Of a stretch of DNA of 64,000 nucleotides, positions 1 to 64,000 are shown in pieces. Position 1 is the first letter of the stretch. The number at the start of each line of letters is the position of its first letter. Origin of the DNA: Clostridia bacterium (GTDB lineage Bacteria; Bacillota; Clostridia; Oscillospirales; CAG-272). A model generated the notes under the pieces. That model was not told the origin of the DNA. It searched no databases and worked only from the letters and a program-made list of their open reading frames with translations. Both the position numbers and the translations under genes were made by a program. The stretch covers positions 91,890-155,889 of the forward strand of contig JAQYLJ010000067.1 of NCBI GenBank assembly GCA_028720145.1, written 5' to 3'.

Positions 1-1
1 C

Positions 2-1276
2 GAAGAGCAGATCAATTCCGACTTCGGTGTCGGTTTCTTTGAAATCCTCAAGACCCTCACGATCGGTGTGGAGTCCGATGTCATTACGGTGACGAAGAAT
101 GTGTCCGTGACGAATCCCGAAACCGGTGAAACTACGGTGACCCCCGTTTCGATGAAGTACAAACTGACCGTGAAGAGCGTCACCGGCAGAGAGGACACAA
201 GTGCCCTGCCCGAAGAGCAGATTGAGAGAGCCGAGAAGTATATCACTTTTGACAAGACCTATGATGCGGATTCCGACGCGAAAGCGGAGAACGATGAGAA
301 TCTCTCCCTCGCGGGTAAGACTGTGACCTATCATGTGGCGGTTGTCAAGATGAAGACCGCGGACTACAACTGCGAGACCATCGTGAACAGCATCAAATAC
401 ACGGGAGACGCGAACACCGAACTCAAAGCATACCTTGAAGCATTCGGCGCATATTTCAAAGCCAAGAAAGAATACGATGACGCGGTTGCCAAGGGGAAGA
501 CCGGCGAAGACCTCGATAAACTGCAAACGAAACTGAACGACGCAATCAATGCGACCGAGGCGCCCGAACTCGCGTATCTCGAGAGTTTGGAGGCGGAAGA
601 CGATACTCCGCTCGCGAGTCTGAAAGCCGCCGCCAAGGCGTATGACGACGCGAAGAAAGACAGCGCTAAGACCGAAGACGAGATTGCCGCTCTGAAATAT
701 GCGTTCGCCGAGAAGAAGAACGCGTATCTGGCATCCAAGGGTTCGTATACCCTTCTCGCTGATCAGGTTGCCGTAGACGAGTATTGGGATTATCAGAAAG
801 AAGTCACGCAGGACGAGGCAGACACCAAGTTCAGCTATGCGATCGCCAAGGAGATTTGGAACGCCCTGCTCGAAAATGTCAAGGCGACCGTGAAGTATCC
901 TTCGAGAGCCGTGGCTGTCGCGAAGAAGGGACTCATGAACTCCCTGAAAGACGACTACTACTCCAACCGGGACTCGAAGTATTCGGAATACAGTTCGTTC
1001 AAGAGTTATCTAAAACAATCGGTCTATAAAGATCAGGATTACAAGCAGGCGATGCAGGCGGAAGCCGAGCAGATCGTCCTCGAAAAGATGGTGCTCTACC
1101 GTCTCGCCGATCTCTATGAGGTTACGCTCACCACATCGCAGGAGAGCATGGCATCTCTCTACTCGTATATCTACGGCGTGCCGATTGACGAGGCGAAGGC
1201 GGCGTCCCTCTTTGACAATGTCATGCAGGCGATTACCGAGGCGGTATGCCCCGCTCTCGTCGACACCGAAGACTAA
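2..1276 (+). CDS. Trigger-factor-like chaperone (end of FKBP-type PPIase domain plus trigger-factor C-terminal-like helical domain); 5' end outside window
   Basis: The frame is open from nt 2, with no stop upstream of the GTG at 68 listed in the track; stop at 1274-1276. The K/E/A-rich helical C-terminal half looks paralogous to the CDS at 1844-3265. Confidence 0.55.
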   Translation, partial: EEQINSDFGVGFFEILKTLTIGVESDVITVTKNVSVTNPETGETTVTPVSMKYKLTVKSVTGREDTSALPEEQIERAEKYITFDKTYDADSDAKAENDENLSLAGKTVTYHVAVVKMKTADYNCETIVNSIKYTGDANTELKAYLEAFGAYFKAKKEYDDAVAKGKTGEDLDKLQTKLNDAINATEAPELAYLESLEAEDDTPLASLKAAAKAYDDAKKDSAKTEDEIAALKYAFAEKKNAYLASKGSYTLLADQVAVDEYWDYQKEVTQDEADTKFSYAIAKEIWNALLENVKATVKYPSRAVAVAKKGLMNSLKDDYYSNRDSKYSEYSSFKSYLKQSVYKDQDYKQAMQAEAEQIVLEKMVLYRLADLYEVTLTTSQESMASLYSYIYGVPIDEAKAASLFDNVMQAITEAVCPALVDTED

Positions 1277-1346
1277 TTGATCACATTTTGTGCGACCGCC
1301 CGCTTCATGCGTGCGGTCGCTCTTTTTCCGAACGGGAGACGCTGAT

Positions 1347-1847
1347 ATGAAAAAAGTAGAAATCTATACCGACGGCGCCTGCCGTGGGAATCCGGGTCCC
1401 GGCGGCTGGGGCGCGGTTTTGGTGTACGGGAACCGAGAGAAAGAACTGTCCGGCGGTGAAGAGAACACCACCAACAATCGGATGGAACTCACGGCGGCGA
1501 TCGAGGCGCTCTCCGCGCTGAAAGAACCCTGCGAGGTCACTCTGACCTCGGACTCCACCTATCTCGTGAACGCGATTCGGGAGGGATGGCTCGCCGCATG
1601 GCGGGATCGCGCATTCCACAAGGTCAAGAACCCCGACCTGTGGATGAAACTCGACCCGTTGCTTTTGAAACACGAGGTGACTTTTGTGTGGGTCAAGGGG
1701 CATGACGGACATCCCTATAACGAGCGGTGTGACCGACTCGCGACCGCGGCGGCAGATGCGCTCCGTCCCGCGCCGACCGCACCCGACACAATGGAGACGG
1801 ACAAGGCGAATAAGACGGAAAAGACAGACGGGGAGGTGCGGGGATGA
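1347..1847 (+). CDS. rnhA: Ribonuclease HI
   Basis: [25 protein letters not shown]...[13 protein letters not shown]...[10 protein letters not shown]...[18 protein letters not shown] carries the RNase H DEDD-type motifs. ATG at 1347 is preceded by GGGAGA (1334-1339). The track start at 1290 adds an Arg/Cys-rich extension with no RBS. Confidence 0.9.
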
Positions 1848-3265
1848 AACGCGCGAGACGCATGGTGACCGGCGTTGCGGTAGGGCTCCTTTGCGGGCTA
1901 TTGCTCCTCTTTCTGACTTCCTGCGGCTTTACCTACGCGGAGGGAGACCTCACGGATTATATGTCGCTCGACCCCGCGGCGCTCGAATCTCTTTCCGTGG
2001 TGTTGGATGCGGAATGGGAAGTCACCGATGACGAGGTCACAGAGGCAATCCGTCAACTGCTCTTCCGACACAAGAGCGCGGTGAACGGAGAGGCACAGGA
2101 ACTCGACACCCCAATCGGCGAGGGAGATGAGGTCGCGTTTTATCTCTCGCTCGCGGGACCGACGGGGACACCGATATCGAGCGGGTACGAGGTCGGGGGC
2201 GGGATGCCCGCGCTCATCGAATACGGGAGTGACACTCTGAAACTCGCGGGGTTGGAAGACGCGCTCGCGGGGGTGACCCCGTCGACCTATGCGCTCCGCC
2301 TTTCGGGAACCATCCCGACGGACGGGGTACTTTACCTTGAATACTATGTAAAAGTCTTCATGAATCACGAGGTCGTGCGGGAGGATCACCCGACGGGGCT
2401 CTACCGGATTCCGCTGTCCGAGGTGGATGACGCACTCATTCCGGGTGCGCGGGACGCGCTCGTCGGACAGTCGGTCGGCACCTGGCAGACCGTGCGTGTG
2501 ACGGGAGACGAAGAACGCGGGAACTATTCCGAATATTCAATACGCGTGCGCGGGTATACGCCTGCGGAACTCACCTTTTCCACCACTTGGGACGGGAGTC
2601 CGGCGGTCGCCCGTCTCGCGCTCCTCTATATGATCGACTTCTCGGTCCCCGCACTCACGGCCCAGACCGTGACCGAGACGCTCGAAATGTGTCGGGACGC
2701 GTCCGACCCCGTGTCCGCGCTCCGCGAGACTGTGCGCGCAGTACTCGAAGACGAGGAGACCCGTGTGACGGTTTTGGAAGAGGCGCTGCTCGTGGCGCTC
2801 ACGGGGTGCTTTACTTTCGGGGAGCTCCCGAAAGAGAAGGTCAAACAGGCAAAACAGATTTTGAAAAACGATGTACAGTCGTTCTACGACTATTGTCGCG
2901 AAAATATCGCCGACGAGACCGAAAAAGAACTCGGGGCGGGGGTGCTCGACTCGTTCGACACCTTTGTCAGAGCCATCTACGAGGTGGACGACCTTTCCGC
3001 GGACGAGATTCTCTATTTGGCGGCTCAGACGCAGGTGAGAGAGGATCTGATGATCTACTACCTCGCGCGGCACTGCGGATTCGGGATCACGCCCGAGACG
3101 CTCGCGGAGGGGACGGATCAACTGATCGCGTCCTATCTCGAAGACGGGGATACCGAGCGCTCTCTTCTCAAACGCTATGGCGGGCGGGAGTATTTCGAGG
3201 CGCTCTGCCTGCGCGCGGCGGTCCTGACCGCGCTCGAAGATCGCGTGACGATTCTGTATCAATAA
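1844..3265 (+). CDS. Lipoprotein, trigger-factor-like (FKBP-type PPIase-like segment plus TF C-terminal-like domain)
   Basis: Signal peptide plus lipobox (LLLFLTSC). The segment [14 protein letters not shown]...[20 protein letters not shown] resembles the trigger factor PPIase domain pattern, and the C-terminal helical region is TF-C-like. ATG 1844 overlaps the rnhA TGA (ATGA). Confidence 0.6.
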
Positions 3266-3290
3266 CCGTGAGACGGTTCCGTTATGAAAT

Positions 3291-3325
3291 AAAATGAAAA
3301 GAGCGTCCGGCAGGTCCGGACGCTC
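3291..3325 (-). terminator. Rho-independent terminator for the small membrane protein gene
   Basis: Stem GAGCGTCCGG (3301-3310) pairs with CCGGACGCTC (3316-3325). On the minus strand it is followed by TTTTCATTTT. Confidence 0.5.
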
Positions 3326-3329
3326 TCGG

Positions 3330-3608
3330 TTATTCGGCGTCTTCATCGTCTCCCCGACGGTGTCTCCCACAACGGGAGGATCGATCTGACCCCTGACCGC
3401 TCCCCGTGTCGATCGCGTCCGCGACGGCACCCGCGGCGTTCTCGACCGCCTGTCCGCACTGCGCCGCGAGACGCTTACAGTTTCCTTTGAGTTTCCCGCA
3501 GTTGGAAAGAATCAGACCCACGACCGTCATGATGCCCACGAGCGCCATGAGAAAATAGACGGGGGTCCAGAGAATCTCCCCCAAACCGCATTTTTTATGA
3601 CAGAACAT
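3330..3608 (-). CDS. Small Cys-rich single-pass membrane protein, function unknown
   Basis: AAGGAG sits 7 nt upstream of ATG 3608. One hydrophobic helix (WTPVYFLMALVGIMTVVGLIL), six Cys, charged C-terminal tail, and its own terminator. Confidence 0.55.
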   Translation of the reverse strand: MFCHKKCGLGEILWTPVYFLMALVGIMTVVGLILSNCGKLKGNCKRLAAQCGQAVENAAGAVADAIDTGSGQGSDRSSRCGRHRRGDDEDAE

Positions 3609-3748
3609 TCGGTATCTCCTTTGCGTATGACGCTAGTCGTAGTATGCGCGGTTATGACCCCTTTCATGCCTTGACAAATTGTGAAAATAACGGTACAATA
3701 AAACAATCAAAAAAGTCGAAAAAAGTCCTGAAATTCGGGGGAAAAAAC

Positions 3749-5374
3749 ATGAGATGTCGTGAATGCGGGTTTGAATGGAGCGGGCAGGAGAACGAGTGTC
3801 CCGCCTGTGGGGCGAAGGTCGCCGTACCCGCTGTCAGCGGAGAGGAAATCTACCGCCGCGCGATCACCGCGGAGCGGGAGGGGAAACTCGCGACCGCGAT
3901 GCGTTCCTATGCCGCCGCGGCGGACCTCGGCGTGCCGCTCGCGGCATACTGCGTCTGCCGTTGCCTCGACCGCCGCGAGAACCCGGATCTGTACGAATTT
4001 TGGCTGATGACAGCCGCCTTTAACGACCCGATCGCCGCCGCGGCGTACGCCGCCTATCTCGGGCGCGCAGGGGACGAGATCGCCTCGTTTCGGATGTGGC
4101 ACCGCGCCGCGGAGATGGGGAGCGAAGAGGCACGGATGAAACTCGCCCGCTACTATATCCGACATAAAAACCGCCCTGCGGCACGGTATTATCTCAACCG
4201 CGTGCGGGGGAATTTCCTCGCATCGGTGCTGTTGTTCTTTTTGCGGAAAAAGCCGGAATATGCCCCCAAGACTCCCGAGGCGCCCGACACCACCGTCGAG
4301 ATGTATACCGCCGGTATGTACGCCGAGCGGCTGGGGCTCCCGCATATCGCGTTCTCCTATTACCGAGTCGCGGCGGATGCCGCCTATCTGCCTGCCGTCG
4401 AGCGCGTCGCAGATATGTACATGAAAGGGCAGGGCGCGTCGCAGGACATTCGGGAGGTGCGGAAATACCTCATGCAACTCGGGGCGGCGGGAAAGACCGA
4501 CGCGTATCTGCGGCTCGCGGATTACTATGAGACGGGCGTGTTTGAGGGAGACCCCAATCCGAGCGCGGCGGTCGAACTCTATCGGCTCGCGGCGGAGGCG
4601 GGAGACACGCGCGGCATGGTCCTGCTCGGCGATCGGCTGGCGGACGGGAGCGGCGTCGCCGAGAACCCGGAGGAGGCGCTCTCTTGGTATGCGAAAGCCG
4701 CGTCTAACGGCTCGGAAGACGGGAAGAAACGGGGAGAAAAATTGAAACGGGATGCCGAGACGGCATACCGCACCGCGACCGACCTTCTGACGAGTGCGCC
4801 CGACGAGGCGGTGGAACGCCTGACCTTCGCCGCAAAGACAGGACACGCCGAGGCGCTTACCGCACTCGGAGATTGCTATGCCGAGGGAACGGGGACGAAA
4901 AAGAGTATCTCCCGCGCGATGGATCTGTATCTCCGCGCCGCAGAACAGGGGAATCTCCGTGCGCTCTATCGCATGGGTTGTCTCTACATGCAGAACGACG
5001 GTGTGCGGTTCAATGCCCGCCTCGCCCGCGCCTGCCTCGTGAACGCGCGGAACAAGGGATATACGCCCGCCGAGGAAGCGATCGCCGCTTTGGACGCACG
5101 GCGGCGGAAGCACACCGCGGATAAACTCTACGCCGTCTCCTGTACCCTCTACCACCGCGGAGAACACGCGGAGGCGGCGCGGTACCGCTACGCCGCGGCG
5201 AAACTGAATCATCCTCGCGCCACCTATCTGCTCGGCTGTATGTGCGAATGCGGAGACGGGGTCGAGCGGGATGACGCACGAGCAAAACAACTGTATGCCC
5301 GCGCCCTTGCGCTCGGGTTCGACGGACGGAATAACGGTTTCTACGGGAAATATCTCCGCCGCCTGCACGGATAA
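3749..5374 (+). CDS. Zinc-ribbon plus Sel1-repeat (SLR/TPR-like) protein
   Basis: N-terminus MRCRECGFEWSGQENECPACG (CxxC...CxxC). Multiple Sel1-like units follow, e.g. ELYRLAAEAGDTRGMVLLGDRLADGSGVAENPEEALSWYAKAASNG. ATG 3749 follows GGGGGA; the track start at 3644 has no RBS. Confidence 0.8.
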   Translation: MRCRECGFEWSGQENECPACGAKVAVPAVSGEEIYRRAITAEREGKLATAMRSYAAAADLGVPLAAYCVCRCLDRRENPDLYEFWLMTAAFNDPIAAAAYAAYLGRAGDEIASFRMWHRAAEMGSEEARMKLARYYIRHKNRPAARYYLNRVRGNFLASVLLFFLRKKPEYAPKTPEAPDTTVEMYTAGMYAERLGLPHIAFSYYRVAADAAYLPAVERVADMYMKGQGASQDIREVRKYLMQLGAAGKTDAYLRLADYYETGVFEGDPNPSAAVELYRLAAEAGDTRGMVLLGDRLADGSGVAENPEEALSWYAKAASNGSEDGKKRGEKLKRDAETAYRTATDLLTSAPDEAVERLTFAAKTGHAEALTALGDCYAEGTGTKKSISRAMDLYLRAAEQGNLRALYRMGCLYMQNDGVRFNARLARACLVNARNKGYTPAEEAIAALDARRRKHTADKLYAVSCTLYHRGEHAEAARYRYAAAKLNHPRATYLLGCMCECGDGVERDDARAKQLYARALALGFDGRNNGFYGKYLRRLHG

Positions 5375-5381
5375 ACAGAAT

Positions 5382-5426
5382 CACCGCGTTGTGCCATGTT
5401 TTCGGGACAACGCGGTGCTTTTTTAT
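5382..5426 (+). terminator. Rho-independent terminator after the Sel1 gene
   Basis: CACCGCGTTGT (5382-5392) pairs with ACAACGCGGTG (5407-5417), followed by CTTTTTTATT. Confidence 0.6.
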
Positions 5427-5462
5427 TGCTTTTTTTAAGGGGATATGAGGAGATGGGCAGAC

Positions 5463-6023
5463 TTAAAGAAACAGGGGACGCAGCTGATGTCCCGCGAGTG
5501 CGGCGGTCAGGCATTCGGGCAGATAGGTAAAATCCGCGACGAGAGAATGGGGTTTCTTCTCGGGATCGTCCTGCCGCATCGGGACGAAGAAGACCTGTTT
5601 CCTTTGGAGCAGGGTCGCGATATTCGCGAGGTTCGCGGACATGGAATCGTTTGACGCGAGGGCAATCAGGGTCGGGCGGTCGCACCGCAGATGTGCTTTC
5701 GCCGCCATGGTGACGCAGGTGTCGGTGATGCCCTGCGCCATTTTTGCGAGGGTGTTCCCGGTACAGGGGGCGATCACCAGCGCGTCGAGCGGAGTGGCGG
5801 GCCCAAGCGGCTCTGCCGCGACGATGGAGTCGACCGCGCGTTTTCCGCACATGGTCTCGACCGTGTCCCGAAAGTCCTTTGCCTGCCAGAAGCGGGTGTC
5901 GGTCTCGGCGACCCGCTCGCTGAAAATGGGAAGTATATCCGCGCCTTCGGCACACAGGCGGCGGAGTGCCGCGAGAGAATGGGACAGGGTGCAGAAGGAA
6001 CCGCAGAATGCGTATCCGATCAT
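5463..6023 (-). CDS. dpaB: Dipicolinate synthase subunit B (flavoprotein family)
   Basis: MIGYAFCGSFCT...VIAPCTGNTLAKMAQGITDT...ASNDSMSANLANIATLL is typical SpoVFB/DpaB. The start overlaps the dpaA stop (ATGA). Confidence 0.9.
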   Translation of the reverse strand: MIGYAFCGSFCTLSHSLAALRRLCAEGADILPIFSERVAETDTRFWQAKDFRDTVETMCGKRAVDSIVAAEPLGPATPLDALVIAPCTGNTLAKMAQGITDTCVTMAAKAHLRCDRPTLIALASNDSMSANLANIATLLQRKQVFFVPMRQDDPEKKPHSLVADFTYLPECLTAALAGHQLRPLFL

Positions 6024-6832
6024 GAAGCTGTATATCCTTCTTTTTGCATGGTTTGGTCCAAAGTGCGGGCGATGATGACACCCGCGCTTTTGGGAAAGAT
6101 TTTGCCGGGGAGAGAATGGGCATAGGTCAGGGTCACGCCCGCCTCTTTTCGCGGCGGCGCGATGTTCTCCCGTCCGGAGGCTAGCTCGACAATCGCGCAG
6201 TCGCGCAGTCCCGCGAGGATGGGGGGCGTCAAGAGACAGGCGGGGACGGTGTTGAAAATCAGACGCGTCCCGGGGAGATGACCACGGAGCGCAGGCAGAT
6301 CATACGGCTCCGCCCCGTCGAGTTTCGCCTCGAGGCGGCTCTCTTCCCGCCGCGCGAACACCTTGACGCGCGCGCCGAGTAGGGTGAGAAACCGCGTGAG
6401 CGGTGCGGCGATTCTGCCGTAGCCGATGACCGCGACGGGTAGCCCTCTGTACGATGCCCCGCACGCCTGCATCCCCACGCCTAGCGCCGCCTCTGCCGTC
6501 AGAAATGCGTTTTCTCGGACGAACGAGGGGAGGGCGAGAAAGTCGGTGATCTCCCGTCCGCTCCGTCTGACCTCCGCCACGGTGTCCGAGGAAAAGCCCC
6601 CGCCGAATACCCGTGCGGGTCCCGCGAGAATCAGCGGCAGAATACACGGCGGATTTTCGACGCGCGTGTTCAGGTGAACCCCGTCGGAGGTCGCGGGCGT
6701 GGGCAGCAGGAGAATGTCTCCCGTCATCACCGCCTCGCCGGGCGAGGTCAGATACGCGCTGTAACCCAGCGCGATCAGTTCCTGTGTCGCGTATTCCTGC
6801 CGCGGGTCTCCGCGTAAGACGATGATTTTCAT
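6020..6832 (-). CDS. dpaA: Dipicolinate synthase subunit A
   Basis: Rossmann motif VAVIGYGRIAAPLTRFLTLLGARVKVFAR, with SpoVFA-like N- and C-termini. ATG 6832 is preceded by GAAAAGGAAGAAG. The track start at 6919 adds 29 aa with no RBS. Confidence 0.85.
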   Translation of the reverse strand: MKIIVLRGDPRQEYATQELIALGYSAYLTSPGEAVMTGDILLLPTPATSDGVHLNTRVENPPCILPLILAGPARVFGGGFSSDTVAEVRRSGREITDFLALPSFVRENAFLTAEAALGVGMQACGASYRGLPVAVIGYGRIAAPLTRFLTLLGARVKVFARREESRLEAKLDGAEPYDLPALRGHLPGTRLIFNTVPACLLTPPILAGLRDCAIVELASGRENIAPPRKEAGVTLTYAHSLPGKIFPKSAGVIIARTLDQTMQKEGYTAS

Positions 6833-7621
6833 GGGCTCTTCTTCCTTTTCACAATTCCTCTCATCAATAATATATGCCGCGCCGCGGGGATGCGGTACGG
6901 GAACAGACCCGCGAAACAATTATGATGTCAAAAGATTTTCCCGTCGTTAGAGTTTTCTTTTGAGAGAGAAACGCGGGTATTACAAGGTTCACGGTATGAG
7001 TTTTACTTATTTTTAATATTTAATTTTGGTAGTATTAATTTACGGGGTAAAAAATATTTCCATATTATATAAGGGAAACGGCGCGTATGATATAGCGAAT
7101 ACGGCGCAGAAAAACACAAAGAATCTCGTTTCGGCAAAGAGCCGAGAACCCGCCGAAGCCGCTGCCGTTTTACAGAACGTCGGACGGCGCTCCCCGCGAT
7201 TTTGCGCGCGGAAGGACGAGGACGGGGTGTGACCGAGGGGAAACGAGAAGAACGGAAAAACAGGCGGGGAAGGGAGTTTTGCAAGTCGGGAGTGAAATTC
7301 TTGCTCTTTCATGCAACATTCAACAATAGCCGCACCGCCGGAGCCTCATTTGAAAATACGAAAACCCATATGAGTCATACGGAAAAATGTTCGTATACGG
7401 CAGATGAGACGGCGGCGGGCGCCGCCGGGAGAGCGCGCCGAGGCGGCGACGCATCACGGAGATGCAGGATGTTTACACGGGAAGTGCGCTGACAGGATAG
7501 GGAAAAGCCCTTTCAAAAAGGAACAATGGAGATTGTTTGTTTCAATCGGCACAAAAAATGCGCGTTGAATGGCTCGTGTTTGTGTGCAAATATATAAATA
7601 TGAATTTTTTTAACAAATATC

Positions 7622-7650
7622 TTGCAATTTTGGTAAAAACGTGGAATAAT
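7622..7650 (+). promoter_or_regulatory. SigA-type promoter candidate for the giant lipoprotein gene
   Basis: TTGCAA (7622-7627), 17-nt spacer, AATAAT (7645-7650) preceded by TGg (extended -10-like). It lies in an AT-rich island 37 nt upstream of the ATG. Confidence 0.4.
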
Positions 7651-7686
7651 ATTATTAATTTTTTATTTTTTATGAGGAGGTCAACC

Positions 7687-10600
7687 ATGAGCCACTTCAA
7701 AAAGAGTATCATCAGCGTTGTTTTGCTGATTGCACTTTGCGTTTCGCTGTTCCTTCTGGTATCGTGTGGCAAGGATGATGACGAGACACCCGTCACGCCG
7801 ACACCCGATGAACAAACGAAGACGGACTATGGAATTGATAATGTCTACTTCATGACCGACGGGGAGAATGAATACCTGTTCACCATTACGGGGAACGCGT
7901 TCCTGCTCTCGGGTCTGAACGGAGACCAATCCGGTACCTTCACCTATGCGGACGGTACCATGACGCTTCAGTTCAAGGAGGGCGATACCACTACCGCCTC
8001 TGCCAAGATCGAGGACGGCGTCCTGACGCTTACATACAACGGCGGCACATACAGAATGCTGCAGCGCAGCCAGTTCACCGTTTCGTACGATGTGGACGGC
8101 GGCAGCGCGGTGGCTTCTCAGCGTGTGCTGAACGGTGAGTATGCGGTCAAGCCGCAGGATCCCACCAAGGACGGCTATGCTTTCATCGGTTGGTACACCG
8201 ACAAGAGTTATGAGACGCCGTTCGTGTTCGACAGCGTCGGCATCACGGCGAACACCACGGTTTATGCACGCTTTGTGCAACTCAGCGGTAAGACCGAATA
8301 TAAGGCGACCCTCGTGGGCAGCACCGAGAGCTATGCTCCCATCACGACCACGAACGGTGTCCTGTATAATCTCCCCACGCCCGCGGCAAAAGACGGCGCG
8401 GCATTTGTGGGTTGGTGGATGAGCGATTATCAGAGCGCAGGGAAACTGACGGCTCGGTATGACGGTCAGACACTTACGCAGGATGTGACCCTTTACGCGC
8501 AGTATGAGAGCGCAGATGCACCCACGATCTCGGTCAATGCGGAGGGTGCCGTTTGGAGTTCTCTCGGCACGAACATCGCTTATGACGTCGTCGTCAAGTG
8601 CGGCGATACCGTGGTGAAGAGCACCAGCGTGAGCGCTACTCGCTATGCGTTTGACTTCGCCGCTGCCGATGCGGGCGACTACACTGTCACCGTGACCGGA
8701 AACGGCAAGACCGCTACCGCGTATTATCGCAACAAGGGGTTGGACCGCGTGTCTAACTTCCGTGTCGTTTCGTCCGGTGTCTTGGTCTTTGACCCGGTGC
8801 AGAACGCGCAGAACTATGTGATTACCGTGGTCTGCGGGAATGCCAATCACAAGCATACTGCCGTCAACAACGGCAATTCCACGAACTATGTTTTCGCCAA
8901 CTGCGATATGCCCGCGGACGGCATCACATTCGTCGTGACGGCAAAGGCCGCCGGCTATCTCGATTCGGTCAGCACCTACACCTACTTCCTGGGTCTTGAT
9001 GCTGTGACCGGCGTCACGGTGGACGATGAAAAGATTACCTGGAATCCGGTCGCGAATGCCGTAGGGTACCTCGTCAGCCTCTCCGAGGACGGCACGTCTT
9101 ACGAGGATTACTATGTCACGAGCGGCACTTCCTACGATATTACGAATGTCAATGCAGGTCTTCTGTATGTCAAGGTGAAGCCTGTTACCGATGGCTACTA
9201 CGCTGCACCCGCAGAGGCAGTGACGTATACCAAGACGGTGCTCGCCCGTCCCTTTGGCGTGACCCTCTCCGGGTCTACGGTGATCTGGAATGCAGTGCCC
9301 GGCGCTGTCGGCTACAAGGTCACCGTCAACGGCACGACCTATGACGTGACGGATCCGTCTCTCGCGCTGACCAAAGGCATTATCGTGGACGGCATCAATG
9401 CGTATGACGTCACCGTGCAGGCGGTTGCCGCAGATGCAAAGGCGAACTCTCCTCTCTCGGAGACGGTCACGGTGAACTACTCGACCATGACCGAGGTGAC
9501 TTACCGCGACGGCTATCTCCGGTGGTCGCCGGTTCTGAACGCGACGAAATATATCATCCGCATCGGCAACTCGGGCGCGGAAATCGAAGTCCCGGCAACC
9601 GCCGCCTATGCGCCCATTCTCTTCTCGGAGAGCGGTGAAATCACCGTGTCGGTTTGCAGCGTGAACGAGAACAACGAGCGTTCCGCGTGGGTGTCCACGA
9701 CCGTCGAGGTCTTTGAGATCCTCTTGGATGTCCGCGGCGGTATTGCCGTGACGAACCTCTACAAGGCGTTCGGCGACAGCATTAACCTGCCCGCGACCAC
9801 CCGTGACGGCTATGACTTCGCCGGCTGGTTCTTAACACCGAACAGCCTGACGAGCGGCAAAGAATATACGAGCGACAAGTTTGAGGGCGACAGCGACCTG
9901 GTGCTTTATGCAAACTGGTCCGCAAAGAAGTATACCGTCACCTTGAACCCGGGTGAAAACGGCACGGTGAGCACAGACACCGTCACCGTTACCTACGGGA
10001 AACTGAATACACTTCCCGTGGCTGAGTGCGAGGATAAGACCCGGCTCTTCTCCGGCTGGTTCTCCGAGCCGAACGGCGCCGGTATCCGCTATTTCGATGA
10101 TAAGGGCGAAGCGCTGTTCAAATGGAACAACACTGCGGATAACGTCACGCTGTACGCATACTATGCCGAGACGCTTCAGTACACGCTGATCGATAACGGC
10201 AACGCGTATGCGGTCTCCAAAGGACCCTACGGCATCGGTAACCTCACCGAGATCACCATTCCCGCGACCTACAACGGCAAACCCGTTACCACGATTGAAG
10301 GCTCCGCGTTCCTGTCCTGCAACACGCTGGTGACCATCAATATCCCGAACACCATCGAGAGCATCAATACCGGCACCGACGGTGCAAACGGCACGGGCTC
10401 CTGCTTCCAGGGTTGCTATAAACTCACTGCCGTCAACATCTATGAAGTGGACGGCGCCATTGATCCGAAGTACTTCTCCCAAGATGGCGTTCTGTACTGC
10501 ACGGAGTTTGGCGAAACACAGGTGAGATACTGCCCCTACGCCAAGACGGGTGTTGTGACGGTCGCCGAGGGAACCACCTCTATCCCCGCCGGTGCTTTCA

Positions 10601-13600
10601 AGAGCATTAAGGTGTCCGAGGTCCGGATTCCTTACACCGTCACGTTTATCGGCGGCAACGCATTCTACGGCAGCTCGCTGAAGAACATTGTGTTCCTTCC
10701 CACGCCGGCGGATGTCACGCCTGCTCCGCTCGTGATGGAAGAAAAAGCAATCTACTACTGCAGTCAACTGACGCAGATTACGCTCCCCTCCCGTATCACC
10801 GAGTTTTCCGCGCTGACGATCGCAAGTTGTAACGCACTGACCTCGATCGACATTAACGGCGAGGGCGGGAACTATTCCGCGCAGGGTGAAGACGGCAGAA
10901 AAGTCCTTTGCACGGCGGACGGCACGACGCTCGTCTTCTGCCCGCAGGGTATGGCGGATACCTTTACCATTCCTTCCGGTATCGAAACCATCGGGGAAGA
11001 AGCGTTCTCCGGCTGCAAATCGCTCAAAAAAGTCATCATCCCCGGCTATGTGAAGACCATCAGCAAGAACGCATTCAAGGGGAACAGCGGCATTTCGGAA
11101 ATCGAGATGGAGGAAGAAGGACAGCCTCTTACCATTTGTGAGGCGGCGTTCTACTCCTGCTCCGGACTTACCAAAGTCACGCTGCCGAAGCGTCTCGTGA
11201 AGATGGAAGTGAATGCCTTCGGCGGGACCACTGCTCTGACCGAGGTCGTGGTGAACACCGCAGGGATCATCGCAGAAGGCGAAACGACTCCGACAGTCGA
11301 CTTCGCGGTCGGCGCATTTGTTACAACCGACGGCAAATACTCCTATGTGATCGATGTCACTCTCGGTGACGAGGTACCGTTCTTTGACATTTCCGGCGTC
11401 TTCGGGAAGAAGATCCAGAATGTGAATGTTTCGTCCACCAACCCGAACTATTCGTCGGTCGACGGCGTCCTGTTCGACAAGGCGGTCACCAAGGTGGTGT
11501 TCTATCCGATCGAGCGTACGGGCGACTACACACTGCCTGAAACCGTGACCGAAATCGGCGCAAGCGTCTTCCAGGGAAGAACCGCTCTGACCGGTATCAC
11601 GATCGGCAAGAATGTGAAGACCATCGGCACCAGCGCCTTTGAATCCTGCTCGAAGCTCGCGTACGTCACCTTTGCGGACAATGGCACGGAAGACCTCACC
11701 ATCGGTGACAATGCGTTCAAGAGCTGCTCCGTGCTGACTACAATCAATCTGCCTACTCGGCTGAAGACCATCGGAGCCTACGCGTTCCAGTCTTGCTCCA
11801 AGTTGGCTTCCTTGACCCTCCCCGAGGGTCTTACCAAGATCGGTGAGAGCGCCTTCAACGGCTGCCGCGCACTGACCGAGGTCGCTCTGCCGTCTACTCT
11901 CGAGGAGATTCAACTCGCGACGAAGGATACAAACTCCTTTACGAAGGATAAGGGATCCTGCAATGTGTTCCGCGGTTGCGCATCTCTCGAAACACTGACG
12001 ATCCCCGCCTCCAACAAGTACTACGCAACGATTGACAACGTCCTCTATCTGAAGACCGCAAAGACCACCGGAGAAGGGGAAGAAGCAATCACCGAATATA
12101 TCGTAACGACTTTGTTGTACTGCCCGCAGAAGAAGGGCGGAACCACCGAGGTGGTCGTCCCCGGTACAGTCACTAAGGTCGCCGCGTGGGCGTTCTTCGC
12201 CAACCAGAATGTGACCTCTGTCAAGTTCAGCGATATTGCCGACGGCGCGGAGTTCATCATTGAATCCAACGCGTTCTACGGCACGGATAGCCTGACCGGT
12301 GTGACACTCCCGAAGGGGTTGAAGGTCATTACGAAAGAGCTGTTCCTGCTCTGCGACCTGCTGGAAGAGATCACCATCCCCAGCACCGTCACCAGCATTG
12401 AAAACCGCGCATTCGCGTCCTGTAAGAACCTGTCTGTTCTGAACTTTGCCGCACCCGCAGAAGGCGAGGACGTTCTGCCGCTCGTCATTGAGGATGCGAC
12501 CAGTTATACGAACTCCCCGTTCTACGGGTGCTACAGCCTGAAGAATGTTGTATTCCCCGAACGTCTGACCGTTCTCGGTAACTATGCATTCTCCGGCAAC
12601 CCGAGCGAATCGCACGGCGGCGCACCTGACCCCGAAGTCAATCACGCCATCGTGAGCGTCACTTTGCCGTCCACGCTGCAGCGTATCGGCACCAAAGCCT
12701 TCTATTACGCAAGGAACCTGACGTCCGTGACCTTCGCGGCGGGAACCACGCTTGCTGATAGCGGCACAGTCCTCGCCATCGGTGACTACGCCTTCTATTA
12801 CTGCTCGTCTCTCACGTCGATCGAGTTGCCCGCAGGTACGGCGGAAGCACCGTACTCCATCGGTCAATATGCTTTCAGCAGAACGGGTCTGACCTCCGTC
12901 ACGATCCCCACAGGGATTGGTTCGCTTGGTAAATATGCGTTCTTCTACAATGACAAGTTGACATCCGTTACCTTTGCCGCGGGAGCTGCTCCCACACTGG
13001 AGGCAAATGCCTTTGCTTCCTGTCTCACGCTTGAGAGCATCACACTCCCCGAGGGGATCACCACGATCAGCGATTCTCTGCTTTATAATTGTAAAAAGCT
13101 TACCTCGATTACGATTCCCTCGACCGTGACGTCCATCGGGACCAAAGCGTTTATGTCTTGTGAATCGCTCGAGAGCGTCACTTTCGCCACCTATGCGGTG
13201 GAGGAGAAAGTCTACTCCAAGGTCGCCTCTATCGGTGACAGTGCTTTTGCATCGACGGCTCTCACCTCCTTCGTGTTCCCGACACTGGAGAGCGGCTCGC
13301 TCACCTTGGGCAAGACCATCTTTACAGGCTGTAAAGAACTCGCGTCGGTGACCATCTCGAAGTCTGTCGGCGACATCGACGGCGTGCTCGCCGGATGCTC
13401 CTCGATCAAGAACTTCACGGTGGATGCCGAAAACGAGAACTTCGCGTCGGTCGAAGGCGACCCGATTCTGTACAACAAAGACAAGACTGCCTACCGTTAC
13501 ATTGCCGGTCTGTTGGTCGGAGAATTCCGCGTGAACGACAACGTTAAGGAAATCAGCGCCAATGTCTTTGAGAACCAGATTGCCCTCACGAAGTTGATCA

Positions 13601-16600
13601 TTCCCGCGAGTGTCACGAAGATCGGTGACAGTGCCTTCCAGGGCTGCGCGCTCTTGGAGACTGTCGTATTTGAGCACACCGCAGAAAAACCCAGTCAGCT
13701 CGCGAGCATCGGCACGAATCTCTTTAAGAACTGCTATGAACTGCGCGATGTGACGTTGCCCGGCAACTTGACCGCTATTCCCGAGGCAATGTTCTACTAC
13801 TGCTACAAACTCGGGACCATTACACTTCCCGAAGGACTGAAGACCATCGGTAAGAATGCATTCTATGAAGCAGGTCTTACCACCGTGACCATTCCTTCCA
13901 GCGTGACGACGATTGACCAGTATGCCTTCAAAGGGGCTTTGACCGGCGGCGGCAAACTGACGAGCGTGACCTTCGCCACAACGTCGGAGGGCAAGACCGC
14001 ACTGACGACGATTGGCAACTACGCGTTCCAGTACCAGGCGCTTGAGTCTTTCACGCTCCCTGCCTCGGTGACTTCGTTCGGGACAAATGTGTTCTACGGC
14101 TGTAAGAATCTCACGACGGTTTCGCTTGAGAACGGCAACTTCACGACTCTGCCCGTGAGCACCTTCAACGGCTGCGAGAGCCTGACTTCCGTCACACTTC
14201 CCACAAGTCTGACGAAGATCGACAACACCGCCTTCAACGGTTGTACCGCACTGACCACGATTACGATCCCCGACGGCGTAACCACCATCGGCACTTCCTC
14301 TTTCGCGGGATGCTCGTCGCTTGAGAGCATTGCAATCCCCGACAGTGTCACCTCGCTCGGCACAAAAGCATTCAAGGATTGCGCTGCGTTGAGCACGATC
14401 ACCTTCGGCGAGGGGTCGAAACTGGATACGATCCTTGCATACTGCTTCCAGAATGCGGGTCTGACTGCCATCTCCATCCCGAGCGGCGTGACCGTTCTCG
14501 GCACCACTAAGACTGCAGGTACCGCTTCCTCTTCCGCATATCAGTTCGACGGTTGCGCGAACCTGCGCACGGTGGAATTTAAGGGGAAACTCAAACTCCT
14601 CGGCGGTTATGTCTTCCGGAACTGCACCTCGCTCGAGTCCGTCACCTTCCCGTCGACGGTTACCCAGATCGGTAACTACTGCTTCGATGGGTGCACAAGC
14701 CTTGCAACTGCCACCTTCACCTCGGGCACTGCCGGAATGACGATCGGTACCTATGCGTTCCGTAACAGCGGTCTGACCGCCATCACCATTCCCGGTAGAG
14801 TGACGAGTGTCGGCAACTATGCGTTCGACGGTTGCGCTCAACTTGAGACTCTGACGTTCGAGGCAAGCACGAAAGCACTGACCATCGGCACCTATGCGTT
14901 CCGTAACAGCGGCGTGACCGCTGTCACCATTCCCGGCAGAGTGACGAGTGTCGGCAACTATGCGTTCAACGGTTGCGCTCAACTCGAGACTCTGACGTTC
15001 GAGGCGAGCACGAAAGCGCAGACACTCGGTACCTATGTCTTCCAGAATTGCACACAGTTGACCTCCGTTGCATTGCCCGATACGGTGACCAAGATTCCCG
15101 ATTACGCATTCAACGGGTGCGAAGCCCTCGCGACCGTGACGAGTGCCAAAGCACAGAGCATCGGCAACAGTGCGTTCAGAGATTGTGCCGCACTGACCGA
15201 GATCACGCTCCCCGATACGCTGACGAGTATTTCCGTCAATGCGTTTATGGGTGCCGGCTTGACCTCCATCACCATCCCGGTGAACTGCAAGAGCATCGGG
15301 AACAACGCATTCGGCTATTGCAACAACCTGACCCAATACGCCGTCGCGGACGGGAACACCACCTTCGGTGTCTTCCGGGTCACCGAGAATGAAACGCTCC
15401 TGATGAAACTGGGCGCGACAGAAACCGATCTGCCTACCATCATTGCCGCACCCGGCAAGGTGACGGGCACGGTGACTCTGCCTGCGGCAGCCATTCTCGG
15501 CGGCTTCGCCTTGAACGGTATCCAAGGGCTGACCAGTCTCGAACTGCCCGAGGGCATGACCGAGATTCCCGATTCTGCGTTCATCGGCGCGAGCATCGAG
15601 TCGATCGTCCTGCCGTCGACGCTGACAAAGATCGGCGCGAGCGCATTCAGCGGCTCTGCTCTGAAGTCCATCACCATTCCGAAGGGGGTCACGGAAATCG
15701 GCGGAAGCGCCTTCAAGGATTGCGATTCGCTCGAAACCGTCATCTTTGAGGAAGATTCCGAACTGACTACGCTTGGGACCTATGTCTTCGCGGGCAGCGG
15801 TCTGACTCAGATTACGCTCCCTGCCGGTGTGACCAACCTCTATAAGGAAATGACAGCATCTTACACATTCCAGGATTGTGATAAACTGACGTCTGTTACT
15901 TTCCTCGGTGAGATCACCGAATTGAACGGCTCTGCATTCCGGAACTGCACCGCGCTGAAGTCCTTTACGATTCCCGAAACGGTGACCGTGATGGGTACTT
16001 ATGTATTCAGCGGATCGGGTCTGGAAAGCATCACGATCCCCGCGGGTCTCGCGTCCTTGTACACCTCTTCTTCCTCCACGACCGCTGCCTCCTACACATT
16101 CCTCGATTGTCTGTCTCTGAAGACGGTCACGATCGCTGAGGGTGTCGGGTTTATCAACGGGCAGGCGTTCAAGGGGTGCACCGCGCTGACGGCTATGGCG
16201 ATCCCCGCGTCGGTGACCGGTATCGGTGCCAACGCATTCGAGGGATGCACCGCGCTGGAGAGCGTGACCTTCGGTGAAGAATCGCTCCTTGCCTCCATCG
16301 GTGACAAGGCGTTCACCACCTCGGGTCTGACCACCATCGCGATCCCCGCATCCGTGACGACCATCGGTGCGAGCGTCTTTGAAGGATGCCTGTCTTTGAC
16401 AAGCGTCACCTTCGATGAGAACGCGATGCTGACCTCCATCGGCAGCAAAGCATTCAAGGACTCGACTCTGACTACCATCGTTCTGCCTTCCAACGCAGAA
16501 GTCGAATCCTTGACGTTGGGCACAAATATGTTCGAGAACTGCGCGAACCTGACGAGTGTGACGCTCGGCACGGTTGTCGAGAAGATTCCCGCTTCGTTGT

Positions 16601-17088
16601 TCCTCTACTGCACGAGTCTGGCATCTCTTGAGATTCCCGCCAACATTACCTCTATCGGCGCAACCGCGTTCAAGGGGTCCGGGCTGGTTTCCATCACGAT
16701 TCCCGCCACGGTGACGTCTTGCAACAGTTCCGTGTTCACGGAGTGCTTGTCGCTCGAGACGGTTGTGTATGAGGACGGCTGCACGAGAGTGGAGGGTTCG
16801 ACTTTCGTGGGTTGCACCGCCCTGAAATCGGTCACTCTGCCCGATACCATCGAATATATCGGCATCAATGCGTTCAAGGATTGTACCTCGCTCACCGTTC
16901 TGGAGATTCCCGCTTCTGTCGTGAGCCTCTACGGCAATGTGTTCTACGGTTGGACCGCATCGCAGACCATCCGTGTGAAGGCACCGAAGCTCATCACGGC
17001 TACTTGGACTCACGGTTTGAATAACGGTTGGGATGCAGGATGTCTCGCAAACATCATCTGGGATTACACCGCACCCTCCGCAGAGTAA
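7687..17088 (+). CDS. Giant surface lipoprotein (3133 aa): lipocalin-like N-module, Listeria-Bacteroides repeats, five FN3-like modules, very long BspA-type LRR array
   Basis: GAGGAGG (7673-7679) precedes ATG 7687. Signal peptide plus lipobox (LFLLVSC). GWYTD/LYA.W-type Listeria-Bacteroides repeats, modules with the W.PV.NA.GY motif, and IP.SVT.IG..AF..C..L units throughout. Confidence 0.9.
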   Translation: MSHFKKSIISVVLLIALCVSLFLLVSCGKDDDETPVTPTPDEQTKTDYGIDNVYFMTDGENEYLFTITGNAFLLSGLNGDQSGTFTYADGTMTLQFKEGDTTTASAKIEDGVLTLTYNGGTYRMLQRSQFTVSYDVDGGSAVASQRVLNGEYAVKPQDPTKDGYAFIGWYTDKSYETPFVFDSVGITANTTVYARFVQLSGKTEYKATLVGSTESYAPITTTNGVLYNLPTPAAKDGAAFVGWWMSDYQSAGKLTARYDGQTLTQDVTLYAQYESADAPTISVNAEGAVWSSLGTNIAYDVVVKCGDTVVKSTSVSATRYAFDFAAADAGDYTVTVTGNGKTATAYYRNKGLDRVSNFRVVSSGVLVFDPVQNAQNYVITVVCGNANHKHTAVNNGNSTNYVFANCDMPADGITFVVTAKAAGYLDSVSTYTYFLGLDAVTGVTVDDEKITWNPVANAVGYLVSLSEDGTSYEDYYVTSGTSYDITNVNAGLLYVKVKPVTDGYYAAPAEAVTYTKTVLARPFGVTLSGSTVIWNAVPGAVGYKVTVNGTTYDVTDPSLALTKGIIVDGINAYDVTVQAVAADAKANSPLSETVTVNYSTMTEVTYRDGYLRWSPVLNATKYIIRIGNSGAEIEVPATAAYAPILFSESGEITVSVCSVNENNERSAWVSTTVEVFEILLDVRGGIAVTNLYKAFGDSINLPATTRDGYDFAGWFLTPNSLTSGKEYTSDKFEGDSDLVLYANWSAKKYTVTLNPGENGTVSTDTVTVTYGKLNTLPVAECEDKTRLFSGWFSEPNGAGIRYFDDKGEALFKWNNTADNVTLYAYYAETLQYTLIDNGNAYAVSKGPYGIGNLTEITIPATYNGKPVTTIEGSAFLSCNTLVTINIPNTIESINTGTDGANGTGSCFQGCYKLTAVNIYEVDGAIDPKYFSQDGVLYCTEFGETQVRYCPYAKTGVVTVAEGTTSIPAGAFKSIKVSEVRIPYTVTFIGGNAFYGSSLKNIVFLPTPADVTPAPLVMEEKAIYYCSQLTQITLPSRITEFSALTIASCNALTSIDINGEGGNYSAQGEDGRKVLCTADGTTLVFCPQGMADTFTIPSGIETIGEEAFSGCKSLKKVIIPGYVKTISKNAFKGNSGISEIEMEEEGQPLTICEAAFYSCSGLTKVTLPKRLVKMEVNAFGGTTALTEVVVNTAGIIAEGETTPTVDFAVGAFVTTDGKYSYVIDVTLGDEVPFFDISGVFGKKIQNVNVSSTNPNYSSVDGVLFDKAVTKVVFYPIERTGDYTLPETVTEIGASVFQGRTALTGITIGKNVKTIGTSAFESCSKLAYVTFADNGTEDLTIGDNAFKSCSVLTTINLPTRLKTIGAYAFQSCSKLASLTLPEGLTKIGESAFNGCRALTEVALPSTLEEIQLATKDTNSFTKDKGSCNVFRGCASLETLTIPASNKYYATIDNVLYLKTAKTTGEGEEAITEYIVTTLLYCPQKKGGTTEVVVPGTVTKVAAWAFFANQNVTSVKFSDIADGAEFIIESNAFYGTDSLTGVTLPKGLKVITKELFLLCDLLEEITIPSTVTSIENRAFASCKNLSVLNFAAPAEGEDVLPLVIEDATSYTNSPFYGCYSLKNVVFPERLTVLGNYAFSGNPSESHGGAPDPEVNHAIVSVTLPSTLQRIGTKAFYYARNLTSVTFAAGTTLADSGTVLAIGDYAFYYCSSLTSIELPAGTAEAPYSIGQYAFSRTGLTSVTIPTGIGSLGKYAFFYNDKLTSVTFAAGAAPTLEANAFASCLTLESITLPEGITTISDSLLYNCKKLTSITIPSTVTSIGTKAFMSCESLESVTFATYAVEEKVYSKVASIGDSAFASTALTSFVFPTLESGSLTLGKTIFTGCKELASVTISKSVGDIDGVLAGCSSIKNFTVDAENENFASVEGDPILYNKDKTAYRYIAGLLVGEFRVNDNVKEISANVFENQIALTKLIIPASVTKIGDSAFQGCALLETVVFEHTAEKPSQLASIGTNLFKNCYELRDVTLPGNLTAIPEAMFYYCYKLGTITLPEGLKTIGKNAFYEAGLTTVTIPSSVTTIDQYAFKGALTGGGKLTSVTFATTSEGKTALTTIGNYAFQYQALESFTLPASVTSFGTNVFYGCKNLTTVSLENGNFTTLPVSTFNGCESLTSVTLPTSLTKIDNTAFNGCTALTTITIPDGVTTIGTSSFAGCSSLESIAIPDSVTSLGTKAFKDCAALSTITFGEGSKLDTILAYCFQNAGLTAISIPSGVTVLGTTKTAGTASSSAYQFDGCANLRTVEFKGKLKLLGGYVFRNCTSLESVTFPSTVTQIGNYCFDGCTSLATATFTSGTAGMTIGTYAFRNSGLTAITIPGRVTSVGNYAFDGCAQLETLTFEASTKALTIGTYAFRNSGVTAVTIPGRVTSVGNYAFNGCAQLETLTFEASTKAQTLGTYVFQNCTQLTSVALPDTVTKIPDYAFNGCEALATVTSAKAQSIGNSAFRDCAALTEITLPDTLTSISVNAFMGAGLTSITIPVNCKSIGNNAFGYCNNLTQYAVADGNTTFGVFRVTENETLLMKLGATETDLPTIIAAPGKVTGTVTLPAAAILGGFALNGIQGLTSLELPEGMTEIPDSAFIGASIESIVLPSTLTKIGASAFSGSALKSITIPKGVTEIGGSAFKDCDSLETVIFEEDSELTTLGTYVFAGSGLTQITLPAGVTNLYKEMTASYTFQDCDKLTSVTFLGEITELNGSAFRNCTALKSFTIPETVTVMGTYVFSGSGLESITIPAGLASLYTSSSSTTAASYTFLDCLSLKTVTIAEGVGFINGQAFKGCTALTAMAIPASVTGIGANAFEGCTALESVTFGEESLLASIGDKAFTTSGLTTIAIPASVTTIGASVFEGCLSLTSVTFDENAMLTSIGSKAFKDSTLTTIVLPSNAEVESLTLGTNMFENCANLTSVTLGTVVEKIPASLFLYCTSLASLEIPANITSIGATAFKGSGLVSITIPATVTSCNSSVFTECLSLETVVYEDGCTRVEGSTFVGCTALKSVTLPDTIEYIGINAFKDCTSLTVLEIPASVVSLYGNVFYGWTASQTIRVKAPKLITATWTHGLNNGWDAGCLANIIWDYTAPSAE
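8071..8511 (+). repeat. Two Listeria-Bacteroides (Flg_new-type) repeat domains, protein-level
   Basis: FTVSYDVDGGS...DGYAFIGWYTD...TTVYARF and ...DGAAFVGWWMSD...VTLYAQY. Confidence 0.75.
8512..9708 (+). repeat. Five FN3-like modules, protein-level
   Basis: Recurring pattern ending in W/F..V.NA..Y.V.V (VWSSLGTNIAYDVVV, FDPVQNAQNYVITV, WNPVANAVGYLVSL, WNAVPGAVGYKVTV, WSPVLNATKYIIRI), counted by eye. Confidence 0.6.
9709..10170 (+). repeat. Two further Listeria-Bacteroides repeat domains
   Basis: ILLDVRGG...DGYDFAGWFLTP...LVLYANW and YTVTLNPGENG...RLFSGWFSEPNG...VTLYAYY. Confidence 0.75.
10171..16990 (+). repeat. BspA-type leucine-rich repeat (LRR_5-like) array, about 2270 aa
   Basis: Continuous units of about 23-25 aa of the form (I/L)P.(S/G)VT.IG..AF..C..L..V.(F/L). 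Length divided by period suggests about 90 units; this was not counted individually. Confidence 0.85.
14740..15021 (+). repeat. Near-identical 141-bp tandem duplication (two LRR units per copy)
   Basis: 14740-14880 and 14881-15021 align without gaps, with about a dozen mismatches by eye (TIGTYAFRNSG(L/V)TA(I/V)TIPGRVTSVGNYAF(D/N)GCAQLETLTFEASTKA). Confidence 0.85.
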
Positions 17089-17137
17089 TCATTCCTCTTT
17101 CGTCATACGCATAAGGAAACCGTAAATACGGTTTTCG

Positions 17138-17170
17138 CCCCCGTCGGTTTCCCGACGGGGGTATTTTTTT
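17138..17170 (+). terminator. Strong rho-independent terminator after the giant gene
   Basis: CCCCCGTCGG (17138-17147), loop TTTC, CCGACGGGGG (17152-17161), then TATTTTTTT. Confidence 0.8.
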
Positions 17171-17264
17171 CGGTTCGGCGCGCAGTCCCCCCCGAGGATT
17201 TCGGAAAAATAAGAATTATCAGGGGAAAAAGATAAAAACAACCGTTCATTGTGCCATGAAAGCC

Positions 17265-17293
17265 TTTACAATTTTATTAAAAAGTGCTATATT
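17265..17293 (+). promoter_or_regulatory. SigA-type promoter candidate for the MoxR/vWA-LRR operon
   Basis: TTTACA (17265-17270), 17-nt spacer, TATATT (17288-17293) in an AT-rich island downstream of the terminator. Confidence 0.45.
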
Positions 17294-17386
17294 ATATTAT
17301 AATTATCTAAAATAGGGCGATTGGTCGGCATTTTCCGAAAAAACGGGGGAGATGCCTCACCAAAGACTGAAACAAGGGGGCCTCTT

Positions 17387-18463
17387 ATGGGCAAACAAAA
17401 AAATGGGGAAAAGCCCGTCACGGAAGCGGAAAGACTGCTCAAACAGTATCGCTCCCGTCTCGCAGCGGAGGGGTGGATCAAGTCCGCACTCTGCGGGGTG
17501 TCCGTCGGGTTTGCGCTGAATACGATTTACGCGGTCATCTGCTTGGTGTTCGGCATCAAGATGTTTTGGGTAGGCGTCCTTCTCTTTTTACTGGGGACAG
17601 CCACCACGCCCCTCATGTACTTTTTGCGGTTTCGGAATACCACCCGTCAGGTGGCGTCCCGCGTCGATATGCTCGGGCTTGAAGAGAGAGTGCTGACGAT
17701 GACACAGTTTGAAAGTGACGACAGTTTCATGGCGCGCCGCCAAAGAGAAGATACCGTTGCGGCACTCAAAAAGGTCAACGCATCACTGATCAAATTTGCG
17801 ATTTCCGTGCCGCTGATTGTTCTCTGCGTCACGACTTTCGTGTTGAGCGCGACGGCGACGACCGCCAATGCGCTGGTGGATAAGTCGCTCATCGCCATCA
17901 TCGATGAAGCGAAAGAGGAAACGCCCGCCTCCTACTACGCGATTACATACGGCGTAAAGGATAGTCAAGGCGGCAGGGTTGAGGGGGAACTCACGCAGAC
18001 GGTCCAAGCCGGATCGGCGACCACCCCCGTGCAGGCTATCGCGGATGACGGATACGTTTTCGTCGGCTGGACGGACGGATATGAGCAGGCGTACCGCATC
18101 GACACGGAGGTAGACGGCAACATCACCGCGAAAGCCATCTTCGTTCCCATTGATGAGAACGATATCCTCGAAGAAGAGGATGACAAAGCGGGAGAACCGG
18201 ACTCGTCCGATAAGTCGGGGGGCGGTCAGGAAAACGGACAACCGCAGCCGAGTGATCCGGAGGACGGCGACGGAGAAGGCAACGGCGGCGGCGCGGGAGG
18301 ATCCTCTGCTCCGAGTAACCAGGTCATCGACGGGCAGACCTTCTACGGCAACGAATACGGTAACAGTCTGTCCGACGCACAGGATGCCATGAATGCAGGG
18401 ACCGATCTCACAGGCGGACAGACCGGCACGATAGGCGACTACTTCAACAATATCGCCAAATAA
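17387..18463 (+). CDS. Multi-pass membrane protein with a Listeria-Bacteroides repeat ectodomain and a G/D/E-rich tail
   Basis: AAGGGGG precedes ATG 17387. Three hydrophobic helices, then YYAITYGVKDSQGG...DDGYVFVGWTDGYE...ITAKAIF, then an acidic/Gly-rich low-complexity tail. Confidence 0.75.
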   Translation: MGKQKNGEKPVTEAERLLKQYRSRLAAEGWIKSALCGVSVGFALNTIYAVICLVFGIKMFWVGVLLFLLGTATTPLMYFLRFRNTTRQVASRVDMLGLEERVLTMTQFESDDSFMARRQREDTVAALKKVNASLIKFAISVPLIVLCVTTFVLSATATTANALVDKSLIAIIDEAKEETPASYYAITYGVKDSQGGRVEGELTQTVQAGSATTPVQAIADDGYVFVGWTDGYEQAYRIDTEVDGNITAKAIFVPIDENDILEEEDDKAGEPDSSDKSGGGQENGQPQPSDPEDGDGEGNGGGAGGSSAPSNQVIDGQTFYGNEYGNSLSDAQDAMNAGTDLTGGQTGTIGDYFNNIAK

Positions 18464-18509
18464 TAGGCATACAACAGAATTTCTTAAAGACGAAAAAGGG
18501 AATATCGAA

Positions 18510-19550
18510 ATGGTTACAGAAGAAAGCATCCAACAGTTCAGCGCACAGTGCGCGCGCATTTTTGAAGAGACCCGCAAGGATATGATCGGGCAGGAGGATG
18601 TCGTGAGAAACACGATCATTGCCTTGATCGCAGGAGGAAACGTCCTGCTTGAAGGGGTGCCCGGGGTCGGTAAAACAAGACTTGTCAGAACGCTCAGCCG
18701 CGTGTTTGATCTTCCCTTTTCCCGCATTCAGTTCACTCCCGACCTGATGCCCGCGGACGTCACGGGGACCAACATCATCACCAAGGATGAAAACGGGAAA
18801 TCCACCTTCCGCTTCGAGCCGGGTCCGATTTTCGCCAACTTGATTCTGGCGGACGAAATCAACCGTGCGACCCCGAAGACCCAGTCCGCACTGCTGGAGG
18901 CCATGCAGGAGCATACCGTGACTGTCATGGGTGTCTCTCGGAAGATGAAGGAACCCTTCTTCGTCCTCGCAACGCAGAACCCCGTCGAGCAGGACGGCAC
19001 CTATCCGCTGCCCGAGGCACAGATGGACCGCTTTATGTTCAAGTTGGTGGTCGACAATCCCTCGCTCGAAGATTTGAAGGGAATTGTCACCATGACGCAA
19101 AAGACCATGGGTGAGGTCGCGAATGCCGCCTGCAACGCACAACAGCTGCTCGAGATGCGGGAGACGGCGAACCAGATACCCGTCGCGGATGAAGTCCTCG
19201 ACTTCGCCATGATGATCATCGCCGCGACCCAGCCCGACAGTGCGCACGCCTCCGAGGCGGCAAAGTCCTATATTCGTTTGGGTTCCTCTCCGCGTGGCGG
19301 GCAGGCGCTGATCTCCGCCGCAAAGGTGCTGGCACTGATGAACGGCAGATTCAATGTGTCCTATTCGGATGTCGCGTCGCTGGCGTTCCCGGTACTGCGT
19401 CATCGTTTGAAGATGAACTTTGAGGCAATCGCGGAATGCGTCTCGCCCGACTCGGTCATTCGCATGATTGTGGAAGAGGTCGCGAAGAGATGCAAGGTGC
19501 ACCTGGACGCCTCGGTATTTCAGAATGTCATTCGGGGAGAAAGCAAGTAA
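18510..19550 (+). CDS. MoxR-family AAA+ ATPase
   Basis: Walker A LLEGVPGVGKT, Walker B ILADEINRATPKTQSALLEAMQE, and the characteristic FSRIQFTPDLMPADVTG segment of AAA_3/MoxR. Confidence 0.92.
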   Translation: MVTEESIQQFSAQCARIFEETRKDMIGQEDVVRNTIIALIAGGNVLLEGVPGVGKTRLVRTLSRVFDLPFSRIQFTPDLMPADVTGTNIITKDENGKSTFRFEPGPIFANLILADEINRATPKTQSALLEAMQEHTVTVMGVSRKMKEPFFVLATQNPVEQDGTYPLPEAQMDRFMFKLVVDNPSLEDLKGIVTMTQKTMGEVANAACNAQQLLEMRETANQIPVADEVLDFAMMIIAATQPDSAHASEAAKSYIRLGSSPRGGQALISAAKVLALMNGRFNVSYSDVASLAFPVLRHRLKMNFEAIAECVSPDSVIRMIVEEVAKRCKVHLDASVFQNVIRGESK

Positions 19551-19556
19551 AAACGG

Positions 19557-20456
19557 ATGAAACCTTCGTATTTGAACGACGCGTTTTTCAGTCGGTTAGA
19601 GGCGCTTGCGTTTAATCTCCGCAAGGATCTCGGCGGATACTTCGGCGGGAAGCACCTGGTCAATACCTATGGGCAGACCGTCGAATTTGCCGATTACCGA
19701 GAATATATGCTGGGGGACGATATTCGCCGCATCGACTGGAATCTATACAGCCGTTTCGAGAAGTATTTTATCAAGTTGTTCACCGATGAGAGGCAGATGC
19801 ACGTGCAGATCTATATCGACTGCTCCGGCTCCATGGGGAAAGTCAATCCCGAAAAGGGGGCATATGCCATCGGGGTCGCCGCCGCGATGGGGTATCTCGC
19901 CATTCACAACATGGACAAAGTGTCCTATCATCTGATTCGGGGGAATAAAGCCGAAAATCCGTTCGGTACCATTGTGGGGAAGACCGCGTTCTTCCGTGCG
20001 ATGAAAACGCTGGATCAGATCGAGTTTGACGGTGAGGCCGCCATATCGGATGCCATCATCAAAAACCCGAATACCGGGACGGGTGACGGGCTTTCGGTGA
20101 TCATCTCCGACTATTTCTCAAACGACGACTGGAAAAAAGGGGTCGACTATCTTGTCTACAAGAAAAAGCAGATCCTGCTCATGCAGGTCTTTTCTCCCGA
20201 CGAACTCGACCCGACCTATACAGACAGAATCAATTTGATTGACGCGGAAGCCGTGGATATGGCGGATGGGCGCAACATGAAGCTTCGCATCAACAAATCC
20301 ATGCAACTGGCGTTCCGAGAGGCGGTCACCGCCTTTTATAAAGATATCGAGACTTTCGCAAAAAAGCGCGGCGCCGCCTTCATCGCCCTGGACTGCGAAA
20401 AGCCGATTGAACGACAACTTTTTGCCAAACTGATGAAACAAGGTACCGTATCGTGA
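19557..20456 (+). CDS. DUF58 family protein (vWA-like, MoxR partner)
   Basis: EFADYREYMLGDDIRRIDWNLYSR...IYIDCSGSM (DxSxS) is the typical DUF58 core. It starts 6 nt after moxR. Confidence 0.85.
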   Translation: MKPSYLNDAFFSRLEALAFNLRKDLGGYFGGKHLVNTYGQTVEFADYREYMLGDDIRRIDWNLYSRFEKYFIKLFTDERQMHVQIYIDCSGSMGKVNPEKGAYAIGVAAAMGYLAIHNMDKVSYHLIRGNKAENPFGTIVGKTAFFRAMKTLDQIEFDGEAAISDAIIKNPNTGTGDGLSVIISDYFSNDDWKKGVDYLVYKKKQILLMQVFSPDELDPTYTDRINLIDAEAVDMADGRNMKLRINKSMQLAFREAVTAFYKDIETFAKKRGAAFIALDCEKPIERQLFAKLMKQGTVS

Positions 20457-22459
20457 GATTACTCCTTCCATTAGGGCTCCTCGCTCTTGTCGGAATTCTC
20501 GTTCTCATCTTGATTTATATCATCAAGCCGAATTTCCAGCAAAAGTTGATTTCCACAACCTACATATGGAAACTGAGTCTGAAATTCAAAAAGCGCAAAA
20601 TACCGATCAGTAAATTGCGCAATATCCTGTTGGTGGCTTGCCAGGTGCTCATCATTACCGCCATCGCGTTCATTCTTTCCAAGACCGTACTTGTCTTGAA
20701 AGAGCAGATTTCCCAGCCGGAGGTCGTTCTGATCATTGACTCGTCTGCCAGTATGCGGACGGGCGATGAAAACACCAATCGGTATGCGCGGGCGGTGGAT
20801 GCCGCCGTCAAAGAGGCGGAGCGTACCTTTGACAGGGACGGGATCGTTTCCGTCATCCTCGCGGGGAGTGAGAACACTTACCTCGCGGAGCGCGCTTACG
20901 CGAACAGCCGCGAGCAGGTGGTCTCGGACATGACCGCTTTGCTCGATAACGGCACCCAATGCTCTTATGCTTCCGCCGACATGAATGCCGCGGTGACCAT
21001 GACGGATCGTGTTCTTTCGGTAAATCCCTCCGCGAAGATTTACCTCTATACCGATGAGACTTACGCGGATTTGTCCGAGAATATCAGCCTTGTGAATGTC
21101 GCCGAGGAAGAGGAATGGAACGCAGCCATTCTCAACGCGACGGCAATCTACGAGGATAACTTCTACACCTTCCGCGTGGAGGTCGCCTGCTACGGCAGAG
21201 ACAAAGATATTCCCGTGCGTCTGACTGTCAACGGGATCAACGCCACGAGCAGTGAGGACAAGAGTGCAGGGGATTTGACAATGGTGCAGACCGTACCCTG
21301 TATGAACGACGGCGTGTATACAGTCATCTTCAAGTATGTGCCGGAGGAAGAGAAAAAGGCATTTGTCGATTCTCTTGACGAAAACACGGTCTTCTACAAC
21401 ATTCCGATGGAAGACCGCGCGTACTCCTATCAGTCGGTACTCGTCAGCCTTGACGCAGATGACTCGCTGAAGCAGGACAATGCGTTCAGCATTTACGGCG
21501 GGCTGAAAGAGACGGTCAGAATCCAGTATTACAGTTCCGGGAGTGACGCGAGCACGGGCGGATCGCTCGGACCGAATGTATTTTTCCAGCAGGCGCTCGC
21601 GGCGCTGAAAAAGAATTATGCCGACAGATGGGATATCCAGATCACCGAGGTAAAAAAGGGGAATCCCTATGAGACGTCGGGATTTGACTTCTATATCTTC
21701 GAGCACGATATGCCGAGCAATTTGCCGACGGACGGCGTGGTGCTTCTCGCCGACCCGATGATGACGGCGCCGGCCGACTCCGGCATCCGTTTTGAGAAGA
21801 TCGTCGATATGAGCCGAAACAGCGTCTATCTCGCATCCGAGGAGACGCACCCCATTCTTGCCGGTACGACGCCGACCAATATCACGGTCAGTCGCTACGA
21901 CAAGGTGAGCTATGACCCGGCATATACCATGCTGCTCTCCTATGCGGGCGACCCCATGCTGCTCGTCAGAAACGACAGTGTAGCGCGCGTGGCGGTCATG
22001 TGCTTCTCGCTTCATTACTCCAATCTGCCGTTGCTCATTGACTTCCCGCTGATCATGTATAATATGTTCGGGTACTTTTTTCCGGCTACGGTAAATTCCA
22101 ATGCGTTCGAGACGGACGAGACGGTTTTGCTCAACTGCCGCGGCGAATCGCTGACCGTCAGTGACGGCACAAACGAGTACGTGTTTAACACGTTCCCCGC
22201 GAGTATGCAACTCAGCACCCCCGGCTCCTACACCGTTTCTCAAAAGACGTTCGCTAATAAAGAAGTGGTGGAGACCGTCTTTGTCAGAATGCCGCGTGCC
22301 GAGAGCGATATCTTCTCCGAGGAAGAGGCGCTCAGAAGTCCGTATTACACAATCGACGAGAGCGATTACTATAACGATGTGCTCCTGTATATCGCCGGTG
22401 CTTTGGTAGCGCTGCTGATGCTGGAATGGTATCTGCAGCACAAAGAGAGCAGTATTTAA
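20453..22459 (+). CDS. BatA-N-terminal-domain / vWA membrane protein
   Basis: N-terminal double-TM LLLPLGLLALVGILVLILIYIIKP..., MIDAS-like LIIDSSASM, and a C-terminal TM (LLYIAGALVALLMLEWY). GTG 20453 overlaps the upstream TGA. Confidence 0.8.
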   Translation: MRLLLPLGLLALVGILVLILIYIIKPNFQQKLISTTYIWKLSLKFKKRKIPISKLRNILLVACQVLIITAIAFILSKTVLVLKEQISQPEVVLIIDSSASMRTGDENTNRYARAVDAAVKEAERTFDRDGIVSVILAGSENTYLAERAYANSREQVVSDMTALLDNGTQCSYASADMNAAVTMTDRVLSVNPSAKIYLYTDETYADLSENISLVNVAEEEEWNAAILNATAIYEDNFYTFRVEVACYGRDKDIPVRLTVNGINATSSEDKSAGDLTMVQTVPCMNDGVYTVIFKYVPEEEKKAFVDSLDENTVFYNIPMEDRAYSYQSVLVSLDADDSLKQDNAFSIYGGLKETVRIQYYSSGSDASTGGSLGPNVFFQQALAALKKNYADRWDIQITEVKKGNPYETSGFDFYIFEHDMPSNLPTDGVVLLADPMMTAPADSGIRFEKIVDMSRNSVYLASEETHPILAGTTPTNITVSRYDKVSYDPAYTMLLSYAGDPMLLVRNDSVARVAVMCFSLHYSNLPLLIDFPLIMYNMFGYFFPATVNSNAFETDETVLLNCRGESLTVSDGTNEYVFNTFPASMQLSTPGSYTVSQKTFANKEVVETVFVRMPRAESDIFSEEEALRSPYYTIDESDYYNDVLLYIAGALVALLMLEWYLQHKESSI

Positions 22460-22471
22460 GGAGGCGGAACA

Positions 22472-25351
22472 ATGGCACATTTCAGAATACATTTTTCATA
22501 TCCGCTACTCCTTCTCGTCTTTCTGCTCGGTCTCGGATTGACGGTGCTTCTGTATTTCCGTCTTTCCAAGAAGTACAGAAAAAACAGAAACCGCGTGACC
22601 TCCATCGTGTTGCACCTCATTGTGTTTGCGCTTGCGGTTCTGACCCTGGCGGGAACCGTGTTTACCTACGAGATCCCAAATGAGGACAACCAGATTATTC
22701 TGCTTGTAGATGTCTCCGATACGGAGGAACAGTCCCGCGAGGCAAGAGACAATTTCGTGAGGACCGTTCTCGATATGGGGCAGTACGACGGGTTCAGCAT
22801 CGGGATCGTCACCTTCGGCTTCAGTCAGGTGTATGCCGTCGAGATGACGAACAAGATCTCGGTCGATAAAATGATGGACCTCTATTTGGCGGCGGAACAA
22901 CCCGACACCACGGCGACGGATATCGCCGCCGCACTGACCTATGCATCCTCTCTCTTCACCAATCCCGAGGCGGCACGCATCGTGCTCGTCACGGACGGAA
23001 AAGAAACCGACGAGGAGGCGGCGACGGTCATCCGCACGGTCAGTGCAAAGGGGATCGGCGTGGATGTCGCGAACATCCCGTCCTCGTTCAGCGGTGCCGA
23101 TATGCAATTGGTCGGGACCGTCCTGCCGGATTACCATGTTTCTCCCGGCGTCAGTTGCCCCATCGCAGTCACACTGCACGCAAGCGGCGCGGCGGAGGCC
23201 AAAGTGGAGTTTTACGACAACGGCACATTGGTGTCGTCGCAAACCGTGACCACTTCTGCGGGAGCACAGAATGTCACGTTCGACCACACCTTCTCGGGGG
23301 CAGGCTTGCACGCGCTCTCTTTCCGACTCCTGACAGGGGATGACCTGCTCTCGGAAAACAACACCTATTACACATATATGAACCTGGAGAACTTCGACAA
23401 GATACTTGTTCTGGAACACAAGGACGGGGAATCCGAGAAGTTGAAACAACTCCTCACCACGGGAGACAGTGTTTACGACGTGACGGTCAAGAACATCACG
23501 AGTGACACGACCCTACCGACGACCTCGGAAGAACTACGCGTATACGACCAGGTGATTCTGAACAATATCGCGAGAGCCGATATGCCCGAGGGTTTTGAAC
23601 AGATGCTCCAAGAGTATGTCAGCAAGTACGGCGGCGGACTCTTTACCGTCGGCGGTGCCGACAAGGTGGAGGGGGCGGTAGGCGAAGAGGACCGCTATGT
23701 CGCCCACTCTTACAACCGCGAGGATATGTGGGGAAGCATTTACCAGGAGATGCTGCCGGTTCAGGCAATCAAGTATACGCCTCCGATTGCCCTCATGGTG
23801 ATTGTGGACCGTTCCGGGTCCATGAGCGCGGTGGACGGTTCCACGGGGGGTACCTACTACGATTTGGCACTGTCCGGTGCGGCAGGGTGCCTGGAAGCAC
23901 TGACCGAGCGCGACTACTTTGGTCTGATGACACTGGACAGCAACTACGAGACGCTGCTTGCTCTCACGCCGCGTTCACAGGATGCGAAGATCAAGAAAGC
24001 CATCAACGATGCCCGTGAATTGGGGACGACGGGCGGTACCGTATTCCCCGAAGCGATCGACCGTGCGAGCCGCGCGCTTCTTTCGCTCAATGTGGCGAGA
24101 CGCCACGTCATCATTGTCACCGACGGTCTGGTACCGAAGGAACAGGAAGCCGAGTATCTCGATTATATCAGACAGTTCCACAACAACAACGGCATTACTT
24201 ATTCGGTTGTCGGGATCGGCGTCTCTGCGGGGTCCGCTGCCGCCACGCAGATGCAGGTTGCCTGCACCGCGGGCGGAGGGAGACTCTACACCATCACCGA
24301 CGGGACCGAGATGATCAGTTCCATGCGCGAGGATCTCCGCGTCCCCGAAATCAAGGAAGTCAACTACGAAACCTATCATCCGACCGTACGCAACACCCTG
24401 TCCTCTCTTCTGAACGGGATTGAACTCACGGTAACGGAGGACGGCAGACAGACTCCGAAAATGACGGCGACACTGGACGGCTTCTTCGGCGTCAAGGTCA
24501 AGGAGGGGGCGGACCTCGTCCTGATGGGGGATTACGATGTCCCCATTTACGCACAGTGGAAGTATGGGAAGGGCACCGTCGGCAGTTTCATGTGCGATTT
24601 GAACGGCACATGGTCTTCGGATTTCCTCACCGCAACAGAGGAGAACAAGGGCTCCGGCATACAGTTCATCCGAAATGTGGTGAACGCCATCATGCCGATG
24701 GAATCCATCCGTGAGAATCCGATCACCGTGAGTATCTCCCAAGACAACTATACGAATCAGCTCAGTATTTTCACAGCACTTGGCGAGGGAGAGCGCGTTG
24801 TCGGGTATCTCAAGAATATGACAGATCCCATGGCGGTGGGGATTCCGCTGGATACCGTCACGGCGGCGCCGGAGGGAACAAGGCTCGAAGACCTTGCTTG
24901 CTACATCACCTCGCCGCTGAACGCATCCAACAATTACAGCCGTTGCGGCTTTGTCATGAAACAGGCGGGCGTGTATGAACTCGCACTCCAAAAGGTCGAT
25001 GCGGACGGAAACGTGCTCGCCGAATATCAAGCATATCGGTCGTTCTCCTTCTCGGAGGAATACGATTTGGCAGAAGTCCCGACGAACGCGGAACTCGTCG
25101 CGTCTCTTTCCGCCCTCGCGAAGAACGGCGGCGGAGCGCTCATCGCGAATAACGGAGACCCCGTCGAGGTGTTCGCGAATTTCGTCACTGCCATTCAGAA
25201 GTCCTTCGACCCGCGGTATGTGTTTATGATTCTGGCACTGATTCTGTTCCTCGCAGACATTGCCGTTCGTAAATTCAAGTTCAAATGGCCGCACGAGATT
25301 ATTCGTGCACACCGCGAAAAGGTACGGAACAAGAAAGGGGGATCGGAATGA
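22472..25351 (+). CDS. Membrane-anchored double-vWA protein with a central GATase1-like (DUF1355-like) domain
   Basis: AAGGAGG (22458-22464) precedes ATG 22472. N-terminal TM pair; vWA 1 (ILLVDVSDT); ILVLEHKDGES...VILNNI...GGGLFTVGG; vWA 2 (MVIVDRSGSM); C-terminal TM (FMILALILFLADIAV). Confidence 0.8.
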   Translation: MAHFRIHFSYPLLLLVFLLGLGLTVLLYFRLSKKYRKNRNRVTSIVLHLIVFALAVLTLAGTVFTYEIPNEDNQIILLVDVSDTEEQSREARDNFVRTVLDMGQYDGFSIGIVTFGFSQVYAVEMTNKISVDKMMDLYLAAEQPDTTATDIAAALTYASSLFTNPEAARIVLVTDGKETDEEAATVIRTVSAKGIGVDVANIPSSFSGADMQLVGTVLPDYHVSPGVSCPIAVTLHASGAAEAKVEFYDNGTLVSSQTVTTSAGAQNVTFDHTFSGAGLHALSFRLLTGDDLLSENNTYYTYMNLENFDKILVLEHKDGESEKLKQLLTTGDSVYDVTVKNITSDTTLPTTSEELRVYDQVILNNIARADMPEGFEQMLQEYVSKYGGGLFTVGGADKVEGAVGEEDRYVAHSYNREDMWGSIYQEMLPVQAIKYTPPIALMVIVDRSGSMSAVDGSTGGTYYDLALSGAAGCLEALTERDYFGLMTLDSNYETLLALTPRSQDAKIKKAINDARELGTTGGTVFPEAIDRASRALLSLNVARRHVIIVTDGLVPKEQEAEYLDYIRQFHNNNGITYSVVGIGVSAGSAAATQMQVACTAGGGRLYTITDGTEMISSMREDLRVPEIKEVNYETYHPTVRNTLSSLLNGIELTVTEDGRQTPKMTATLDGFFGVKVKEGADLVLMGDYDVPIYAQWKYGKGTVGSFMCDLNGTWSSDFLTATEENKGSGIQFIRNVVNAIMPMESIRENPITVSISQDNYTNQLSIFTALGEGERVVGYLKNMTDPMAVGIPLDTVTAAPEGTRLEDLACYITSPLNASNNYSRCGFVMKQAGVYELALQKVDADGNVLAEYQAYRSFSFSEEYDLAEVPTNAELVASLSALAKNGGGALIANNGDPVEVFANFVTAIQKSFDPRYVFMILALILFLADIAVRKFKFKWPHEIIRAHREKVRNKKGGSE

Positions 25352-28122
25352 ACAAGCGTATTTTGACACTGTTCTTCGCCGTTCTGGCGATGCTGCTCCT
25401 CCTCTTGCTGACCTCCTGCTCGGAAGAACTGGCTGCGCCCGAAGAATTAAAGATTGATGACGACAATCAGCTCTCTTGGGCGAGCGTGGAATCCGCGCGC
25501 ATTTACACGGTCGAGATTCAGAATGTGAACGGCGGCGACGCCGTCAGGAAGACGACGCGGCAGACAAACTATTCTCTTTCCGACCTCACAGTTGGGGACT
25601 ATGAGATCCGTGTCATGGCGACGGGCGGAGCGGAGAACGAACTGACCTCCGATTGGTCGTCGGCGCTATCGTTCCACCGCGATTATGAATCCGGTTGTGT
25701 CTACGAGCTATATAACGGCAACAGTGAATATCGGATCACCGGGGCGGGAAGCGCGAACGATACGGTCCTTATCGAGGGGACCTACCGTGGGAAACCCGTG
25801 ACCGCGATTGCGGACAATGCATTTAAGGGGAACCGCAGCATCGTGAATGTGGTCCTCGGAGAAAACATCCGCAGCATCGGGGAGAATGCGTTTTATAACT
25901 GCCCGCAGCTGCAATCGGTTTCTCTGCCCGAAAGTCTGACGTCCGTCGGGATATCCGCTTTTCAGGGATGCCGCGCGCTTGTCGCGGTAAATATCCCGTC
26001 AAAACTGACCGCCATCCCGGACTATTGCTTCACTTATTGCCGTGCGCTTGCGTCGGTTCGATTGAGTGACAATATGAAGACCATCGGGGAATCCGCTTTT
26101 GCGGGCACCGCGCTGACCGCGGTGGAGATACCCGACGGCACGGAGTATATCGGACCCTACGCCTTTTCCGCCATGAACGATCTCACGGAAGTGCATATCG
26201 GACGCGGTGTGAAGACAATCTGCGAGTATGCGTTCAGCGAGAACCCGCTGCTTGCGTCGGTCGTGTTCGCGCAAGACAGCGTACTGGATACCATCGGGGA
26301 CCGCTGTTTTGTGAATGACAAGCTGCTCGGGGGCATCGAACTTCCGTCCGGCATGACGGATATCGGAGATCGCTGTTTCTACGGTTGTACCGAGTTTTCA
26401 TCGGTGACCATTCCCGACAGTGTGACGCATATCGGCTCCATGGCATTCAATGCGACGAAGCTCTACGCGGATTCCACGTCGGATTTCGTCTACGCCGATC
26501 GGTGGCTGGTTGCCGTCAAGAATCTGAACGCATATAAAAAAATCGACGCTACGCATATCAAAGACAACACGGTCGGTATCAGTGACACCTGCTTTTATCA
26601 GGCACAGTTGCTGGAATCCGTCACCTTGCCCGCTTCCGTTAAGACGGTCGGGAAATTTGCGTTCCAAAGTTGTCCCGAACTTGCCGAATTTAAGGCGGGC
26701 GCCTCGCTTCTGCGTATTCAGTACGCCGCGTTCAATGCTTGCGAAAAACTCTATAAACTGAATTTGACAAACAGTTCGCTCACCGAGATTGACGATTTCG
26801 CGTTTTACGGATGCAAGGCATTGGACAATAACGCACTCACGCCCATCATTCCGAAAAGCGTTACGCGCATCGGGCTGCGGGCATTTGAGGGGACGCGCCT
26901 TTGGTCGAACCCGGACGAGAACAATATCATCTATGCCGGGACATGGGTCGTCGGGTACAAAGACGGCGCCACCATCGGCGAGGCGACACTGAAGGATACG
27001 GTGACGGGAATCGCGGATTACGCCTTTTCCGACTGCGACTCTCTTGTGACGCTCGGGAATCTGACCCGTTGTCTCTATATCGGAGAGGGGGCGTTCTATA
27101 ATTGCACCCAGCTCATGTCGGTTGCGCTCCATTCTCGCCTGACGACACTACCGGATTATGTGTTCTACAAATGCTCCAATCTGCTGAATATCGCATTTCC
27201 CACGATGCTGGAGTCGATCGGCAGATCCGCCTTCTATAAGTGTTCCTCCATTTTTGAACTGGACTTCTCCGAGACCTATGCGTTTCGGTCCATCGGCGAT
27301 TACGCATTTTACGGATGCACCAACCTGAAAACCGTCGATTTCGGAGAAAATCTCACGGATATCGGCACGAACACGTTTTATCGTTGCAAGTCACTGAAAT
27401 CCGTCTCCATTCCGAACACGCTCCAAGTGATTCCCGACGATGCCTTCGCTTTCTGCTCGGTTTTGGAGTCGGTTGTGCTCGGCTCGGGGGTAGAACATAT
27501 CGGCAGCCGTGCATTTTATAAGTGCGAGATGCTGAATGCGCTTTGTTTACCCGATGCAGTCAAGACCGTTGGGGATAACGCGTTTTACAAGTGCAGCGGT
27601 ATCAAGACACTGGAAATCGGAAACGCGGTTCAATCCATCGGAGACTACGCCTTCTACGGACTCGAACAGATCGAAACGCTGCGCCTGCCCGCGACACTGA
27701 CCTTGATCGGGAAATATGCCTTCAAGGGGGCTGCGGCACTGAAAACGCTGATCATCCCCGCGAGCGTGACCGAAATCCGCGTGAACGCGTTTTACGGTTG
27801 CTATCAAGCGACCTTCTATATCGAGGAGGGAGCCGACACACATGACTGGAACCTCCGTTGGAATTCTTCCAACCGTCCCGTGGTCTTCGGTGTTCATCTC
27901 TCGGATACAGGCGATTATGTCGTGTCCGTTACGGTCAATGCCGACACGGTGAAAAACGATAAGAACTTGACGGATGCCATCAAGCCGATCGCCTCTCCTG
28001 AGCGCGTCGGGTATACCTTCGCCGGTTGGGTACGGCAGGACGGGACCGCGGTTGGCACCGAGGAACTTTCCGCACAATCGGAGGGGACCGCTTTGACGGC
28101 AGTCTGGACGCCTCTTTCATAG
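25348..28122 (+). CDS. Surface lipoprotein (924 aa): FN3-like module, BspA-type LRR array, C-terminal Listeria-Bacteroides repeat
   Basis: ATG 25348 overlaps the upstream TGA (ATGA). Lipobox LLLLLTSC; LSWASVESARIYTVEI; many IP.SVT.IG..AF..C units; C-terminus VGYTFAGWVRQDG...LTAVW. Confidence 0.88.
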   Translation: MNKRILTLFFAVLAMLLLLLLTSCSEELAAPEELKIDDDNQLSWASVESARIYTVEIQNVNGGDAVRKTTRQTNYSLSDLTVGDYEIRVMATGGAENELTSDWSSALSFHRDYESGCVYELYNGNSEYRITGAGSANDTVLIEGTYRGKPVTAIADNAFKGNRSIVNVVLGENIRSIGENAFYNCPQLQSVSLPESLTSVGISAFQGCRALVAVNIPSKLTAIPDYCFTYCRALASVRLSDNMKTIGESAFAGTALTAVEIPDGTEYIGPYAFSAMNDLTEVHIGRGVKTICEYAFSENPLLASVVFAQDSVLDTIGDRCFVNDKLLGGIELPSGMTDIGDRCFYGCTEFSSVTIPDSVTHIGSMAFNATKLYADSTSDFVYADRWLVAVKNLNAYKKIDATHIKDNTVGISDTCFYQAQLLESVTLPASVKTVGKFAFQSCPELAEFKAGASLLRIQYAAFNACEKLYKLNLTNSSLTEIDDFAFYGCKALDNNALTPIIPKSVTRIGLRAFEGTRLWSNPDENNIIYAGTWVVGYKDGATIGEATLKDTVTGIADYAFSDCDSLVTLGNLTRCLYIGEGAFYNCTQLMSVALHSRLTTLPDYVFYKCSNLLNIAFPTMLESIGRSAFYKCSSIFELDFSETYAFRSIGDYAFYGCTNLKTVDFGENLTDIGTNTFYRCKSLKSVSIPNTLQVIPDDAFAFCSVLESVVLGSGVEHIGSRAFYKCEMLNALCLPDAVKTVGDNAFYKCSGIKTLEIGNAVQSIGDYAFYGLEQIETLRLPATLTLIGKYAFKGAAALKTLIIPASVTEIRVNAFYGCYQATFYIEEGADTHDWNLRWNSSNRPVVFGVHLSDTGDYVVSVTVNADTVKNDKNLTDAIKPIASPERVGYTFAGWVRQDGTAVGTEELSAQSEGTALTAVWTPLS
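25705..27830 (+). repeat. BspA-type LRR array (protein-level)
   Basis: Units such as LPESLTSVGISAFQGCRALVAVNIPSKLTAIPDYCF recur through this span. Confidence 0.8.
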
Positions 28123-28188
28123 AGGATTCCCATACGCGGGAAAACGATGATTCGATTGATTTTCTATCTTTGAGGTAACGAGAGAATT

Positions 28189-31100
28189 ATGAAAAAGACA
28201 CATTTGCTCCTGCTGGTAAGCATACTGATTCTGCTATGCGGACTTTTCGCCGCTTGCGGGAAAACCGAACAGGTCAGCCTTACCATGGTCACCGGCGACG
28301 GGACTGCTGACACCGTCGTGCAAATCGAAAAGGGCGCACCGTACACCCTGACGGAACCCACCCGCGAGGGATATGCCTTCGCAGGCTGGTACACCGCACA
28401 GGATTATTCCGGCACCCCTGTGACCTCTATCACCCCCGATGCGGACACCACCGTTTACGCTAAGTGGAACAAACTCTATCAGCTGACACTGGATCCGAAC
28501 GGCGGTACCCTTGCGACGACGCGTGTCATGCTCTCCGCCGGAGATCGCATCTCCGAGAAAATCGCGGGGTTGATTCCCGAAAAGGCGGATTGCCGTTTCG
28601 GTACTTGGCTCCTCGACGGAGAACCCCTTGACGCGGATGCGGTGATGGGCAACGAGGATATCACGCTTGTCGCGAAGTATCAGGTCAAGTATACCGTTGA
28701 AATTTTGACTCAGAACGAAACACTGGACGGATACACGCCCGCGCCCGAGTTGCTCGTGGAGTACGGCTACATCGGCGAGGCGGTAGTCCCCTCGCATACC
28801 GTCACGGGGTTCAAAGCAGTGACGAAGTCGGACAGTGTGACCAGACTCGTCCTTTCGGAGAATGCGTCAGAGAATGCGTTCAAGCTGTATTTCGACCGCG
28901 AGAGTTGCACCCTGACATTTGTCTCCAATTATCCGGACGGCTCTGTCAACGAGAGTAAGAAGCAGACGCTGATCTACGGCGTCAAGACAAAATTCCATCC
29001 CGAATCCTTCCAAAAAGAGGGGTATTATCTTGAGGGTTGGGCACTCAGTGCAAACGGCGAGATGGAATATTCCTCTCACATCATGGATGACTCGCTCTTC
29101 AATGCGACTCCTGCCGCCGTAGAAGATATCACCGCCACCGGAAACATTACGCTGTATGCCGTTTGGAGCAAGGGGTATACCGATCTGTTCGGCGGGTCGG
29201 ACATTATGTATGTTTCCAAAGGCGAGGAGAATACCGTTTACCTTTGCCGCGGCGGTTGTTTCTTCAAGGGAAGCCTTGTCAAGAACAAAACCATTGTGTT
29301 CCCGGATGCCAATGCGGATTTCCCCGAGGCAGTGCTCAATTCCGATGGGGAAACCTTCCTTTATAAGAATGCCGACCGCGTTGGGATTACCGCCACCCTG
29401 TACGAAATGGGTGCGGGTAAGGGGTTGAACGAACTCATCAAACTCGTGTTCGACGACGAAAACGGTGTGACCTACTCCGAAAAAGAGAGCGCGGAAGCCA
29501 CGACGACCGTCGATTCCAAGGGCACCTATGTGTTCGATGAGGACGGTAACTTCGTCACGACCTTCACCTCCGGTCCTCTTGACGGGAAGACACTGGTGAT
29601 TGCCGTCGGTACCGTGCGAGTCGGCAGCGAAAGAAGAACGGCATTCCAGGTGAGAAACGAGGAGGATATCAACCTCGGGCGGATTCTCCACTTTGTTGTC
29701 AGCGACAATACCATTGTCGTCCATACCGACGATGACGGCAAAATCATCGGCGACCTGACACTGAACGGATTCGGAATTGCTTCGTATAACGCAGGCTCTT
29801 CCGTCAGCCAATATTACTATACCTACGATGCCGAAACACGCATCATCACCCTGATGAGTTCGCAGGGCAGTGTTGCGGGCGTGCTCCGCCTCATGGAATT
29901 GAACGGTGAGTTGGGGTACATGATTTACAATGCCTCGATGGATGTCACCTACACGCTGGAAGACGGCTCCACCTTGGCGCTGGACGGTATTCAGACCGCC
30001 ACCTACACGCAGGACGGCGTTTCCCACAGCGGCTTCTTCACCACCGAGACCTCTGCCTTCGGCGGCACGATTCTCACCTTTACCGAGGGAGACGTGACCT
30101 ACAAATTCATGATCACGGTCAAAACGCAAGAGGTGTTGGTGGATCCCACCGATCCCGATAGCGGGACGACCTCGACTAAGGTCACGGTCGTTGAGAGAAA
30201 ACCGGCTGCCTACGCGGAATACTATTATCGCGATAGCGAGGGTACCTACTACGGTCCGCTCTTCGTATTCGAGACTGCCGATCGTGCAACGGTGACCGTT
30301 TACGGGTATAACCAAGAAAAGCAGTATCACAAGATCGCCGCAGGTACAATGACATGGGATGCGACCACGGGTCTTTATCTGCTCACCGTTACCGAGACCT
30401 TCACATTGCCCGAGGATGCCAGCCCCGTATTTACAGAGCCGGTCGACTTCTCCAAGGTGAAGACTTGCGCGCTGATGCTGGACTCCACCCTCACGCAGTA
30501 CAGGATTCATTTCTGGTTCAATTACAGCGACGGTGTGGAAACCGTGGACAAAACCCAAGTCCTGACAGGCAGTAACGGCGGGAAACTGACGCTCGTCGCG
30601 GGCTTTGCCATCTATCAGATCAACGGCAAGACCGAGATAGGTACTTACCGTCAGAACGGCAGCGTACTCACCGCGACATTCACAGACCGCAACCTCTATT
30701 TCACACTGGATACCGAAAACGGAACCTATACCGTTTCGACCGCAACCACCGAGACCTATTACGAGGTCGGGAAAGACGGCAAGGTATCGCAGACGAGTTA
30801 TTTGACGATCGATCCTGTGAGCGGCACGGTCTCCTACTGTGTCGTCACGGTCGACGGAGAGACTCAGTCCGTCACCACGTATCCGGGTACACTGACGCGT
30901 ACGGGCAGGACCTCACTCACGGGCTTCTCCATCTACGCCTTTGAGACGAATGAAAAAGCGGCGGATTTCGATGCTCCTCTCTATGCGTTTGAATTGATTG
31001 AACGCTCTATTTTGACAGGAAACTACTTCTTCCGCTATGACGCATCGTATGCAGGGCAGTTTGTTTCCACCAATACGGCGAACGGCGTTCTGACGCTGGA

Positions 31101-33240
31101 CGGCTTCGGGTTCGCTGCCACCTACTCCGACGGAGAAGGGCGCGAGATCATGGGTATGTATCAGAAGAACGGGGACGAAGTGGCAATCTCTTCTGACACG
31201 ACCTACTACTTCCACCTGTCCGAAAACACCTGCGCTTTGCGCGGCAGTGAGTACGGAAAAGTCTATCTGATGATCGACAATCAGGTGTTTGACGGACTAT
31301 ATGCCGAACTCGACGGGTTGGGGAATGCAACCATCTTCCGCATGGTTTTGAGCGGGGAAGAGTATGTGAGAGAACCTGTCGACGAAACCGCTACTTACAC
31401 GGTGAACGGCGACAGAGCCACGATTCATTACCGTGTCGGAGCTGAGGAACATGAAATCGTCGCCAAGTTCGGAACCATGACGAGCGGAAGCAATACTTAC
31501 AATGCACTGCATACCATTCATGACGAAGTGGTCTATTCGTATGTGAACGAAGACGACTGGTCGGTTCTGCGGCTGAACGGTGACGGCACCGCGAATAAGT
31601 ATTTGACAGACGGTTCTGTGGAGACGGGCACCTATTCGCTGGTGACCGAGAGCCTGCTTTACTATGTCAATACAAGCGGCTCGGAGGCATACATCTATGT
31701 CTACGATACCGAGCGCGGCACGGCAACGCCCCGCACCTATACGGCGGTTGCGTATTATACGCCCGAACTGGATTCTCTCCTGTTCTCCGAATACGGTTTC
31801 GCGATTTTCAATAACAGTGTCAGATACTACTACACGGTCGATGAGAATGAGAATGTGACTCTCTACTATCTGGATGAGTCTTCAAGCGAAAAGAATCGTT
31901 ACGGCTATGTTGAGGAGGACTTCGGGGAGCTCTCCGAGACGAAAGTATACGGTAGCAAGACCTATTACAAGAACGACGGCTTTGCCATCAGCTTTGTTCG
32001 TGCCGAAGCGACGAAGGACTATTATCCCGTACGCGTAGATGCCGACAATACACTGCCGACCTTGACCCTGACATTCGCGCCGACGGGCGGCGAGACTTTC
32101 TCGGTCAGCGGCTATGTGATGATCGGAGACGAGAGTTACGAATGCACGGTGGTCAGAGAGATCGTCGACGAAGTCTCCCGTATGTATTTTAGAATCGGGA
32201 GCTATTACTTCTATATCACGATCAACTATCAGGGCGACGGTGTCGGAAGCGACATCAAGAGCACCTATGAGGTCATCGGACTCTCCAACATCAAAACGAT
32301 GCCCTCGTACACCTATCTCTACTATTTGTACTATATCTATTCGATGATGGGATCGAATTACGCGAGCCAGTTTACCAACACCTACGGTACGGTGGCTCTG
32401 CATACGGTCTACAAAGAGGACGGTTCCGTCGAGAAGAGCTATATGAACGCCACCTTCGGCAAGTCCACAACGCTCATGGAGAGCGACGGAACCCTGATCG
32501 AAACGCTGGAAGAAGTGCCGGTCTCCTCTCTGGGGAACAACTTCTACCGTGCGGTCTTTGAGGGTGCAGACGGGTATACATATACCATGATTTTGGTGGC
32601 GCGTCCGGTGTCTGTTTTCAGCACCTACGGGTACAGCATTTACGCTCTGCTTCGTGAAGAGGCGGTTCCTGCCAATGACGGGTTTGTCGTGACTGTCAAC
32701 CGCGTGATTGCCTCTGATATCGGGATGTCCGCAGGGAGTTACTTCTCCTTTGAGCTGACTAAAGACGGTGTAGAAGTCCCCGCCTCCAATGTGATGATGA
32801 ATGATGGCAAACTGTACTACATTGTCAGAGAAACAGGCGAGGGTGCAAAGACCTACTACTATCTGCTGACGCTCGTCGAAAAGACCTCCGGCAGCATAGA
32901 AGAAGGTACCGAGGACACCACGGAGGAGCAAGCGAAACCTCTGCCGCTCTATGACAGCGCAACGGTCACGACGATCGAAGCGACCACGGCGTATGCGGCA
33001 GACGGAAAGAGTTTTGTGGATATTCTCCCCGATAACAAGATTCTGCTTATGTCGCTTGCGACGGAGAAAGATGGGGAGACAGTCAATACCGTCGTGCTGA
33101 TTGCGGAATGTACTTATGATGCGGAGACAGGCGTATACACGCTGAAAACAAGCGATGATAAGACATATACCGTGTCGGTCACGGACGGTGTCGCAACCAT
33201 CACGGAAACTACCGATACAACGACCGAGGAGCAGGCATAA
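28189..33240 (+). CDS. Orphan surface lipoprotein (1683 aa): N-terminal Listeria-Bacteroides repeats followed by about 1350 aa of degenerate beta-rich modules
   Basis: Lipobox LCGLFAAC. EGYAFAGWYTAQDY...TVYAKW and EGYYLEGWALSANG...ITLYAVW. The remainder has no motif I recognise except the recurrent L.L(D/N)G.G.A.Y...G.Y pattern. Confidence 0.85.
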   Translation: MKKTHLLLLVSILILLCGLFAACGKTEQVSLTMVTGDGTADTVVQIEKGAPYTLTEPTREGYAFAGWYTAQDYSGTPVTSITPDADTTVYAKWNKLYQLTLDPNGGTLATTRVMLSAGDRISEKIAGLIPEKADCRFGTWLLDGEPLDADAVMGNEDITLVAKYQVKYTVEILTQNETLDGYTPAPELLVEYGYIGEAVVPSHTVTGFKAVTKSDSVTRLVLSENASENAFKLYFDRESCTLTFVSNYPDGSVNESKKQTLIYGVKTKFHPESFQKEGYYLEGWALSANGEMEYSSHIMDDSLFNATPAAVEDITATGNITLYAVWSKGYTDLFGGSDIMYVSKGEENTVYLCRGGCFFKGSLVKNKTIVFPDANADFPEAVLNSDGETFLYKNADRVGITATLYEMGAGKGLNELIKLVFDDENGVTYSEKESAEATTTVDSKGTYVFDEDGNFVTTFTSGPLDGKTLVIAVGTVRVGSERRTAFQVRNEEDINLGRILHFVVSDNTIVVHTDDDGKIIGDLTLNGFGIASYNAGSSVSQYYYTYDAETRIITLMSSQGSVAGVLRLMELNGELGYMIYNASMDVTYTLEDGSTLALDGIQTATYTQDGVSHSGFFTTETSAFGGTILTFTEGDVTYKFMITVKTQEVLVDPTDPDSGTTSTKVTVVERKPAAYAEYYYRDSEGTYYGPLFVFETADRATVTVYGYNQEKQYHKIAAGTMTWDATTGLYLLTVTETFTLPEDASPVFTEPVDFSKVKTCALMLDSTLTQYRIHFWFNYSDGVETVDKTQVLTGSNGGKLTLVAGFAIYQINGKTEIGTYRQNGSVLTATFTDRNLYFTLDTENGTYTVSTATTETYYEVGKDGKVSQTSYLTIDPVSGTVSYCVVTVDGETQSVTTYPGTLTRTGRTSLTGFSIYAFETNEKAADFDAPLYAFELIERSILTGNYFFRYDASYAGQFVSTNTANGVLTLDGFGFAATYSDGEGREIMGMYQKNGDEVAISSDTTYYFHLSENTCALRGSEYGKVYLMIDNQVFDGLYAELDGLGNATIFRMVLSGEEYVREPVDETATYTVNGDRATIHYRVGAEEHEIVAKFGTMTSGSNTYNALHTIHDEVVYSYVNEDDWSVLRLNGDGTANKYLTDGSVETGTYSLVTESLLYYVNTSGSEAYIYVYDTERGTATPRTYTAVAYYTPELDSLLFSEYGFAIFNNSVRYYYTVDENENVTLYYLDESSSEKNRYGYVEEDFGELSETKVYGSKTYYKNDGFAISFVRAEATKDYYPVRVDADNTLPTLTLTFAPTGGETFSVSGYVMIGDESYECTVVREIVDEVSRMYFRIGSYYFYITINYQGDGVGSDIKSTYEVIGLSNIKTMPSYTYLYYLYYIYSMMGSNYASQFTNTYGTVALHTVYKEDGSVEKSYMNATFGKSTTLMESDGTLIETLEEVPVSSLGNNFYRAVFEGADGYTYTMILVARPVSVFSTYGYSIYALLREEAVPANDGFVVTVNRVIASDIGMSAGSYFSFELTKDGVEVPASNVMMNDGKLYYIVRETGEGAKTYYYLLTLVEKTSGSIEEGTEDTTEEQAKPLPLYDSATVTTIEATTAYAADGKSFVDILPDNKILLMSLATEKDGETVNTVVLIAECTYDAETGVYTLKTSDDKTYTVSVTDGVATITETTDTTTEEQA

Positions 33241-33258
33241 TCTGCTTCCGAATCACAC

Positions 33259-33290
33259 GCGGGCTGTCCTTTGGGGCAGCCCGCATTTTT
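33259..33290 (+). terminator. Rho-independent terminator ending the plus-strand operon
   Basis: GCGGGCTGTCC / GGGCAGCCCGC stem (one G-U pair), loop TTTG, followed by ATTTTT. Confidence 0.6.
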
Positions 33291-33295
33291 GTATA

Positions 33296-33326
33296 ACGAA
33301 AAGACCTCCCGAGGAGTCGGGAGGTC
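33296..33326 (-). terminator. Rho-independent terminator ending the minus-strand block
   Basis: GACCTCCCGA (33303-33312) pairs with TCGGGAGGTC (33317-33326), loop GGAG. On the minus strand it is followed by TTTTCGTT. Confidence 0.6.
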
Positions 33327-33353
33327 AACTATTCTAAAGGGGATGCCGATGGT

Positions 33354-36300
33354 TCACTCTGTCAGTTCATGGATTTTCGCGTCGTACTCGTCCCAGTGTT
33401 CCGCCGAGCGATAGGTCTCTGCGGATTTCACATAGATGGAGGGAACGGTTGCGCCCGCAAAAATATTGAACGATTCGTTCTCCGTCGTGGTTGTCACGGT
33501 GTAGTATTCCGCAGTGGGGACATCCGCAGGGGAGTTGATCGTCTTCCAAATCGTCATGTCCAAAAGACCTGTGCAGTACGCGAAGCAGGCACCGCCGAGT
33601 TTGTTGAGAGACGAGCCGCCGTCCCGCGTCCCGAATGTCACATGCGCAAGATTTCTGCATCCGAAGAACGCCATCTCTCCGACTTCCTCAAAGCAAGCGG
33701 GAAGTGCAAGAGATTTGACCGAGGAACGGTAAAACGCCTTTTTCTCAATGACACGCAGATCGGAGTCCGTCGGGAGAATGAACTTCAAGTTGCCGTAGGT
33801 GGAGCCGTTCGCACCAATGTATCTCGTGCCCGCATAGGCAAATGCGCCGGTCCCGATGACCTGAACGGTCGAGGGGAGCGTAACGCTGTCGAGATAGGAA
33901 TAATAGTAGACTTCACCCGTCTCGGAATCTCTTGAACCCCTCAGATAGAACGCGTATGCGGGGATCTTGGTCACGCCCTCTTCAAAAACGACACTTTCCA
34001 GTATGGAGCATTCACTGAACAGATACATACCGAGGTTCCCTCCGACCGAGCCGGGGATCACCGCACTTTCCAGGTTGCTCATCGCGGCAAAGGCGTAGTC
34101 GCCGATTCTCGTCACGGTGTTCGGTACCGTCAGTTCGGTCAGCCCTGTCTGGCAGAAGGCATAGTCATCAATGTAGGTGACCGTTCCGCTCCAGTTGATT
34201 TCCGTAACTTCCGTGAGATAGGCAAACGCAAATTCCCCGATAAAGGTAATCTCTTCGGAGATGGTGAGTTTGCATAGAGAAGTCGGGGTGCAGGAGCGAT
34301 CGCCTGTCGTGTAGGAGAAGGTGCCGTCGGGCTGAATGGAATTGCTCTTGGAGACCGTACCGCCGAAGATATACATCATATAGTCGGTATCCGTGTCGGT
34401 CCGAGAGCCGCCGATGAACGGGACGGTCAGTTCTTCGAGCTGAAGCACGCCTGCAAAGGCACCCTGTTCAATGCGTGTCACCGAAGAAGGAACAACGACT
34501 GCGCGCACCTTCGATTTGTAGAAGGCGCCCGATACAATGGTTTTCACGGCATCGGAGAAAGTCACGCTCTCTTTCGTTTGAGGAACTAAATAGAGTGTGG
34601 TGAGATCCTTGCTGTACAGGCAGTCATCAAATGCGGCATAAGCGGTATTCGCCGGGGGAACGGTAAAGGATGCAATGGAGGCGCAGCCATAGAAGGCACT
34701 GTCACCGATTTTCGTTACCGTTGCGGGAATCGTGATGTCACTTAGCGCGGTGTATGCGAAAGCATATTTCCCGATGGTGCGAACAGAGCCGATACCGTCG
34801 ATGCTTGTAAGACCCGTAAAGCCGTAGAAGGCATAGTCCGGAAGACTATCTCCTATGGAGACGATGCGGACGCTCGTCAGTGTATCGGGCGAGTAGTTAC
34901 CCGCGGACCCGTTCGCTTCCCCGGAGTCGGCACCGAAGTAGTACGCAAGGTAAGGGTTCCCCGAGGGCAGAGAATAGACGGAAAGGGTTTCGAGCGCCTG
35001 CATCCCCGCGAGGGCACCCTTGCGCAGGGTGAGCTCGGGAGAATCGAGCACCAGTACCTTCAAATTGGAATTGCCGTTGAAGGCATAGGGGGCAATCTCG
35101 GTACAACCCGCAGGCAAGGTGAAGGTCGCCTCGTTTTTGTCGCCCGCAACATAGAGGGAGAGACAGTGACCGAACGCACTGTACAGGTTGCCGTCGATGA
35201 CACGGAACAGAGCCGTGTCATTGTCTTCCGAAGGAATCAGATTCGTCAGCGACAGGCAGCCGTTGAGCGCACCCGTACGCAAATCGTTGAGCAAGGCGGG
35301 AATACGGAACTCACGCACCGAGGAACAGCCGGAGAATGCGTATTCACCGATTTCGGTGACGGTGTCGGGCAGTAAAATGGATTCCAGTGCCTCACAGTCG
35401 GAGAACGCGTACCGTCCCACCGCGAGCAGACTGTCGGAGAAAACGACAGACGAGAGACGGCGGCAGCCGGTAAAGGTGTGTTCACGAATCTCATCAAGTC
35501 CCGAGATGTCCCCGATATCGGTCAGTTTCTCACAACCTGCGAATGCAAACGATTCGATTGTCGTACAGGCGGAAGTAAGGTTCACGGTGGTGAGGGAATA
35601 GCAGTCATAGAAAGCGGATGCGCCGACAGACACAACGGTTTTCGGCAGTTGCACCGATTTCACTTGTCTGTTGCCGGCAAAGGCATTCGCGCCGATGGCG
35701 GTCACTTCCGTTCCCTCCCAGGTGGGCGGGACAATGACGGTTCTCTCGCGTCCCGTATAACCCGTGACAACGCCCCCGTCAATTTGGAGACCTTCGGTGT
35801 ACGCCATTCCATACAGCGTGACAGACCCGGTCGAGACTTCGCAGCCGAAGGGTTGCGTCAGGAAGATATCGGAGAACCAGAGGTAGGAAACGCCGTCGTA
35901 GGTCGCGGGCAGGACAGGAGATCCCGCGGGGAAGACCGAGCGAGCCACTTCCGTACCGTCCACGATGCCGATATATTCACCCATACCGTCATTCAGTTTC
36001 CATCCGGCATACAGGGTCATGCTTTCGGTCGGCGCGGCTTGAAAATTGAATTTAGCGGTGCAAGAAACGTTTTTATACCAGCCGCTAAAGGTGTAGCCCT
36101 CTTTGGTGGGGGCGGGGACGGCACTCTCGTTCAGTGTGTCACCCAGGAGCAGAGCTACGGGGGAAACCGCCGTCCCGCCCTTGGTGTCGAAACGGATGAG
36201 GACGGACTCCAGCGGGATCCAGCCGGCATAATAAGTGACATCCTGTGTGACGGGAATGTTCGACGGTGTGACTGCCACGGTCGCGGCGGTATCGGAATAC

Positions 36301-36509
36301 CAGCCACTAAAGGTATAGCCGTAGCGGGTGGGATTTGCGGGGACGGTCGGGGTCTCCCCGCCTTTGAGGGTGACGGTTGTTGCCGCCGCCCCGTCAAGGG
36401 TGTCAAAGGTTACGGTATAGGTCTCTTTCTTCGAGCAGGAAAAGAGGAAAAGTCCTAACACAAGGCAGAGGACAAGCAGAGCCGAAATTCGTAATGCATT
36501 ATTCTTCAT
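33354..36509 (-). CDS. Surface lipoprotein (1051 aa): two Listeria-Bacteroides repeats plus a BspA-type LRR array
   Basis: ATG 36509 gives MKNNALRISALLVLCLVLGLFLFSC (lipobox). YGYTFSGWYSD...YYAGW, EGYTFSGWYKN...LYAGW, then LRR_5-like units. The track start at 36608 is an Arg/Lys-rich extension inside the upstream gene. Confidence 0.88.
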   Translation of the reverse strand: MKNNALRISALLVLCLVLGLFLFSCSKKETYTVTFDTLDGAAATTVTLKGGETPTVPANPTRYGYTFSGWYSDTAATVAVTPSNIPVTQDVTYYAGWIPLESVLIRFDTKGGTAVSPVALLLGDTLNESAVPAPTKEGYTFSGWYKNVSCTAKFNFQAAPTESMTLYAGWKLNDGMGEYIGIVDGTEVARSVFPAGSPVLPATYDGVSYLWFSDIFLTQPFGCEVSTGSVTLYGMAYTEGLQIDGGVVTGYTGRERTVIVPPTWEGTEVTAIGANAFAGNRQVKSVQLPKTVVSVGASAFYDCYSLTTVNLTSACTTIESFAFAGCEKLTDIGDISGLDEIREHTFTGCRRLSSVVFSDSLLAVGRYAFSDCEALESILLPDTVTEIGEYAFSGCSSVREFRIPALLNDLRTGALNGCLSLTNLIPSEDNDTALFRVIDGNLYSAFGHCLSLYVAGDKNEATFTLPAGCTEIAPYAFNGNSNLKVLVLDSPELTLRKGALAGMQALETLSVYSLPSGNPYLAYYFGADSGEANGSAGNYSPDTLTSVRIVSIGDSLPDYAFYGFTGLTSIDGIGSVRTIGKYAFAYTALSDITIPATVTKIGDSAFYGCASIASFTVPPANTAYAAFDDCLYSKDLTTLYLVPQTKESVTFSDAVKTIVSGAFYKSKVRAVVVPSSVTRIEQGAFAGVLQLEELTVPFIGGSRTDTDTDYMMYIFGGTVSKSNSIQPDGTFSYTTGDRSCTPTSLCKLTISEEITFIGEFAFAYLTEVTEINWSGTVTYIDDYAFCQTGLTELTVPNTVTRIGDYAFAAMSNLESAVIPGSVGGNLGMYLFSECSILESVVFEEGVTKIPAYAFYLRGSRDSETGEVYYYSYLDSVTLPSTVQVIGTGAFAYAGTRYIGANGSTYGNLKFILPTDSDLRVIEKKAFYRSSVKSLALPACFEEVGEMAFFGCRNLAHVTFGTRDGGSSLNKLGGACFAYCTGLLDMTIWKTINSPADVPTAEYYTVTTTTENESFNIFAGATVPSIYVKSAETYRSAEHWDEYDAKIHELTE
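33560..35790 (-). repeat. BspA-type LRR array (protein-level)
   Basis: Units such as LPKTVVSVGASAFYDCYSLTTVNLTSACTTIESFAFAGC recur. Confidence 0.75.
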
Positions 36510-39500
36510 GGGTGTCCTCTCCTTTCTTTTCTGCCGTTTCTTCCGAATCTGTCGGAGCGGCTGCCTCGGTCGTATCGGACGGGTCATCGGACGCACTGCC
36601 GTCCGCACGCTGCGATGCGGTCTTTTTCTTTTTGATCACGAGGAGCACGACCGTCACACCGACACCTGCCGTAAGGACGACGGCACCGACCACGATCAGG
36701 ACGATCGCGTAAGTGGGCAGACCGTCGGTCGGACTCTCAATCGGGGGTGTCGGATTGGGGTCATCCGGCGTGTCCGCATTCTGTTCGGCACGGAGTCGTT
36801 TCACCTCGGCGATGGCTCTTTGCAGTTTCGCGACATTTTGGACAAAGGCTTTCTGATCGGAAGAAGTCGCGTTATACATCAGTTCCAGATAGTCCACCGT
36901 TTCCGCATCGGCGAGCGTAATGATTTCGGGGAGGTTCAGGATGCTTTCGTTCAGGGCGGCGGTGCCGTCCGTCATCGAATTGACCTCGGTGCGTCGTGCA
37001 TCTCCCAAGTAGGATTTCCACAGGTAGGTGTCATAGCCTGCCGCGTTCTTGGGTACCGTGATGGTCAGCTGCGCTGCCTTTTCGGCATCGGCATAGTCAT
37101 AGACAAAGTTGCAGTACGACCACCCGTTCACCGCCGCGGAGGAATACAGGCTTTCCAAGGTGGGCGCACCAACGGACAGGAAATCGACAGAGGACAGGGC
37201 AGTACAGCCGTAGAAGGCACCGGCACCGATGGACTTCACCGTGCGGGCAACCGTTACGCTTTCGAGATTGCGGTTGTTGCTGAATGCGTATGCTTCAATC
37301 CGCACGGTCTTATCCAAAACGGTATAGTTCGTATCGGTCTTGCCCGAGGGATAAGCGACAAGCAGGTAGGTGTTGTCGGTCAGTTTTTGATACAGAACAC
37401 CGCAGTCATCCAGGAAGAATCTCTCACTCGCAGGATCAAGCACGATGCTGTCGAGCCATACAAGCGCATCATCCGTGGAGTTGTACGCCTTTGTCGTGAG
37501 GGCGTTCGGCGCCACATAAGTGAGGCTCGCGGGCAGAGAGAGGGAAGAGATCTTGGTGTTGTAGATGGCATAGGAGCCGATGGTTTTGAGGGCGGGGAGA
37601 TCGACAGAGGTAAGAGAACCGGCGTAAGCAAACGCGAGGTCTCCGACCGTCTCACAGGCGGGGAGCGAAACAGAAGAGAGTTTCGTCGCGCGGACGAAGG
37701 CTCCTGTGCCGATATTCACCGCTTTATCGAGCGATACCGAGGTGAGTTCGGTTGCTTCCGCAAAGGCATACGCACCGATTTCGGTCGCGGCAGGCAGGTT
37801 GACCGAGGTGAGAGCGGTCTTTGCAAAGGCATATTCACCCACGGTTTGTACCGTGCGCGCGTCTACGGTTTCAAGAGCTGTACCGACGAACGCATAGTCC
37901 CCGATGGTTTCCACGGCACCGAAAGACAGTGCTTCCAGTTTCTCCGCACCGAAGAAGGCGAATCTGCCGATGGCGGTGACCGCTTCGGGGAGTGTCAGCG
38001 AAACAAGGGAAGTCGCTCCGTAGAAGGCAAAGTCCGGAATCTCCGTCAATCCTTCGGACAGATTCACGGTATCCAGGTTTTCGCACAGAGCAAACGCACC
38101 TTCACCGAGCGCCGTCACGGACGCGGGGAATGTGATGCTCGTCAGCGCCGTATCACCGAAGAATGCGTAGTCGCCGATTTCGGCAACGCCTTCATTCATG
38201 GTAACGGAAGTGAGTGCCGTGCATTCCGCAAACACACCCTCACGGAGTTCGGTGATCCCCGCGGGAATTGTCACAGAGGTGATTCCCGCGTTTTGGGCAT
38301 ACGCATACGCGCCCAAAGATTTCAGACTATCGGGGAGCAGGACGGCGCCGGTCCGATTGCTGTCCGCGAAGGCGTACTCACCAATGGTCTCCACGCCGTC
38401 GGGAACGACAAAGGTCTCCAGGCGGTCGCAGGATGCAAAGGCATAATCACCGATGCGCCTCAGCGAGGTGCCGGGGTAGACTGTCTGAATACCGGAACTC
38501 ATGAATGCGCCCTCGCCGATCTCGGTTACACGGTTGAGGTTGACCGAAATGATGGAGTATACCGTGGAAAGGGCGTAATCACCGATGGTCTTGACCGAAT
38601 CGGGGAGCACAAGTCCCACGATGGACTTGGCAAAGGGACACAGGATCAGTTTCGTCATGTTCTTGTCGTAGAGGATACCGTCCTTTACCGTCAGGTACTT
38701 GCTGCCCTCTTCTACCACGAAGTCGGAGACAAAGACGAGGTAGAACGGGTTTTGACCGACCGAACGGAGGTTGGCATTCGCATTGAAACTGACCGCCTTT
38801 ACATTGCGGCAACCGGCAAAAGCAAAGTCGCCGAGGTATTCACACCCTGCGGGGATATAGACAGAAGTCAGCGCAGAGCAGTTGGTAAACGCGTAGTCGC
38901 CGATATACTTGCAGGACTTTTTGAAGGAGACGTTGGTCAGGGCGCTGGCATAATAGAACGCGGCGGCGTCGATTTCGGTTACGTCGGACTCAAAGATGAC
39001 ATCGGTAAGCCCGGAGCAGTAATAGAACGCGTTTTCTCCGACATAGGTCGCATACAGATTCAGAGAGCGCAGCGAGGAGCACATGGCAAAGGCATAGTCG
39101 GCTATCTTGTTGAGGCTCGAAGTCTTAAGCTCTTCCAGCCCCGTACAGCCTACGAAGCAGTATTTGCCGATCTGCCCAACCGTGCTGATATCCACCGATT
39201 TCAGCGAGGTGCAGAACGAGAACGCACGGTCGCAGATGGTATGGCAGTTCGAGAGATCCAGCTCTTTCAGCGCACTGTCGCCGTAAAACGCCAGTTGACA
39301 GATGGTCTGTACCTGACCGAGGTTGATGATTTCGAGGGATTCGTTATGTCCGAATGCCCACTCGTCGATCTGTTTACAGGTGGAGGGAAGTACGATTTCC
39401 CGCAGATTCTCACAGCCGTAGAAGGCGGCGTATTCGATCTGCTCGACCCCCTCGGGGATGATGACCTTGCGAATGTCTTTGTTGTTGTAGAACGCAAGGC

Positions 39501-42500
39501 GGTAGATTCTCGTCACGCCCTTGTCGGCGGGGATCTCCACGACGCCGTCGGCATCGCCTTTCCCCGTATAGGACTTGAGGTACTGACCGAGATACTCAAA
39601 TTCCTCGGCAATCCCGAAGTTGCAGGTGGCGGAGAACAGGGTCCCCTCTGCCTTTGCCGAGACCAGAGCGGAGCCGGACTCTTTGGCAAACACGGTGCAG
39701 TGATACGGATCGCTCGGATCGGGGGTCAAGGTGATATAGGGAGACCCGTAGGAATCCCAAACGAGATTCGGCAGGGTCGTTGCGTTGTATGGCGCAAAGG
39801 AGGCGTAGAGCTCATAGGTCTCGCCGCGTACCAGGGAGATACGCGTGGCGTTCAGTGTCAGACCGGAGATGGGAATGGTCGTATCCGATGCCTGACCCGA
39901 ACACCGAATGGTAACCTGCGCGGTACTGTTCCCGTCGGGGGTTGCCACGGTGATGATCGCTTCGCCGTTTTTGAGAGGTGTTACAATTCCTCCCTGAACG
40001 GTCGCGACTTCTTCATCGGAAGAGCTCCAAACAAAATCGGTGTAATACACTTCTTTGGGAGAAGTGACGAGGTACTGCGTGGAGAGCAGGTTGATCTGCT
40101 GATAGGGTTTGAGGTTAAAGATAATCTCGTCGCCCTTTTCGGTCGTCTTTCTGCCGTTCTTGATATTCACGGTATCTGCCGTGGATTTTTCCAGCGTCAG
40201 GTCGACGACCGTCCGGTTCTTCGCGTAGTCGTATAGCGTAAATTCAATGTTCTTGGAGCCGGGCGTATCGCCGTCCTTGAGCTTATGCCAGACAGAGGTG
40301 AGGTCGATCGTCACCTTGTTGGAGGTCGCGGCAAGCATATCATCGACGGGGATGAAGCCTTCGATGACCGCCTCGGGGTCAATCGCCACGCCGTTCACGT
40401 CTTTTTCCTCGTAAGTGGACATAAAGTAGCCGGAGAGGAAACGGTTATCGTACACATACAGGTCGAGTAAGTACCGTTCAATGTTGCCTTCCTTGTCTCT
40501 TTCCACACGGAGGTTGGTCTGCTCCATATCCACAACAGGAGCTTCGTTATCAATGTAGAAGGTGAAGGAAAACTCGTTTTTCAGATTGTGCTGTTCTCCC
40601 TCCCAATCCAGCTCACAGGTCATGTTGAACACATATTTGGTGTTGTTGGCAAGACCCGCCGTGGAGGCATCAAATTCCACTTCAATATAGCCGCCCGTTT
40701 GGTTGCCGTTATAATAGGACTTACGGCAGTTCTCGGCGGTCTTTTCAAAGATCACATTCCCCGTGACGGGGTCGACGATCGTCATGTGAACGCTCTTTGC
40801 GTTTCGGAGCAAGCCGGCACTGATGTACTTTAACATGAAGTTCCCGTCGGTGGAAGTGGTGAGTGCACAGTAATCTTCCAGTGTCGCGGGAGCCTCGTAA
40901 CCATCCGCGAGAATGAAGGCGGGCTTGCACATATAATAATAGGAAATTTCGTTTCCGGAATAGAAACCGACCATCGGAATGGTGGCATAGACATCGGCTT
41001 TCAGCTTTTCATCTTCCAGAATGGAGGTATCTTTTGCTTCTTTTCCTTCTTCAAACGCGGTAGCGTCCAGAAGCGGCGCCTTGGTCCAGTCGCCGTAGAA
41101 GGCAAGGTACGGGATCGTGAGATTGGAATCACCGTCCTTGGAAGTGAGGGTGCAGAAGCCCTCGACATACATACCGTTGGCGAAATTGTCATCCATGTAC
41201 TTGCGGTCATTCTCGGAGAGCGTGATCTCTACGGTGATGATCGCTTCACTGTAGCCGAGGACGGATACGGTGTTGCCCACAAGACCGCCGTTCTCCACCG
41301 AGTAGCGAATCTCGGGGGAGAGCATATACGCCTGCTCCGCCACGGTCTTTCCGTCGCTGGAGATCGTCTCGGTCATGGTATACGTGTCGAGAACGTAGGA
41401 GAGAGCGTGGTCGGTGGTATTCTTCAAAGTGAAGACCAGGGTGTACTTACCGGTTTTCTGCGGGTCATCTCCGAGAGAGAGCTTGGCTTTATCCGAGCCT
41501 TCAACGAAAAGATACGCCCCGGACTTAATGGCACGTTCTGCGTCTGCCAGACCGGATCCCTGCTTTCTCGGAGAATAGGGATTGCCCGCTTCATTGCGGA
41601 GGATAGAAGCCGTAGACATGAGGAGGCAGTTCACAAGAGCCGTCACCTCGGAATCGGAGTAAGTGGGATATTTCTGCTTGACATACTGACGGACCAGCGC
41701 GGCAGAGCCGGCGAGGTTCGGGCAAGCCATGGAGGTCCCCGAGAAGACATCATACCCGCCGCGGACGGCAGAGGTGATATCACCGCCGTAGGAGGTGAGG
41801 TCGGGGTTGAGGATCAAGTCGGAGTTCGGACCCCAAGAAGAGAAGTCACTCATAAACGGACCCGCGAGGTTACCCGCGCCGAAGTGGAGGACACCGGTCG
41901 GATGCTCAACAAAATAGGCACCGGCGTCCATGGAGATCGAGCAGGTGGGCAGGGTCGCGTTGGTGATGCTCATACTGATGGTACCGGACACATTGTTATA
42001 GATGATGGCACCGACAGCGCCCTTTGCGGCGGCAATCTGCACCTTTTCTTCAAAGGTCGTGACACCACGCTTGATGATGGCGATCTTACCCGTGACATCA
42101 ATGTTGGCGTAGTTGCCCTCGTTGCCGACACCGGGTACCAATACATATTCATACTGTGCGGTCTCGTTGCCCTTCAGCAGCATATCGTAGAACTCGATAT
42201 CCTTGCCGCCTTTGACGGCTTTCGTCAGATAGACGGGATACTCGCCGTTCACGAGCAGATAGTGCGTTTTCGCTCCGAGCACCGACGCAACCGCCAGAGA
42301 GGAATCATAGGTCGCGGGGGAACCAAGGGTCATGGAGTCGGGATTCGTCTTCAGGTTGGTGTCACCGACATTGGAACCCTTGGCAGAGGAGTGCGAGTTG
42401 GATGCAGCGACAATCAGGTTGATACCCGAGGCACGGACGGCATCATAGACCTCGTTCACGCCCTCTTCATCGGCTGCTCTCGAAAAGCCGCAGGAGGAAC

Positions 42501-43536
42501 CGAGCGACATATTGATGACATCGACGCCAAGCAGAACGGCATCCGACAGAGCCGCGAGGATATCTTCGGTTTCCGCCCCCGCGTCCTCGTTGCCGAACAC
42601 TTTGAAAATGGCAAGCTGAGAATCGATGGCGACGCCGGTGATTGTGTCGTCTTTCCCCGCAATAATGCCGGCGACATGCGTGCCGTGGTCATTGACGGGA
42701 TAGACATCCGTGTCTTTATCGGCATAGTCATACATATAGATGACTTTATCGGAATAGTAGGTTTCTTCCCAGCGGCCCGACTCGTTGAGAGACGAGGCGG
42801 CTAGATAGGGGAAGAGCTCTTCAATATCGTCCTTGGTCAGTTTCAGAGTTCCCTCCGGGAGTCTCTCGAAGGCAGTGTGCGTATAATCCAGACCGGTATC
42901 CAAAATGGCGACAACCATGCCTTCGCCGGTGTAGCCGGCATCCGAAGAATTATAAATGCCGGTTCCATATGCGTTCAGTGCATTATCGGTAGCGGTGGAT
43001 TCCTGCGCGTCGGGGATATAGCGTTCCCCGATGATAGCGGAGGATCCCGCGAACATTCCCTCGATCTTCTCGAGATTCTGATACTCCGTTGTGCAGGAGA
43101 AACCCGAGAACAGCGTGGTATAACGGTGTTTCACATTGGAAATGGAACTGCCCAATTGGCGGATCGCCTCATTTTGAGCGGCGGTCATCTCGGCGATCTT
43201 CGCCTGTCCTTCGCTCGACCGTGCATAATCGGCGACCGAGACGCCGGCTTTCTGTGCGAGGGAGAGAACCGACTCGCCCGACAGTTTCACGATCGCGCTG
43301 ACGCGGTCGGTCGGCGCATAAACCCCCAAATCCTCGGGGGTGAGAGACTGCTGATACGGATTGAGATTCAGTCCCGAGACGGTCGTGTTATCGGCGACCG
43401 GTTCTTTGAGCGCGGGAAATTCATTGAGAAAATCCTCGTCTGACAGCAAAGCGGCAAAGGAGGGCAGAATCAAGGTCTGCAACGCCATGATCAGAACCAG
43501 GCAAACGCAGATGATGTGTGTGAGTTTGTTTTTCAT
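36499..43536 (-). CDS. Cell-envelope subtilisin-like serine protease (S8) with I9-like propeptide, PA domain, Big_2 domains, BspA-type LRR array and C-terminal TM anchor (2345 aa)
   Basis: AAGGA lies 7 nt before ATG 43536, followed by a signal peptide. Catalytic motifs VVAILDTG (Asp codon at 42898-42900), HGTHVAGIIAG and SGTSMACPNLAG. PA-like KIAIIKRGVTTFEEKVQIAAAKGAVGAIIYNN. Big_2-like VWSSSDEEVATVQGGIVTPLKNGEAIITV. LRR units, then C-terminal YAIVLIVVGAVVLTAGVGVTVVLLVIKKKK. Confidence 0.9.
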   Translation of the reverse strand: MKNKLTHIICVCLVLIMALQTLILPSFAALLSDEDFLNEFPALKEPVADNTTVSGLNLNPYQQSLTPEDLGVYAPTDRVSAIVKLSGESVLSLAQKAGVSVADYARSSEGQAKIAEMTAAQNEAIRQLGSSISNVKHRYTTLFSGFSCTTEYQNLEKIEGMFAGSSAIIGERYIPDAQESTATDNALNAYGTGIYNSSDAGYTGEGMVVAILDTGLDYTHTAFERLPEGTLKLTKDDIEELFPYLAASSLNESGRWEETYYSDKVIYMYDYADKDTDVYPVNDHGTHVAGIIAGKDDTITGVAIDSQLAIFKVFGNEDAGAETEDILAALSDAVLLGVDVINMSLGSSCGFSRAADEEGVNEVYDAVRASGINLIVAASNSHSSAKGSNVGDTNLKTNPDSMTLGSPATYDSSLAVASVLGAKTHYLLVNGEYPVYLTKAVKGGKDIEFYDMLLKGNETAQYEYVLVPGVGNEGNYANIDVTGKIAIIKRGVTTFEEKVQIAAAKGAVGAIIYNNVSGTISMSITNATLPTCSISMDAGAYFVEHPTGVLHFGAGNLAGPFMSDFSSWGPNSDLILNPDLTSYGGDITSAVRGGYDVFSGTSMACPNLAGSAALVRQYVKQKYPTYSDSEVTALVNCLLMSTASILRNEAGNPYSPRKQGSGLADAERAIKSGAYLFVEGSDKAKLSLGDDPQKTGKYTLVFTLKNTTDHALSYVLDTYTMTETISSDGKTVAEQAYMLSPEIRYSVENGGLVGNTVSVLGYSEAIITVEITLSENDRKYMDDNFANGMYVEGFCTLTSKDGDSNLTIPYLAFYGDWTKAPLLDATAFEEGKEAKDTSILEDEKLKADVYATIPMVGFYSGNEISYYYMCKPAFILADGYEAPATLEDYCALTTSTDGNFMLKYISAGLLRNAKSVHMTIVDPVTGNVIFEKTAENCRKSYYNGNQTGGYIEVEFDASTAGLANNTKYVFNMTCELDWEGEQHNLKNEFSFTFYIDNEAPVVDMEQTNLRVERDKEGNIERYLLDLYVYDNRFLSGYFMSTYEEKDVNGVAIDPEAVIEGFIPVDDMLAATSNKVTIDLTSVWHKLKDGDTPGSKNIEFTLYDYAKNRTVVDLTLEKSTADTVNIKNGRKTTEKGDEIIFNLKPYQQINLLSTQYLVTSPKEVYYTDFVWSSSDEEVATVQGGIVTPLKNGEAIITVATPDGNSTAQVTIRCSGQASDTTIPISGLTLNATRISLVRGETYELYASFAPYNATTLPNLVWDSYGSPYITLTPDPSDPYHCTVFAKESGSALVSAKAEGTLFSATCNFGIAEEFEYLGQYLKSYTGKGDADGVVEIPADKGVTRIYRLAFYNNKDIRKVIIPEGVEQIEYAAFYGCENLREIVLPSTCKQIDEWAFGHNESLEIINLGQVQTICQLAFYGDSALKELDLSNCHTICDRAFSFCTSLKSVDISTVGQIGKYCFVGCTGLEELKTSSLNKIADYAFAMCSSLRSLNLYATYVGENAFYYCSGLTDVIFESDVTEIDAAAFYYASALTNVSFKKSCKYIGDYAFTNCSALTSVYIPAGCEYLGDFAFAGCRNVKAVSFNANANLRSVGQNPFYLVFVSDFVVEEGSKYLTVKDGILYDKNMTKLILCPFAKSIVGLVLPDSVKTIGDYALSTVYSIISVNLNRVTEIGEGAFMSSGIQTVYPGTSLRRIGDYAFASCDRLETFVVPDGVETIGEYAFADSNRTGAVLLPDSLKSLGAYAYAQNAGITSVTIPAGITELREGVFAECTALTSVTMNEGVAEIGDYAFFGDTALTSITFPASVTALGEGAFALCENLDTVNLSEGLTEIPDFAFYGATSLVSLTLPEAVTAIGRFAFFGAEKLEALSFGAVETIGDYAFVGTALETVDARTVQTVGEYAFAKTALTSVNLPAATEIGAYAFAEATELTSVSLDKAVNIGTGAFVRATKLSSVSLPACETVGDLAFAYAGSLTSVDLPALKTIGSYAIYNTKISSLSLPASLTYVAPNALTTKAYNSTDDALVWLDSIVLDPASERFFLDDCGVLYQKLTDNTYLLVAYPSGKTDTNYTVLDKTVRIEAYAFSNNRNLESVTVARTVKSIGAGAFYGCTALSSVDFLSVGAPTLESLYSSAAVNGWSYCNFVYDYADAEKAAQLTITVPKNAAGYDTYLWKSYLGDARRTEVNSMTDGTAALNESILNLPEIITLADAETVDYLELMYNATSSDQKAFVQNVAKLQRAIAEVKRLRAEQNADTPDDPNPTPPIESPTDGLPTYAIVLIVVGAVVLTAGVGVTVVLLVIKKKKTASQRADGSASDDPSDTTEAAAPTDSEETAEKKGEDTHEE
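37150..39560 (-). repeat. BspA-type LRR array inside the protease gene (protein-level)
   Basis: Runs from VEIPADKGVTRIYRLAFYNNKDIRKVIIPEGVEQIEYAAFYGC to VKSIGAGAFYGCTALSSVDF. Confidence 0.8.
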
Positions 43537-43590
43537 TTTGTAATCCTTATCGTAATTCAAAAACAGTTTCGCGAAGAAAACGATATGACG

Positions 43591-43869
43591 TTATTTAAAG
43601 TAGAAATACCCGATGACATATACCGCTGCCATCACGCCGAGCACAATCAAAAGATAGGGGAGATATGCCTTGTATGCGGCGAAAATCATGGCTCTTGTTT
43701 CTTTCGCCGTCGGGCGAAACGGGTCTTTTTTTTGCTTTTTCTTTTGCTGTTGGCTGTTTTTTCGGTACCAGGGCATGCCCTCGACATTCATGTCGGCAAT
43801 GACTCTGTCGTCGTCCGAGGGCTGCTCAGGCGTGCCGGTTTCCGGCTTTTCTTTTTTTTCGTCACTCAT
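43591..43869 (-). CDS. Small tail-anchored membrane protein (92 aa), function unknown
   Basis: ATG 43869 overlaps the oppF TGA (ATGA). Charged K/Q/E-rich N-terminal part and one C-terminal TM (YLPYLLIVLGVMAAVYVIGYFYF). Confidence 0.6.
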   Translation of the reverse strand: MSDEKKEKPETGTPEQPSDDDRVIADMNVEGMPWYRKNSQQQKKKQKKDPFRPTAKETRAMIFAAYKAYLPYLLIVLGVMAAVYVIGYFYFK

Positions 43870-44922
43870 GCTTGCACCGTTTTGTTATCTGTTGTCGAAG
43901 GGGCAGCATCTTCGGGTGCCGCGGCGGATTCATGCGTCGTATCTTCCTCCGGCTGAGACCCGCAGAGGAAGCAGGCGACCCGGTGACCGTCACCGAGATC
44001 GGTGAGCGCAGGGCGTTTCTCACGGCAGATATCCATGCACCTGGAACAGCGCGTATGGAACTTACAGCCGGGAGGGCAGTTGATCGGAGAGGGAATATCT
44101 CCGTCCAGCACGATACGGTTCACTTTGACATGGGGATCCGGCACCGGAGCGGCAGACAACAGCGCCTGCGTGTACGGATGAGAGGGCGCATCGAAAATCT
44201 GCTTTTTGGTCCCGATTTCCACAAGAGAGCCGAGGTACATGACGCCCACATGCGTGGAAATGTGCTTGACGACCGAGAGGTCATGGGAGATGAACAGATA
44301 GGTCAGTCCCATCTGAATTTGCAATTCTTTCAGCAGATTGACAATCTGCGCTTGAATGGACACGTCGAGTGCGGAGACAGGCTCGTCGCAAACCACGAAC
44401 TCCGGCTCTACGGCAAGTGCACGCGCGATGCAGATTCTCTGCCGCTGACCGCCGGAGAACTCGTGCGGGTAACGGTCATAGTAAAAATCGCGCAGACCAC
44501 ACTTCTTCATAATGTCGAGGACATATGCGTTGATCTCTTCCTTCGGCACGATCTTATGAATGGCGACCGGCTCGGAAATGATCTCACCGACCGTCATTCG
44601 CGGCGGGAGACTGGAATAGGGGTCCTGAAAGACAATCTGCATTTTACGACGCAGAGGCATCAGTTGCTTTTTGGAATAGTGCGTGATGTCCTTGCCGTCG
44701 TAGATGATTTTGCCGCCGGTAATGTCATGCAGATGAAGAATGGTTCTTCCCAGCGTGGTTTTCCCGCAGCCGGACTCGCCGACAATCCCCAAGGTCGACG
44801 CGCGAGGGACGGAGAAGGACACATCATCGACCGCTTTGAGGTAAGACGACGGCCGTCCGAAGAAGTTCTTATCCGCTACAAAATACTTTTTGAGATGCTC
44901 CACTTGAAGGAGGATATCGTTG

Positions 44923-44933
<11 letters not shown>
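43866..44933 (-). CDS. oppF: Oligopeptide ABC transporter ATP-binding protein
   Basis: Walker A GESGCGKTT, signature FSGGQRQRICIARAL, Walker B FVVCDEPVSALD, and the C-terminal oligopeptide-type Cys motif (CPPGCKFHTRC). ATG 44933 gives MENNNDILLQVEHL. Confidence 0.9.
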
Positions 44934-46233
<1,300 letters not shown>

Positions 46234-46251
46234 AATACAGCCTAGCCTCCG

Positions 46252-47499
46252 TTATCGCTTCATTCTGGGGTCGAGCGCATCGCGCAGACCGTCACCGATA
46301 AAGTTGAACGCGAGGACGGCGAGGACGATGCAAATACCAGCGGGAATCCAAATGTTCGGGTAGTTGCTGAGGATGGTCGGCTTCTTGGCTAGGAAGATGA
46401 TATTCCCCCAAGAGGCTTTCGGATACGGTACACCGAGGTCGAGATATCCGAGCGTTGCTTCGTACAGAATCATGCTGCCGAGAGAGAGCGTCATCGACAC
46501 GATGAGCTGCGGCATAATGTTGGGGACAAGGTGTTTGAAGATTCTTCTTCCGTTCGGAACACCGAGCGCTTCGCACGCCGTCATATATTCCTGCTCACGC
46601 AGGGAGAGGATCTGACCGCGCACAAGACGGGCGGCGCCTGTCCAGGAGATCAGTGTCAATACGCCCATCATAATATAAATATTGAAAGATTTATCAATAT
46701 AAATTGCTTGTGCGTCTTCTCCCTTGGCATTGAACGCCGAGAGGATTGCACTGATAATCAGAAGGATAGGCAGGGTCGGAATACAGTTGATGATATCCAC
46801 GATACGCATGATGAGCATATCGACCCATTTGCCGAAGAACCCTGCGAGACCGCCGAGGACGACACCGAGCAAGGTGTTCACCAGCACGACGAGAAGCGAG
46901 AGAGACAGGGAGATTCTGCCGCCGTACATGAGACGGACAAGCACATCGTAACCCATATCGTCTGTCCCCAAAACGTGGACAGCCTTTTTGCCCTCATGAT
47001 TGACCGACACGGTGAAGCAGGGAGCAAATTTGTTTTCCTGATAGGTATGGATATCGATGCGGACCGCCTCGTATGTATTGCCGTCGGCATCTTGGTAGGA
47101 CACAAGCATCGGGATGACTTCTTCACTGCCCGAGTTCTCATCCACCTCTTGCTCGCCCCATCCGACAAAGATCGGACCGACAAAGCAGAAGAGAAGAAGA
47201 AGAATCATGGTCACAAGTCCGACCATCGACAGGCGGGAACGGAAGAACCGCTGCAACACAAGACGCATCGGGGAAATGATGCGTACATTGTCGGCGAAAC
47301 TCTCTTTTTCCTCGTCGTCTTCGTAAGGGGTTACATCCGCAGAGTCCTCGGTCGGGCAGGCAGTGCCGACCTCTTCGGTTGACGCGCTTACATCGGTTGC
47401 TTCGGTCGCGGCATCTGCCCTGGCGACCGTTTCGGTCAGACTCGTTTTTTTGTCCTGCGAAGGAGCGTCTTGCCCTGCGCTGTTATTGTGCGTACTCAA
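46252..47499 (-). CDS. oppC: Oligopeptide ABC transporter permease with an acidic N-terminal extension
   Basis: BPD-transporter core (LLGVVLGGLAGFFGKWVDMLIMRIVDIINCIPTLPILLII...). TTG 47499 lies 9 nt after AAGGAGG, directly downstream of the oppB stop. An internal ATG (MRLVLQRFF) is an alternative start. Confidence 0.8.
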   Translation of the reverse strand: MSTHNNSAGQDAPSQDKKTSLTETVARADAATEATDVSASTEEVGTACPTEDSADVTPYEDDEEKESFADNVRIISPMRLVLQRFFRSRLSMVGLVTMILLLLFCFVGPIFVGWGEQEVDENSGSEEVIPMLVSYQDADGNTYEAVRIDIHTYQENKFAPCFTVSVNHEGKKAVHVLGTDDMGYDVLVRLMYGGRISLSLSLLVVLVNTLLGVVLGGLAGFFGKWVDMLIMRIVDIINCIPTLPILLIISAILSAFNAKGEDAQAIYIDKSFNIYIMMGVLTLISWTGAARLVRGQILSLREQEYMTACEALGVPNGRRIFKHLVPNIMPQLIVSMTLSLGSMILYEATLGYLDLGVPYPKASWGNIIFLAKKPTILSNYPNIWIPAGICIVLAVLAFNFIGDGLRDALDPRMKR

Positions 47500-47513
47500 T
47501 GTGGCTCTCCTCC

Positions 47514-48506
47514 TTACTTTAACAGTTTGACACGCGGGTCAACCAGCATATAGGCGATATCCGTCAGGAATGTACCGATCACGGTCAGAATCGCCAAAAA
47601 CATATTGTAACCCATAATGAACGGAATGTCACCGGCGGAAAGCGCTTGGTACGCCTTTTGCCCGATCCCTTGCAGAGAGAAGATTTCCTCTGTGATCATT
47701 GCACCGGAGAACAGGCTCGGCAGGGTACCTGCCATCATGGTGACGAGCGGAATCATCGTGTTGCGGAATACATGCTTGTATACGACAGTGTTCTCCGAAA
47801 GACCTTTCGCTCTTGCGGTGCGGATATAGTCGGCATTCAGCACTTCGAGGGTGTTGGTACGCGTGTAGCGCATGAGTCCCCCGATGGAGAGGATGACGAG
47901 TGTCAGCATGGGCAGAATACAGTGCCGCACCTTGTCCATGAAGGCGGCGAACCCCGTATAGTCGGCGGTCGCATCCACCAGACCCTGCATCGGCAGCCAT
48001 CCGAGGTCCACACCGAATACCTTGATCAGAAGTGAGCCCAAAAAGAACGATGGCAAAGATATACCGATCATCGACAGCACCGTGACGAGGTAGTCGGACC
48101 ACCCGTACTGGTGCGTGGCGGAATAGATGCCGAGAGGAATGGCAATGATGAACTCGAGAACCAGAGCAACTGCGGAAATCGCGAACGAGATCCACATATA
48201 TGTAGTGATCACGGTGGACACCTTGTCATTGAATTTGAAGGAGATGCCCAAGTCACCTTTTAGGGCACTGGTGAGCCACCCCCAATAGCCTTTCAAAATC
48301 CCCGTAAAGGAATTGTCGTAAAGACCATAGAGTTTCAGCATGGCGTCAATGTCTTCCTGACTGACGGTTCCCTGATCGATCTGGGAACGGAACTTCTGCG
48401 TGACGAAATCGGTGGGGAGAAGGCGCACAAGGAAATAAATAATCAGCGAAACGCAGAAGAGAATCAGTATGGAATACAGTAGGCGTTTGATGATGTATTT
48501 TGTCAT
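47514..48506 (-). CDS. oppB: Oligopeptide ABC transporter permease
   Basis: MTKYIIKRLLYSILILF... is the typical OppB/DppB N-terminus, with the EAA-like loop YIRTARAKGLSENTVVYKHVFRN. ATG at 48506. Confidence 0.9.
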   Translation of the reverse strand: MTKYIIKRLLYSILILFCVSLIIYFLVRLLPTDFVTQKFRSQIDQGTVSQEDIDAMLKLYGLYDNSFTGILKGYWGWLTSALKGDLGISFKFNDKVSTVITTYMWISFAISAVALVLEFIIAIPLGIYSATHQYGWSDYLVTVLSMIGISLPSFFLGSLLIKVFGVDLGWLPMQGLVDATADYTGFAAFMDKVRHCILPMLTLVILSIGGLMRYTRTNTLEVLNADYIRTARAKGLSENTVVYKHVFRNTMIPLVTMMAGTLPSLFSGAMITEEIFSLQGIGQKAYQALSAGDIPFIMGYNMFLAILTVIGTFLTDIAYMLVDPRVKLLK

Positions 48507-48583
48507 ACTAGCCGGACCTTTCTGATATGGGTAGATGGAAAATGCCGAGAAAAACCATGGGATTACAAAGCACAAAGCGCATT

Positions 48584-48614
48584 GGCACGCGACAGAGGTT
48601 TCCCGCTGCGTGCC
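48584..48614 (-). promoter_or_regulatory. Intercistronic stem-loop between oppA and oppB
   Basis: GGCACGC (48584-48590) pairs with GCGTGCC (48608-48614) in the 166-nt oppA-oppB gap, with no clear T-tract. The position is typical of mRNA-stabilising or attenuating hairpins after SBP genes. Confidence 0.3.
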
Positions 48615-48672
48615 GTTGCGCCCTGTACAAAGGAGTCAAAAAACCGGGTAAAAATGTGCCGAAAAGTATGGA

Positions 48673-51219
48673 TCAGCCTTGGATGAAACTGATTTCCCAA
48701 ATCCGGGAGAAGGGAGATTGGTAAGCGGTCGCTTCGCAAACCGTGCTGGAATCAATGACATCCTTGTTCCAAATAAAGAGATTCTTTCTCTGATAGGTGG
48801 CACATTCGACCGCGAGCTCCATGACAATGTCGAGTGCATCGGAGTAGATCGATTTCCGTTCGTTCTCGTCGATGGTCGCACGACCGTCTTCAATCAACTC
48901 GGCGAGCGTGTCGAGCAGTTCGTTTTCTTCAGCCGTACCTTCTTCCATAATGTAGGGGAAGCCCCAGTTTTTGATCGCAGTGGCGGAGGAATCCTTGTGG
49001 TAGACCTGATACATATCGGGGTCGATGGTCGACGACCATGCGGCAGCCCATACGGCGAGCGTGCCGGCGGAGAGTTTGGAGAGGGCGTTGGCATCCTTGG
49101 TGACCGTGATATCGAAGCCGATGCTGTTCAGCAGGTCAGCCGCCTTTGCCATGGTTCTCCATGCCGGGTGATCCGTCGAGTCGCCCGCGATGGTGAAGGT
49201 GAAAGTGAGTTTATCGCCATTCGCATTTTCCAATTTGCCGGTTTCGGGGTTGATGGAGTATCCCTCGGCGTTGACCTCTTCCAGTGCGGACTGTTTTGCT
49301 TTTTCCTCGTTGAAACTGCCGATGCTGACAATGTTGCCCGATGCATCATAGTTGCAGTCGTAGGATTTCTCGGCATAGTAGGGCAGACAGCCGCGCGGGT
49401 ACGCCCAGTTGTTCGAGGACATGGACCGATACAGTGCGGAGGCGAGAGAGCCGTAGTAATCGACGCAGAGGCTGGTATCCAGGCAGTACATGATGGCGCG
49501 GCGCACCGCGATCTCTTTGACATACTTGGCATTGATACCGATATAACCGTAGCCGAGGTTATCTGCGAGCGCATAGTCGATGCCGGTCGCGTTGTCGATC
49601 TTCTTCATGTTGTCCGGGGTCGCCTGCGGCTCGGAATAGTAGACCTCGGGGTTCGCGCCGGTGACGGCGTTATACATTTGGTCGGTGGAAATGACTTTAT
49701 AGCGAACTTTTCTGATCTTCGCGTTCTTGGAGGTGTCGTTGCCGAAAACGGTGTAGAAGTTGTTGTTTCTTTCAAAATAGACAATGTTGTCACGGAAGAA
49801 ATCGTTCTTTTCGGGGATGGCACCCTCGGCAGCGTAGGCGGTGTTGACATCGGATGCCTTGTAGGGACCTGCACCGACGGGGACCTGTTTCAGCTGCATT
49901 TGCTCAAAGAAATCACTGTCCGCAAAAGAGACACCGAAATGGTTGTTTTCATAGGAGAACTGCGCGATTTCTTCGGGAGTGGAGTAATAACTCATAGGCG
50001 TCACGGTGAAAGAGAAGTTGTAGATTGCCTTCGGGTCAACGCCGTTGACAACAATCTTCAGGATCTCGCATTCCTCGCCGAGGTCGGTGGTCGCACCGCT
50101 GTTGTTGGCGGGGATGGTCGTGCCGCGGGTCAGTGTGATGCCGGAAATGTTGGGCACTCTGAGTGTCTCATACTGCTTGAAGTATTCGGAGATGCAGACG
50201 GACTTGAAGTATTCGCGCAGATTTGCCGCGGTCACGGTGCCGCCGCCGATGATGGACAGGAGATTGCTCTTGTAGGACGAGAGAACCGCGGTGCCCATAT
50301 AGGCGTTATACACCGTTTCGATCATGCTTTCCTTGGAGTGGTCCAGCTTCTGTGTATCGTTGTAATCCACGGTGTACTTGGTGGTGAAGTTGCCGGTTAC
50401 GGGGTCTTTTTCCTTCTCGGTCTTTACCGTAATCAGTCCTTCCATGTAGAGGAAGACCTGCCAAGTTTCGGTGAATCCGTACTTCTCGTAGGAATCTTTG
50501 GAGGAGTCTGCGGATGCCCAGTCGGAGGTCAGCTCTTCACGGAAGAGGCTGTTCGTCTTCTCGATGACCTCGTTCTGACGGGCGGTCAGTGCGCCGAGAG
50601 GCGCCTGCTCGTCTTTGCACCAAGCGATGACCTCGTTGATACGGGCGACTGCCTGTGCGGCAAAGGTCGCGTCCAACTGATCCTGCTCGTTTTCGTTGTA
50701 GGTTTGTGCGCGGTACGCTTTCAGTCCTTTGATATTGACCGAGTACAGGGTAGAAGAGCCGGTGTAGCTCGGATCCAGGAGCGTGTAGAGATTAAAGAGG
50801 ACATCTTTACCGGAGAGCGTCTCACCGTTCGAGAACTTGATGCCGTTCTTAATGGCAAAGCTGTATTCGGTATAATAGTCGTCATAGTTTTGGCTGATCT
50901 CGTATGCTTCTTTGGAGCCGTATGTAACGACGGAGTAGTTCAGAGCGACGCAGTCCTCGTCCTTGCCGCAGGACAGTTTGCCGTTCTTATCGGTGTTCAG
51001 CATCCCGATCTGGGTGAGCGAAACAACCGACCCGTCGGCACCGCTCGTGTAGAAGAACGGGTTAAACACGCCGTCGAGCGCCTCGCTCGCCAGGACGAGA
51101 GGCGTTTCTTCGTTGGAATAGCCTGCATTTTTCTTCTTCTTCTTGCAAGAGGTAACGATGGGAAGCACGGCGCATACAACCAGCACCAGGCACAGTACCT
51201 TAATCAGTGTTTTCTTCAT
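48673..51219 (-). CDS. oppA: Oversized family-5 (OppA-like) peptide-binding lipoprotein (848 aa)
   Basis: Lipobox LPIVTSC followed by KKKKK. SBP_bac_5-like stretches (e.g. VGAGPYK...NDFFRDNIVYFERNNNFY). Sits immediately upstream of oppBCDF. Confidence 0.8.
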   Translation of the reverse strand: MKKTLIKVLCLVLVVCAVLPIVTSCKKKKKNAGYSNEETPLVLASEALDGVFNPFFYTSGADGSVVSLTQIGMLNTDKNGKLSCGKDEDCVALNYSVVTYGSKEAYEISQNYDDYYTEYSFAIKNGIKFSNGETLSGKDVLFNLYTLLDPSYTGSSTLYSVNIKGLKAYRAQTYNENEQDQLDATFAAQAVARINEVIAWCKDEQAPLGALTARQNEVIEKTNSLFREELTSDWASADSSKDSYEKYGFTETWQVFLYMEGLITVKTEKEKDPVTGNFTTKYTVDYNDTQKLDHSKESMIETVYNAYMGTAVLSSYKSNLLSIIGGGTVTAANLREYFKSVCISEYFKQYETLRVPNISGITLTRGTTIPANNSGATTDLGEECEILKIVVNGVDPKAIYNFSFTVTPMSYYSTPEEIAQFSYENNHFGVSFADSDFFEQMQLKQVPVGAGPYKASDVNTAYAAEGAIPEKNDFFRDNIVYFERNNNFYTVFGNDTSKNAKIRKVRYKVISTDQMYNAVTGANPEVYYSEPQATPDNMKKIDNATGIDYALADNLGYGYIGINAKYVKEIAVRRAIMYCLDTSLCVDYYGSLASALYRSMSSNNWAYPRGCLPYYAEKSYDCNYDASGNIVSIGSFNEEKAKQSALEEVNAEGYSINPETGKLENANGDKLTFTFTIAGDSTDHPAWRTMAKAADLLNSIGFDITVTKDANALSKLSAGTLAVWAAAWSSTIDPDMYQVYHKDSSATAIKNWGFPYIMEEGTAEENELLDTLAELIEDGRATIDENERKSIYSDALDIVMELAVECATYQRKNLFIWNKDVIDSSTVCEATAYQSPFSRIWEISFIQG

Positions 51220-51261
51220 ATTATTATATCTCCTTCAGATAATAATCGGGTAGGAAAGGGT

Positions 51262-52377
51262 TTATTCGGTCTCGGTCGGAGCCGGGATTTCCGTCACGGT
51301 GACGGTTGCGGTCACCGTATCAAGAGAGATATCTGCGGGGACGTAGCCGAAGATATCACCGATCTCCAAAAGACCTTCCAGATCTTTGCCGTAGCAACAG
51401 TAGGTGAGTGCGCCGGTGATCTGAACATTGGTGAAGGTCGCGCCTGTTTCGGCAGATCCTGCAAGCATACCGATCTGACTGATCAAGTTGTTTTGCGTAT
51501 CGCTCAAATCCACTCGGACGTTGACATCGGCAAAGGTAATGTTTTCAAAAACAGCCGTGCGGAGAATCTTGCCGAACAGACCGTAATACTCCGAGTTTCT
51601 GGTCTGCGTGCGGGTCACATGGATGCCGCTGACGGTATGTCCGTTTCCGATAAAGCGCCCCGAATAGGTGTCGGGCATGCTGATATTCGTGTCGGAGAGA
51701 TCCACATCGGCGTCAATATAATAGTTTACGCCGGGGCGGATGGCATTCCCGAAATCGGATGCTTTGCGGACAATGGTGTAGTTGCCCTCGAGGTACCGTG
51801 CATAGACGGTGACAGTCGGATTCTCCGTGCTGACCGCGGGCGTATAGGGGAAGGTGACGGGGGTTGTGAATGCGGGATCCTCATAGAATCCGTAGAAGGT
51901 GTGTCCCGTCCAACTTGCCTGTCGGAAAGAGTTGAGCGGGGTATCTGCGTTGACCTCCAAAGAGTAGGACTGCTCGAACCGATCACCGTACAGGACCTTA
52001 ACGGCATAGTCCGGTTTCCATCTCGTATACAGCGTAATGTCCTCGGTGACGCGATCGGTCGAGAAATTCCAGTCGCGCTCGTTCCCGTCGGCATCCTTGA
52101 CATAGTAGCCGTCCACATGGTGACCGGCAAGGACGGGGGCGGAGGTGGTCGGCTTGGAAGTCGTTACACCGAGTTCCGGTAAAAGAGAGTTTTGAGGAAC
52201 GAGGTACAAAAGCGAACTCTTCCCATCCACCAGTCCGTCGCCGAAGTCATATACGACGCGGCAGGTAAACCCTTTCTCCGCGTACTTATCAAAGACATCG
52301 TCGTTGTTGCCGCACGCCGCGAGGCAGGGCAACAAAAGACAGAGCAAAATTGCAACAAAAGTAATCTTGACTTTCAT
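51262..52377 (-). CDS. Lipoprotein with two Listeria-Bacteroides-like repeats and a beta-rich C-terminal domain
   Basis: Lipobox LLPCLAAC. GHHVDGYYVKDADG...ITLYTRW and WTGHTFYGFYEDP...VTVYARY. The C-terminal half (YYGLFGKI..., IGMLAGSAETG) weakly resembles GLUG or beta-helix regions. Confidence 0.8.
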   Translation of the reverse strand: MKVKITFVAILLCLLLPCLAACGNNDDVFDKYAEKGFTCRVVYDFGDGLVDGKSSLLYLVPQNSLLPELGVTTSKPTTSAPVLAGHHVDGYYVKDADGNERDWNFSTDRVTEDITLYTRWKPDYAVKVLYGDRFEQSYSLEVNADTPLNSFRQASWTGHTFYGFYEDPAFTTPVTFPYTPAVSTENPTVTVYARYLEGNYTIVRKASDFGNAIRPGVNYYIDADVDLSDTNISMPDTYSGRFIGNGHTVSGIHVTRTQTRNSEYYGLFGKILRTAVFENITFADVNVRVDLSDTQNNLISQIGMLAGSAETGATFTNVQITGALTYCCYGKDLEGLLEIGDIFGYVPADISLDTVTATVTVTEIPAPTETE

Positions 52378-52435
52378 GTAACAGGGGTTCCTTCACGAAA
52401 ATATCTAAAACGCCGCAAAAGCATTTATGCTATAC

Positions 52436-52464
52436 ATAATAACATAAAATATCTAATTTGTGAA
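52436..52464 (-). promoter_or_regulatory. SigA-type promoter candidate for the lipoprotein-opp-protease block
   Basis: On the minus strand: TTCACA (52464-52459), 17-nt spacer, TATTAT (52441-52436), about 60 nt upstream of ATG 52377. Confidence 0.4.
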
Positions 52465-53006
52465 GTCTTTTCGTGACATTATTTCACTGAATTGTAAAAA
52501 AACGCAGAAGAGGGACGAACAAGAAAAAAAGCATACAAATACCTTTGAAATGAAAGCGGGAAATTGGGCAAAATGCAGATACGGTTTTTCCTCGGCTCTT
52601 GATTTTGCGTGAGGTCCGGCAAGCGTATCGAGGGGAAATGCGTCATACGCGGTTCTTTGCCGACAGCAGAGGGGGCGGCATCCTGGGACAAATCGAAAAA
52701 ACGGCGAGATGGAATACCGCCGGAAAACAGGTCGCTCGGGAAAGCCGTTCTCTCTGCCGGAAATAATGGGTTTTCACGGGGCGCCGCCTTGTAATCCGGG
52801 CTTCTCGTTGAGAAACGGTCTTGAAACACATTCCTTGTCACGGAGAAGCATTTCGGGCGAAGTAAGAAAAAACATACGCCCGCAATCGTAGACGTTTGTC
52901 GGGTCGAGGCATCGTTTCGGGAAAGGAAAAACGGAAGACGGCTATCAAAGAAGGGTAACGATCTGTTTTGCGCGTCGGAGAGACAGATTTACCGTAAAAA
53001 GACAAG

Positions 53007-53041
53007 AAAACAGGCGCAAGCGATTCGCTTGCGCCTGTTTT
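53007..53041 (-). terminator. Rho-independent terminator after the helicase-loader gene (A/T flanks on both sides)
   Basis: CAGGCGCAAGCG (53011-53022) pairs with CGCTTGCGCCTG (53026-53037), flanked by AAAA and TTTT. On the minus strand it is followed by TTTTCTTGTCTTTTT. Confidence 0.7.
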
Positions 53042-53085
53042 CCCAAAAGCGTCACCCGCAACGCGTGTTTTTCCTATCGGACGCT

Positions 53086-54048
53086 TTATTTCTCCGCGAG
53101 TTTTTGATAGCGGACATCCTGTCCCTTAAATTGGAGGACGCGGTAAAGACCGAGGAAACGGCTGGTCAGCCGCTCGTCGTAGCGGTCATTCAGTTCCCGC
53201 GGGGTGAGGTTGGTGCTGATGACGGTCGAGCGGTTCCGAATCAGGCGGGTATTGACGATCTGATAGAGACAGGTCACGGTAAACGAGTTGGTAAACTCGG
53301 TGCCGAGGTCGTCCAGAATCAACAGATCACAGTCGAGGTATTTGTCGGTGCGGGAGGAATCTCCGTTCCGAAAACGCTCGTCGGCGAAGTCGGAGAAGAC
53401 GGTCTGCGCGGTCTCATAGACCACCTCATGTCCGCCCTCAATGACCGTGCGGGCGATGGCGGTCGAGAGATGGGTCTTTCCGAGTCCCGTCCCTCCCATG
53501 AGCAGGAGATTCTCTTTCCCGGGCGTGAAGTGTTCGGCAAAGTCGCGCGCCATGGCGAGATTCTGTCGCATGATTTGATAGGTGTCGGGATCGTCCTCAT
53601 AGTATTTGAGCGAGAAGGTGTCGAAAGTCTGGGTATCCACGCCGGCACCCGCGCCGCAGGTACGGAGGTTTTCGAGTCTGATCATCTCTTTCGTGCAGGG
53701 GCACATATCGGTCATAATGAACCCGGTGTCCGAGCAAAGCGGGCAGGTATAGTGCGGGTCGGTGTAATCCGCTGGAAGACCAAGGGACGCGAGGAGCCCT
53801 TTCCGCTCGCTTTGCATCTGCTCGTTTTCCTCGCGGATGGCGGCGACCTTTTTATCGACATCGACCCCCGAGGTCGCGGCGGAGAAGATACGCATGGCGG
53901 TCTTTGCGAGCTCCGCATCGAGTGTGACCGCGCGGGGACAGCGGGCATGGAAATCCGCGCGGTGGCGGTCGGCCGTCTCCTGTGCGCTCGTCCGTCGGTC
54001 GGCGAGGATCGACATGACCTTTCGGTAGTTCTCTTGATATTGAGACAT
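53086..54048 (-). CDS. DnaC/DnaI-family replicative helicase loader (AAA+)
   Basis: Walker A LLMGGTGLGKTHL, Walker B LLILDDLGTE, and an N-terminal Cys cluster CPLCSDTGF...CPC. Confidence 0.85.
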   Translation of the reverse strand: MSQYQENYRKVMSILADRRTSAQETADRHRADFHARCPRAVTLDAELAKTAMRIFSAATSGVDVDKKVAAIREENEQMQSERKGLLASLGLPADYTDPHYTCPLCSDTGFIMTDMCPCTKEMIRLENLRTCGAGAGVDTQTFDTFSLKYYEDDPDTYQIMRQNLAMARDFAEHFTPGKENLLLMGGTGLGKTHLSTAIARTVIEGGHEVVYETAQTVFSDFADERFRNGDSSRTDKYLDCDLLILDDLGTEFTNSFTVTCLYQIVNTRLIRNRSTVISTNLTPRELNDRYDERLTSRFLGLYRVLQFKGQDVRYQKLAEK

Positions 54049-54051
54049 TTA

Positions 54052-55041
54052 TCAATCTCCTTTTTGATCGCTGTCGGTTGTCTGTTTGTCGGCGCTTCCG
54101 TACGAGCGTTTCAGTGCGCTCTCCAAGAAAAAGTCGGTGTCAAAACTGTCCGGCGCCTTGGCGGGAGCGGTCGGCTTTTTCGTGCGGGTGTGTTTCGCCG
54201 CCGCCTCGTCTGCTTTCTTCTGAATGTACTCTTCGGCGGCGGAGACAGTCCTGATGCCGAGACGGTGCCATTCCGCGAGAATCTTATCGGTGTATTTCAC
54301 CGTGACCTTATTCGCCGTGGCGACCGTGCGGTCATAGGCGAGCCCGATGATATCGAGATCGTAGCCGTAGGTCGAGAACCACCGAATCAGGCATTCCCGC
54401 TCGCCGTCGGTCAGTTCGCGCGCGCCCATACCGTAGAGACGGCGGACGGCACCCTCGTTCGAGTGTGCGAGTTCACTCGCGCGAATGTACTCGTCGAGCG
54501 CCGCGTCCGAGCGGATCCCGCGGTCAAAGAGCGAGGTCGCGGTCTTTTCGAGATACCGAATCCCGTGGCAGCGGAGCGTCCCGACACAGTGGGACAGCAG
54601 GGTGGTAATGTAGTATTCGCTCGCGCCGAGGTCGCTCACAAGCGCGACGAGGATGTTCACTTCGGCGGGATTGAGTTGCTTTTTCAGAATCAGCGCGCAG
54701 GTGTCGAGATACCCTTGCAGATTTTTCTCCCCGATGACCCGCGCGTCGTCTCCCGCGCGTCCGAGCGGCAGGTCGTCCGATGGCAAATAGGGGGATTTCT
54801 CCGGCGCGGTCTTCTCTTTGAGTACCCCCGCGTCCAGCCAATGCTCGACTGCCGCCGCGGTGCGGGTGAGGGTCAATCCCGTCTTGCGGGCGAGGGCGTC
54901 GACCGATGTCCGATAGTCCTCTTCCGCGAGTGCGAAGAGCACGCGGAGGTCGTCCGCCGACGCTTCGGCGAGCAGTTGTTTCCCTGCGAGGGGCGGGAGC
55001 CGCAGGGTCACGCCCTCTTCGATTTCATATCCTTGACTCAT
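54052..55041 (-). CDS. DnaD-domain replication initiation protein (Firmicute DnaB/DnaD family)
   Basis: Two DnaD-like repeats (YYITTLLSHCVGTLRCHGIRYLEKTATSLFDRGI; IIGLAYDRTVATANKVTVKYTDKILAEWHRLGI). It sits directly upstream of the loader gene. Confidence 0.7.
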   Translation of the reverse strand: MSQGYEIEEGVTLRLPPLAGKQLLAEASADDLRVLFALAEEDYRTSVDALARKTGLTLTRTAAAVEHWLDAGVLKEKTAPEKSPYLPSDDLPLGRAGDDARVIGEKNLQGYLDTCALILKKQLNPAEVNILVALVSDLGASEYYITTLLSHCVGTLRCHGIRYLEKTATSLFDRGIRSDAALDEYIRASELAHSNEGAVRRLYGMGARELTDGERECLIRWFSTYGYDLDIIGLAYDRTVATANKVTVKYTDKILAEWHRLGIRTVSAAEEYIQKKADEAAAKHTRTKKPTAPAKAPDSFDTDFFLESALKRSYGSADKQTTDSDQKGD

Positions 55042-55736
55042 GTTGGCGTATCCTTTGTTTTGGTGTCTTGCGTGAGGTCGTAGAGCAGATGGTAGAGTGT
55101 TTCCTCGGGGGCAAAGTCGCGGGTAAAGACCTTGTTCGAGAGGCGCGGGAGGGGGACTCCCGTGCAGTTAAAAATCCCGCGCACCCCGAGTGCAGTCAGC
55201 GCGCCGACCGTCTCACGGGCGACCTCGGGCGGGGTGCAGAGAACCGCCACTTCCGCAGGGTGTTCCCTGAGTGCCGTCTCCCGTGCGCTCCATGGGTAGG
55301 CGGGCAGGGAGGAGCCGCGTGTTTCGGGCTCCTCGCAGTGAGTGATCCAAGCCACGCAGTCGAGACCCGCCCGCGCGAGCATTCCTGTTTTGATGAGCAG
55401 GTCCGCCACGGGAGAACTCCCGATGATGACGGCGTGATACTGTTCTTCGCGCCCGAGGAGCGCGCCGATTTTGCGGTGCAGATATTTGACCTGATAGCCG
55501 TACCCCTGTTGTCCGAAGTCCCCGAAATGGCGGAAATCCTGCCGTACCTGCGAGGCGGTGAGCCCCATTTTCTCGCCGAGTTCCCCCGACGATATACGCA
55601 GGACACCGTCTTCGATGAGCGCGCAAAGCACGCGATAGTAGCGCGGGAGCCGCGCGATCGCCGCCGCCGAGGGGGGGATGTCTTTTTTTGTACCGCGGGC
55701 ATCGAAGGTGCCCTGCACTTTATCGATTCTGTCCAT
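55038..55736 (-). CDS. rex: Redox-sensing transcriptional repressor Rex
   Basis: IARLPRYYRVL...ISSGELGEKMGLTASQVRQDFRHFGDFGQQGYGY.V..L followed by a Rossmann-like AVIIG. segment. Confidence 0.9.
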   Translation of the reverse strand: MDRIDKVQGTFDARGTKKDIPPSAAAIARLPRYYRVLCALIEDGVLRISSGELGEKMGLTASQVRQDFRHFGDFGQQGYGYQVKYLHRKIGALLGREEQYHAVIIGSSPVADLLIKTGMLARAGLDCVAWITHCEEPETRGSSLPAYPWSARETALREHPAEVAVLCTPPEVARETVGALTALGVRGIFNCTGVPLPRLSNKVFTRDFAPEETLYHLLYDLTQDTKTKDTPT

Positions 55737-55752
55737 GTGTTACCGTCCGTGG

Positions 55753-56823
55753 TTATTCGTCGCTCGCCCGTGCGCCGAGGTGAGCGTCCGCCCGTGCGCC
55801 CGCGAGATACTCGTAGTACCCCGCGGCGGCGATCATCGCGCCGTTGTCTCCGCAGAGGGAGACCGGGGGGAGACAGAGAGTTGTCCCATGCTTGTCCGCG
55901 AGGGTTTTGAGCCGCGCGCGCAAGTGCGAGTTGGCGGCGACCCCGCCCGAGACCACGAGGGGATATCCCGGGTGGCGCGAGAGAGCAATGTCCAATTTCT
56001 TCGCGACGGCTTCCACCGCCTCATAGGTGTACGCGGCGGCGAATGCGGCGCGGTCGAACGCCTCGCCCGTTTGCTCGAATCTGTGGAGCAGGTTGATGGC
56101 GGCGGTTTTCAGCCCCGAGAAAGAGAAATCGAGGTTGTCTCCCATAACGGCGGGAGAGGGAAGATGATAGGCGGGGGAGCGGTACGCGGGAGATGCCCGA
56201 TAGGCGTCCCAAAAGTCGGTCTCCCGTCCGGTCGCCTTTTGGAACCCCTCGCGCGCGAGCGCGTCAAAACCCGCACCCGCGGGGTAAGGGATCCCGATCA
56301 ACCGCCCGATTTTGTCGAACGCTTCGCCGATCGCGTCGTCGCGGGTGGAGCCGATCAGCGTATAATCGGTATAGTCTTTCACCTCATAAATCGAGGTATG
56401 TCCGCCCGAGACCGCCATGGCGATGAACGGCGGGGCAGGCGGGGTTTCGGTCAGATATGCCGCGGAGATATGTCCCTTCATATGGTCGACTTCCACGAGC
56501 GGAATCTCGTTCGACACGGCGAGCGCCTTCGCAAAGTTGACCGCCACGAGCAGGGCGCCGATGAGCCCCGGGTGAGAGGTGACGGCAATACAGCCGATAT
56601 CCGAGAGGGAGACCCCTGCCGTCGAGAGGGCTTCTTCGGTGATACGGGAGATCGCCTCAATGTGCGCTCTGCCCGCGATTTCGGGCACCACCCCGCCGAA
56701 ACGGCGATGAATCTCGATCTGGCTCGCGACGATATTCGAGCGAATGACGAATCTGCCGTCCGTCACTTCCAATACCGAAGCGGCGGTCTCGTCGCAGGAA
56801 CTCTCAAAACCTAAGAGATACAT
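55753..56823 (-). CDS. tsaD: tRNA N6-adenosine threonylcarbamoyltransferase
   Basis: LGFESSCDETAASV...VPEIAGRAHIE...AVSGGHTS...SFSGLKTA...VVSGGVAANS are Kae1/TsaD hallmarks. Confidence 0.93.
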   Translation of the reverse strand: MYLLGFESSCDETAASVLEVTDGRFVIRSNIVASQIEIHRRFGGVVPEIAGRAHIEAISRITEEALSTAGVSLSDIGCIAVTSHPGLIGALLVAVNFAKALAVSNEIPLVEVDHMKGHISAAYLTETPPAPPFIAMAVSGGHTSIYEVKDYTDYTLIGSTRDDAIGEAFDKIGRLIGIPYPAGAGFDALAREGFQKATGRETDFWDAYRASPAYRSPAYHLPSPAVMGDNLDFSFSGLKTAAINLLHRFEQTGEAFDRAAFAAAYTYEAVEAVAKKLDIALSRHPGYPLVVSGGVAANSHLRARLKTLADKHGTTLCLPPVSLCGDNGAMIAAAGYYEYLAGARADAHLGARASDE

Positions 56824-57272
56824 GGCTCCTCCTCTCCCATGACTTTTTCATAGAGAACGGCGTCCTCGACGGGGGCGCGATAGTAGCGTCTCCGCACGCC
56901 GATTTCCTCATATCCGCTCGCCTCATACAGGTGGCGCGCCGCGGCGTTGGACGCGCGGACTTCGAGATAGAAACGGTCGCACCCCATGCACCCCGCCTTG
57001 ACCTCCAAAGCGCGGAGCAGAGCGGTGCCGATTCCGCGGTTTCTCGCCTCGGGCAGAACCGCTACGCGGTAGACCTCCGCCTCGGGCGCAATCGCTCTCC
57101 CCGACGCATAGCCGAGTACGCGCTCTCCGTCGGAGAACAGGCAGGTGAGGGTCAGGGGGTCGGCGAGATGGGAAGCGAGCGACTGCTCGCTCCAAAAGTC
57201 ATCCGGAAAACAGAGACACTCGACCGAGGCGAGCGCGGGCAAGTCCTCTTTCACGGCATCACGAAGCGTCAT
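56811..57272 (-). CDS. rimI: GNAT acetyltransferase, RimI-type
   Basis: AVLPEARNRGIGTALLRALE (acetyl-CoA motif A). It overlaps the tsaD start, the classic rimI-tsaD arrangement. ATG 57272 lies downstream of a consensus promoter; the track start at 57425 would include that promoter. Confidence 0.8.
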   Translation of the reverse strand: MTLRDAVKEDLPALASVECLCFPDDFWSEQSLASHLADPLTLTCLFSDGERVLGYASGRAIAPEAEVYRVAVLPEARNRGIGTALLRALEVKAGCMGCDRFYLEVRASNAAARHLYEASGYEEIGVRRRYYRAPVEDAVLYEKVMGEEEPCIS

Positions 57273-57332
57273 AAGTGCATCCTTTCCCGCTCTGCGGAAT
57301 CTGTCGGAATCGCGCAAGCGGATTGTCTTTTC

Positions 57333-57361
57333 ATTATATCTCTTCGTTAAAAAATTGTCAA
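57333..57361 (-). promoter_or_regulatory. Consensus SigA promoter for rimI-tsaD-rex-dnaD-loader
   Basis: On the minus strand: TTGACA (57361-57356), exactly 17 nt, TATAAT (57338-57333), about 60 nt upstream of ATG 57272. Confidence 0.6.
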
Positions 57362-57381
57362 TCTCACGCGAACACAAAATG

Positions 57382-57409
57382 AAAAAACAGCGGACGACCG
57401 CTGTTTTTT
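57382..57409 (-). terminator. Rho-independent terminator after pncB (A6/T6 flanked, potentially bidirectional)
   Basis: AACAGCGG (57386-57393), loop ACGA, CCGCTGTT (57398-57405), with T-runs on both strands. Confidence 0.6.
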
Positions 57410-57456
57410 CAAAAAGAAATTTCAAAAAGAAACGAAATCACGGGGAAAGTACGCAG

Positions 57457-58911
57457 TTACCGCGATTCTTTCGCGTATTCCGAGAGCATCTTCTGCTTGA
57501 TGGCAAAGAGCTTCTCGGAGAGGTCGACATAGTAGGTATGGGGGTTTTCAAACCGCTTGACTTCTTCCCAGAGATGGGCGACCCGATCACAGCAGTAGGC
57601 GCGCGTCTCGTCGACGCTCGGCACCCGATAGACGAGTTCCCCGTTCTTGAAGATGGGGACGAGCAGTTCTTTCGCCTCGAAATTGACAAGGGTTTTCTGC
57701 TTCCATGTCTCGTGTTGATCGAAAATGGTGAGGGGTTTCGTGTCGTCGATGGTCTCATCGTAGACACAGATTTGATCTGCCAGCGCCATCCCCGTCTCAC
57801 GGTCATAGAGCCGCCAGACGCGCTTGAAGTGCGGGTTGGTGATTTTCGCCGTAGACTCGCTGATCTTGATGCGCGGTACCAGTACGCCGTCCTCTTCCAC
57901 CGCCGCGAGTTTGTAGACCCCGCCGAAGACGGCATCCGATTTCGCGGTGATCAGGCGCTCGCCCACCCCGAAGGTGTCGATGCAGGCGCCCTGACGGATG
58001 AGGTCGCGGATGGTGTACTCGTCGAGCGAGTTGGAGGCGTATATCTTACAGCCCGAAAGACCCGCCGCGTCCAGCATTTTACGCGCCTGTTTGGAGAGGT
58101 ACGCCATGTCGCCCGAGTCGAGACGAATCCCGAAGTTGGTAATCCCGCGGGGCAGAAGCACCTCTTTGAACGCGCGAATGGCGTTCGGCACCCCGCTTTT
58201 CAGCACATTGAAAGTATCGACGAGCAAGACTGCGTTGGTGGGGAAAATCTCGCAGTAGGTCTTGAATGCCTCATATTCGCTCTCGAACATCTGCACCCAT
58301 GCGTGCGCCATGGTGCCGCCCGCAGGGACCCCATACGCCATGTCGGTCAGGGCGCAGGCGGTGCCGTGGCATCCGCCGACATAGGCGGCTCTCGCACCGG
58401 CGATCGCGCCGTCTGCTCCCTGCGCGCGGCGGGAGCCGAACTCGAGCACGACGCGCCCCTCGGCGGCGCGGACAATGCGGTTCGCCTTGGTGGCGATGAG
58501 CGACTGATGGTTGAGGGTCAGGAGCAGATAGGTCTCCATGAGTTGGGACTCGATCGCAGGGGCATAGACCGTGAGGATGGGCTCCCCGGGGAATACGGGC
58601 GTCCCCTCGGGGACGGCGTAAATGTCACCCGTGAAGCGGAAATTCCGAAGATAGTCGAGGAAATCCTCGTCAAAGAGGTTCTTCGCCCGCAGATAGGCGA
58701 TATCCTCTTCCTCAAAATGCAAATCCTTTACATATTCGATGATCCGCGCAAGACCTGCCGCCACGGCGAATCCGCCGCCGTCGGGAATGTCGCGGAAAAA
58801 GACATCGAACACGGTCTTTCTCTTGTAGTATCCCGTTTTGAAATAGCCGTAACTCATGGTGAACTCGTAAAAGTCCACGAGCATGGCGGGATTCATGTGT
58901 ACTGCTTCCAT
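57457..58911 (-). CDS. pncB: Nicotinate phosphoribosyltransferase
   Basis: LVDFYEFTMSYGYFK...FGSRRAQG...GTMAHAWVQ...IRLDSGD...GVGERLIT are NAPRTase family motifs. AAGGAG lies 5 nt before ATG 58911. Confidence 0.92.
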   Translation of the reverse strand: MEAVHMNPAMLVDFYEFTMSYGYFKTGYYKRKTVFDVFFRDIPDGGGFAVAAGLARIIEYVKDLHFEEEDIAYLRAKNLFDEDFLDYLRNFRFTGDIYAVPEGTPVFPGEPILTVYAPAIESQLMETYLLLTLNHQSLIATKANRIVRAAEGRVVLEFGSRRAQGADGAIAGARAAYVGGCHGTACALTDMAYGVPAGGTMAHAWVQMFESEYEAFKTYCEIFPTNAVLLVDTFNVLKSGVPNAIRAFKEVLLPRGITNFGIRLDSGDMAYLSKQARKMLDAAGLSGCKIYASNSLDEYTIRDLIRQGACIDTFGVGERLITAKSDAVFGGVYKLAAVEEDGVLVPRIKISESTAKITNPHFKRVWRLYDRETGMALADQICVYDETIDDTKPLTIFDQHETWKQKTLVNFEAKELLVPIFKNGELVYRVPSVDETRAYCCDRVAHLWEEVKRFENPHTYYVDLSEKLFAIKQKMLSEYAKESR

Positions 58912-59162
58912 GGTGACTCCTTTCGCACCCCCTCGGTGCGTCTGCGGAACTTCTCCGCATTTTTTGATTGCTTTATTCTATCACGAATCGCATGGACGGT
59001 CAAGGGCAAAGCGGCGGTATTTCAGATGCGTGTTTCTGCGGTGTTTTCCGCTGTCGCCGCGCGAGGAATGAGTGCCAAAAACGACAAATAGTATCGGATA
59101 TTTTATTGACGGCGCGAAAAGACGCGGGTACAATCATAGAAAAGAACCTCGGGAGGTGTCCT

Positions 59163-59993
59163 ATGAAAAAGAGTTTCGCGCATCTTGAACCGCCGGTCCT
59201 CGCCGCCGTCATCAAAGAGAAGACCCCCGCCGCCGCCATCGCCGCCATCCGTGCGGCAGAGGAACACGGCGCCATGGCGTTCGACCTGCACCTTTCCTGT
59301 CTCGATGAAGAGTATCAGACAGTCGAGCAGATCAAGTCCATCGTGGACGCGACCGAGAAACCCATGTTGGGGCTCAATTACAATGTCAAGGTGGATACCG
59401 GCATTTACGAATGTTCCGAAGAAGACCGCGTCGCGCTCTTATGGAAAGCGGCGGAGGCGGGCATCGCGGCGGTGGATATCCAAGGGTATACCTACGATCT
59501 CGCCGCCAAAGAGGGATACCACGGCGACCCGTCCTATTCCTTCGCTCCCGTCAACCCGAAAGAGGTGGTTACCGACGAGGCGGTGATCCACCGTCAGAGG
59601 GACCTCATCGACGCGTTCCACGCAAACGGCACCGAAGTGCTTTTGAGTAACCATCCGCTCGTTCGGATGACGGCGGAGCAGATACTCGATCTCGCGAAGT
59701 TCGTCGCCGAGAGGAATCCCGATGTCATTAAAATCGTCTCGTGGTGCGAGACCGACAGGGATGTCGCAGAGGCAGTAAAGGCGATGGTGCTCCTCCACAG
59801 CGAAATCAAAGGACCGCAAATCCATTTCCACGCGAGCGGACCCAAGGGCAGAGTGACGCGGCTCGTCAACCCGCTACTCGGGGCGTATCTCACCTTCTGC
59901 GTCGACAAGTACGGTCCCGGGCACGATGTCAACCAAATGCCGCTCGCAACCATGAAAGAGATTTTCGACCGTGCGAAACAGTTTATGAACTGA
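59163..59993 (+). CDS. Type I 3-dehydroquinate dehydratase-like protein
   Basis: GGGAGG precedes ATG 59163. PVLAAVIKEKTP...GAMAFDLHLSCL and LLSNHPL...PDVIKIVSW resemble the DHQase-I patterns (E/D-L-R-.D; S.H.F; D..KI). Function is tentative. Confidence 0.55.
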   Translation: MKKSFAHLEPPVLAAVIKEKTPAAAIAAIRAAEEHGAMAFDLHLSCLDEEYQTVEQIKSIVDATEKPMLGLNYNVKVDTGIYECSEEDRVALLWKAAEAGIAAVDIQGYTYDLAAKEGYHGDPSYSFAPVNPKEVVTDEAVIHRQRDLIDAFHANGTEVLLSNHPLVRMTAEQILDLAKFVAERNPDVIKIVSWCETDRDVAEAVKAMVLLHSEIKGPQIHFHASGPKGRVTRLVNPLLGAYLTFCVDKYGPGHDVNQMPLATMKEIFDRAKQFMN

Positions 59994-60038
59994 CTTTCGG
60001 CGAAGAAACAGACTGAGGCAGAAAACATAAAAGCAGAA

Positions 60039-60085
60039 CGCGGCTCGGCACAGAATCGCCCGAGCCGCGATTTCTCTTTGTTTTC
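60039..60085 (+). terminator. Rho-independent terminator candidate
   Basis: CGCGGCTCGGC / GCCCGAGCCGCG stem, followed by ATTTCTCTTTGTTTT. Confidence 0.5.
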
Positions 60086-60213
60086 CGCATTTTGAAAATC
60101 CTTTTGATAATCGATAGAAGTGAAACGAATAATTTCTATTGCGTTTATAGAGCGTTCATATTATTCTCTTATGATGGATAGTAAATGAAATCACCCGCTC
60201 GGGGAGGCAAGAA

Positions 60214-63200
60214 ATGCTTACACTCACCAATATCCGCAAAGACTACGGAACAGACTCCGATACCGTACACGCCCTGCGCGGCGTGTCTCTCCGATTCCGC
60301 CCGCATGAATTCGTCGCTATCTTGGGTCCGTCGGGTTGCGGGAAGACGACGCTGCTCAATATCATCGGCGGACTCGACCACTATACCGACGGCGACCTCG
60401 TCATCGGCGGCGTGTCCACCAAAGAATACAAAGACCACGACTGGGATGTCTATCGCAACCACCGCGTGGGATTCATCTTTCAGAACTACAACCTGATTCC
60501 TCACCAGACGGTTCTCGCGAATGTGGAACTTGCCCTGACCCTCTCGGGCATCCCGAAGTCCGAGCGCCGTCTCCGCGCGACCGAGGCGCTGACACAGGTC
60601 GGGCTGGGGGATCAACTCAAAAAGAAGCCGGGGCAGATGTCGGGCGGACAAATGCAGAGAGTCGCGATCGCCCGCGCACTTGTGAACCATCCGGAAATCG
60701 TGCTCGCGGATGAGCCGACCGGCGCGCTCGATACCCAGACCTCCGTGCAGATCATGGAGATTCTCAAAGAGATCTCCGCGGATAAACTCATCGTCATGGT
60801 GACCCATAACCCCGAACTCGCCGAGCGGTACGCCACGCGTATCATTCGGGTGCTCGACGGGCAGGTGATCTCGGACTCGAATCCTTACGACGGTTTCTCG
60901 GAAGAGTTACCGCCCGAAACCGAGGAGAACGAGAGCGCGGAGACCCGTGAAACGACCGAGGCGGTCGAGACCGCGAAAACCGTCGAGACTCCCGAGGCGG
61001 GTGCGCTCGCGGAAGAAGCGGGGACAGACGGGGCGACCCCCAAAAAGAAGAAACCGGGGAAAGCGAAAAAGCAAAAGACCTCCATGTCTTTTTGGACAGC
61101 GCTCTCCCTCTCGCTCAATAACCTGCTCACCAAAAAGACGCGGACCTTTCTCACCGCGTTCGCGGGGTCGATCGGCATCATCGGCATCGCCCTGATCCTC
61201 TCGCTCTCGAATGGGATCGGCATCTTTATCGACCGCGTGCAGGAAGACGCGCTCTCCTCGTACCCGGTAGAGATCTCCGCGAATACCATGGATCTCGCCG
61301 CTATGCTCTCGGCATTCCAAGGGACGGGAGACGATGACTTCACGCCCGAGGACGGGAAGGTCTATTCGGGCGACCAACTCTCGGGGCTGACCAAAGCCAT
61401 CTTCGACGGATATAAGGAAAACGACCTCGTGGCGCTGAAAGAGTACATCGAAAGTGATGAGAGTACCCTGAAACAGCACGCCACGGTGCAGTATCACTAC
61501 GGTGTCACGCCGCAGGTGTACCATGTGACCGAAAACGAGGACGGCACCTCCGAGTATCTCGCCGTCAGTCCGTCCGAAGTGTACGATACCCTCATGACCT
61601 ATATGGGCATGGAAGAGGGCAGCATGACCATGACCGTATGGGACGAAATCATTGACAACCCCGACCTGCTCGAAAAGCAGTATTCGGTTTTGGAAGGGCA
61701 TTGGCCCGAGAACTACGACGAAGTGGTGATTGTCACCGATAAGAACCACAAGGTTTCGGATATCATGCTCTACGCCATCGGGCTCAAAGACCAAGACGAA
61801 CTCATGGGGCTCCTCTCCGGCAAGGAGAACGAGGGCTCGAAGAAAGAGTGGACTTATGAGGAACTTTTGGGCACGACCTATCGCATGGTGCTCGCGGCGG
61901 ACTACTATGAACCGAACGCCGACGGCGGGTACGACGATATCCGAAAGAGGGCGGGCGGACTCGCAGACCTGCTCTCCGACGAGAGCAAAGTCGTCACGCT
62001 GAAAGTCGTCGGAGTCGTCGCCGCCAATCCCGACGCGACCGCGACCTCCATCAGCGGTGTCGTCGGCTATTCCTCCGCGCTGACGAGGTACATCGTGAAC
62101 GAGACGACCAAACAGAACCCCGACGGCACCTATGTCTATCCCATCGTCGGCAAACAGCTTGAAAACGAAGATTTCGATGTCATTCAGAACAAGCCCTTCT
62201 ATGTCGAGGATACCTCGGACACCGCCGCCAAAGCGGAGAAACTGGACGCATGGCTCGCGAGTGCCACCGATGAGGAGATCGCCGTGCAGTACGGAGAGAA
62301 CCTCGACAGCATCCTGTTCGTGAAGCTCTACAACGAAGCATACGGGCAAATCGTCAGCGGCGGGAAGACGCGGGAGCAACTGATAAACGGCATCGAAGAG
62401 ATGATGGAAAACGACTCTCTCTTATTCAGCCGCGTCAAGAGACAGCTCGCGAAGATGAAGACTCCGGGCGCGGATGAACTCGCCGCGAACCTCAGCGATT
62501 CGAGCGCGTTCAAGAACTTCCTGACCCTCTTAAAGAATAGAAAGACAGACGCGCCGGAAGAGTACACCATTCCCGATGAGTACGCGATGCCCCTCTTACA
62601 GGGACTGTACCCGCTGTTCGACCTCATCTCCGAGGGGACCTATGACATCTTGCTCGAAGAGGCGCGGGCGAACCTCGAAAGCAAAGATCCGACCGAGCGG
62701 GCGAACGATTACCGCGCGTATGTCAGACAGCTGGAGGGGGAGACCGAAGAGACCGCCGCCGCTGCCGTACCGGTGAAAGCCATGCTCTGGGACACCTACT
62801 ATCAGTCCACCACCTCGAAGAGCACCTATCGGGCGAATTGCCGTCTCTTGGGAATTACGAACGAGGACACCCCCTCCGCCATCTATCTCTACCCGATTTC
62901 GTTCGCGGATAAGGATGCCATCGTTGACGAGATTGACAGGTATAATCAGAACAACCCGAACAAACAGATTACCTATACCGACTATATCGGCATCATGCTG
63001 AACTCGGTTTCGGTCATTCTGCAAGTCATCACCTATGTCTTGGTCGCGTTCGTCAGTATCTCGCTCGTGGTGTCCTCCATCATGATCGGGATCATCACCT
63101 ATATCTCGGTGCTCGAAAGAATCAAGGAGATCGGGATTCTCCGTGCCATCGGCGCATCCAAGCGGGACATCTCCCATGTGTTCCAGGCAGAGACGCTCAT

Positions 63201-63432
63201 CGTCGGCTTTACCGCGGGGGTCATCGGGATTCTCTTCACGCTCATCCTGTGCATCCCGGTCAATGTACTGATTCGCGCACTCTCCGGCTTCCGTGAAATC
63301 GGCGCTTCGCTGCCCGTGCTCGGTGCGGTCATTCTGATTCTCATCAGTATGGGACTCACACTCATTGCAGGACTGATCCCCGCGCGCATCGCGGCGAAAA
63401 AAGAGCCGGTCGAAGCACTGCGCTCGGAGTAA
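60214..63432 (+). CDS. Fused MacB-type ABC transporter: N-terminal ATPase, acidic linker, TM1, large extracytoplasmic domain, C-terminal FtsX permease
   Basis: GGGGAGG precedes ATG 60214. Walker A GPSGCGKTT, MSGGQMQRVAIARAL, VLADEPTGALD. C-terminus ...LERIKEIGILRAIGASKRDI... with three TM helices (FtsX-like). Confidence 0.88.
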   Translation: MLTLTNIRKDYGTDSDTVHALRGVSLRFRPHEFVAILGPSGCGKTTLLNIIGGLDHYTDGDLVIGGVSTKEYKDHDWDVYRNHRVGFIFQNYNLIPHQTVLANVELALTLSGIPKSERRLRATEALTQVGLGDQLKKKPGQMSGGQMQRVAIARALVNHPEIVLADEPTGALDTQTSVQIMEILKEISADKLIVMVTHNPELAERYATRIIRVLDGQVISDSNPYDGFSEELPPETEENESAETRETTEAVETAKTVETPEAGALAEEAGTDGATPKKKKPGKAKKQKTSMSFWTALSLSLNNLLTKKTRTFLTAFAGSIGIIGIALILSLSNGIGIFIDRVQEDALSSYPVEISANTMDLAAMLSAFQGTGDDDFTPEDGKVYSGDQLSGLTKAIFDGYKENDLVALKEYIESDESTLKQHATVQYHYGVTPQVYHVTENEDGTSEYLAVSPSEVYDTLMTYMGMEEGSMTMTVWDEIIDNPDLLEKQYSVLEGHWPENYDEVVIVTDKNHKVSDIMLYAIGLKDQDELMGLLSGKENEGSKKEWTYEELLGTTYRMVLAADYYEPNADGGYDDIRKRAGGLADLLSDESKVVTLKVVGVVAANPDATATSISGVVGYSSALTRYIVNETTKQNPDGTYVYPIVGKQLENEDFDVIQNKPFYVEDTSDTAAKAEKLDAWLASATDEEIAVQYGENLDSILFVKLYNEAYGQIVSGGKTREQLINGIEEMMENDSLLFSRVKRQLAKMKTPGADELAANLSDSSAFKNFLTLLKNRKTDAPEEYTIPDEYAMPLLQGLYPLFDLISEGTYDILLEEARANLESKDPTERANDYRAYVRQLEGETEETAAAAVPVKAMLWDTYYQSTTSKSTYRANCRLLGITNEDTPSAIYLYPISFADKDAIVDEIDRYNQNNPNKQITYTDYIGIMLNSVSVILQVITYVLVAFVSISLVVSSIMIGIITYISVLERIKEIGILRAIGASKRDISHVFQAETLIVGFTAGVIGILFTLILCIPVNVLIRALSGFREIGASLPVLGAVILILISMGLTLIAGLIPARIAAKKEPVEALRSE

Positions 63433-63500
63433 CAGCATTTTCCTCACGAAAAAGGTAAAACATGCCCCGACAGATCTATCGGGGGCAGGGAGGCGACAAC

Positions 63501-64000
63501 ATGGCAGAGACTGTTTTTCGGTCCCACGGACTCAGTGCACGGGTACTTCCTTTCGGAACTTATGACATTTTACCGCGAGAGAAAAGGCGCGGGGAGGGAT
63601 TCCTCGCCGCGCGCATGACCGAGGTGGTTCGCGTATCGGACACCGCGCTCACCGAAGAAATCCCGCAGTTGACCCCCGCGCTCTGGAAACTGTTTTTTGA
63701 GACGGGCGAGCGGCAGGGGTTTGAGACCCCGTATTTCGAGCGTCGAAAGATGCTCGTCTGCCTGACCCTTGCCGAAGCGTGGAAAGGGGAGGGCAGGTAT
63801 CTCGCGAAAATCCGTGAGGTGCTCGACGCCATCCTCGCGGAACCGACATGGGTGATTCCCGCCCACCTCGAACAGGACAGCGACTATCGCGCGTCCGAGG
63901 GGATCCCGCCCGTCTATCGCCCCGGGCGGGAACAGGGACTCGACATCATGGCGGGCGAGAGCGGCGCGTGCGTCGCGGTGACCCTCTACTATCTCGGCGA
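63501..64000 (+). CDS. Hypothetical protein, possibly heparinase II/III-like (alginate-lyase-fold N-terminal region); 3' end outside window
   Basis: Hand translation from ATG 63501 (GGGAGG at 63488-63493): MAETVFRSHGLSARVL...ALWKLFFETGERQGFETPYFERRKMLVCLTLAEAWKGEGRYL...ILAEPTWVIPAH... The frame is open to the window end, so it is absent from the ORF track. Confidence 0.45.
   Translation, partial: MAETVFRSHGLSARVLPFGTYDILPREKRRGEGFLAARMTEVVRVSDTALTEEIPQLTPALWKLFFETGERQGFETPYFERRKMLVCLTLAEAWKGEGRYLAKIREVLDAILAEPTWVIPAHLEQDSDYRASEGIPPVYRPGREQGLDIMAGESGACVAVTLYYLG

Follow-up and report, generated by a model that had tools for sequence, protein, structure and literature searches.

A MoxR/DUF58/vWA gene cluster conserved together with giant surface proteins in uncultured gut Clostridia

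A conserved cluster joins a Bat-like cassette to surface proteins

This study analyzed a MoxR/DUF58/vWA gene cassette in a 64,000-nucleotide stretch of Clostridia DNA (hereafter, the window). Comparative genomics strongly supports a functional link between this cassette and the specific surface proteins encoded around it. We assign a probability of approximately 0.5 to the reading that one dedicated envelope apparatus of a monoderm, Christensenellales-like gut Clostridium is encoded here, with membrane vWA proteins that would link a MoxR/DUF58 engine to dedicated surface proteins. The long-mysterious Bat-like cassette gains concrete candidate partners in this cluster, namely giant surface lipoproteins and a cell-envelope protease.

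Organization of the locus

Seven genes (g1 to g7) occupy positions 17387 to 33240 of the + strand, flanked on both sides by strong terminators. In order, they encode the membrane protein g1, a MoxR ATPase, a DUF58 protein, a vWA protein, a double-vWA protein, an LRR lipoprotein, and a 1683-aa lipoprotein, and the gaps between them are 46, 6, −4, 12, −4, and 66 nt when ATG 17387 and ATG 25348 are taken as the starts of g1 and g6. ATG 17387 is preceded by the ribosome-binding site AAGGGGG, the mechanical ORF start being TTG 17321. The sizes and spacings of these same-strand genes, as given in a preliminary description of the locus, were borne out by the ORF check and by independent public gene calls, which comprise identical genes and include the 4-nt g5/g6 overlap. 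Pfam also recovered the domains proposed for g1 to g7, except that GATase1_like in g5 was sub-threshold. The label of a seven-gene unit was too narrow, however; the genes and spacings are real, but the flanking giants g0 and d2, absent from that description, are members of the conserved neighbourhood.

A promoter upstream of g1 (17265..17293, +) consists of a −35 box TTTACA, a 17-nt spacer, and an extended −10 box TG-n-TATATT. Taken alone, this site, earlier called promoter-like, was not a significant consensus match (13 sites found versus 12.2 expected), but TTTACA and the extended −10 TGnTATAnT were invariant across six species, in which the intergenic mean identity was 43%. The unit lies between the two + strand terminators that are strongest in the region, namely the intrinsic terminator of g0 (17137..17162; 11-bp stem with 9 GC pairs and a T7 run) and that closing g1 to g7 (33259..33284; 11 pairs, 9 GC). 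In two other loci (L008 and L054), the hairpin and T-run of the g0 terminator were kept structurally, although the sequence was not. A convergent intrinsic terminator of d1 lies at 33303..33326 on the − strand. The internal + strand terminator-like sites were weak (5–8 pairs) and all within coding sequence, and neither a hairpin nor a T-run was found in the 66-nt g6–g7 spacer.

The cytoplasmic and membrane components

The g2 gene (18510..19550, +) encodes a MoxR-proper AAA+ ATPase (AAA_3 at 4e-62, with AAA_lid_2) that carries both Walker A (GVPGVGKT) and Walker B (ILADE) and is 65–94% identical among orthologs. The g3 gene (19557..20456, +) encodes a vWA-like DUF58 protein (6e-27) with the invariant MIDAS motif DxSxS (D88, S90, and S92). 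A search for transmembrane (TM) segments in g2 and g3 returned none; on this basis the MoxR protein, and with it the DUF58 protein, is predicted to be cytoplasmic.

The 358-aa g1 protein (17387..18463, +) has three TM segments and Flg_new/Flg_new_2 matches. Its most conserved segment is a predicted cytoplasmic loop (RVDxLGLEERxLTMxELEGDxSYIAxRQREDA). The Flg_new domain is extracellular, and the protein also has an acidic/Gly linker and, at the C-terminus, a conserved motif (NQxIDGxTYYG...DYFxxIxK). More than 100 full-length representatives exist at the 50% clustering level. The cassette had been said to open with a membrane protein sharing the repeat type of the surface proteins, and this holds generally; g1, with the same Flg_new repeat type, was found in every locus with enough flank (28–56% identity).

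The g4 protein (668 aa; 20453..22459, +; Pfam BatA_N and VWA_2) has a BatA_N TM hairpin and a C-terminal TM segment, between which lie a vWA domain with the MIDAS residues D96/S98/S100 and a large ectodomain; it is paralogous to g5 along approximately 400 aa. In the 959-aa g5 protein (22472..25351, +; two Pfam VWA matches), a TM hairpin and vWA1 (D80/S82/T84) are followed by a beta-sandwich and a Rossmann/GATase1-like domain; vWA2 (D446/S448/S450) and beta domains come next, and a C-terminal TM segment leads into a conserved cytoplasmic tail, RKFKFKWPHE. The GATase1-like assignment proposed earlier reached 21 bits in g5 itself, below the cut-off of 27, but many g5 orthologs are annotated with PF07090 and the g5 model has a Rossmann-like domain at that position. 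Foldseek matched this AlphaFold model (pLDDT 85) to the BatB structure 3ibs (TMt 0.74), the Bacteroides fragilis Bat protein 4jdu (0.72), and tandem-vWA proteins; BatB, like extracellular vWA domains of the adhesion type, superposes on the g5 vWA domains. No variation was seen in the MIDAS of DUF58, of g4, or of either g5 vWA domain.

Each of g4 and g5 has three TM segments, with K/R-rich, acid-free loops and tail, and the short cytoplasmic segments are the most conserved portions of g1, g4, and g5. The topology was assigned by rule only (the positive-inside rule), together with the precedent of the BatA-like protein BB0173, whose vWA domain is periplasmic by experiment and whose topology the g4/g5 prediction matches. 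For g4 and g5, the prediction places the MIDAS-intact vWA ectodomains outside the membrane, in the compartment of the lipoproteins, rather than all in the cytoplasm.

The surface proteins

The g6 gene (25348..28122, +), whose ATG overlaps the stop codon of g5, encodes a 924-aa lipoprotein (lipobox LLTSC) with an FN3-like N-terminus, six LRR_5 matches, and a Flg_new C-terminus. A lipobox is present in 69 of 77 orthologs. For all 72 proteins at the g6 position, g6 was the best match, outscoring its paralogs at least 2.07-fold. The g7 gene (28189..33240, +) encodes a 1683-aa lipoprotein (lipobox FAAC) in which Pfam matched Flg_new only; N-terminal Flg_new repeats are followed by an all-beta core of approximately 1350 aa (pLDDT 86.5 over model residues 330–1500), for which Foldseek gave low-TM matches only (≤0.11) and no known relatives. 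The earlier description of g7 as an orphan stands with respect to known domains, but not to homologs; a protein search yielded approximately 57 full-length homologs, and collinear full-length orthologs (26–73% identity) occur in most of the fetched loci. Sequence comparison identifies g6 and g7 as true orthologs of constant length rather than random BspA paralogs.

Upstream, the 3183-aa ORF g0 (7537..17088, +; likely start ATG 7687; lipobox LVSC) is a giant LRR_5/Flg_new lipoprotein in which Pfam found 23 LRR_5 stretches. Wherever a locus included 10 kb of upstream sequence, a giant + strand ORF at this position aligned over approximately 1500 aa (27–59% identity). Downstream, d1 (33354..36608, −; likely start 36509, 1051 aa; lipobox LFSC) is an LRR_5/Flg_new lipoprotein retained after g7 in the closest relatives only. 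It is followed by d2 (36499..43560, −), a giant of approximately 2345 aa in which Pfam identified an S8 subtilase and LRRs; after a signal peptide come the subtilase, with a PA insert and an intact catalytic triad, and then fn3_5 and LRR_5, and a TM segment anchors the C-terminus. In distant relatives, the d2 ortholog lies directly after g7 on the same strand at many loci, with 41–47% identity across the protease part and collinearity to approximately residue 2320 at 33%; this arrangement indicates that d2 was ancestrally on the same strand as g7 and is inverted in the window. The g0, g6, g7, and d2 products are all membrane-tethered surface proteins, through a lipobox or a TM anchor. Not all cluster members are cotranscribed here, because g0 has its own terminator and d1 and d2 are on the opposite strand.

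Conservation across related loci

A g5 relative is encoded at 442 genomic places, and approximately 200 loci, obtained from three independent anchor searches, were fetched for comparison. The survey revealed that the adjacency of cassette and lipoproteins is not unique to this genome; g1 to g7 were compact, collinear, and orthologous down to approximately 30% identity in virtually every related locus with sufficient flank. The cluster was seen in hundreds of uncultured gut Clostridia, and only in uncultured lineages. The g3/g4 4-nt overlap was present in 98% of loci, and g4–g5 gaps were 0–18 nt. The g5–g6 gap had a median of 31 nt and was at most 100 nt in 92% of loci, and the ATGA start/stop overlap of this locus recurred in 32%. 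The g6–g7 gap had a median of 69 nt and exceeded 100 nt in one third of loci, which leaves space for internal promoters.

The linkage persisted through whole-cluster duplication within MAGs. In the rearranged loci L017 and L188, MoxR-DUF58 was relocated directly after g7, and g1 adjoined g4; a variant with two Flg_new giants also exists. Beyond g7 or d2, gene content was variable. Chance adjacency in an LRR-rich genome was ruled out by the collinear orthologous cluster across these loci.

Proposed function and alternative explanations

In the proposed apparatus, the engine would consist of the cytoplasmic MoxR-proper ATPase and its MIDAS-bearing DUF58 adaptor, docking on the conserved cytoplasmic segments, namely the loop of g1, the BatA_N loop of g4, and both the loop and the RKFKFKWPHE tail of g5. 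The g4 and g5 ectodomains would present three MIDAS-intact vWA domains on the external side of the membrane and may bind, organize, or reshape the tethered g6, g7, g0, and d2, which would jointly form a surface complex for adhesion and proteolysis. Like the predicted g4/g5 topology, these physical contacts and an inside-to-outside direction of ATP-driven assembly or remodelling are inferred. Of the mechanisms put forward in the preliminary description, either maturation/remodelling or a single envelope complex may apply. The role may be such assembly or remodelling, or sensing as in the Esr (epibiont sensing and response) pathway of Actinomycetales. The conserved synteny could also reflect coregulation or a shared genomic island instead of a physical complex.

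An Esr-like outside-in sensor, which we consider improbable, would use the giant LRR/Flg_new proteins to detect ligands or threats (host glycoproteins, epibionts, phage, or neighbour cells) and the vWA proteins and g1 to signal to DUF58/MoxR, with the cytoplasmic response encoded elsewhere. In Actinomycetales, EsrA, a giant Sec-secreted surface filament whose gene lies with those for MoxR, vWA, and a transglutaminase, is needed in the response to a Saccharibacteria epibiont, and the Bifidobacterium PFNA cluster, by gene content, joins an FN3 surface protein to MoxR-DUF58-tgm; LRR and vWA are, moreover, classic ligand-binding modules. The fast evolution of the surface proteins (as in g7) against highly conserved MoxR/DUF58 and cytoplasmic segments is the pattern expected for variable sensors on a conserved transducer. 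However, the conserved block neither contains nor adjoins a kinase, phosphatase, FHA protein, transcription factor, or effector, and it lacks the transglutaminase. The surface orthologs are constant in length and architecture and show no domain swapping of the kind common in conflict sensors, and a subtilase with an intact triad better suits a working surface complex.

A similarly low probability falls to independent functions on a shared island, where the cassette would be a general Bat-like module for envelope stress or homeostasis and the LRR/Flg_new proteins would be commonly regulated neighbours rather than clients. Bat-like cassettes without LRR partners in many phyla, the LRR_5/Flg_new-rich region, the separate transcription units of g0, d1, and d2, and two paralogous copies (L052 and L029) without MoxR/DUF58 inside the fetched flank are consistent with such an island. 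The tight g5/g6 junction argues against it, as does the retention of order and orthology at low identity whereas genes past g7/d2 vary; duplicated or rearranged clusters move as a whole set, and g1, with its shared repeat type, always accompanies the cassette. A MoxR-vWA ternary-type anti-phage or conflict system, with the giant proteins as effectors or decoys, is very improbable. Other MoxR-vWA loci have known conflict roles and g2 has a secondary Pfam match to bpMoxR (2e-11), but this match scored 44 bits against 208 bits for AAA_3, and PADLOC matched generic AAA similarity only. Effector domains (beta-propeller, VMAP, nuclease, toxin, or others) were not found, and the cluster is a stable, vertically conserved clade core rather than a patchy mobile island; the defence reading, already rated less likely in the preliminary description, thus gained no support.

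Comparison with known systems

The cluster is kin to both Bat-like and Esr/PFNA-like systems. It resembles the Bacteroides aerotolerance (Bat) operon, and the homologs of that operon in Borrelia (bb0170-bb0176), Leptospira (bat), and Rhizobium (RL3499-3502), in the order of MoxR-proper AAA+, DUF58, and two membrane proteins. In each of these membrane proteins, a BatA_N-type TM hairpin precedes an extracytoplasmic vWA domain with MIDAS, and a TM segment follows at the C-terminus. It differs in lacking the TPR proteins (BatC/BatE) and BatD, in its monoderm Firmicute host, and in its vWA proteins, which are 2–3 times larger and add beta-sandwich, GATase1-like, and second vWA domains. A three-TM Flg_new protein before the cassette and orthologous giant lipoproteins after it occur in no described Bat operon.

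The Esr and PFNA (pkb2-fn3-MoxR-duf58-tgm) clusters share the MoxR and vWA/DUF58 pair, encoded with a giant Sec-exported, repeat-built surface protein without LPXTG, and are the only described cassettes of this type with a named surface partner. Their sensors are of the Ig/FN3 plus beta-propeller type, and they also encode Ser/Thr kinases, a phosphatase, FHA output proteins, and a transglutaminase membrane protein, none of which occurs in the present cluster. Its own features are a pair of BatA-type vWA membrane proteins, a subtilase, and LRR_5/Flg_new architectures anchored as lipoproteins. In the Bacillus subtilis yeaC-yeaD-yebA type, a Firmicute MoxR-DUF58 pair likewise precedes a membrane protein with a large ectodomain, but this third protein is transglutaminase-like rather than vWA, and the locus is not known to have LRR/Flg_new partners.

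Among surface proteins, BspA-type adhesins (HupY/LrrG) carry LRR_5 arrays, as do g0, g6, and d1; the NCBIfam HupY/LrrG match was partial and, at 7.5e-63, far under its cut-off. The d2 protein shares the S8-PA-fn3_5 order and intact triad with cell-envelope proteinases of the PrtP/C5a-peptidase type. These adhesins and proteinases use LPXTG or S-layer anchors, whereas the present proteins use a lipobox or a C-terminal TM segment. In further contrast to both groups, the present genes are fixed in a MoxR/vWA cluster, and the protease d2 is fused to an LRR_5 array.

Gene content and transcription signals of the g1-g7 unit

The seven plus-strand ORFs named in the preliminary description (g1 to g7) were all present as described, and the junctions of 46, 6, -4, 12, -4, and 66 nt were reproduced with g1 beginning at ATG 17387 (ribosome-binding site AAGGGGG) and g6 at ATG 25348; the mechanical ORF of g1 opens at TTG 17321. 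Independent gene calls in public assemblies of the same organism gave products of 668, 959, 924, and 1684 aa, of which the 924-aa product overlaps g5 by 4 nt. Searches with Pfam and NCBIfam upheld the domain calls for each gene. The three-TM protein g1 carries Flg_new, g2 is a MoxR-proper ATPase with AAA_3 (4e-62) and AAA_lid_2, and g3, which follows g2 after a 6-nt gap, is a DUF58 protein (6e-27). The product of g4 combines BatA_N with VWA_2 (BatA, 5.6e-6), and that of g5 contains two vWA domains together with a sub-threshold GATase1_like match. In the lipoprotein g6, six LRR_5 stretches lie between an FN3-like N-terminus and a C-terminal Flg_new module, and Flg_new is the sole domain of the lipoprotein g7.

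The two best plus-strand terminators of the region, located at 17137-17162 and 33259-33284, bracket the unit. Within the unit, no strong plus-strand terminator was found, the internal candidates being weak and all inside coding sequence; the g6-g7 spacer contains a ribosome-binding site, and a search of it for a hairpin or T-run revealed none. The promoter-like site proposed upstream of g1 was unremarkable in a consensus scan (13 sites versus 12.2 expected), yet it left a clear phylogenetic footprint, with a -35 element (TTTACA) and an extended -10 element (TGnTATAnT) invariant in six species where the surrounding intergenic region had a mean column identity of 43%. With this conserved promoter, the bracketing terminators, and the compact junctions, g1-g7 forms a putative single transcription unit, in which the g6-g7 gap exceeds 100 nt in 34% of relatives.

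Conserved linkage of MoxR-DUF58-vWA genes to giant surface protein genes

Three further giant LRR_5/Flg_new genes surround the unit in the window (Pfam), and coincidence therefore had to be excluded. We employed three anchor searches with one genome per species (GTDB r232), using the g5 protein, a g7 alignment, and a g5 alignment with a 35%-identical member as its first sequence. Together these searches identified approximately 200 distinct loci, and a g5 relative was encoded at 442 genomic places. In a separate protein search with g5, the best 120 homologues, which were those listed, were each at least 46% identical. The carriers were all Clostridia MAGs from gut, rumen, or caecum, with meaningful names including Candidatus Borkfalkia, Gallimonas, Scatosoma, Neoclostridium, Pumilibacteraceae, and Christensenellaceae, and no cultured carrier was found among the record titles listed.

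The results of tblastn revealed that the adjacency extends well beyond this genome: MoxR, DUF58, g4, g5, g6, and g7 shared one strand and kept their order, with end-to-end alignments, in essentially every locus that was long enough, and g1 likewise occurred in these loci at 28-56% identity. The order was kept down to identities of 65-70% for MoxR, approximately 55% for DUF58, 30-35% for g4 and g5, approximately 33% for g6, and 26-30% for g7. Proteins at the g6 position matched the g6 of the window best, rather than the neighbouring surface proteins g0, d1, or d2, in 72 of 72 cases (score ratio at least 2.07), and lengths were confined to 914-1036 aa for g6 and 1633-1761 aa for g7. The 4-nt g3/g4 overlap was present in 98% of loci and g4-g5 gaps measured 0-18 nt; the g5-g6 gap had a median of 31 nt (at most 100 nt in 92%, overlapping in 32%) and the g6-g7 gap a median of 69 nt. 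Chance adjacency arising from the abundance of LRR_5 genes is ruled out by this orthology and synteny.

The observation was thereby not only confirmed but also extended to a larger block. In every locus with full flanks, a giant plus-strand ORF that runs past the 10-kb flank was located upstream of g1 and aligned across approximately 1500 residues with g0, the 3183-aa LRR_5/Flg_new lipoprotein of the window. In many distant loci, an ortholog of the approximately 2345-aa protein d2 (S8 subtilase, PA, fn3_5, LRR_5, and C-terminal TM), collinear with the window protein to about residue 2320, lay 3' of g7 on the same strand after a short gap (L011, L087-L099, and others). In the window, as in its closest relatives (L001 and L054), d2 and the LRR_5/Flg_new lipoprotein d1 (33354-43560) instead followed g7 on the minus strand, which indicates a local inversion in the lineage of the window; d1 followed g7 in close relatives only. 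Because the upstream g0 and the same-strand downstream d2 recur across loci, the predicted ancestral cluster is g0, g1, MoxR, DUF58, g4, g5, g6, g7, and d2, a block of approximately 36 kb (window 7.5-43.5 kb). Genes past g7 or d2 varied among loci.

Rearranged and duplicated clusters

Variant loci point the same way as the larger conserved block. In L017 and L188, MoxR and DUF58 were relocated as a pair directly after g7, so that g1 abuts g4, an arrangement of g1 and g4 also found in L185. At least eight MAGs carried two deeply divergent full copies on different contigs (L017/L201, L028/L210, L029/L207, L052/L182, L013/L171, L023/L102, L039/L131, and L055/L214), with between-copy identities of 34-51% for g5 and 27-37% for g7. 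The first copy had no MoxR-DUF58 upstream of g4 in four of these pairs (L017, L028, L029, and L052); the two genes followed g7 in L017 and L028 and were absent from the fetched flank in L029 and L052. In such cases one ATPase may serve both copies, or the bins may be mixed. In the divergent variant L145 (9992-27116), g4-like and g5-like genes were convergent with two giant genes (1913 and 1749 aa), whose products open with Flg_new repeats and lack LRR_5.

The cluster was also present in a closed small genome, the complete 1.78-Mb chromosome of 'Oscillospiraceae bacterium nC33_bin.8' (L136, CP091718.1), a candidate reference for the entire genomic setting of the cluster; the cluster genes there appeared fragmented in tblastn, probably through long-read frameshift errors.

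Predicted topology and conservation of the membrane proteins

No TM segment was detected in any MoxR or DUF58 ortholog, and g4 and g5 have three TM segments each. The TM1-TM2 loops of g4 and g5 contain on average 9.4 and 6.5 Lys and Arg residues, respectively, with essentially no Asp or Glu, and the C-terminal tail of g5 contains 8.8 Lys and Arg residues on average. Under the positive-inside rule, these basic, acid-free loops and the basic tail place the large, vWA-bearing parts of g4 and g5 outside the cytoplasm as a prediction. The vWA part of the BatA-like Borrelia protein BB0173 is extracytoplasmic by experiment. The vWA domains of the cluster are thus predicted not to be all cytoplasmic, and those of g4 and g5 would share the compartment of the lipoproteins.

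The MIDAS motif DxSxS was invariant in DUF58, g4, and the second vWA domain of g5, and the first vWA domain of g5 carries DxSxT/S. In the g5 model (pLDDT 85), a TM hairpin is followed by vWA1 and a beta-sandwich; then come a Rossmann-like domain, vWA2, beta domains, and a C-terminal TM. In Foldseek, the vWA domains of g5 superposed on BatB (3ibs; TMt 0.74), the Bacteroides fragilis aerotolerance-related structure 4jdu, and extracellular adhesion-type vWA domains. Over its first 400 residues or so, g4 is a paralog of g5 (hhalign probability 95%). The g1 proteins form a separate family, in which clustering at 50% leaves more than 100 full-length representatives. They consist of a TM hairpin, a strongly conserved loop of approximately 45 aa, a third TM, and Flg_new, then an acidic linker and a conserved motif at the C-terminus. 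In all three membrane proteins, the short, predicted cytoplasmic segments were the best-conserved parts (g4, 0.80; g5 loop, 0.80; g5 tail RKFKFKWPHE, 0.92; g1, 0.67), ahead of the ectodomains (0.50-0.66), which bear MIDAS in g4 and g5.

Surface proteins of the cluster

Pattern matching identified lipoboxes in g0 (LVSC), g6 (LTSC), g7 (FAAC), and d1 (LFSC), and by the same pattern the lipobox was kept in 69 of 77 g6 orthologs and 59 of 67 g7 orthologs. The d2 protein has a signal peptide, a C-terminal TM anchor, and a catalytic triad that is intact in sequence; LPXTG was found in none of g0, g6, g7, d1, and d2. The Flg_new module is common to g0, g1, g6, g7, and d1. These tethered proteins evolve rapidly and are still orthologous.

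A protein search located g7 homologs in this clade only. The g7 core (residues 330-1500) was modelled as an all-beta, multi-module structure (pLDDT 86.5), and a Foldseek search of the PDB returned no meaningful match; the hits, which were DDB1 propellers and Rhs/teneurin shells, had TM-scores no higher than 0.11, and because of these low values no fold was assigned to the core. In a profile search against PDB sequences, the InlB B-repeat was the sole match. Within residues 523-1140 of g7 (window 28189-33240), the motif L-x-L-[DN]-G-x-G-x-A-x-Y recurs in weak form ahead of Tyr-rich strands (for example YYYTYD and YIYVYD); this pattern resembles YD/Rhs-type beta-hairpin repeats, with no match to Pfam RHS_repeat and Foldseek TM-scores of at most 0.08 to Rhs/teneurin.

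Relationship to known systems and proposed function

To our knowledge, MoxR-DUF58-BatA/vWA cassettes rank with the most widespread modules in bacteria that still lack a defined substrate. Their phenotypes, such as aerotolerance, envelope integrity, and virulence, are indirect. Similar to the Bat operon, the present cluster has an AAA_3 MoxR-proper gene followed directly by a DUF58 gene, and its membrane proteins g4 and g5 each pair a TM hairpin of the BatA_N type with a MIDAS vWA (compare BatA and BatB). In contrast to that operon, it lacks BatD and the TPR proteins BatC and BatE: neither Pfam nor NCBIfam revealed TPR, SH3, or BatD in the seven proteins or their neighbours. A MoxR/vWA (DUF58) pair with a named giant surface partner has been described only for the Actinomycetales epibiont sensing and response (Esr) clusters, in a preprint, and the Bifidobacterium pkb2-fn3-MoxR-duf58-tgm (PFNA) cluster. 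As in these clusters, giant exported repeat surface proteins (g0, g6, g7, and d2) are encoded to either side of MoxR-DUF58 and conserved together with the pair. However, no transglutaminase membrane protein, Ser/Thr kinase, or FHA protein of the Esr/PFNA kind was detected in the cluster or the scanned window neighbours. The cluster thus has core Bat features without BatC, BatD, and BatE and is neither a MoxR-vWA ternary conflict system nor an Esr/PFNA cluster. A description of it was not found in the searchable literature, in which our searches on Christensenellales, BspA, and surface clusters also returned nothing relevant; a paper on the P. aeruginosa Arc pathway mentions a mechanistically uncharacterised MoxR/vWA cluster (PA4317-23), a weak analogy only.

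The preliminary interpretation that the MoxR/vWA machinery serves, or assembles with, the surface lipoproteins is supported in part: the linkage stands, and everything past the genomics we infer. The conserved cytoplasmic engine, the conserved cytoplasmic stubs, the fast-evolving but orthologous surface proteins, and the shared Flg_new module are best explained by one envelope apparatus, in which g1, g4, and g5 would relay the action of the MoxR/DUF58 engine to a surface complex composed of the LRR adhesin-like lipoproteins, g7, and the subtilase. ATP-dependent assembly or remodelling of that complex has, in our estimate, a probability of roughly 0.5. A bolder and tentative reading is an integrin-like transmembrane machine, in which MoxR and the DUF58 adaptor would use ATP to switch the extracellular MIDAS vWA domains, across the membrane, between states of conformation or affinity, thereby controlling an adhesion/protease supercomplex of giant LRR/Flg_new lipoproteins, with signalling inside-out, outside-in, or both. 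If true, it would provide the first defined clients and the trans-membrane logic of these widespread cassettes.

An outside-in sensor of the Esr type would account for the giant surface partners and is rather unlikely, the kinase and FHA components of Esr being absent here. We consider it similarly doubtful that a general Bat-like module is merely co-located in a surface-gene island; the window is indeed rich in giant LRR_5/Flg_new genes and the core is Bat-like, and the same orthologs keep their positions over deep divergence. A role in defence is very improbable: g2 scored 44 bits against bpMoxR versus 208 bits against AAA_3, Pfam and NCBIfam revealed no beta-propeller or effector domain in the seven proteins, and PADLOC returned generic AAA matches only. 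The ternary conflict system of the Kaur/Aravind type was rejected, bpMoxR not being the best match and beta-propeller, VMAP, and effector being absent.

Returning to the envelope apparatus, the module has remained tied, over deep divergence, to a few orthologous surface proteins tethered to the membrane, whose compartment is also the one predicted for its MIDAS domains; the client question therefore becomes a short, testable list of candidates for a very widespread cassette. The cluster, which has neither kinase nor FHA proteins, gives the newly described Esr pathway of actinobacteria a counterpart in Firmicutes; this suggests that the pairing of giant surface proteins with MoxR/vWA may be a general design. 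The carriers are abundant, uncultured, Christensenellales-like gut bacteria, whose LRR adhesins, cell-envelope protease, and other surface features may shape host interactions.

Other features of the window

Rfam and tRNA scans of the window returned no match. Long stop-free ORFs oppose g0 (9832-17013, minus, 2393 aa), g4 (20471-22492, minus, 673 aa), and d2 (36508-40236, plus, 1242 aa); their translations are of low complexity and rich in Arg, Gly, and His, and they are most likely shadow ORFs produced by codon and repeat composition, not genes. Upstream of g0 are a 576-aa Sel1-repeat protein (3644-5374, plus) and a protein with a DpaA_N-like domain (dipicolinate synthase subunit A N-terminal; 6020-6919, minus). 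The G+C-richest stretch of the second half of the window (53029-59091; 0.59-0.62 at 54-58 kb) contains long overlapping ORFs on both strands, and its plus-strand candidates (684, 378, and 648 aa) had no Pfam match. An Opp-like ABC transporter (43866-52377, minus) comprises two ATPases and two permeases along with an SBP_bac_5 protein that is unusually long at 848 aa. The 371-aa protein that comes next matches Flg_new weakly and is another surface protein with the same repeat as the cluster.

Follow-up and report, generated by a model that had tools for sequence, protein, structure and literature searches.

The window, a stretch of 64,000 nucleotides from an uncultured pig-gut Clostridia bacterium, contains a gene block of about 19 kb in which nine co-directional minus-strand genes occupy positions 33354-52377. 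The first-pass annotation had placed nine such genes between a promoter-like site and a terminator, which was borne out by the ORF list and a Pfam scan. Likewise, all eight junction spacings given there (42, 166, 14, 18, -11, -4, 54 and -11 nt) were reproduced, their values depending on the choice of biologically sensible start codons. In the direction of the genes, the features are:

53003..53045, minus strand: terminator ending the dnaB/dnaI-like operon upstream of the block (20-bp stem, then T-run)
52436..52464, minus strand: promoter-like site, TTCACA, 17-nt spacer and TG-extended TATTAT (10/12 in the promoter scan)
51262..52377, minus strand: 371-aa lipoprotein with lipobox LAAC; weak Pfam match to Flg_new only
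48673..51219, minus strand: substrate-binding protein (SBP; "oppA"), an SBP_bac_5 lipoprotein (cluster-C, family 5) of 848 aa (Pfam)
49804-50754, minus strand: family-specific insertion of the SBP, about 240 extra residues within aa 156-472
48570..48628, minus strand: stable, GC-rich hairpin in the 166-nt SBP-oppB spacer, with a weak U-tract after it
47514..48506, minus strand: OppB-type permease, Pfam BPD_transp_1; best NCBIfam match Opp4B, below cut-off
46252..47499, minus strand: OppC-type permease, Pfam OppC_N and BPD_transp_1
44923..46233, minus strand: OppD-type ATPase, Pfam ABC_tran in two stretches and oligo_HPY
43866..44933, minus strand: OppF-type ATPase, Pfam ABC_tran and oligo_HPY
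43591..43869, minus strand: 92-aa single-TM protein, 4-nt overlap with oppF
36499..43536, minus strand: S8 giant of 2345 aa counted from ATG, Pfam Peptidase_S8, PA, fn3_5, Big_2 and LRR_5
41551-42927, minus strand: S8 catalytic domain with inserted PA (Pfam)
about 37111-39663, minus strand: BspA-type LRR_5 array of the S8 giant (Pfam)
36634-36711, minus strand: C-terminal TM anchor of the S8 giant, a 26-aa helix (aa 2284-2309)
33354..36509, minus strand: 1051-aa LRR lipoprotein with lipobox LFSC, two Flg_new B-repeats and a BspA-type LRR_5 array (Pfam)
33296..33326, minus strand: intrinsic terminator closing the block, hairpin 33326-33303 with a 10-bp stem and 7 GC pairs, then TTTTCGTTAT

Boundaries and transcription of the block

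The genes upstream of the block match the DnaB_2 and IstB/DnaA-type ATPase families, and their terminator at 53003..53045 is the upstream boundary. The promoter-like site suggested earlier is present at 52436-52464. By itself, the scan was no better than chance, with 14 sites against 11.9 expected. The site is nevertheless credible because of its position and because both hexamers are kept in four related species (L001, L009, L010, L011) while the DNA upstream of it diverges. At the other end, the predicted terminator was found as a hairpin plus T-run; the convergent gene at 28189-33240 has its own terminator at 33259-33284. Thus, the nine genes lie on the same strand with short spacers or overlaps, a promoter-like site upstream and terminators bracketing them. 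From the spacing, the overlaps, the one conserved promoter-like site and the one terminator of the block we infer a single transcription unit.

Within the block, the spacer between the SBP gene and oppB holds a hairpin with a folding z of -2.55 against shuffles. A strong hairpin occurs at the same place after the SBP gene in 7/7 relatives tested, with differing sequences. This element is probably a partial terminator or a stabiliser of the mRNA 3' end and, given its conservation, expression of the block is probably graded rather than uniform. The hairpin could also act as a real terminator, and internal promoters are possible as well. Transcript evidence came from eight pig-gut metatranscriptomes, which provided only sparse contigs of 150-450 nt from libraries in which DNA carry-over is possible. 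These contigs cover all parts of the block between 33516 and 52369, bridge two junctions (oppF/small-ORF, oppB/oppC) and, beyond the 3' end of the SBP gene, extend into the SBP-oppB spacer. In the same eight datasets, none of the sparse contigs crossed the small-ORF/S8 or the S8/LRR junction, and none lay upstream of the start codon of the block (52370-53000).

Proteinase, transporter and accessory proteins

The giant of the block starts with a signal peptide (MKNKLTHIICVCLVLIMALQTLILPSFA) and is, judged by its domains and active site, a lactocepin/C5a-peptidase-type subtilase with predicted endoprotease activity. In the Pfam scan, a PA domain (aa 480-548) lies inside Peptidase_S8 (212-670), between the catalytic His/Asn and Ser, and is followed by fn3_5 at 706-819. 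The catalytic residues D221 (LDTGLD), H292 (HGTHVAG), N388 and S610 (SGTSMACP) are all present in the order Asp-His-(Asn)-Ser and are intact in 52/52 fully covered homologues. Lactococcal PrtP shares 33.9% identity with the catalytic part, and the PDB matches comprise C5a peptidase 7edd (2e-63, aligned over aa 205-865), SpyCEP and a "cell envelope proteinase". The largest LRR array of the block is located inside this proteinase, with eight Pfam LRR_5 stretches (E = 9.7e-174). The C-terminus lacks LPXTG; the envelope tether is instead the TM helix, which is followed by a charged cytoplasmic tail of 44 aa. No rotamase or PrsA domain, as in maturases of the PrsA/PrtM type, was found in any of the nine genes of the block by Pfam or NCBIfam. 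Relatives of the S8 protein that are shorter occur on their own, with no opp partner; the protease family therefore does not need this transporter.

The SBP was assigned to SBP_bac_5 (Pfam, E = 7.3e-23), its best PDB profile match being AppA of B. subtilis (7.7e-20); by sequence alone, no match to classical OppA was significant. Its AF2 model (pLDDT 88.8) fits the AppA, OppA and DppA folds in Foldseek searches, the top match being AppA with a nonapeptide (1xoc; 4.6e-22, TMt 0.81). The scores of the non-peptide family-5 proteins NikZ, NikA, GbpA and EppA, among them binders of nickel, glutathione and EDTA, follow closely. The fold by itself fits peptide as well as non-peptide binders, and it is the genomic context which favours oligopeptides. 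Owing to its insertion, the SBP exceeds classical OppA/AppA by about 300 aa. The insertion sits between the regions aligned to AppA residues 118 and 195 and matches only proteins of about 810-1050 aa and shorter fragments, in the same position, with the exception of one marginal hit (P0331).

Together with this cluster-C SBP, two BPD_transp_1 permeases, one of them with OppC_N, and two oligo_HPY ATPases constitute an importer of the Opp/Dpp type (TC 3.A.1.5). The N-terminal extension of OppC is acidic and variable, and tblastn matches in distant loci start at about aa 50-75. In OppD, the ABC domain is split by an insertion and oligo_HPY is positioned at the C-terminus; in NCBIfam, it scores below cut-off both on OppD and on the Mycoplasma OppD model MMSYN1_0167 (2.4e-98). 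The start of OppF at MENNN results in an 11-nt overlap with oppD, and with 416 bits against a cut-off of 408 it passes the model for a dipeptide ATPase, PRK11308. All other NCBIfam Opp matches in the block are below the curated cut-offs.

The lipoprotein encoded by the first gene ends in a short beta-helix, preceded by two Flg_new domains that resemble the InlB B-repeat; for the helix, the alignment revealed the motifs GNGHT / YGLFG / IGxLAG. Foldseek on its AF2 model (pLDDT 87.8) resulted in binding-module matches only, e.g., InlB B-repeat and YwfG. In most loci whose sequence extends over this flank, tblastn places a homologue directly 5' of the SBP gene (21-63% identity, some partial). The 92-aa protein has no family match in Pfam or NCBIfam. 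In a seven-locus alignment, its cytoplasmic part carries the conserved motif DDGRxIAxMNVEGMPWY ... PTxKE and its single TM helix lies at the C-terminus; tblastn recovered the protein in 37 of the related loci. The last gene shares 11 nt with the end of the S8 gene, and its ribosome-binding site (AAAGGAGAGG) falls inside the S8 3' end. Its product, with an LRR_5 match of E = 4.1e-108 in Pfam, and the LRR part of the giant have 27% identity. The PDB matches of the LRR parts are LRR_5-type cell-surface proteins (4gt6, 4h09). Besides these, the window contains three large LRR_5 or Flg_new genes that have no relation to transport.

Conservation across gut species and proposed function

More than 1700 proteins belong to the family of the 848-aa SBP, without exception from MAGs or metagenomes. 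Loci were surveyed in GTDB species representatives and six metagenome neighbourhoods, of which 69 were informative, spanning 36-81% SBP identity and 28-63% locus G+C. The search for S8-LRR genes adjoining opp, which had been proposed as a check, was positive: 64/69 loci carry an S8+PA+Fn3+BspA-LRR giant on the same strand within 10 kb of the SBP/Opp genes. The S8 gene is located downstream in 28 and upstream in 36 of these, i.e., in two circularly permuted orders, between which the locus switched at least three times on the SBP tree. In addition, SBP identity correlates with S8 identity (Spearman 0.59, p = 3e-7). The cassette was found in 6/6 metagenome neighbourhoods examined, with flanking genes varying by locus. 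One clade (L025, L028, L051) has lipoprotein, SBP and Opp without a nearby S8 gene, and one MAG holds two cassettes whose SBPs are only 49% identical. All carriers originate from animal or human guts and include low-G+C MAGs labelled Acholeplasmatales, Mollicutes or Anaeroplasma.

The conserved core, as defined by these comparisons, consists of the S8-LRR giant, the B-repeat lipoprotein of about 370 aa, the SBP, OppBCDF and the small membrane protein, whose gene directly follows oppF in both gene orders wherever gene calls were available. A separate LRR lipoprotein of the 1051-aa type beside S8 is detectable only in the window clade and in the sub-clade with B+L order (SBP identity about 37% or more) and is therefore accessory. 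Judged by this distribution, the conserved LRR array is the one inside the protease and not the separate lipoprotein. The initial proposal of a single expression unit covering extracellular proteolysis, LRR modules and uptake is thus supported by the conserved S8/Opp partnership, with the qualifications that the separate LRR lipoprotein is accessory and expression is probably graded.

Taken together, the block quite probably encodes, as an operon, a protein-harvesting system of a Gram-positive gut anaerobe. The membrane-anchored proteinase with its long BspA-type LRR array would cut external proteins at the cell surface, the lipoprotein SBP would catch the resulting oligopeptides, and OppBCDF would import them. 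The B-repeat and beta-helix lipoprotein is probably a substrate-binding or scaffolding accessory, and the same role is probable for the second lipoprotein with B-repeats and LRRs in this sub-clade. The small membrane protein after oppF would form part of the transporter half of the cassette. A single promoter would read the block, while the hairpin probably keeps the message for the first lipoprotein and the SBP above that for the membrane components. That dozens of gut species share the cassette suggests a machine dedicated to using external protein as food. A more far-reaching and tentative idea, rather doubtful at present, is that the nine products assemble at the surface into one physical machine, which would do for protein in a Gram-positive what the Bacteroidota "utilisome" does for glycans. 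Here, the SBP insertion and the B-repeat lipoproteins would dock on the LRR stalk of the protease, peptides would pass directly from the active site to the transporter instead of being lost by diffusion, and the small membrane protein would couple the protease tail to OppBCDF. Divergent paralogous cassettes of one genome would then correspond to different protein specificities, as polysaccharide utilisation loci (PULs) do for glycans.

A different role is conceivable for the same genes, namely a locus for host or surface interaction. In the manner of ScpA, SpyCEP or lactocepin acting on chemokines, the LRR protease would attack defence or mucosal proteins of the host (complement, chemokines, IgA or mucin-associated proteins), with the LRR and B-repeat lipoproteins as adhesins, and Opp would scavenge by-products or be linked for co-regulation. 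Streptococcal C5a peptidase and the chemokine protease SpyCEP are the best solved relatives, and the streptococcal family members act on host chemokines and complement and not on food protein, which counts against protein harvesting, as do the stand-alone S8 relatives, the clade with no nearby S8 gene and the block's lack of a PrtM/PrsA-type maturase gene. Moreover, HupY/LrrG, an adhesin model, is the top match of the LRR parts, below cut-off, other giant BspA-LRR and Flg_new surface proteins in the window are untied to transport, and every carrier comes from a gut. Still, a pure host-interaction role is unlikely, as it leaves unexplained that nearly all members of one specialised SBP/Opp family keep the protease adjacent through repeated rearrangements; besides, interaction with the host and feeding on protein are not mutually exclusive. 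The least credible explanation, with hardly any probability left, is an ordinary opp operon beside a protease gene by chance in an LRR-rich genome. It could only draw on the other large LRR_5/Flg_new genes lying in the window without a transport link. Chance adjacency fails, and is effectively refuted, given co-directional pairs within 10 kb in 64/69 loci of different species and flanks and in two repeatedly switched orders, which argues for a functional unit.

Two further explanations retain the transporter and change its cargo. If the SBP bound a non-peptide ligand, as happens in some other family-5 systems (candidates are a nickel chelate, an oligosaccharide, a glycopeptide or an opine), the role of the protease would be an unrelated one or the maturation of, e.g., surface proteins encoded by neighbouring genes. 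The near equality of NikZ, NikA, GbpA and EppA with AppA in the fold search, the family-specific insertion and the sub-threshold NCBIfam Opp matches, OppF excepted, are in line with this. It is nonetheless improbable, since AppA, which binds a nonapeptide, is the top match both in sequence and in fold, the conserved partnership with a predicted active endoprotease most simply means peptides, and none of the six neighbourhoods examined revealed metal-, opine- or sugar-related genes conserved in the cassette. Alternatively, a specific peptide might be processed and imported instead of bulk protein, e.g., a signalling peptide, cell-wall peptides for recycling or the products of proteins stripped from LRR-bound neighbour cells. 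Opp systems of Bacillota also import processed signalling peptides and murein peptides, and the low-G+C carriers labelled Acholeplasmatales or Mollicutes may depend on neighbouring cells. However, an RNPP-type or other regulator, a precursor-peptide gene or a murein enzyme is not conserved in the cassette in the six neighbourhoods, and a CEP-type enzyme of about 2300 aa is unlikely as a dedicated signal-processing protease, which renders this explanation very improbable.

Comparison with known systems

The protein-harvesting system proposed here combines components with relatives in several known systems. The window SBP shares the cluster-C fold and the lipoprotein anchoring with AppA of B. 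subtilis (1xoc) and OppA of L. lactis (3drf and related), whereas identity over the structural alignment is only 12-13% and the insertion is found only in the window SBP family. Like the Opp of Mollicutes (JCVI-syn models MMSYN1_0165-0168), the window OppD has a split ABC domain and scores well on the Mycoplasma model, but all window scores are below the equivalog cut-offs. The LRR_5 repeats are of the same type as in BspA/LrrG/HupY, with adhesin_HupY as best NCBIfam match for both LRR parts, below cut-off; in the window block, however, one array is part of a protease, and that of the second gene is joined to InlB-type B-repeats.

In Bacteroidota, the PULs with their SusCD "utilisomes" and the peptide importer RagAB of P. 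gingivalis comprise surface binders, a surface hydrolase and a dedicated importer encoded together, and such loci can occur as several divergent copies per genome. The concept is shared with the cassette, including divergent copies as in the MAG with two cassettes, while there is no homology and the window system differs in its Gram-positive envelope, its ABC instead of TonB-dependent transporter and its substrate class.

The streptococcal enzymes C5a peptidase (ScpA/ScpB) and SpyCEP (ScpC) match the window proteinase with E = 2e-63 to 1e-52 over the catalytic domain, PA and the first Fn3, with the same triad order. These virulence factors are anchored by LPXTG, have a narrow range of host substrates and are not known to be encoded with a transporter, whereas the window protein has Big_2 and LRR_5 as additional domains and its gene belongs to an Opp operon.

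The same logic as in the window is found in the proteolytic system of Lactococcus and Lactobacillus (lactocepin PrtP with its maturase PrtM, plus Opp), in which an envelope S8 proteinase with inserted PA and subsequent Fn3-like domains makes oligopeptides that are imported by Opp with a lipoprotein SBP. A hand-over of peptides from PrtP to OppA was proposed for L. lactis (PMC7783315). That protease and opp genes of lactic acid bacteria do not form one unit, as stated in the first-pass annotation, holds in one example, the lactococcal plasmid pAH1-1, where the only partner of prtP is a prsA-type prtM in divergent orientation and opp genes are absent within 20 kb. Unlike PrtP, the window protease is anchored by a TM helix and not by LPXTG, and a BspA-type LRR array takes the place of the A/B/H/W domains as its stalk. 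The window block furthermore lacks a PrtM-like gene, has an SBP that is about 300 aa longer and adds two B-repeat lipoproteins and the small membrane protein. In contrast to L. lactis, both halves are present as one co-directional block which is conserved across many species. The CEP+Opp proteolytic system itself is known, whereas the form encoded as a probable operon is, in our judgement, new.

Layout, boundaries and expression of the block

The nine consecutive ORFs of the block span 33354-52377 on the minus strand of the window, with identities assigned from the ORF list by Pfam and NCBIfam.

Genes of the block in their order, all on the minus strand
Gene 1: 371-aa lipoprotein, weak Flg_new match (Pfam)
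Gene 2: 848-aa substrate-binding lipoprotein (SBP), SBP_bac_5 (Pfam)
Gene 3: OppB (Pfam/NCBIfam)
Gene 4: OppC, OppC_N domain
Gene 5 (44923-46233): OppD, ABC domain split by an insertion, plus oligo_HPY
Gene 6: OppF, oligo_HPY, above the NCBIfam dipeptide-ATPase cut-off
Gene 7: 92-aa small ORF, one C-terminal TM helix, no family match in Pfam or NCBIfam
Gene 8: S8 giant, 2345 aa from ATG, Peptidase_S8 with inserted PA, fn3_5, Big_2, eight LRR_5 stretches and a C-terminal TM helix
Gene 9: 1051-aa lipoprotein, two Flg_new repeats plus LRR_5

Given sensible start codons, the junction spacings of the first-pass annotation (42, 166, 14, 18, -11, -4, 54 and -11 nt) were reproduced exactly, and the ribosome-binding site of the LRR lipoprotein gene, AAAGGAGAGG, sits within the 3' end of the protease gene (-11-nt overlap). 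Besides, the window's OppD (44923-46233, minus strand) scores well on a Mycoplasma (JCVI-syn) OppD model and OppD homologues of related loci align across nearly the full protein length, features which hint at an Opp subtype that may be common to these Clostridia and Mollicutes-like lineages. Long antisense ORFs opposite the giant genes were taken as shadow ORFs and rejected as genes; they are best read as a by-product of the codon composition of the real genes and represent a possible source of gene-caller error.

Antisense ORFs of up to 2393 aa (ORF list)
36508-40236, plus strand
48679-52182, plus strand
9832-17013, minus strand
41407-42804, plus strand

Upstream of the block, a terminator with a 20-bp stem (53045-53003) ends a dnaB/dnaI-like operon. 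The promoter-like site at 52464-52436 (10/12, extended -10) came from a scan which by itself is not significant (14 sites versus 11.9 expected); both hexamers are kept in four related species, where the DNA further upstream diverges. At the other end, the block is closed by a clean terminator with a T-run (33326-33303), and the convergent neighbour has a terminator of its own. Approximately 540 nt of non-coding DNA (window 52479-53000) separate the promoter-like site from the terminator that precedes it, the sole ORF being an unconvincing 120-aa GTG ORF (52479-52841); this spacer yielded no contig from eight metatranscriptomes and no Rfam family at threshold. Likewise, no Rfam family reached its gathering score in the window, the search upstream of the block returned only a sub-threshold CsrC match lying on the terminator hairpin, no CodY box was found even at three mismatches, and a tRNA search of the window was negative.

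The window strain is of pig-gut origin, with 100% of its sampled words present in a DNA run. In eight pig-gut metatranscriptomes, about 95 short, low-depth contigs were found across every gene of the block (33516-52369), some of them spanning the oppF/small-ORF overlap and the oppB/oppC junction. None lay within 52370-53000, where uniform coverage would lead us to expect about four, as we estimate from the number and length of the contigs; their absence is consistent with a 5' boundary of the block possibly situated near the predicted promoter. Since no contig among these spanned the small-ORF/S8 or S8/LRR junctions, we infer, rather than observe, the single transcript for the whole block that the first-pass annotation had suggested. 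One contig (48562-48815) runs from the 3' end of the SBP gene into the 166-nt SBP-oppB spacer and stops short of oppB. This spacer contains a strong hairpin (48570-48628) followed by a weak U-tract, and in each of the seven relatives tested an equally strong hairpin of unrelated sequence directly follows the SBP gene. Such a hairpin is the usual arrangement keeping the message of the binding protein above that of the membrane components. Its retention in relatives thus suggests that the block is probably expressed in a graded way.

Protease, binding protein and accessory surface proteins

The N-terminal 1250 aa of the S8 giant match C5a peptidase (7edd, 2e-63), SpyCEP and a 'cell envelope proteinase' (CEP) over the catalytic, PA and first Fn3 domains, and the catalytic part shares 33.9% identity with lactococcal PrtP. 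The catalytic residues D221, H292, N388 and S610 are present, and none of the 52 fully covered S8 copies has lost an active-site residue. Whereas relatives of the C5a peptidase/SpyCEP/PrtP type carry LPXTG, the window protein ends in a TM helix and a 44-aa charged tail, and its stalk is a BspA-type LRR array.

The SBP was modeled confidently (pLDDT 88.8) as a cluster-C binding protein. Its top match by profile (7.7e-20) as well as by fold (4.6e-22, TMt 0.81) is the nonapeptide binder AppA of B. subtilis, with nickel, glutathione and EDTA binders scoring close behind; both searches thus place the SBP in cluster C with peptide and nickel or other binders unseparated, and its ligand is not settled by fold. 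A single-sequence PDB search with the SBP gave no match. Compared to AppA, the SBP features about 240 extra residues between the segments aligning to AppA residues 118 and 195. Among 1.8 billion representatives, this insertion matched only proteins of about 810-1050 aa and shorter fragments, at the same position and with one marginal match (P0331) as exception, and is accordingly family-specific. More than 1700 SBP homologues of about 820-910 aa were found, all from MAGs or metagenomes.

The 371-aa lipoprotein (pLDDT 87.8) is modeled as two InlB-B-repeat-like domains and a short beta-helix carrying GNGHT, YGLFG and IGxLAG motifs. Its fold matches comprise binding modules only, with none to a catalytic fold; it was therefore rejected both as an enzyme and as a maturase like PrtM, the partner of PrtP. 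The small membrane protein features the conserved cytoplasmic motif DDGRxIAxMNVEGMPWY...PTxKE.

Four more large surface proteins encoded in the window consist of modules that also occur in the block. None of them adjoins a transporter, which indicates a heavy investment of the genome in surface proteins of the BspA-LRR and B-repeat kinds. A Bat-like operon lies on the same strand between Flg_new and LRR_5 surface-protein genes, and a role in the folding or assembly of these neighbours is conceivable.

Further features of the window
7537-17088, plus strand: 3183-aa protein, 23 LRR_5 stretches plus Flg_new
17321-18463, plus strand: 380-aa Flg_new protein
18510-25351, plus strand: Bat-like operon (MoxR-type AAA_3 ATPase, DUF58, BatA/VWA, VWA)
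25285-28122, plus strand: 945-aa LRR_5 protein
28189-33240, plus strand: 1683-aa Flg_new protein
60214-63432, plus strand: 1072-aa protein, ABC ATPase fused to an FtsX-type permease domain, MacB-like in one polypeptide

Conservation of the cassette

Six gene neighbourhoods with SBP identities of 44-77% all contained the same parts amid flanking genes that vary by locus. The two closest follow the order of the window (lipoprotein, SBP, OppBCDF, small ORF, S8), and the four more distant ones show a circular permutation (S8, LRR lipoprotein, lipoprotein, SBP, OppBCDF, small ORF). A GTDB scan with one genome per species revealed at least 594 relatives; the best 80 of these and the earlier loci were searched by tblastn with the window's proteins, presence or absence being called by tblastn within flanks of 10 kb. 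The survey for S8-LRR genes adjoining opp that the first-pass annotation had suggested was positive: of the 69 loci whose flanks sufficed, 64 have the CEP catalytic region in the same orientation as the SBP gene and no more than 10 kb from it, 28 of them downstream and 36 upstream. Three of the remaining five (L025, L028, L051), which form one clade of MAGs labelled Clostridia or Candidatus Scatosoma, retain lipoprotein, SBP, OppBCDF and small ORF with no S8 within 10 kb, and the cassettes of L025 and L051 adjoin amino-acid biosynthesis genes (histidine, serine). Another is an orphan SBP paralogue, and in the last the S8 gene may be located outside the flank.

On a neighbour-joining tree of the SBP, drawn without support values, the gene order changed at least three times, and the identity of the SBP correlates with that of the S8 (Spearman 0.59, p = 3e-7). 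G+C content varies between 28% and 63% among the loci. Christensenella-like and other Clostridia stand at one end of their labels and Acholeplasmatales, Mollicutes and Anaeroplasma-like MAGs at the other; since all carriers are MAGs, both the taxon labels and the purity of the bins are uncertain. Together with the intact active sites and the varied flanks, the order switches, the S8 correlation and the G+C spread fit a functional unit that would have been kept together and co-inherited over a long time. The separate Flg_new and LRR lipoprotein was detectable by tblastn in the window's wider sub-clade only and is thus accessory; the conserved core consists of the S8-LRR giant, the lipoprotein of about 370 aa, the SBP and OppBCDF, usually joined by the small ORF. 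Moreover, no opp genes accompany four shorter S8/PA/fn3_5 relatives (1294-1695 aa), which stand on their own. Hence the dependence runs in one direction: members of the SBP family accompany the S8, and the S8 is not always accompanied by opp. In locus L091 (10001-18629 and 19486-25053), a 1695-aa S8-LRR protein unlinked to opp overlaps the LRR_5 protein that follows it, and next comes another S8/PA protein with a weak dockerin match, so that the S8-then-LRR pair has the appearance of an independent sub-module.

Some MAGs harbor more than one copy, counts for which bin contamination is possible. The rabbit-gut MAG CANRFW (loci L045 and L062) contains two complete cassettes with a separate S8 upstream in each, and the MAG CANRFK (loci L016 and L022) a full cassette plus an orphan SBP paralogue of 56% identity. 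The orphan SBPs of L022 and L040 are 82% identical to each other, and the one in L040 has no opp genes within 10 kb.

Probable protein harvesting and known systems

The best explanation, and in our judgement a probable one, is an operon-encoded protein-harvesting system. The membrane-tethered CEP-type protease would cut external protein, the resulting peptides would be imported by the dedicated SBP and OppBCDF, and the B-repeat, beta-helix and LRR modules may serve substrate capture or assembly. The same LRR and B-repeat modules leave some room for a main role in host interaction or adhesion, in which Opp would act as a scavenger; we regard this as unlikely. As the fold search does not settle the SBP ligand, a non-peptide ligand with an unrelated role of the protease has to be weighed as well; with the nonapeptide binder AppA as top match, this appears improbable. 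A system that processes one particular peptide, be it a signal, a murein peptide or one from neighbour cells, is given very little weight. Chance adjacency might be expected in a genome rich in LRR surface proteins with other giants in the same window, but is effectively refuted by the pairing in 64 of 69 loci and the order switches on the SBP tree.

Should the protein-harvesting reading hold, the cassette provides a recognizable genetic marker for the route from protein to peptide to uptake and a candidate locus for inferring proteolytic capacity from metagenomes. This is of interest as the nitrogen supply of uncultured gut Bacillota and their share in colonic protein breakdown are poorly understood, and the carriers, dozens of species-level MAGs, originate from humans, pigs, ruminants, rabbits, chickens and mice. 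Additionally, the very abundant and mostly uncharacterised BspA-type LRR and Flg_new modules gain a functional context.

In a full-text literature search, neither a description of this arrangement nor a term like 'protein utilisation locus' was encountered. PrtP and Opp of lactic acid bacteria follow the same logic, but their genes are separate. This contrast, drawn by the first-pass annotation, holds in the one example of the lactococcal plasmid pAH1-1, where prtP is surrounded by a divergent prsA-type prtM and IS elements alone, with no opp within 20 kb. A hand-over of peptides from PrtP to OppA was already proposed for the lactic acid bacteria system (PMC7783315), and the defined partners of the cassette (protease, SBP and accessory lipoproteins) are suited for testing this long-standing idea that cell-envelope proteinases pass peptides straight to OppA. 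Compared to PrtP and Opp, it is new that both halves are genetically fused in a conserved manner, that the protease has a TM anchor and an LRR stalk, that the SBP is enlarged, and that accessory lipoproteins and a small membrane protein are present. Furthermore, the two cassettes in one MAG, with SBPs only 49% identical to each other, resemble the multiplicity per genome of the polysaccharide utilisation loci of Bacteroidota. If a physical complex and paralogous specificities were true, the cassette would constitute the protein-feeding counterpart of these loci in Gram-positive bacteria.
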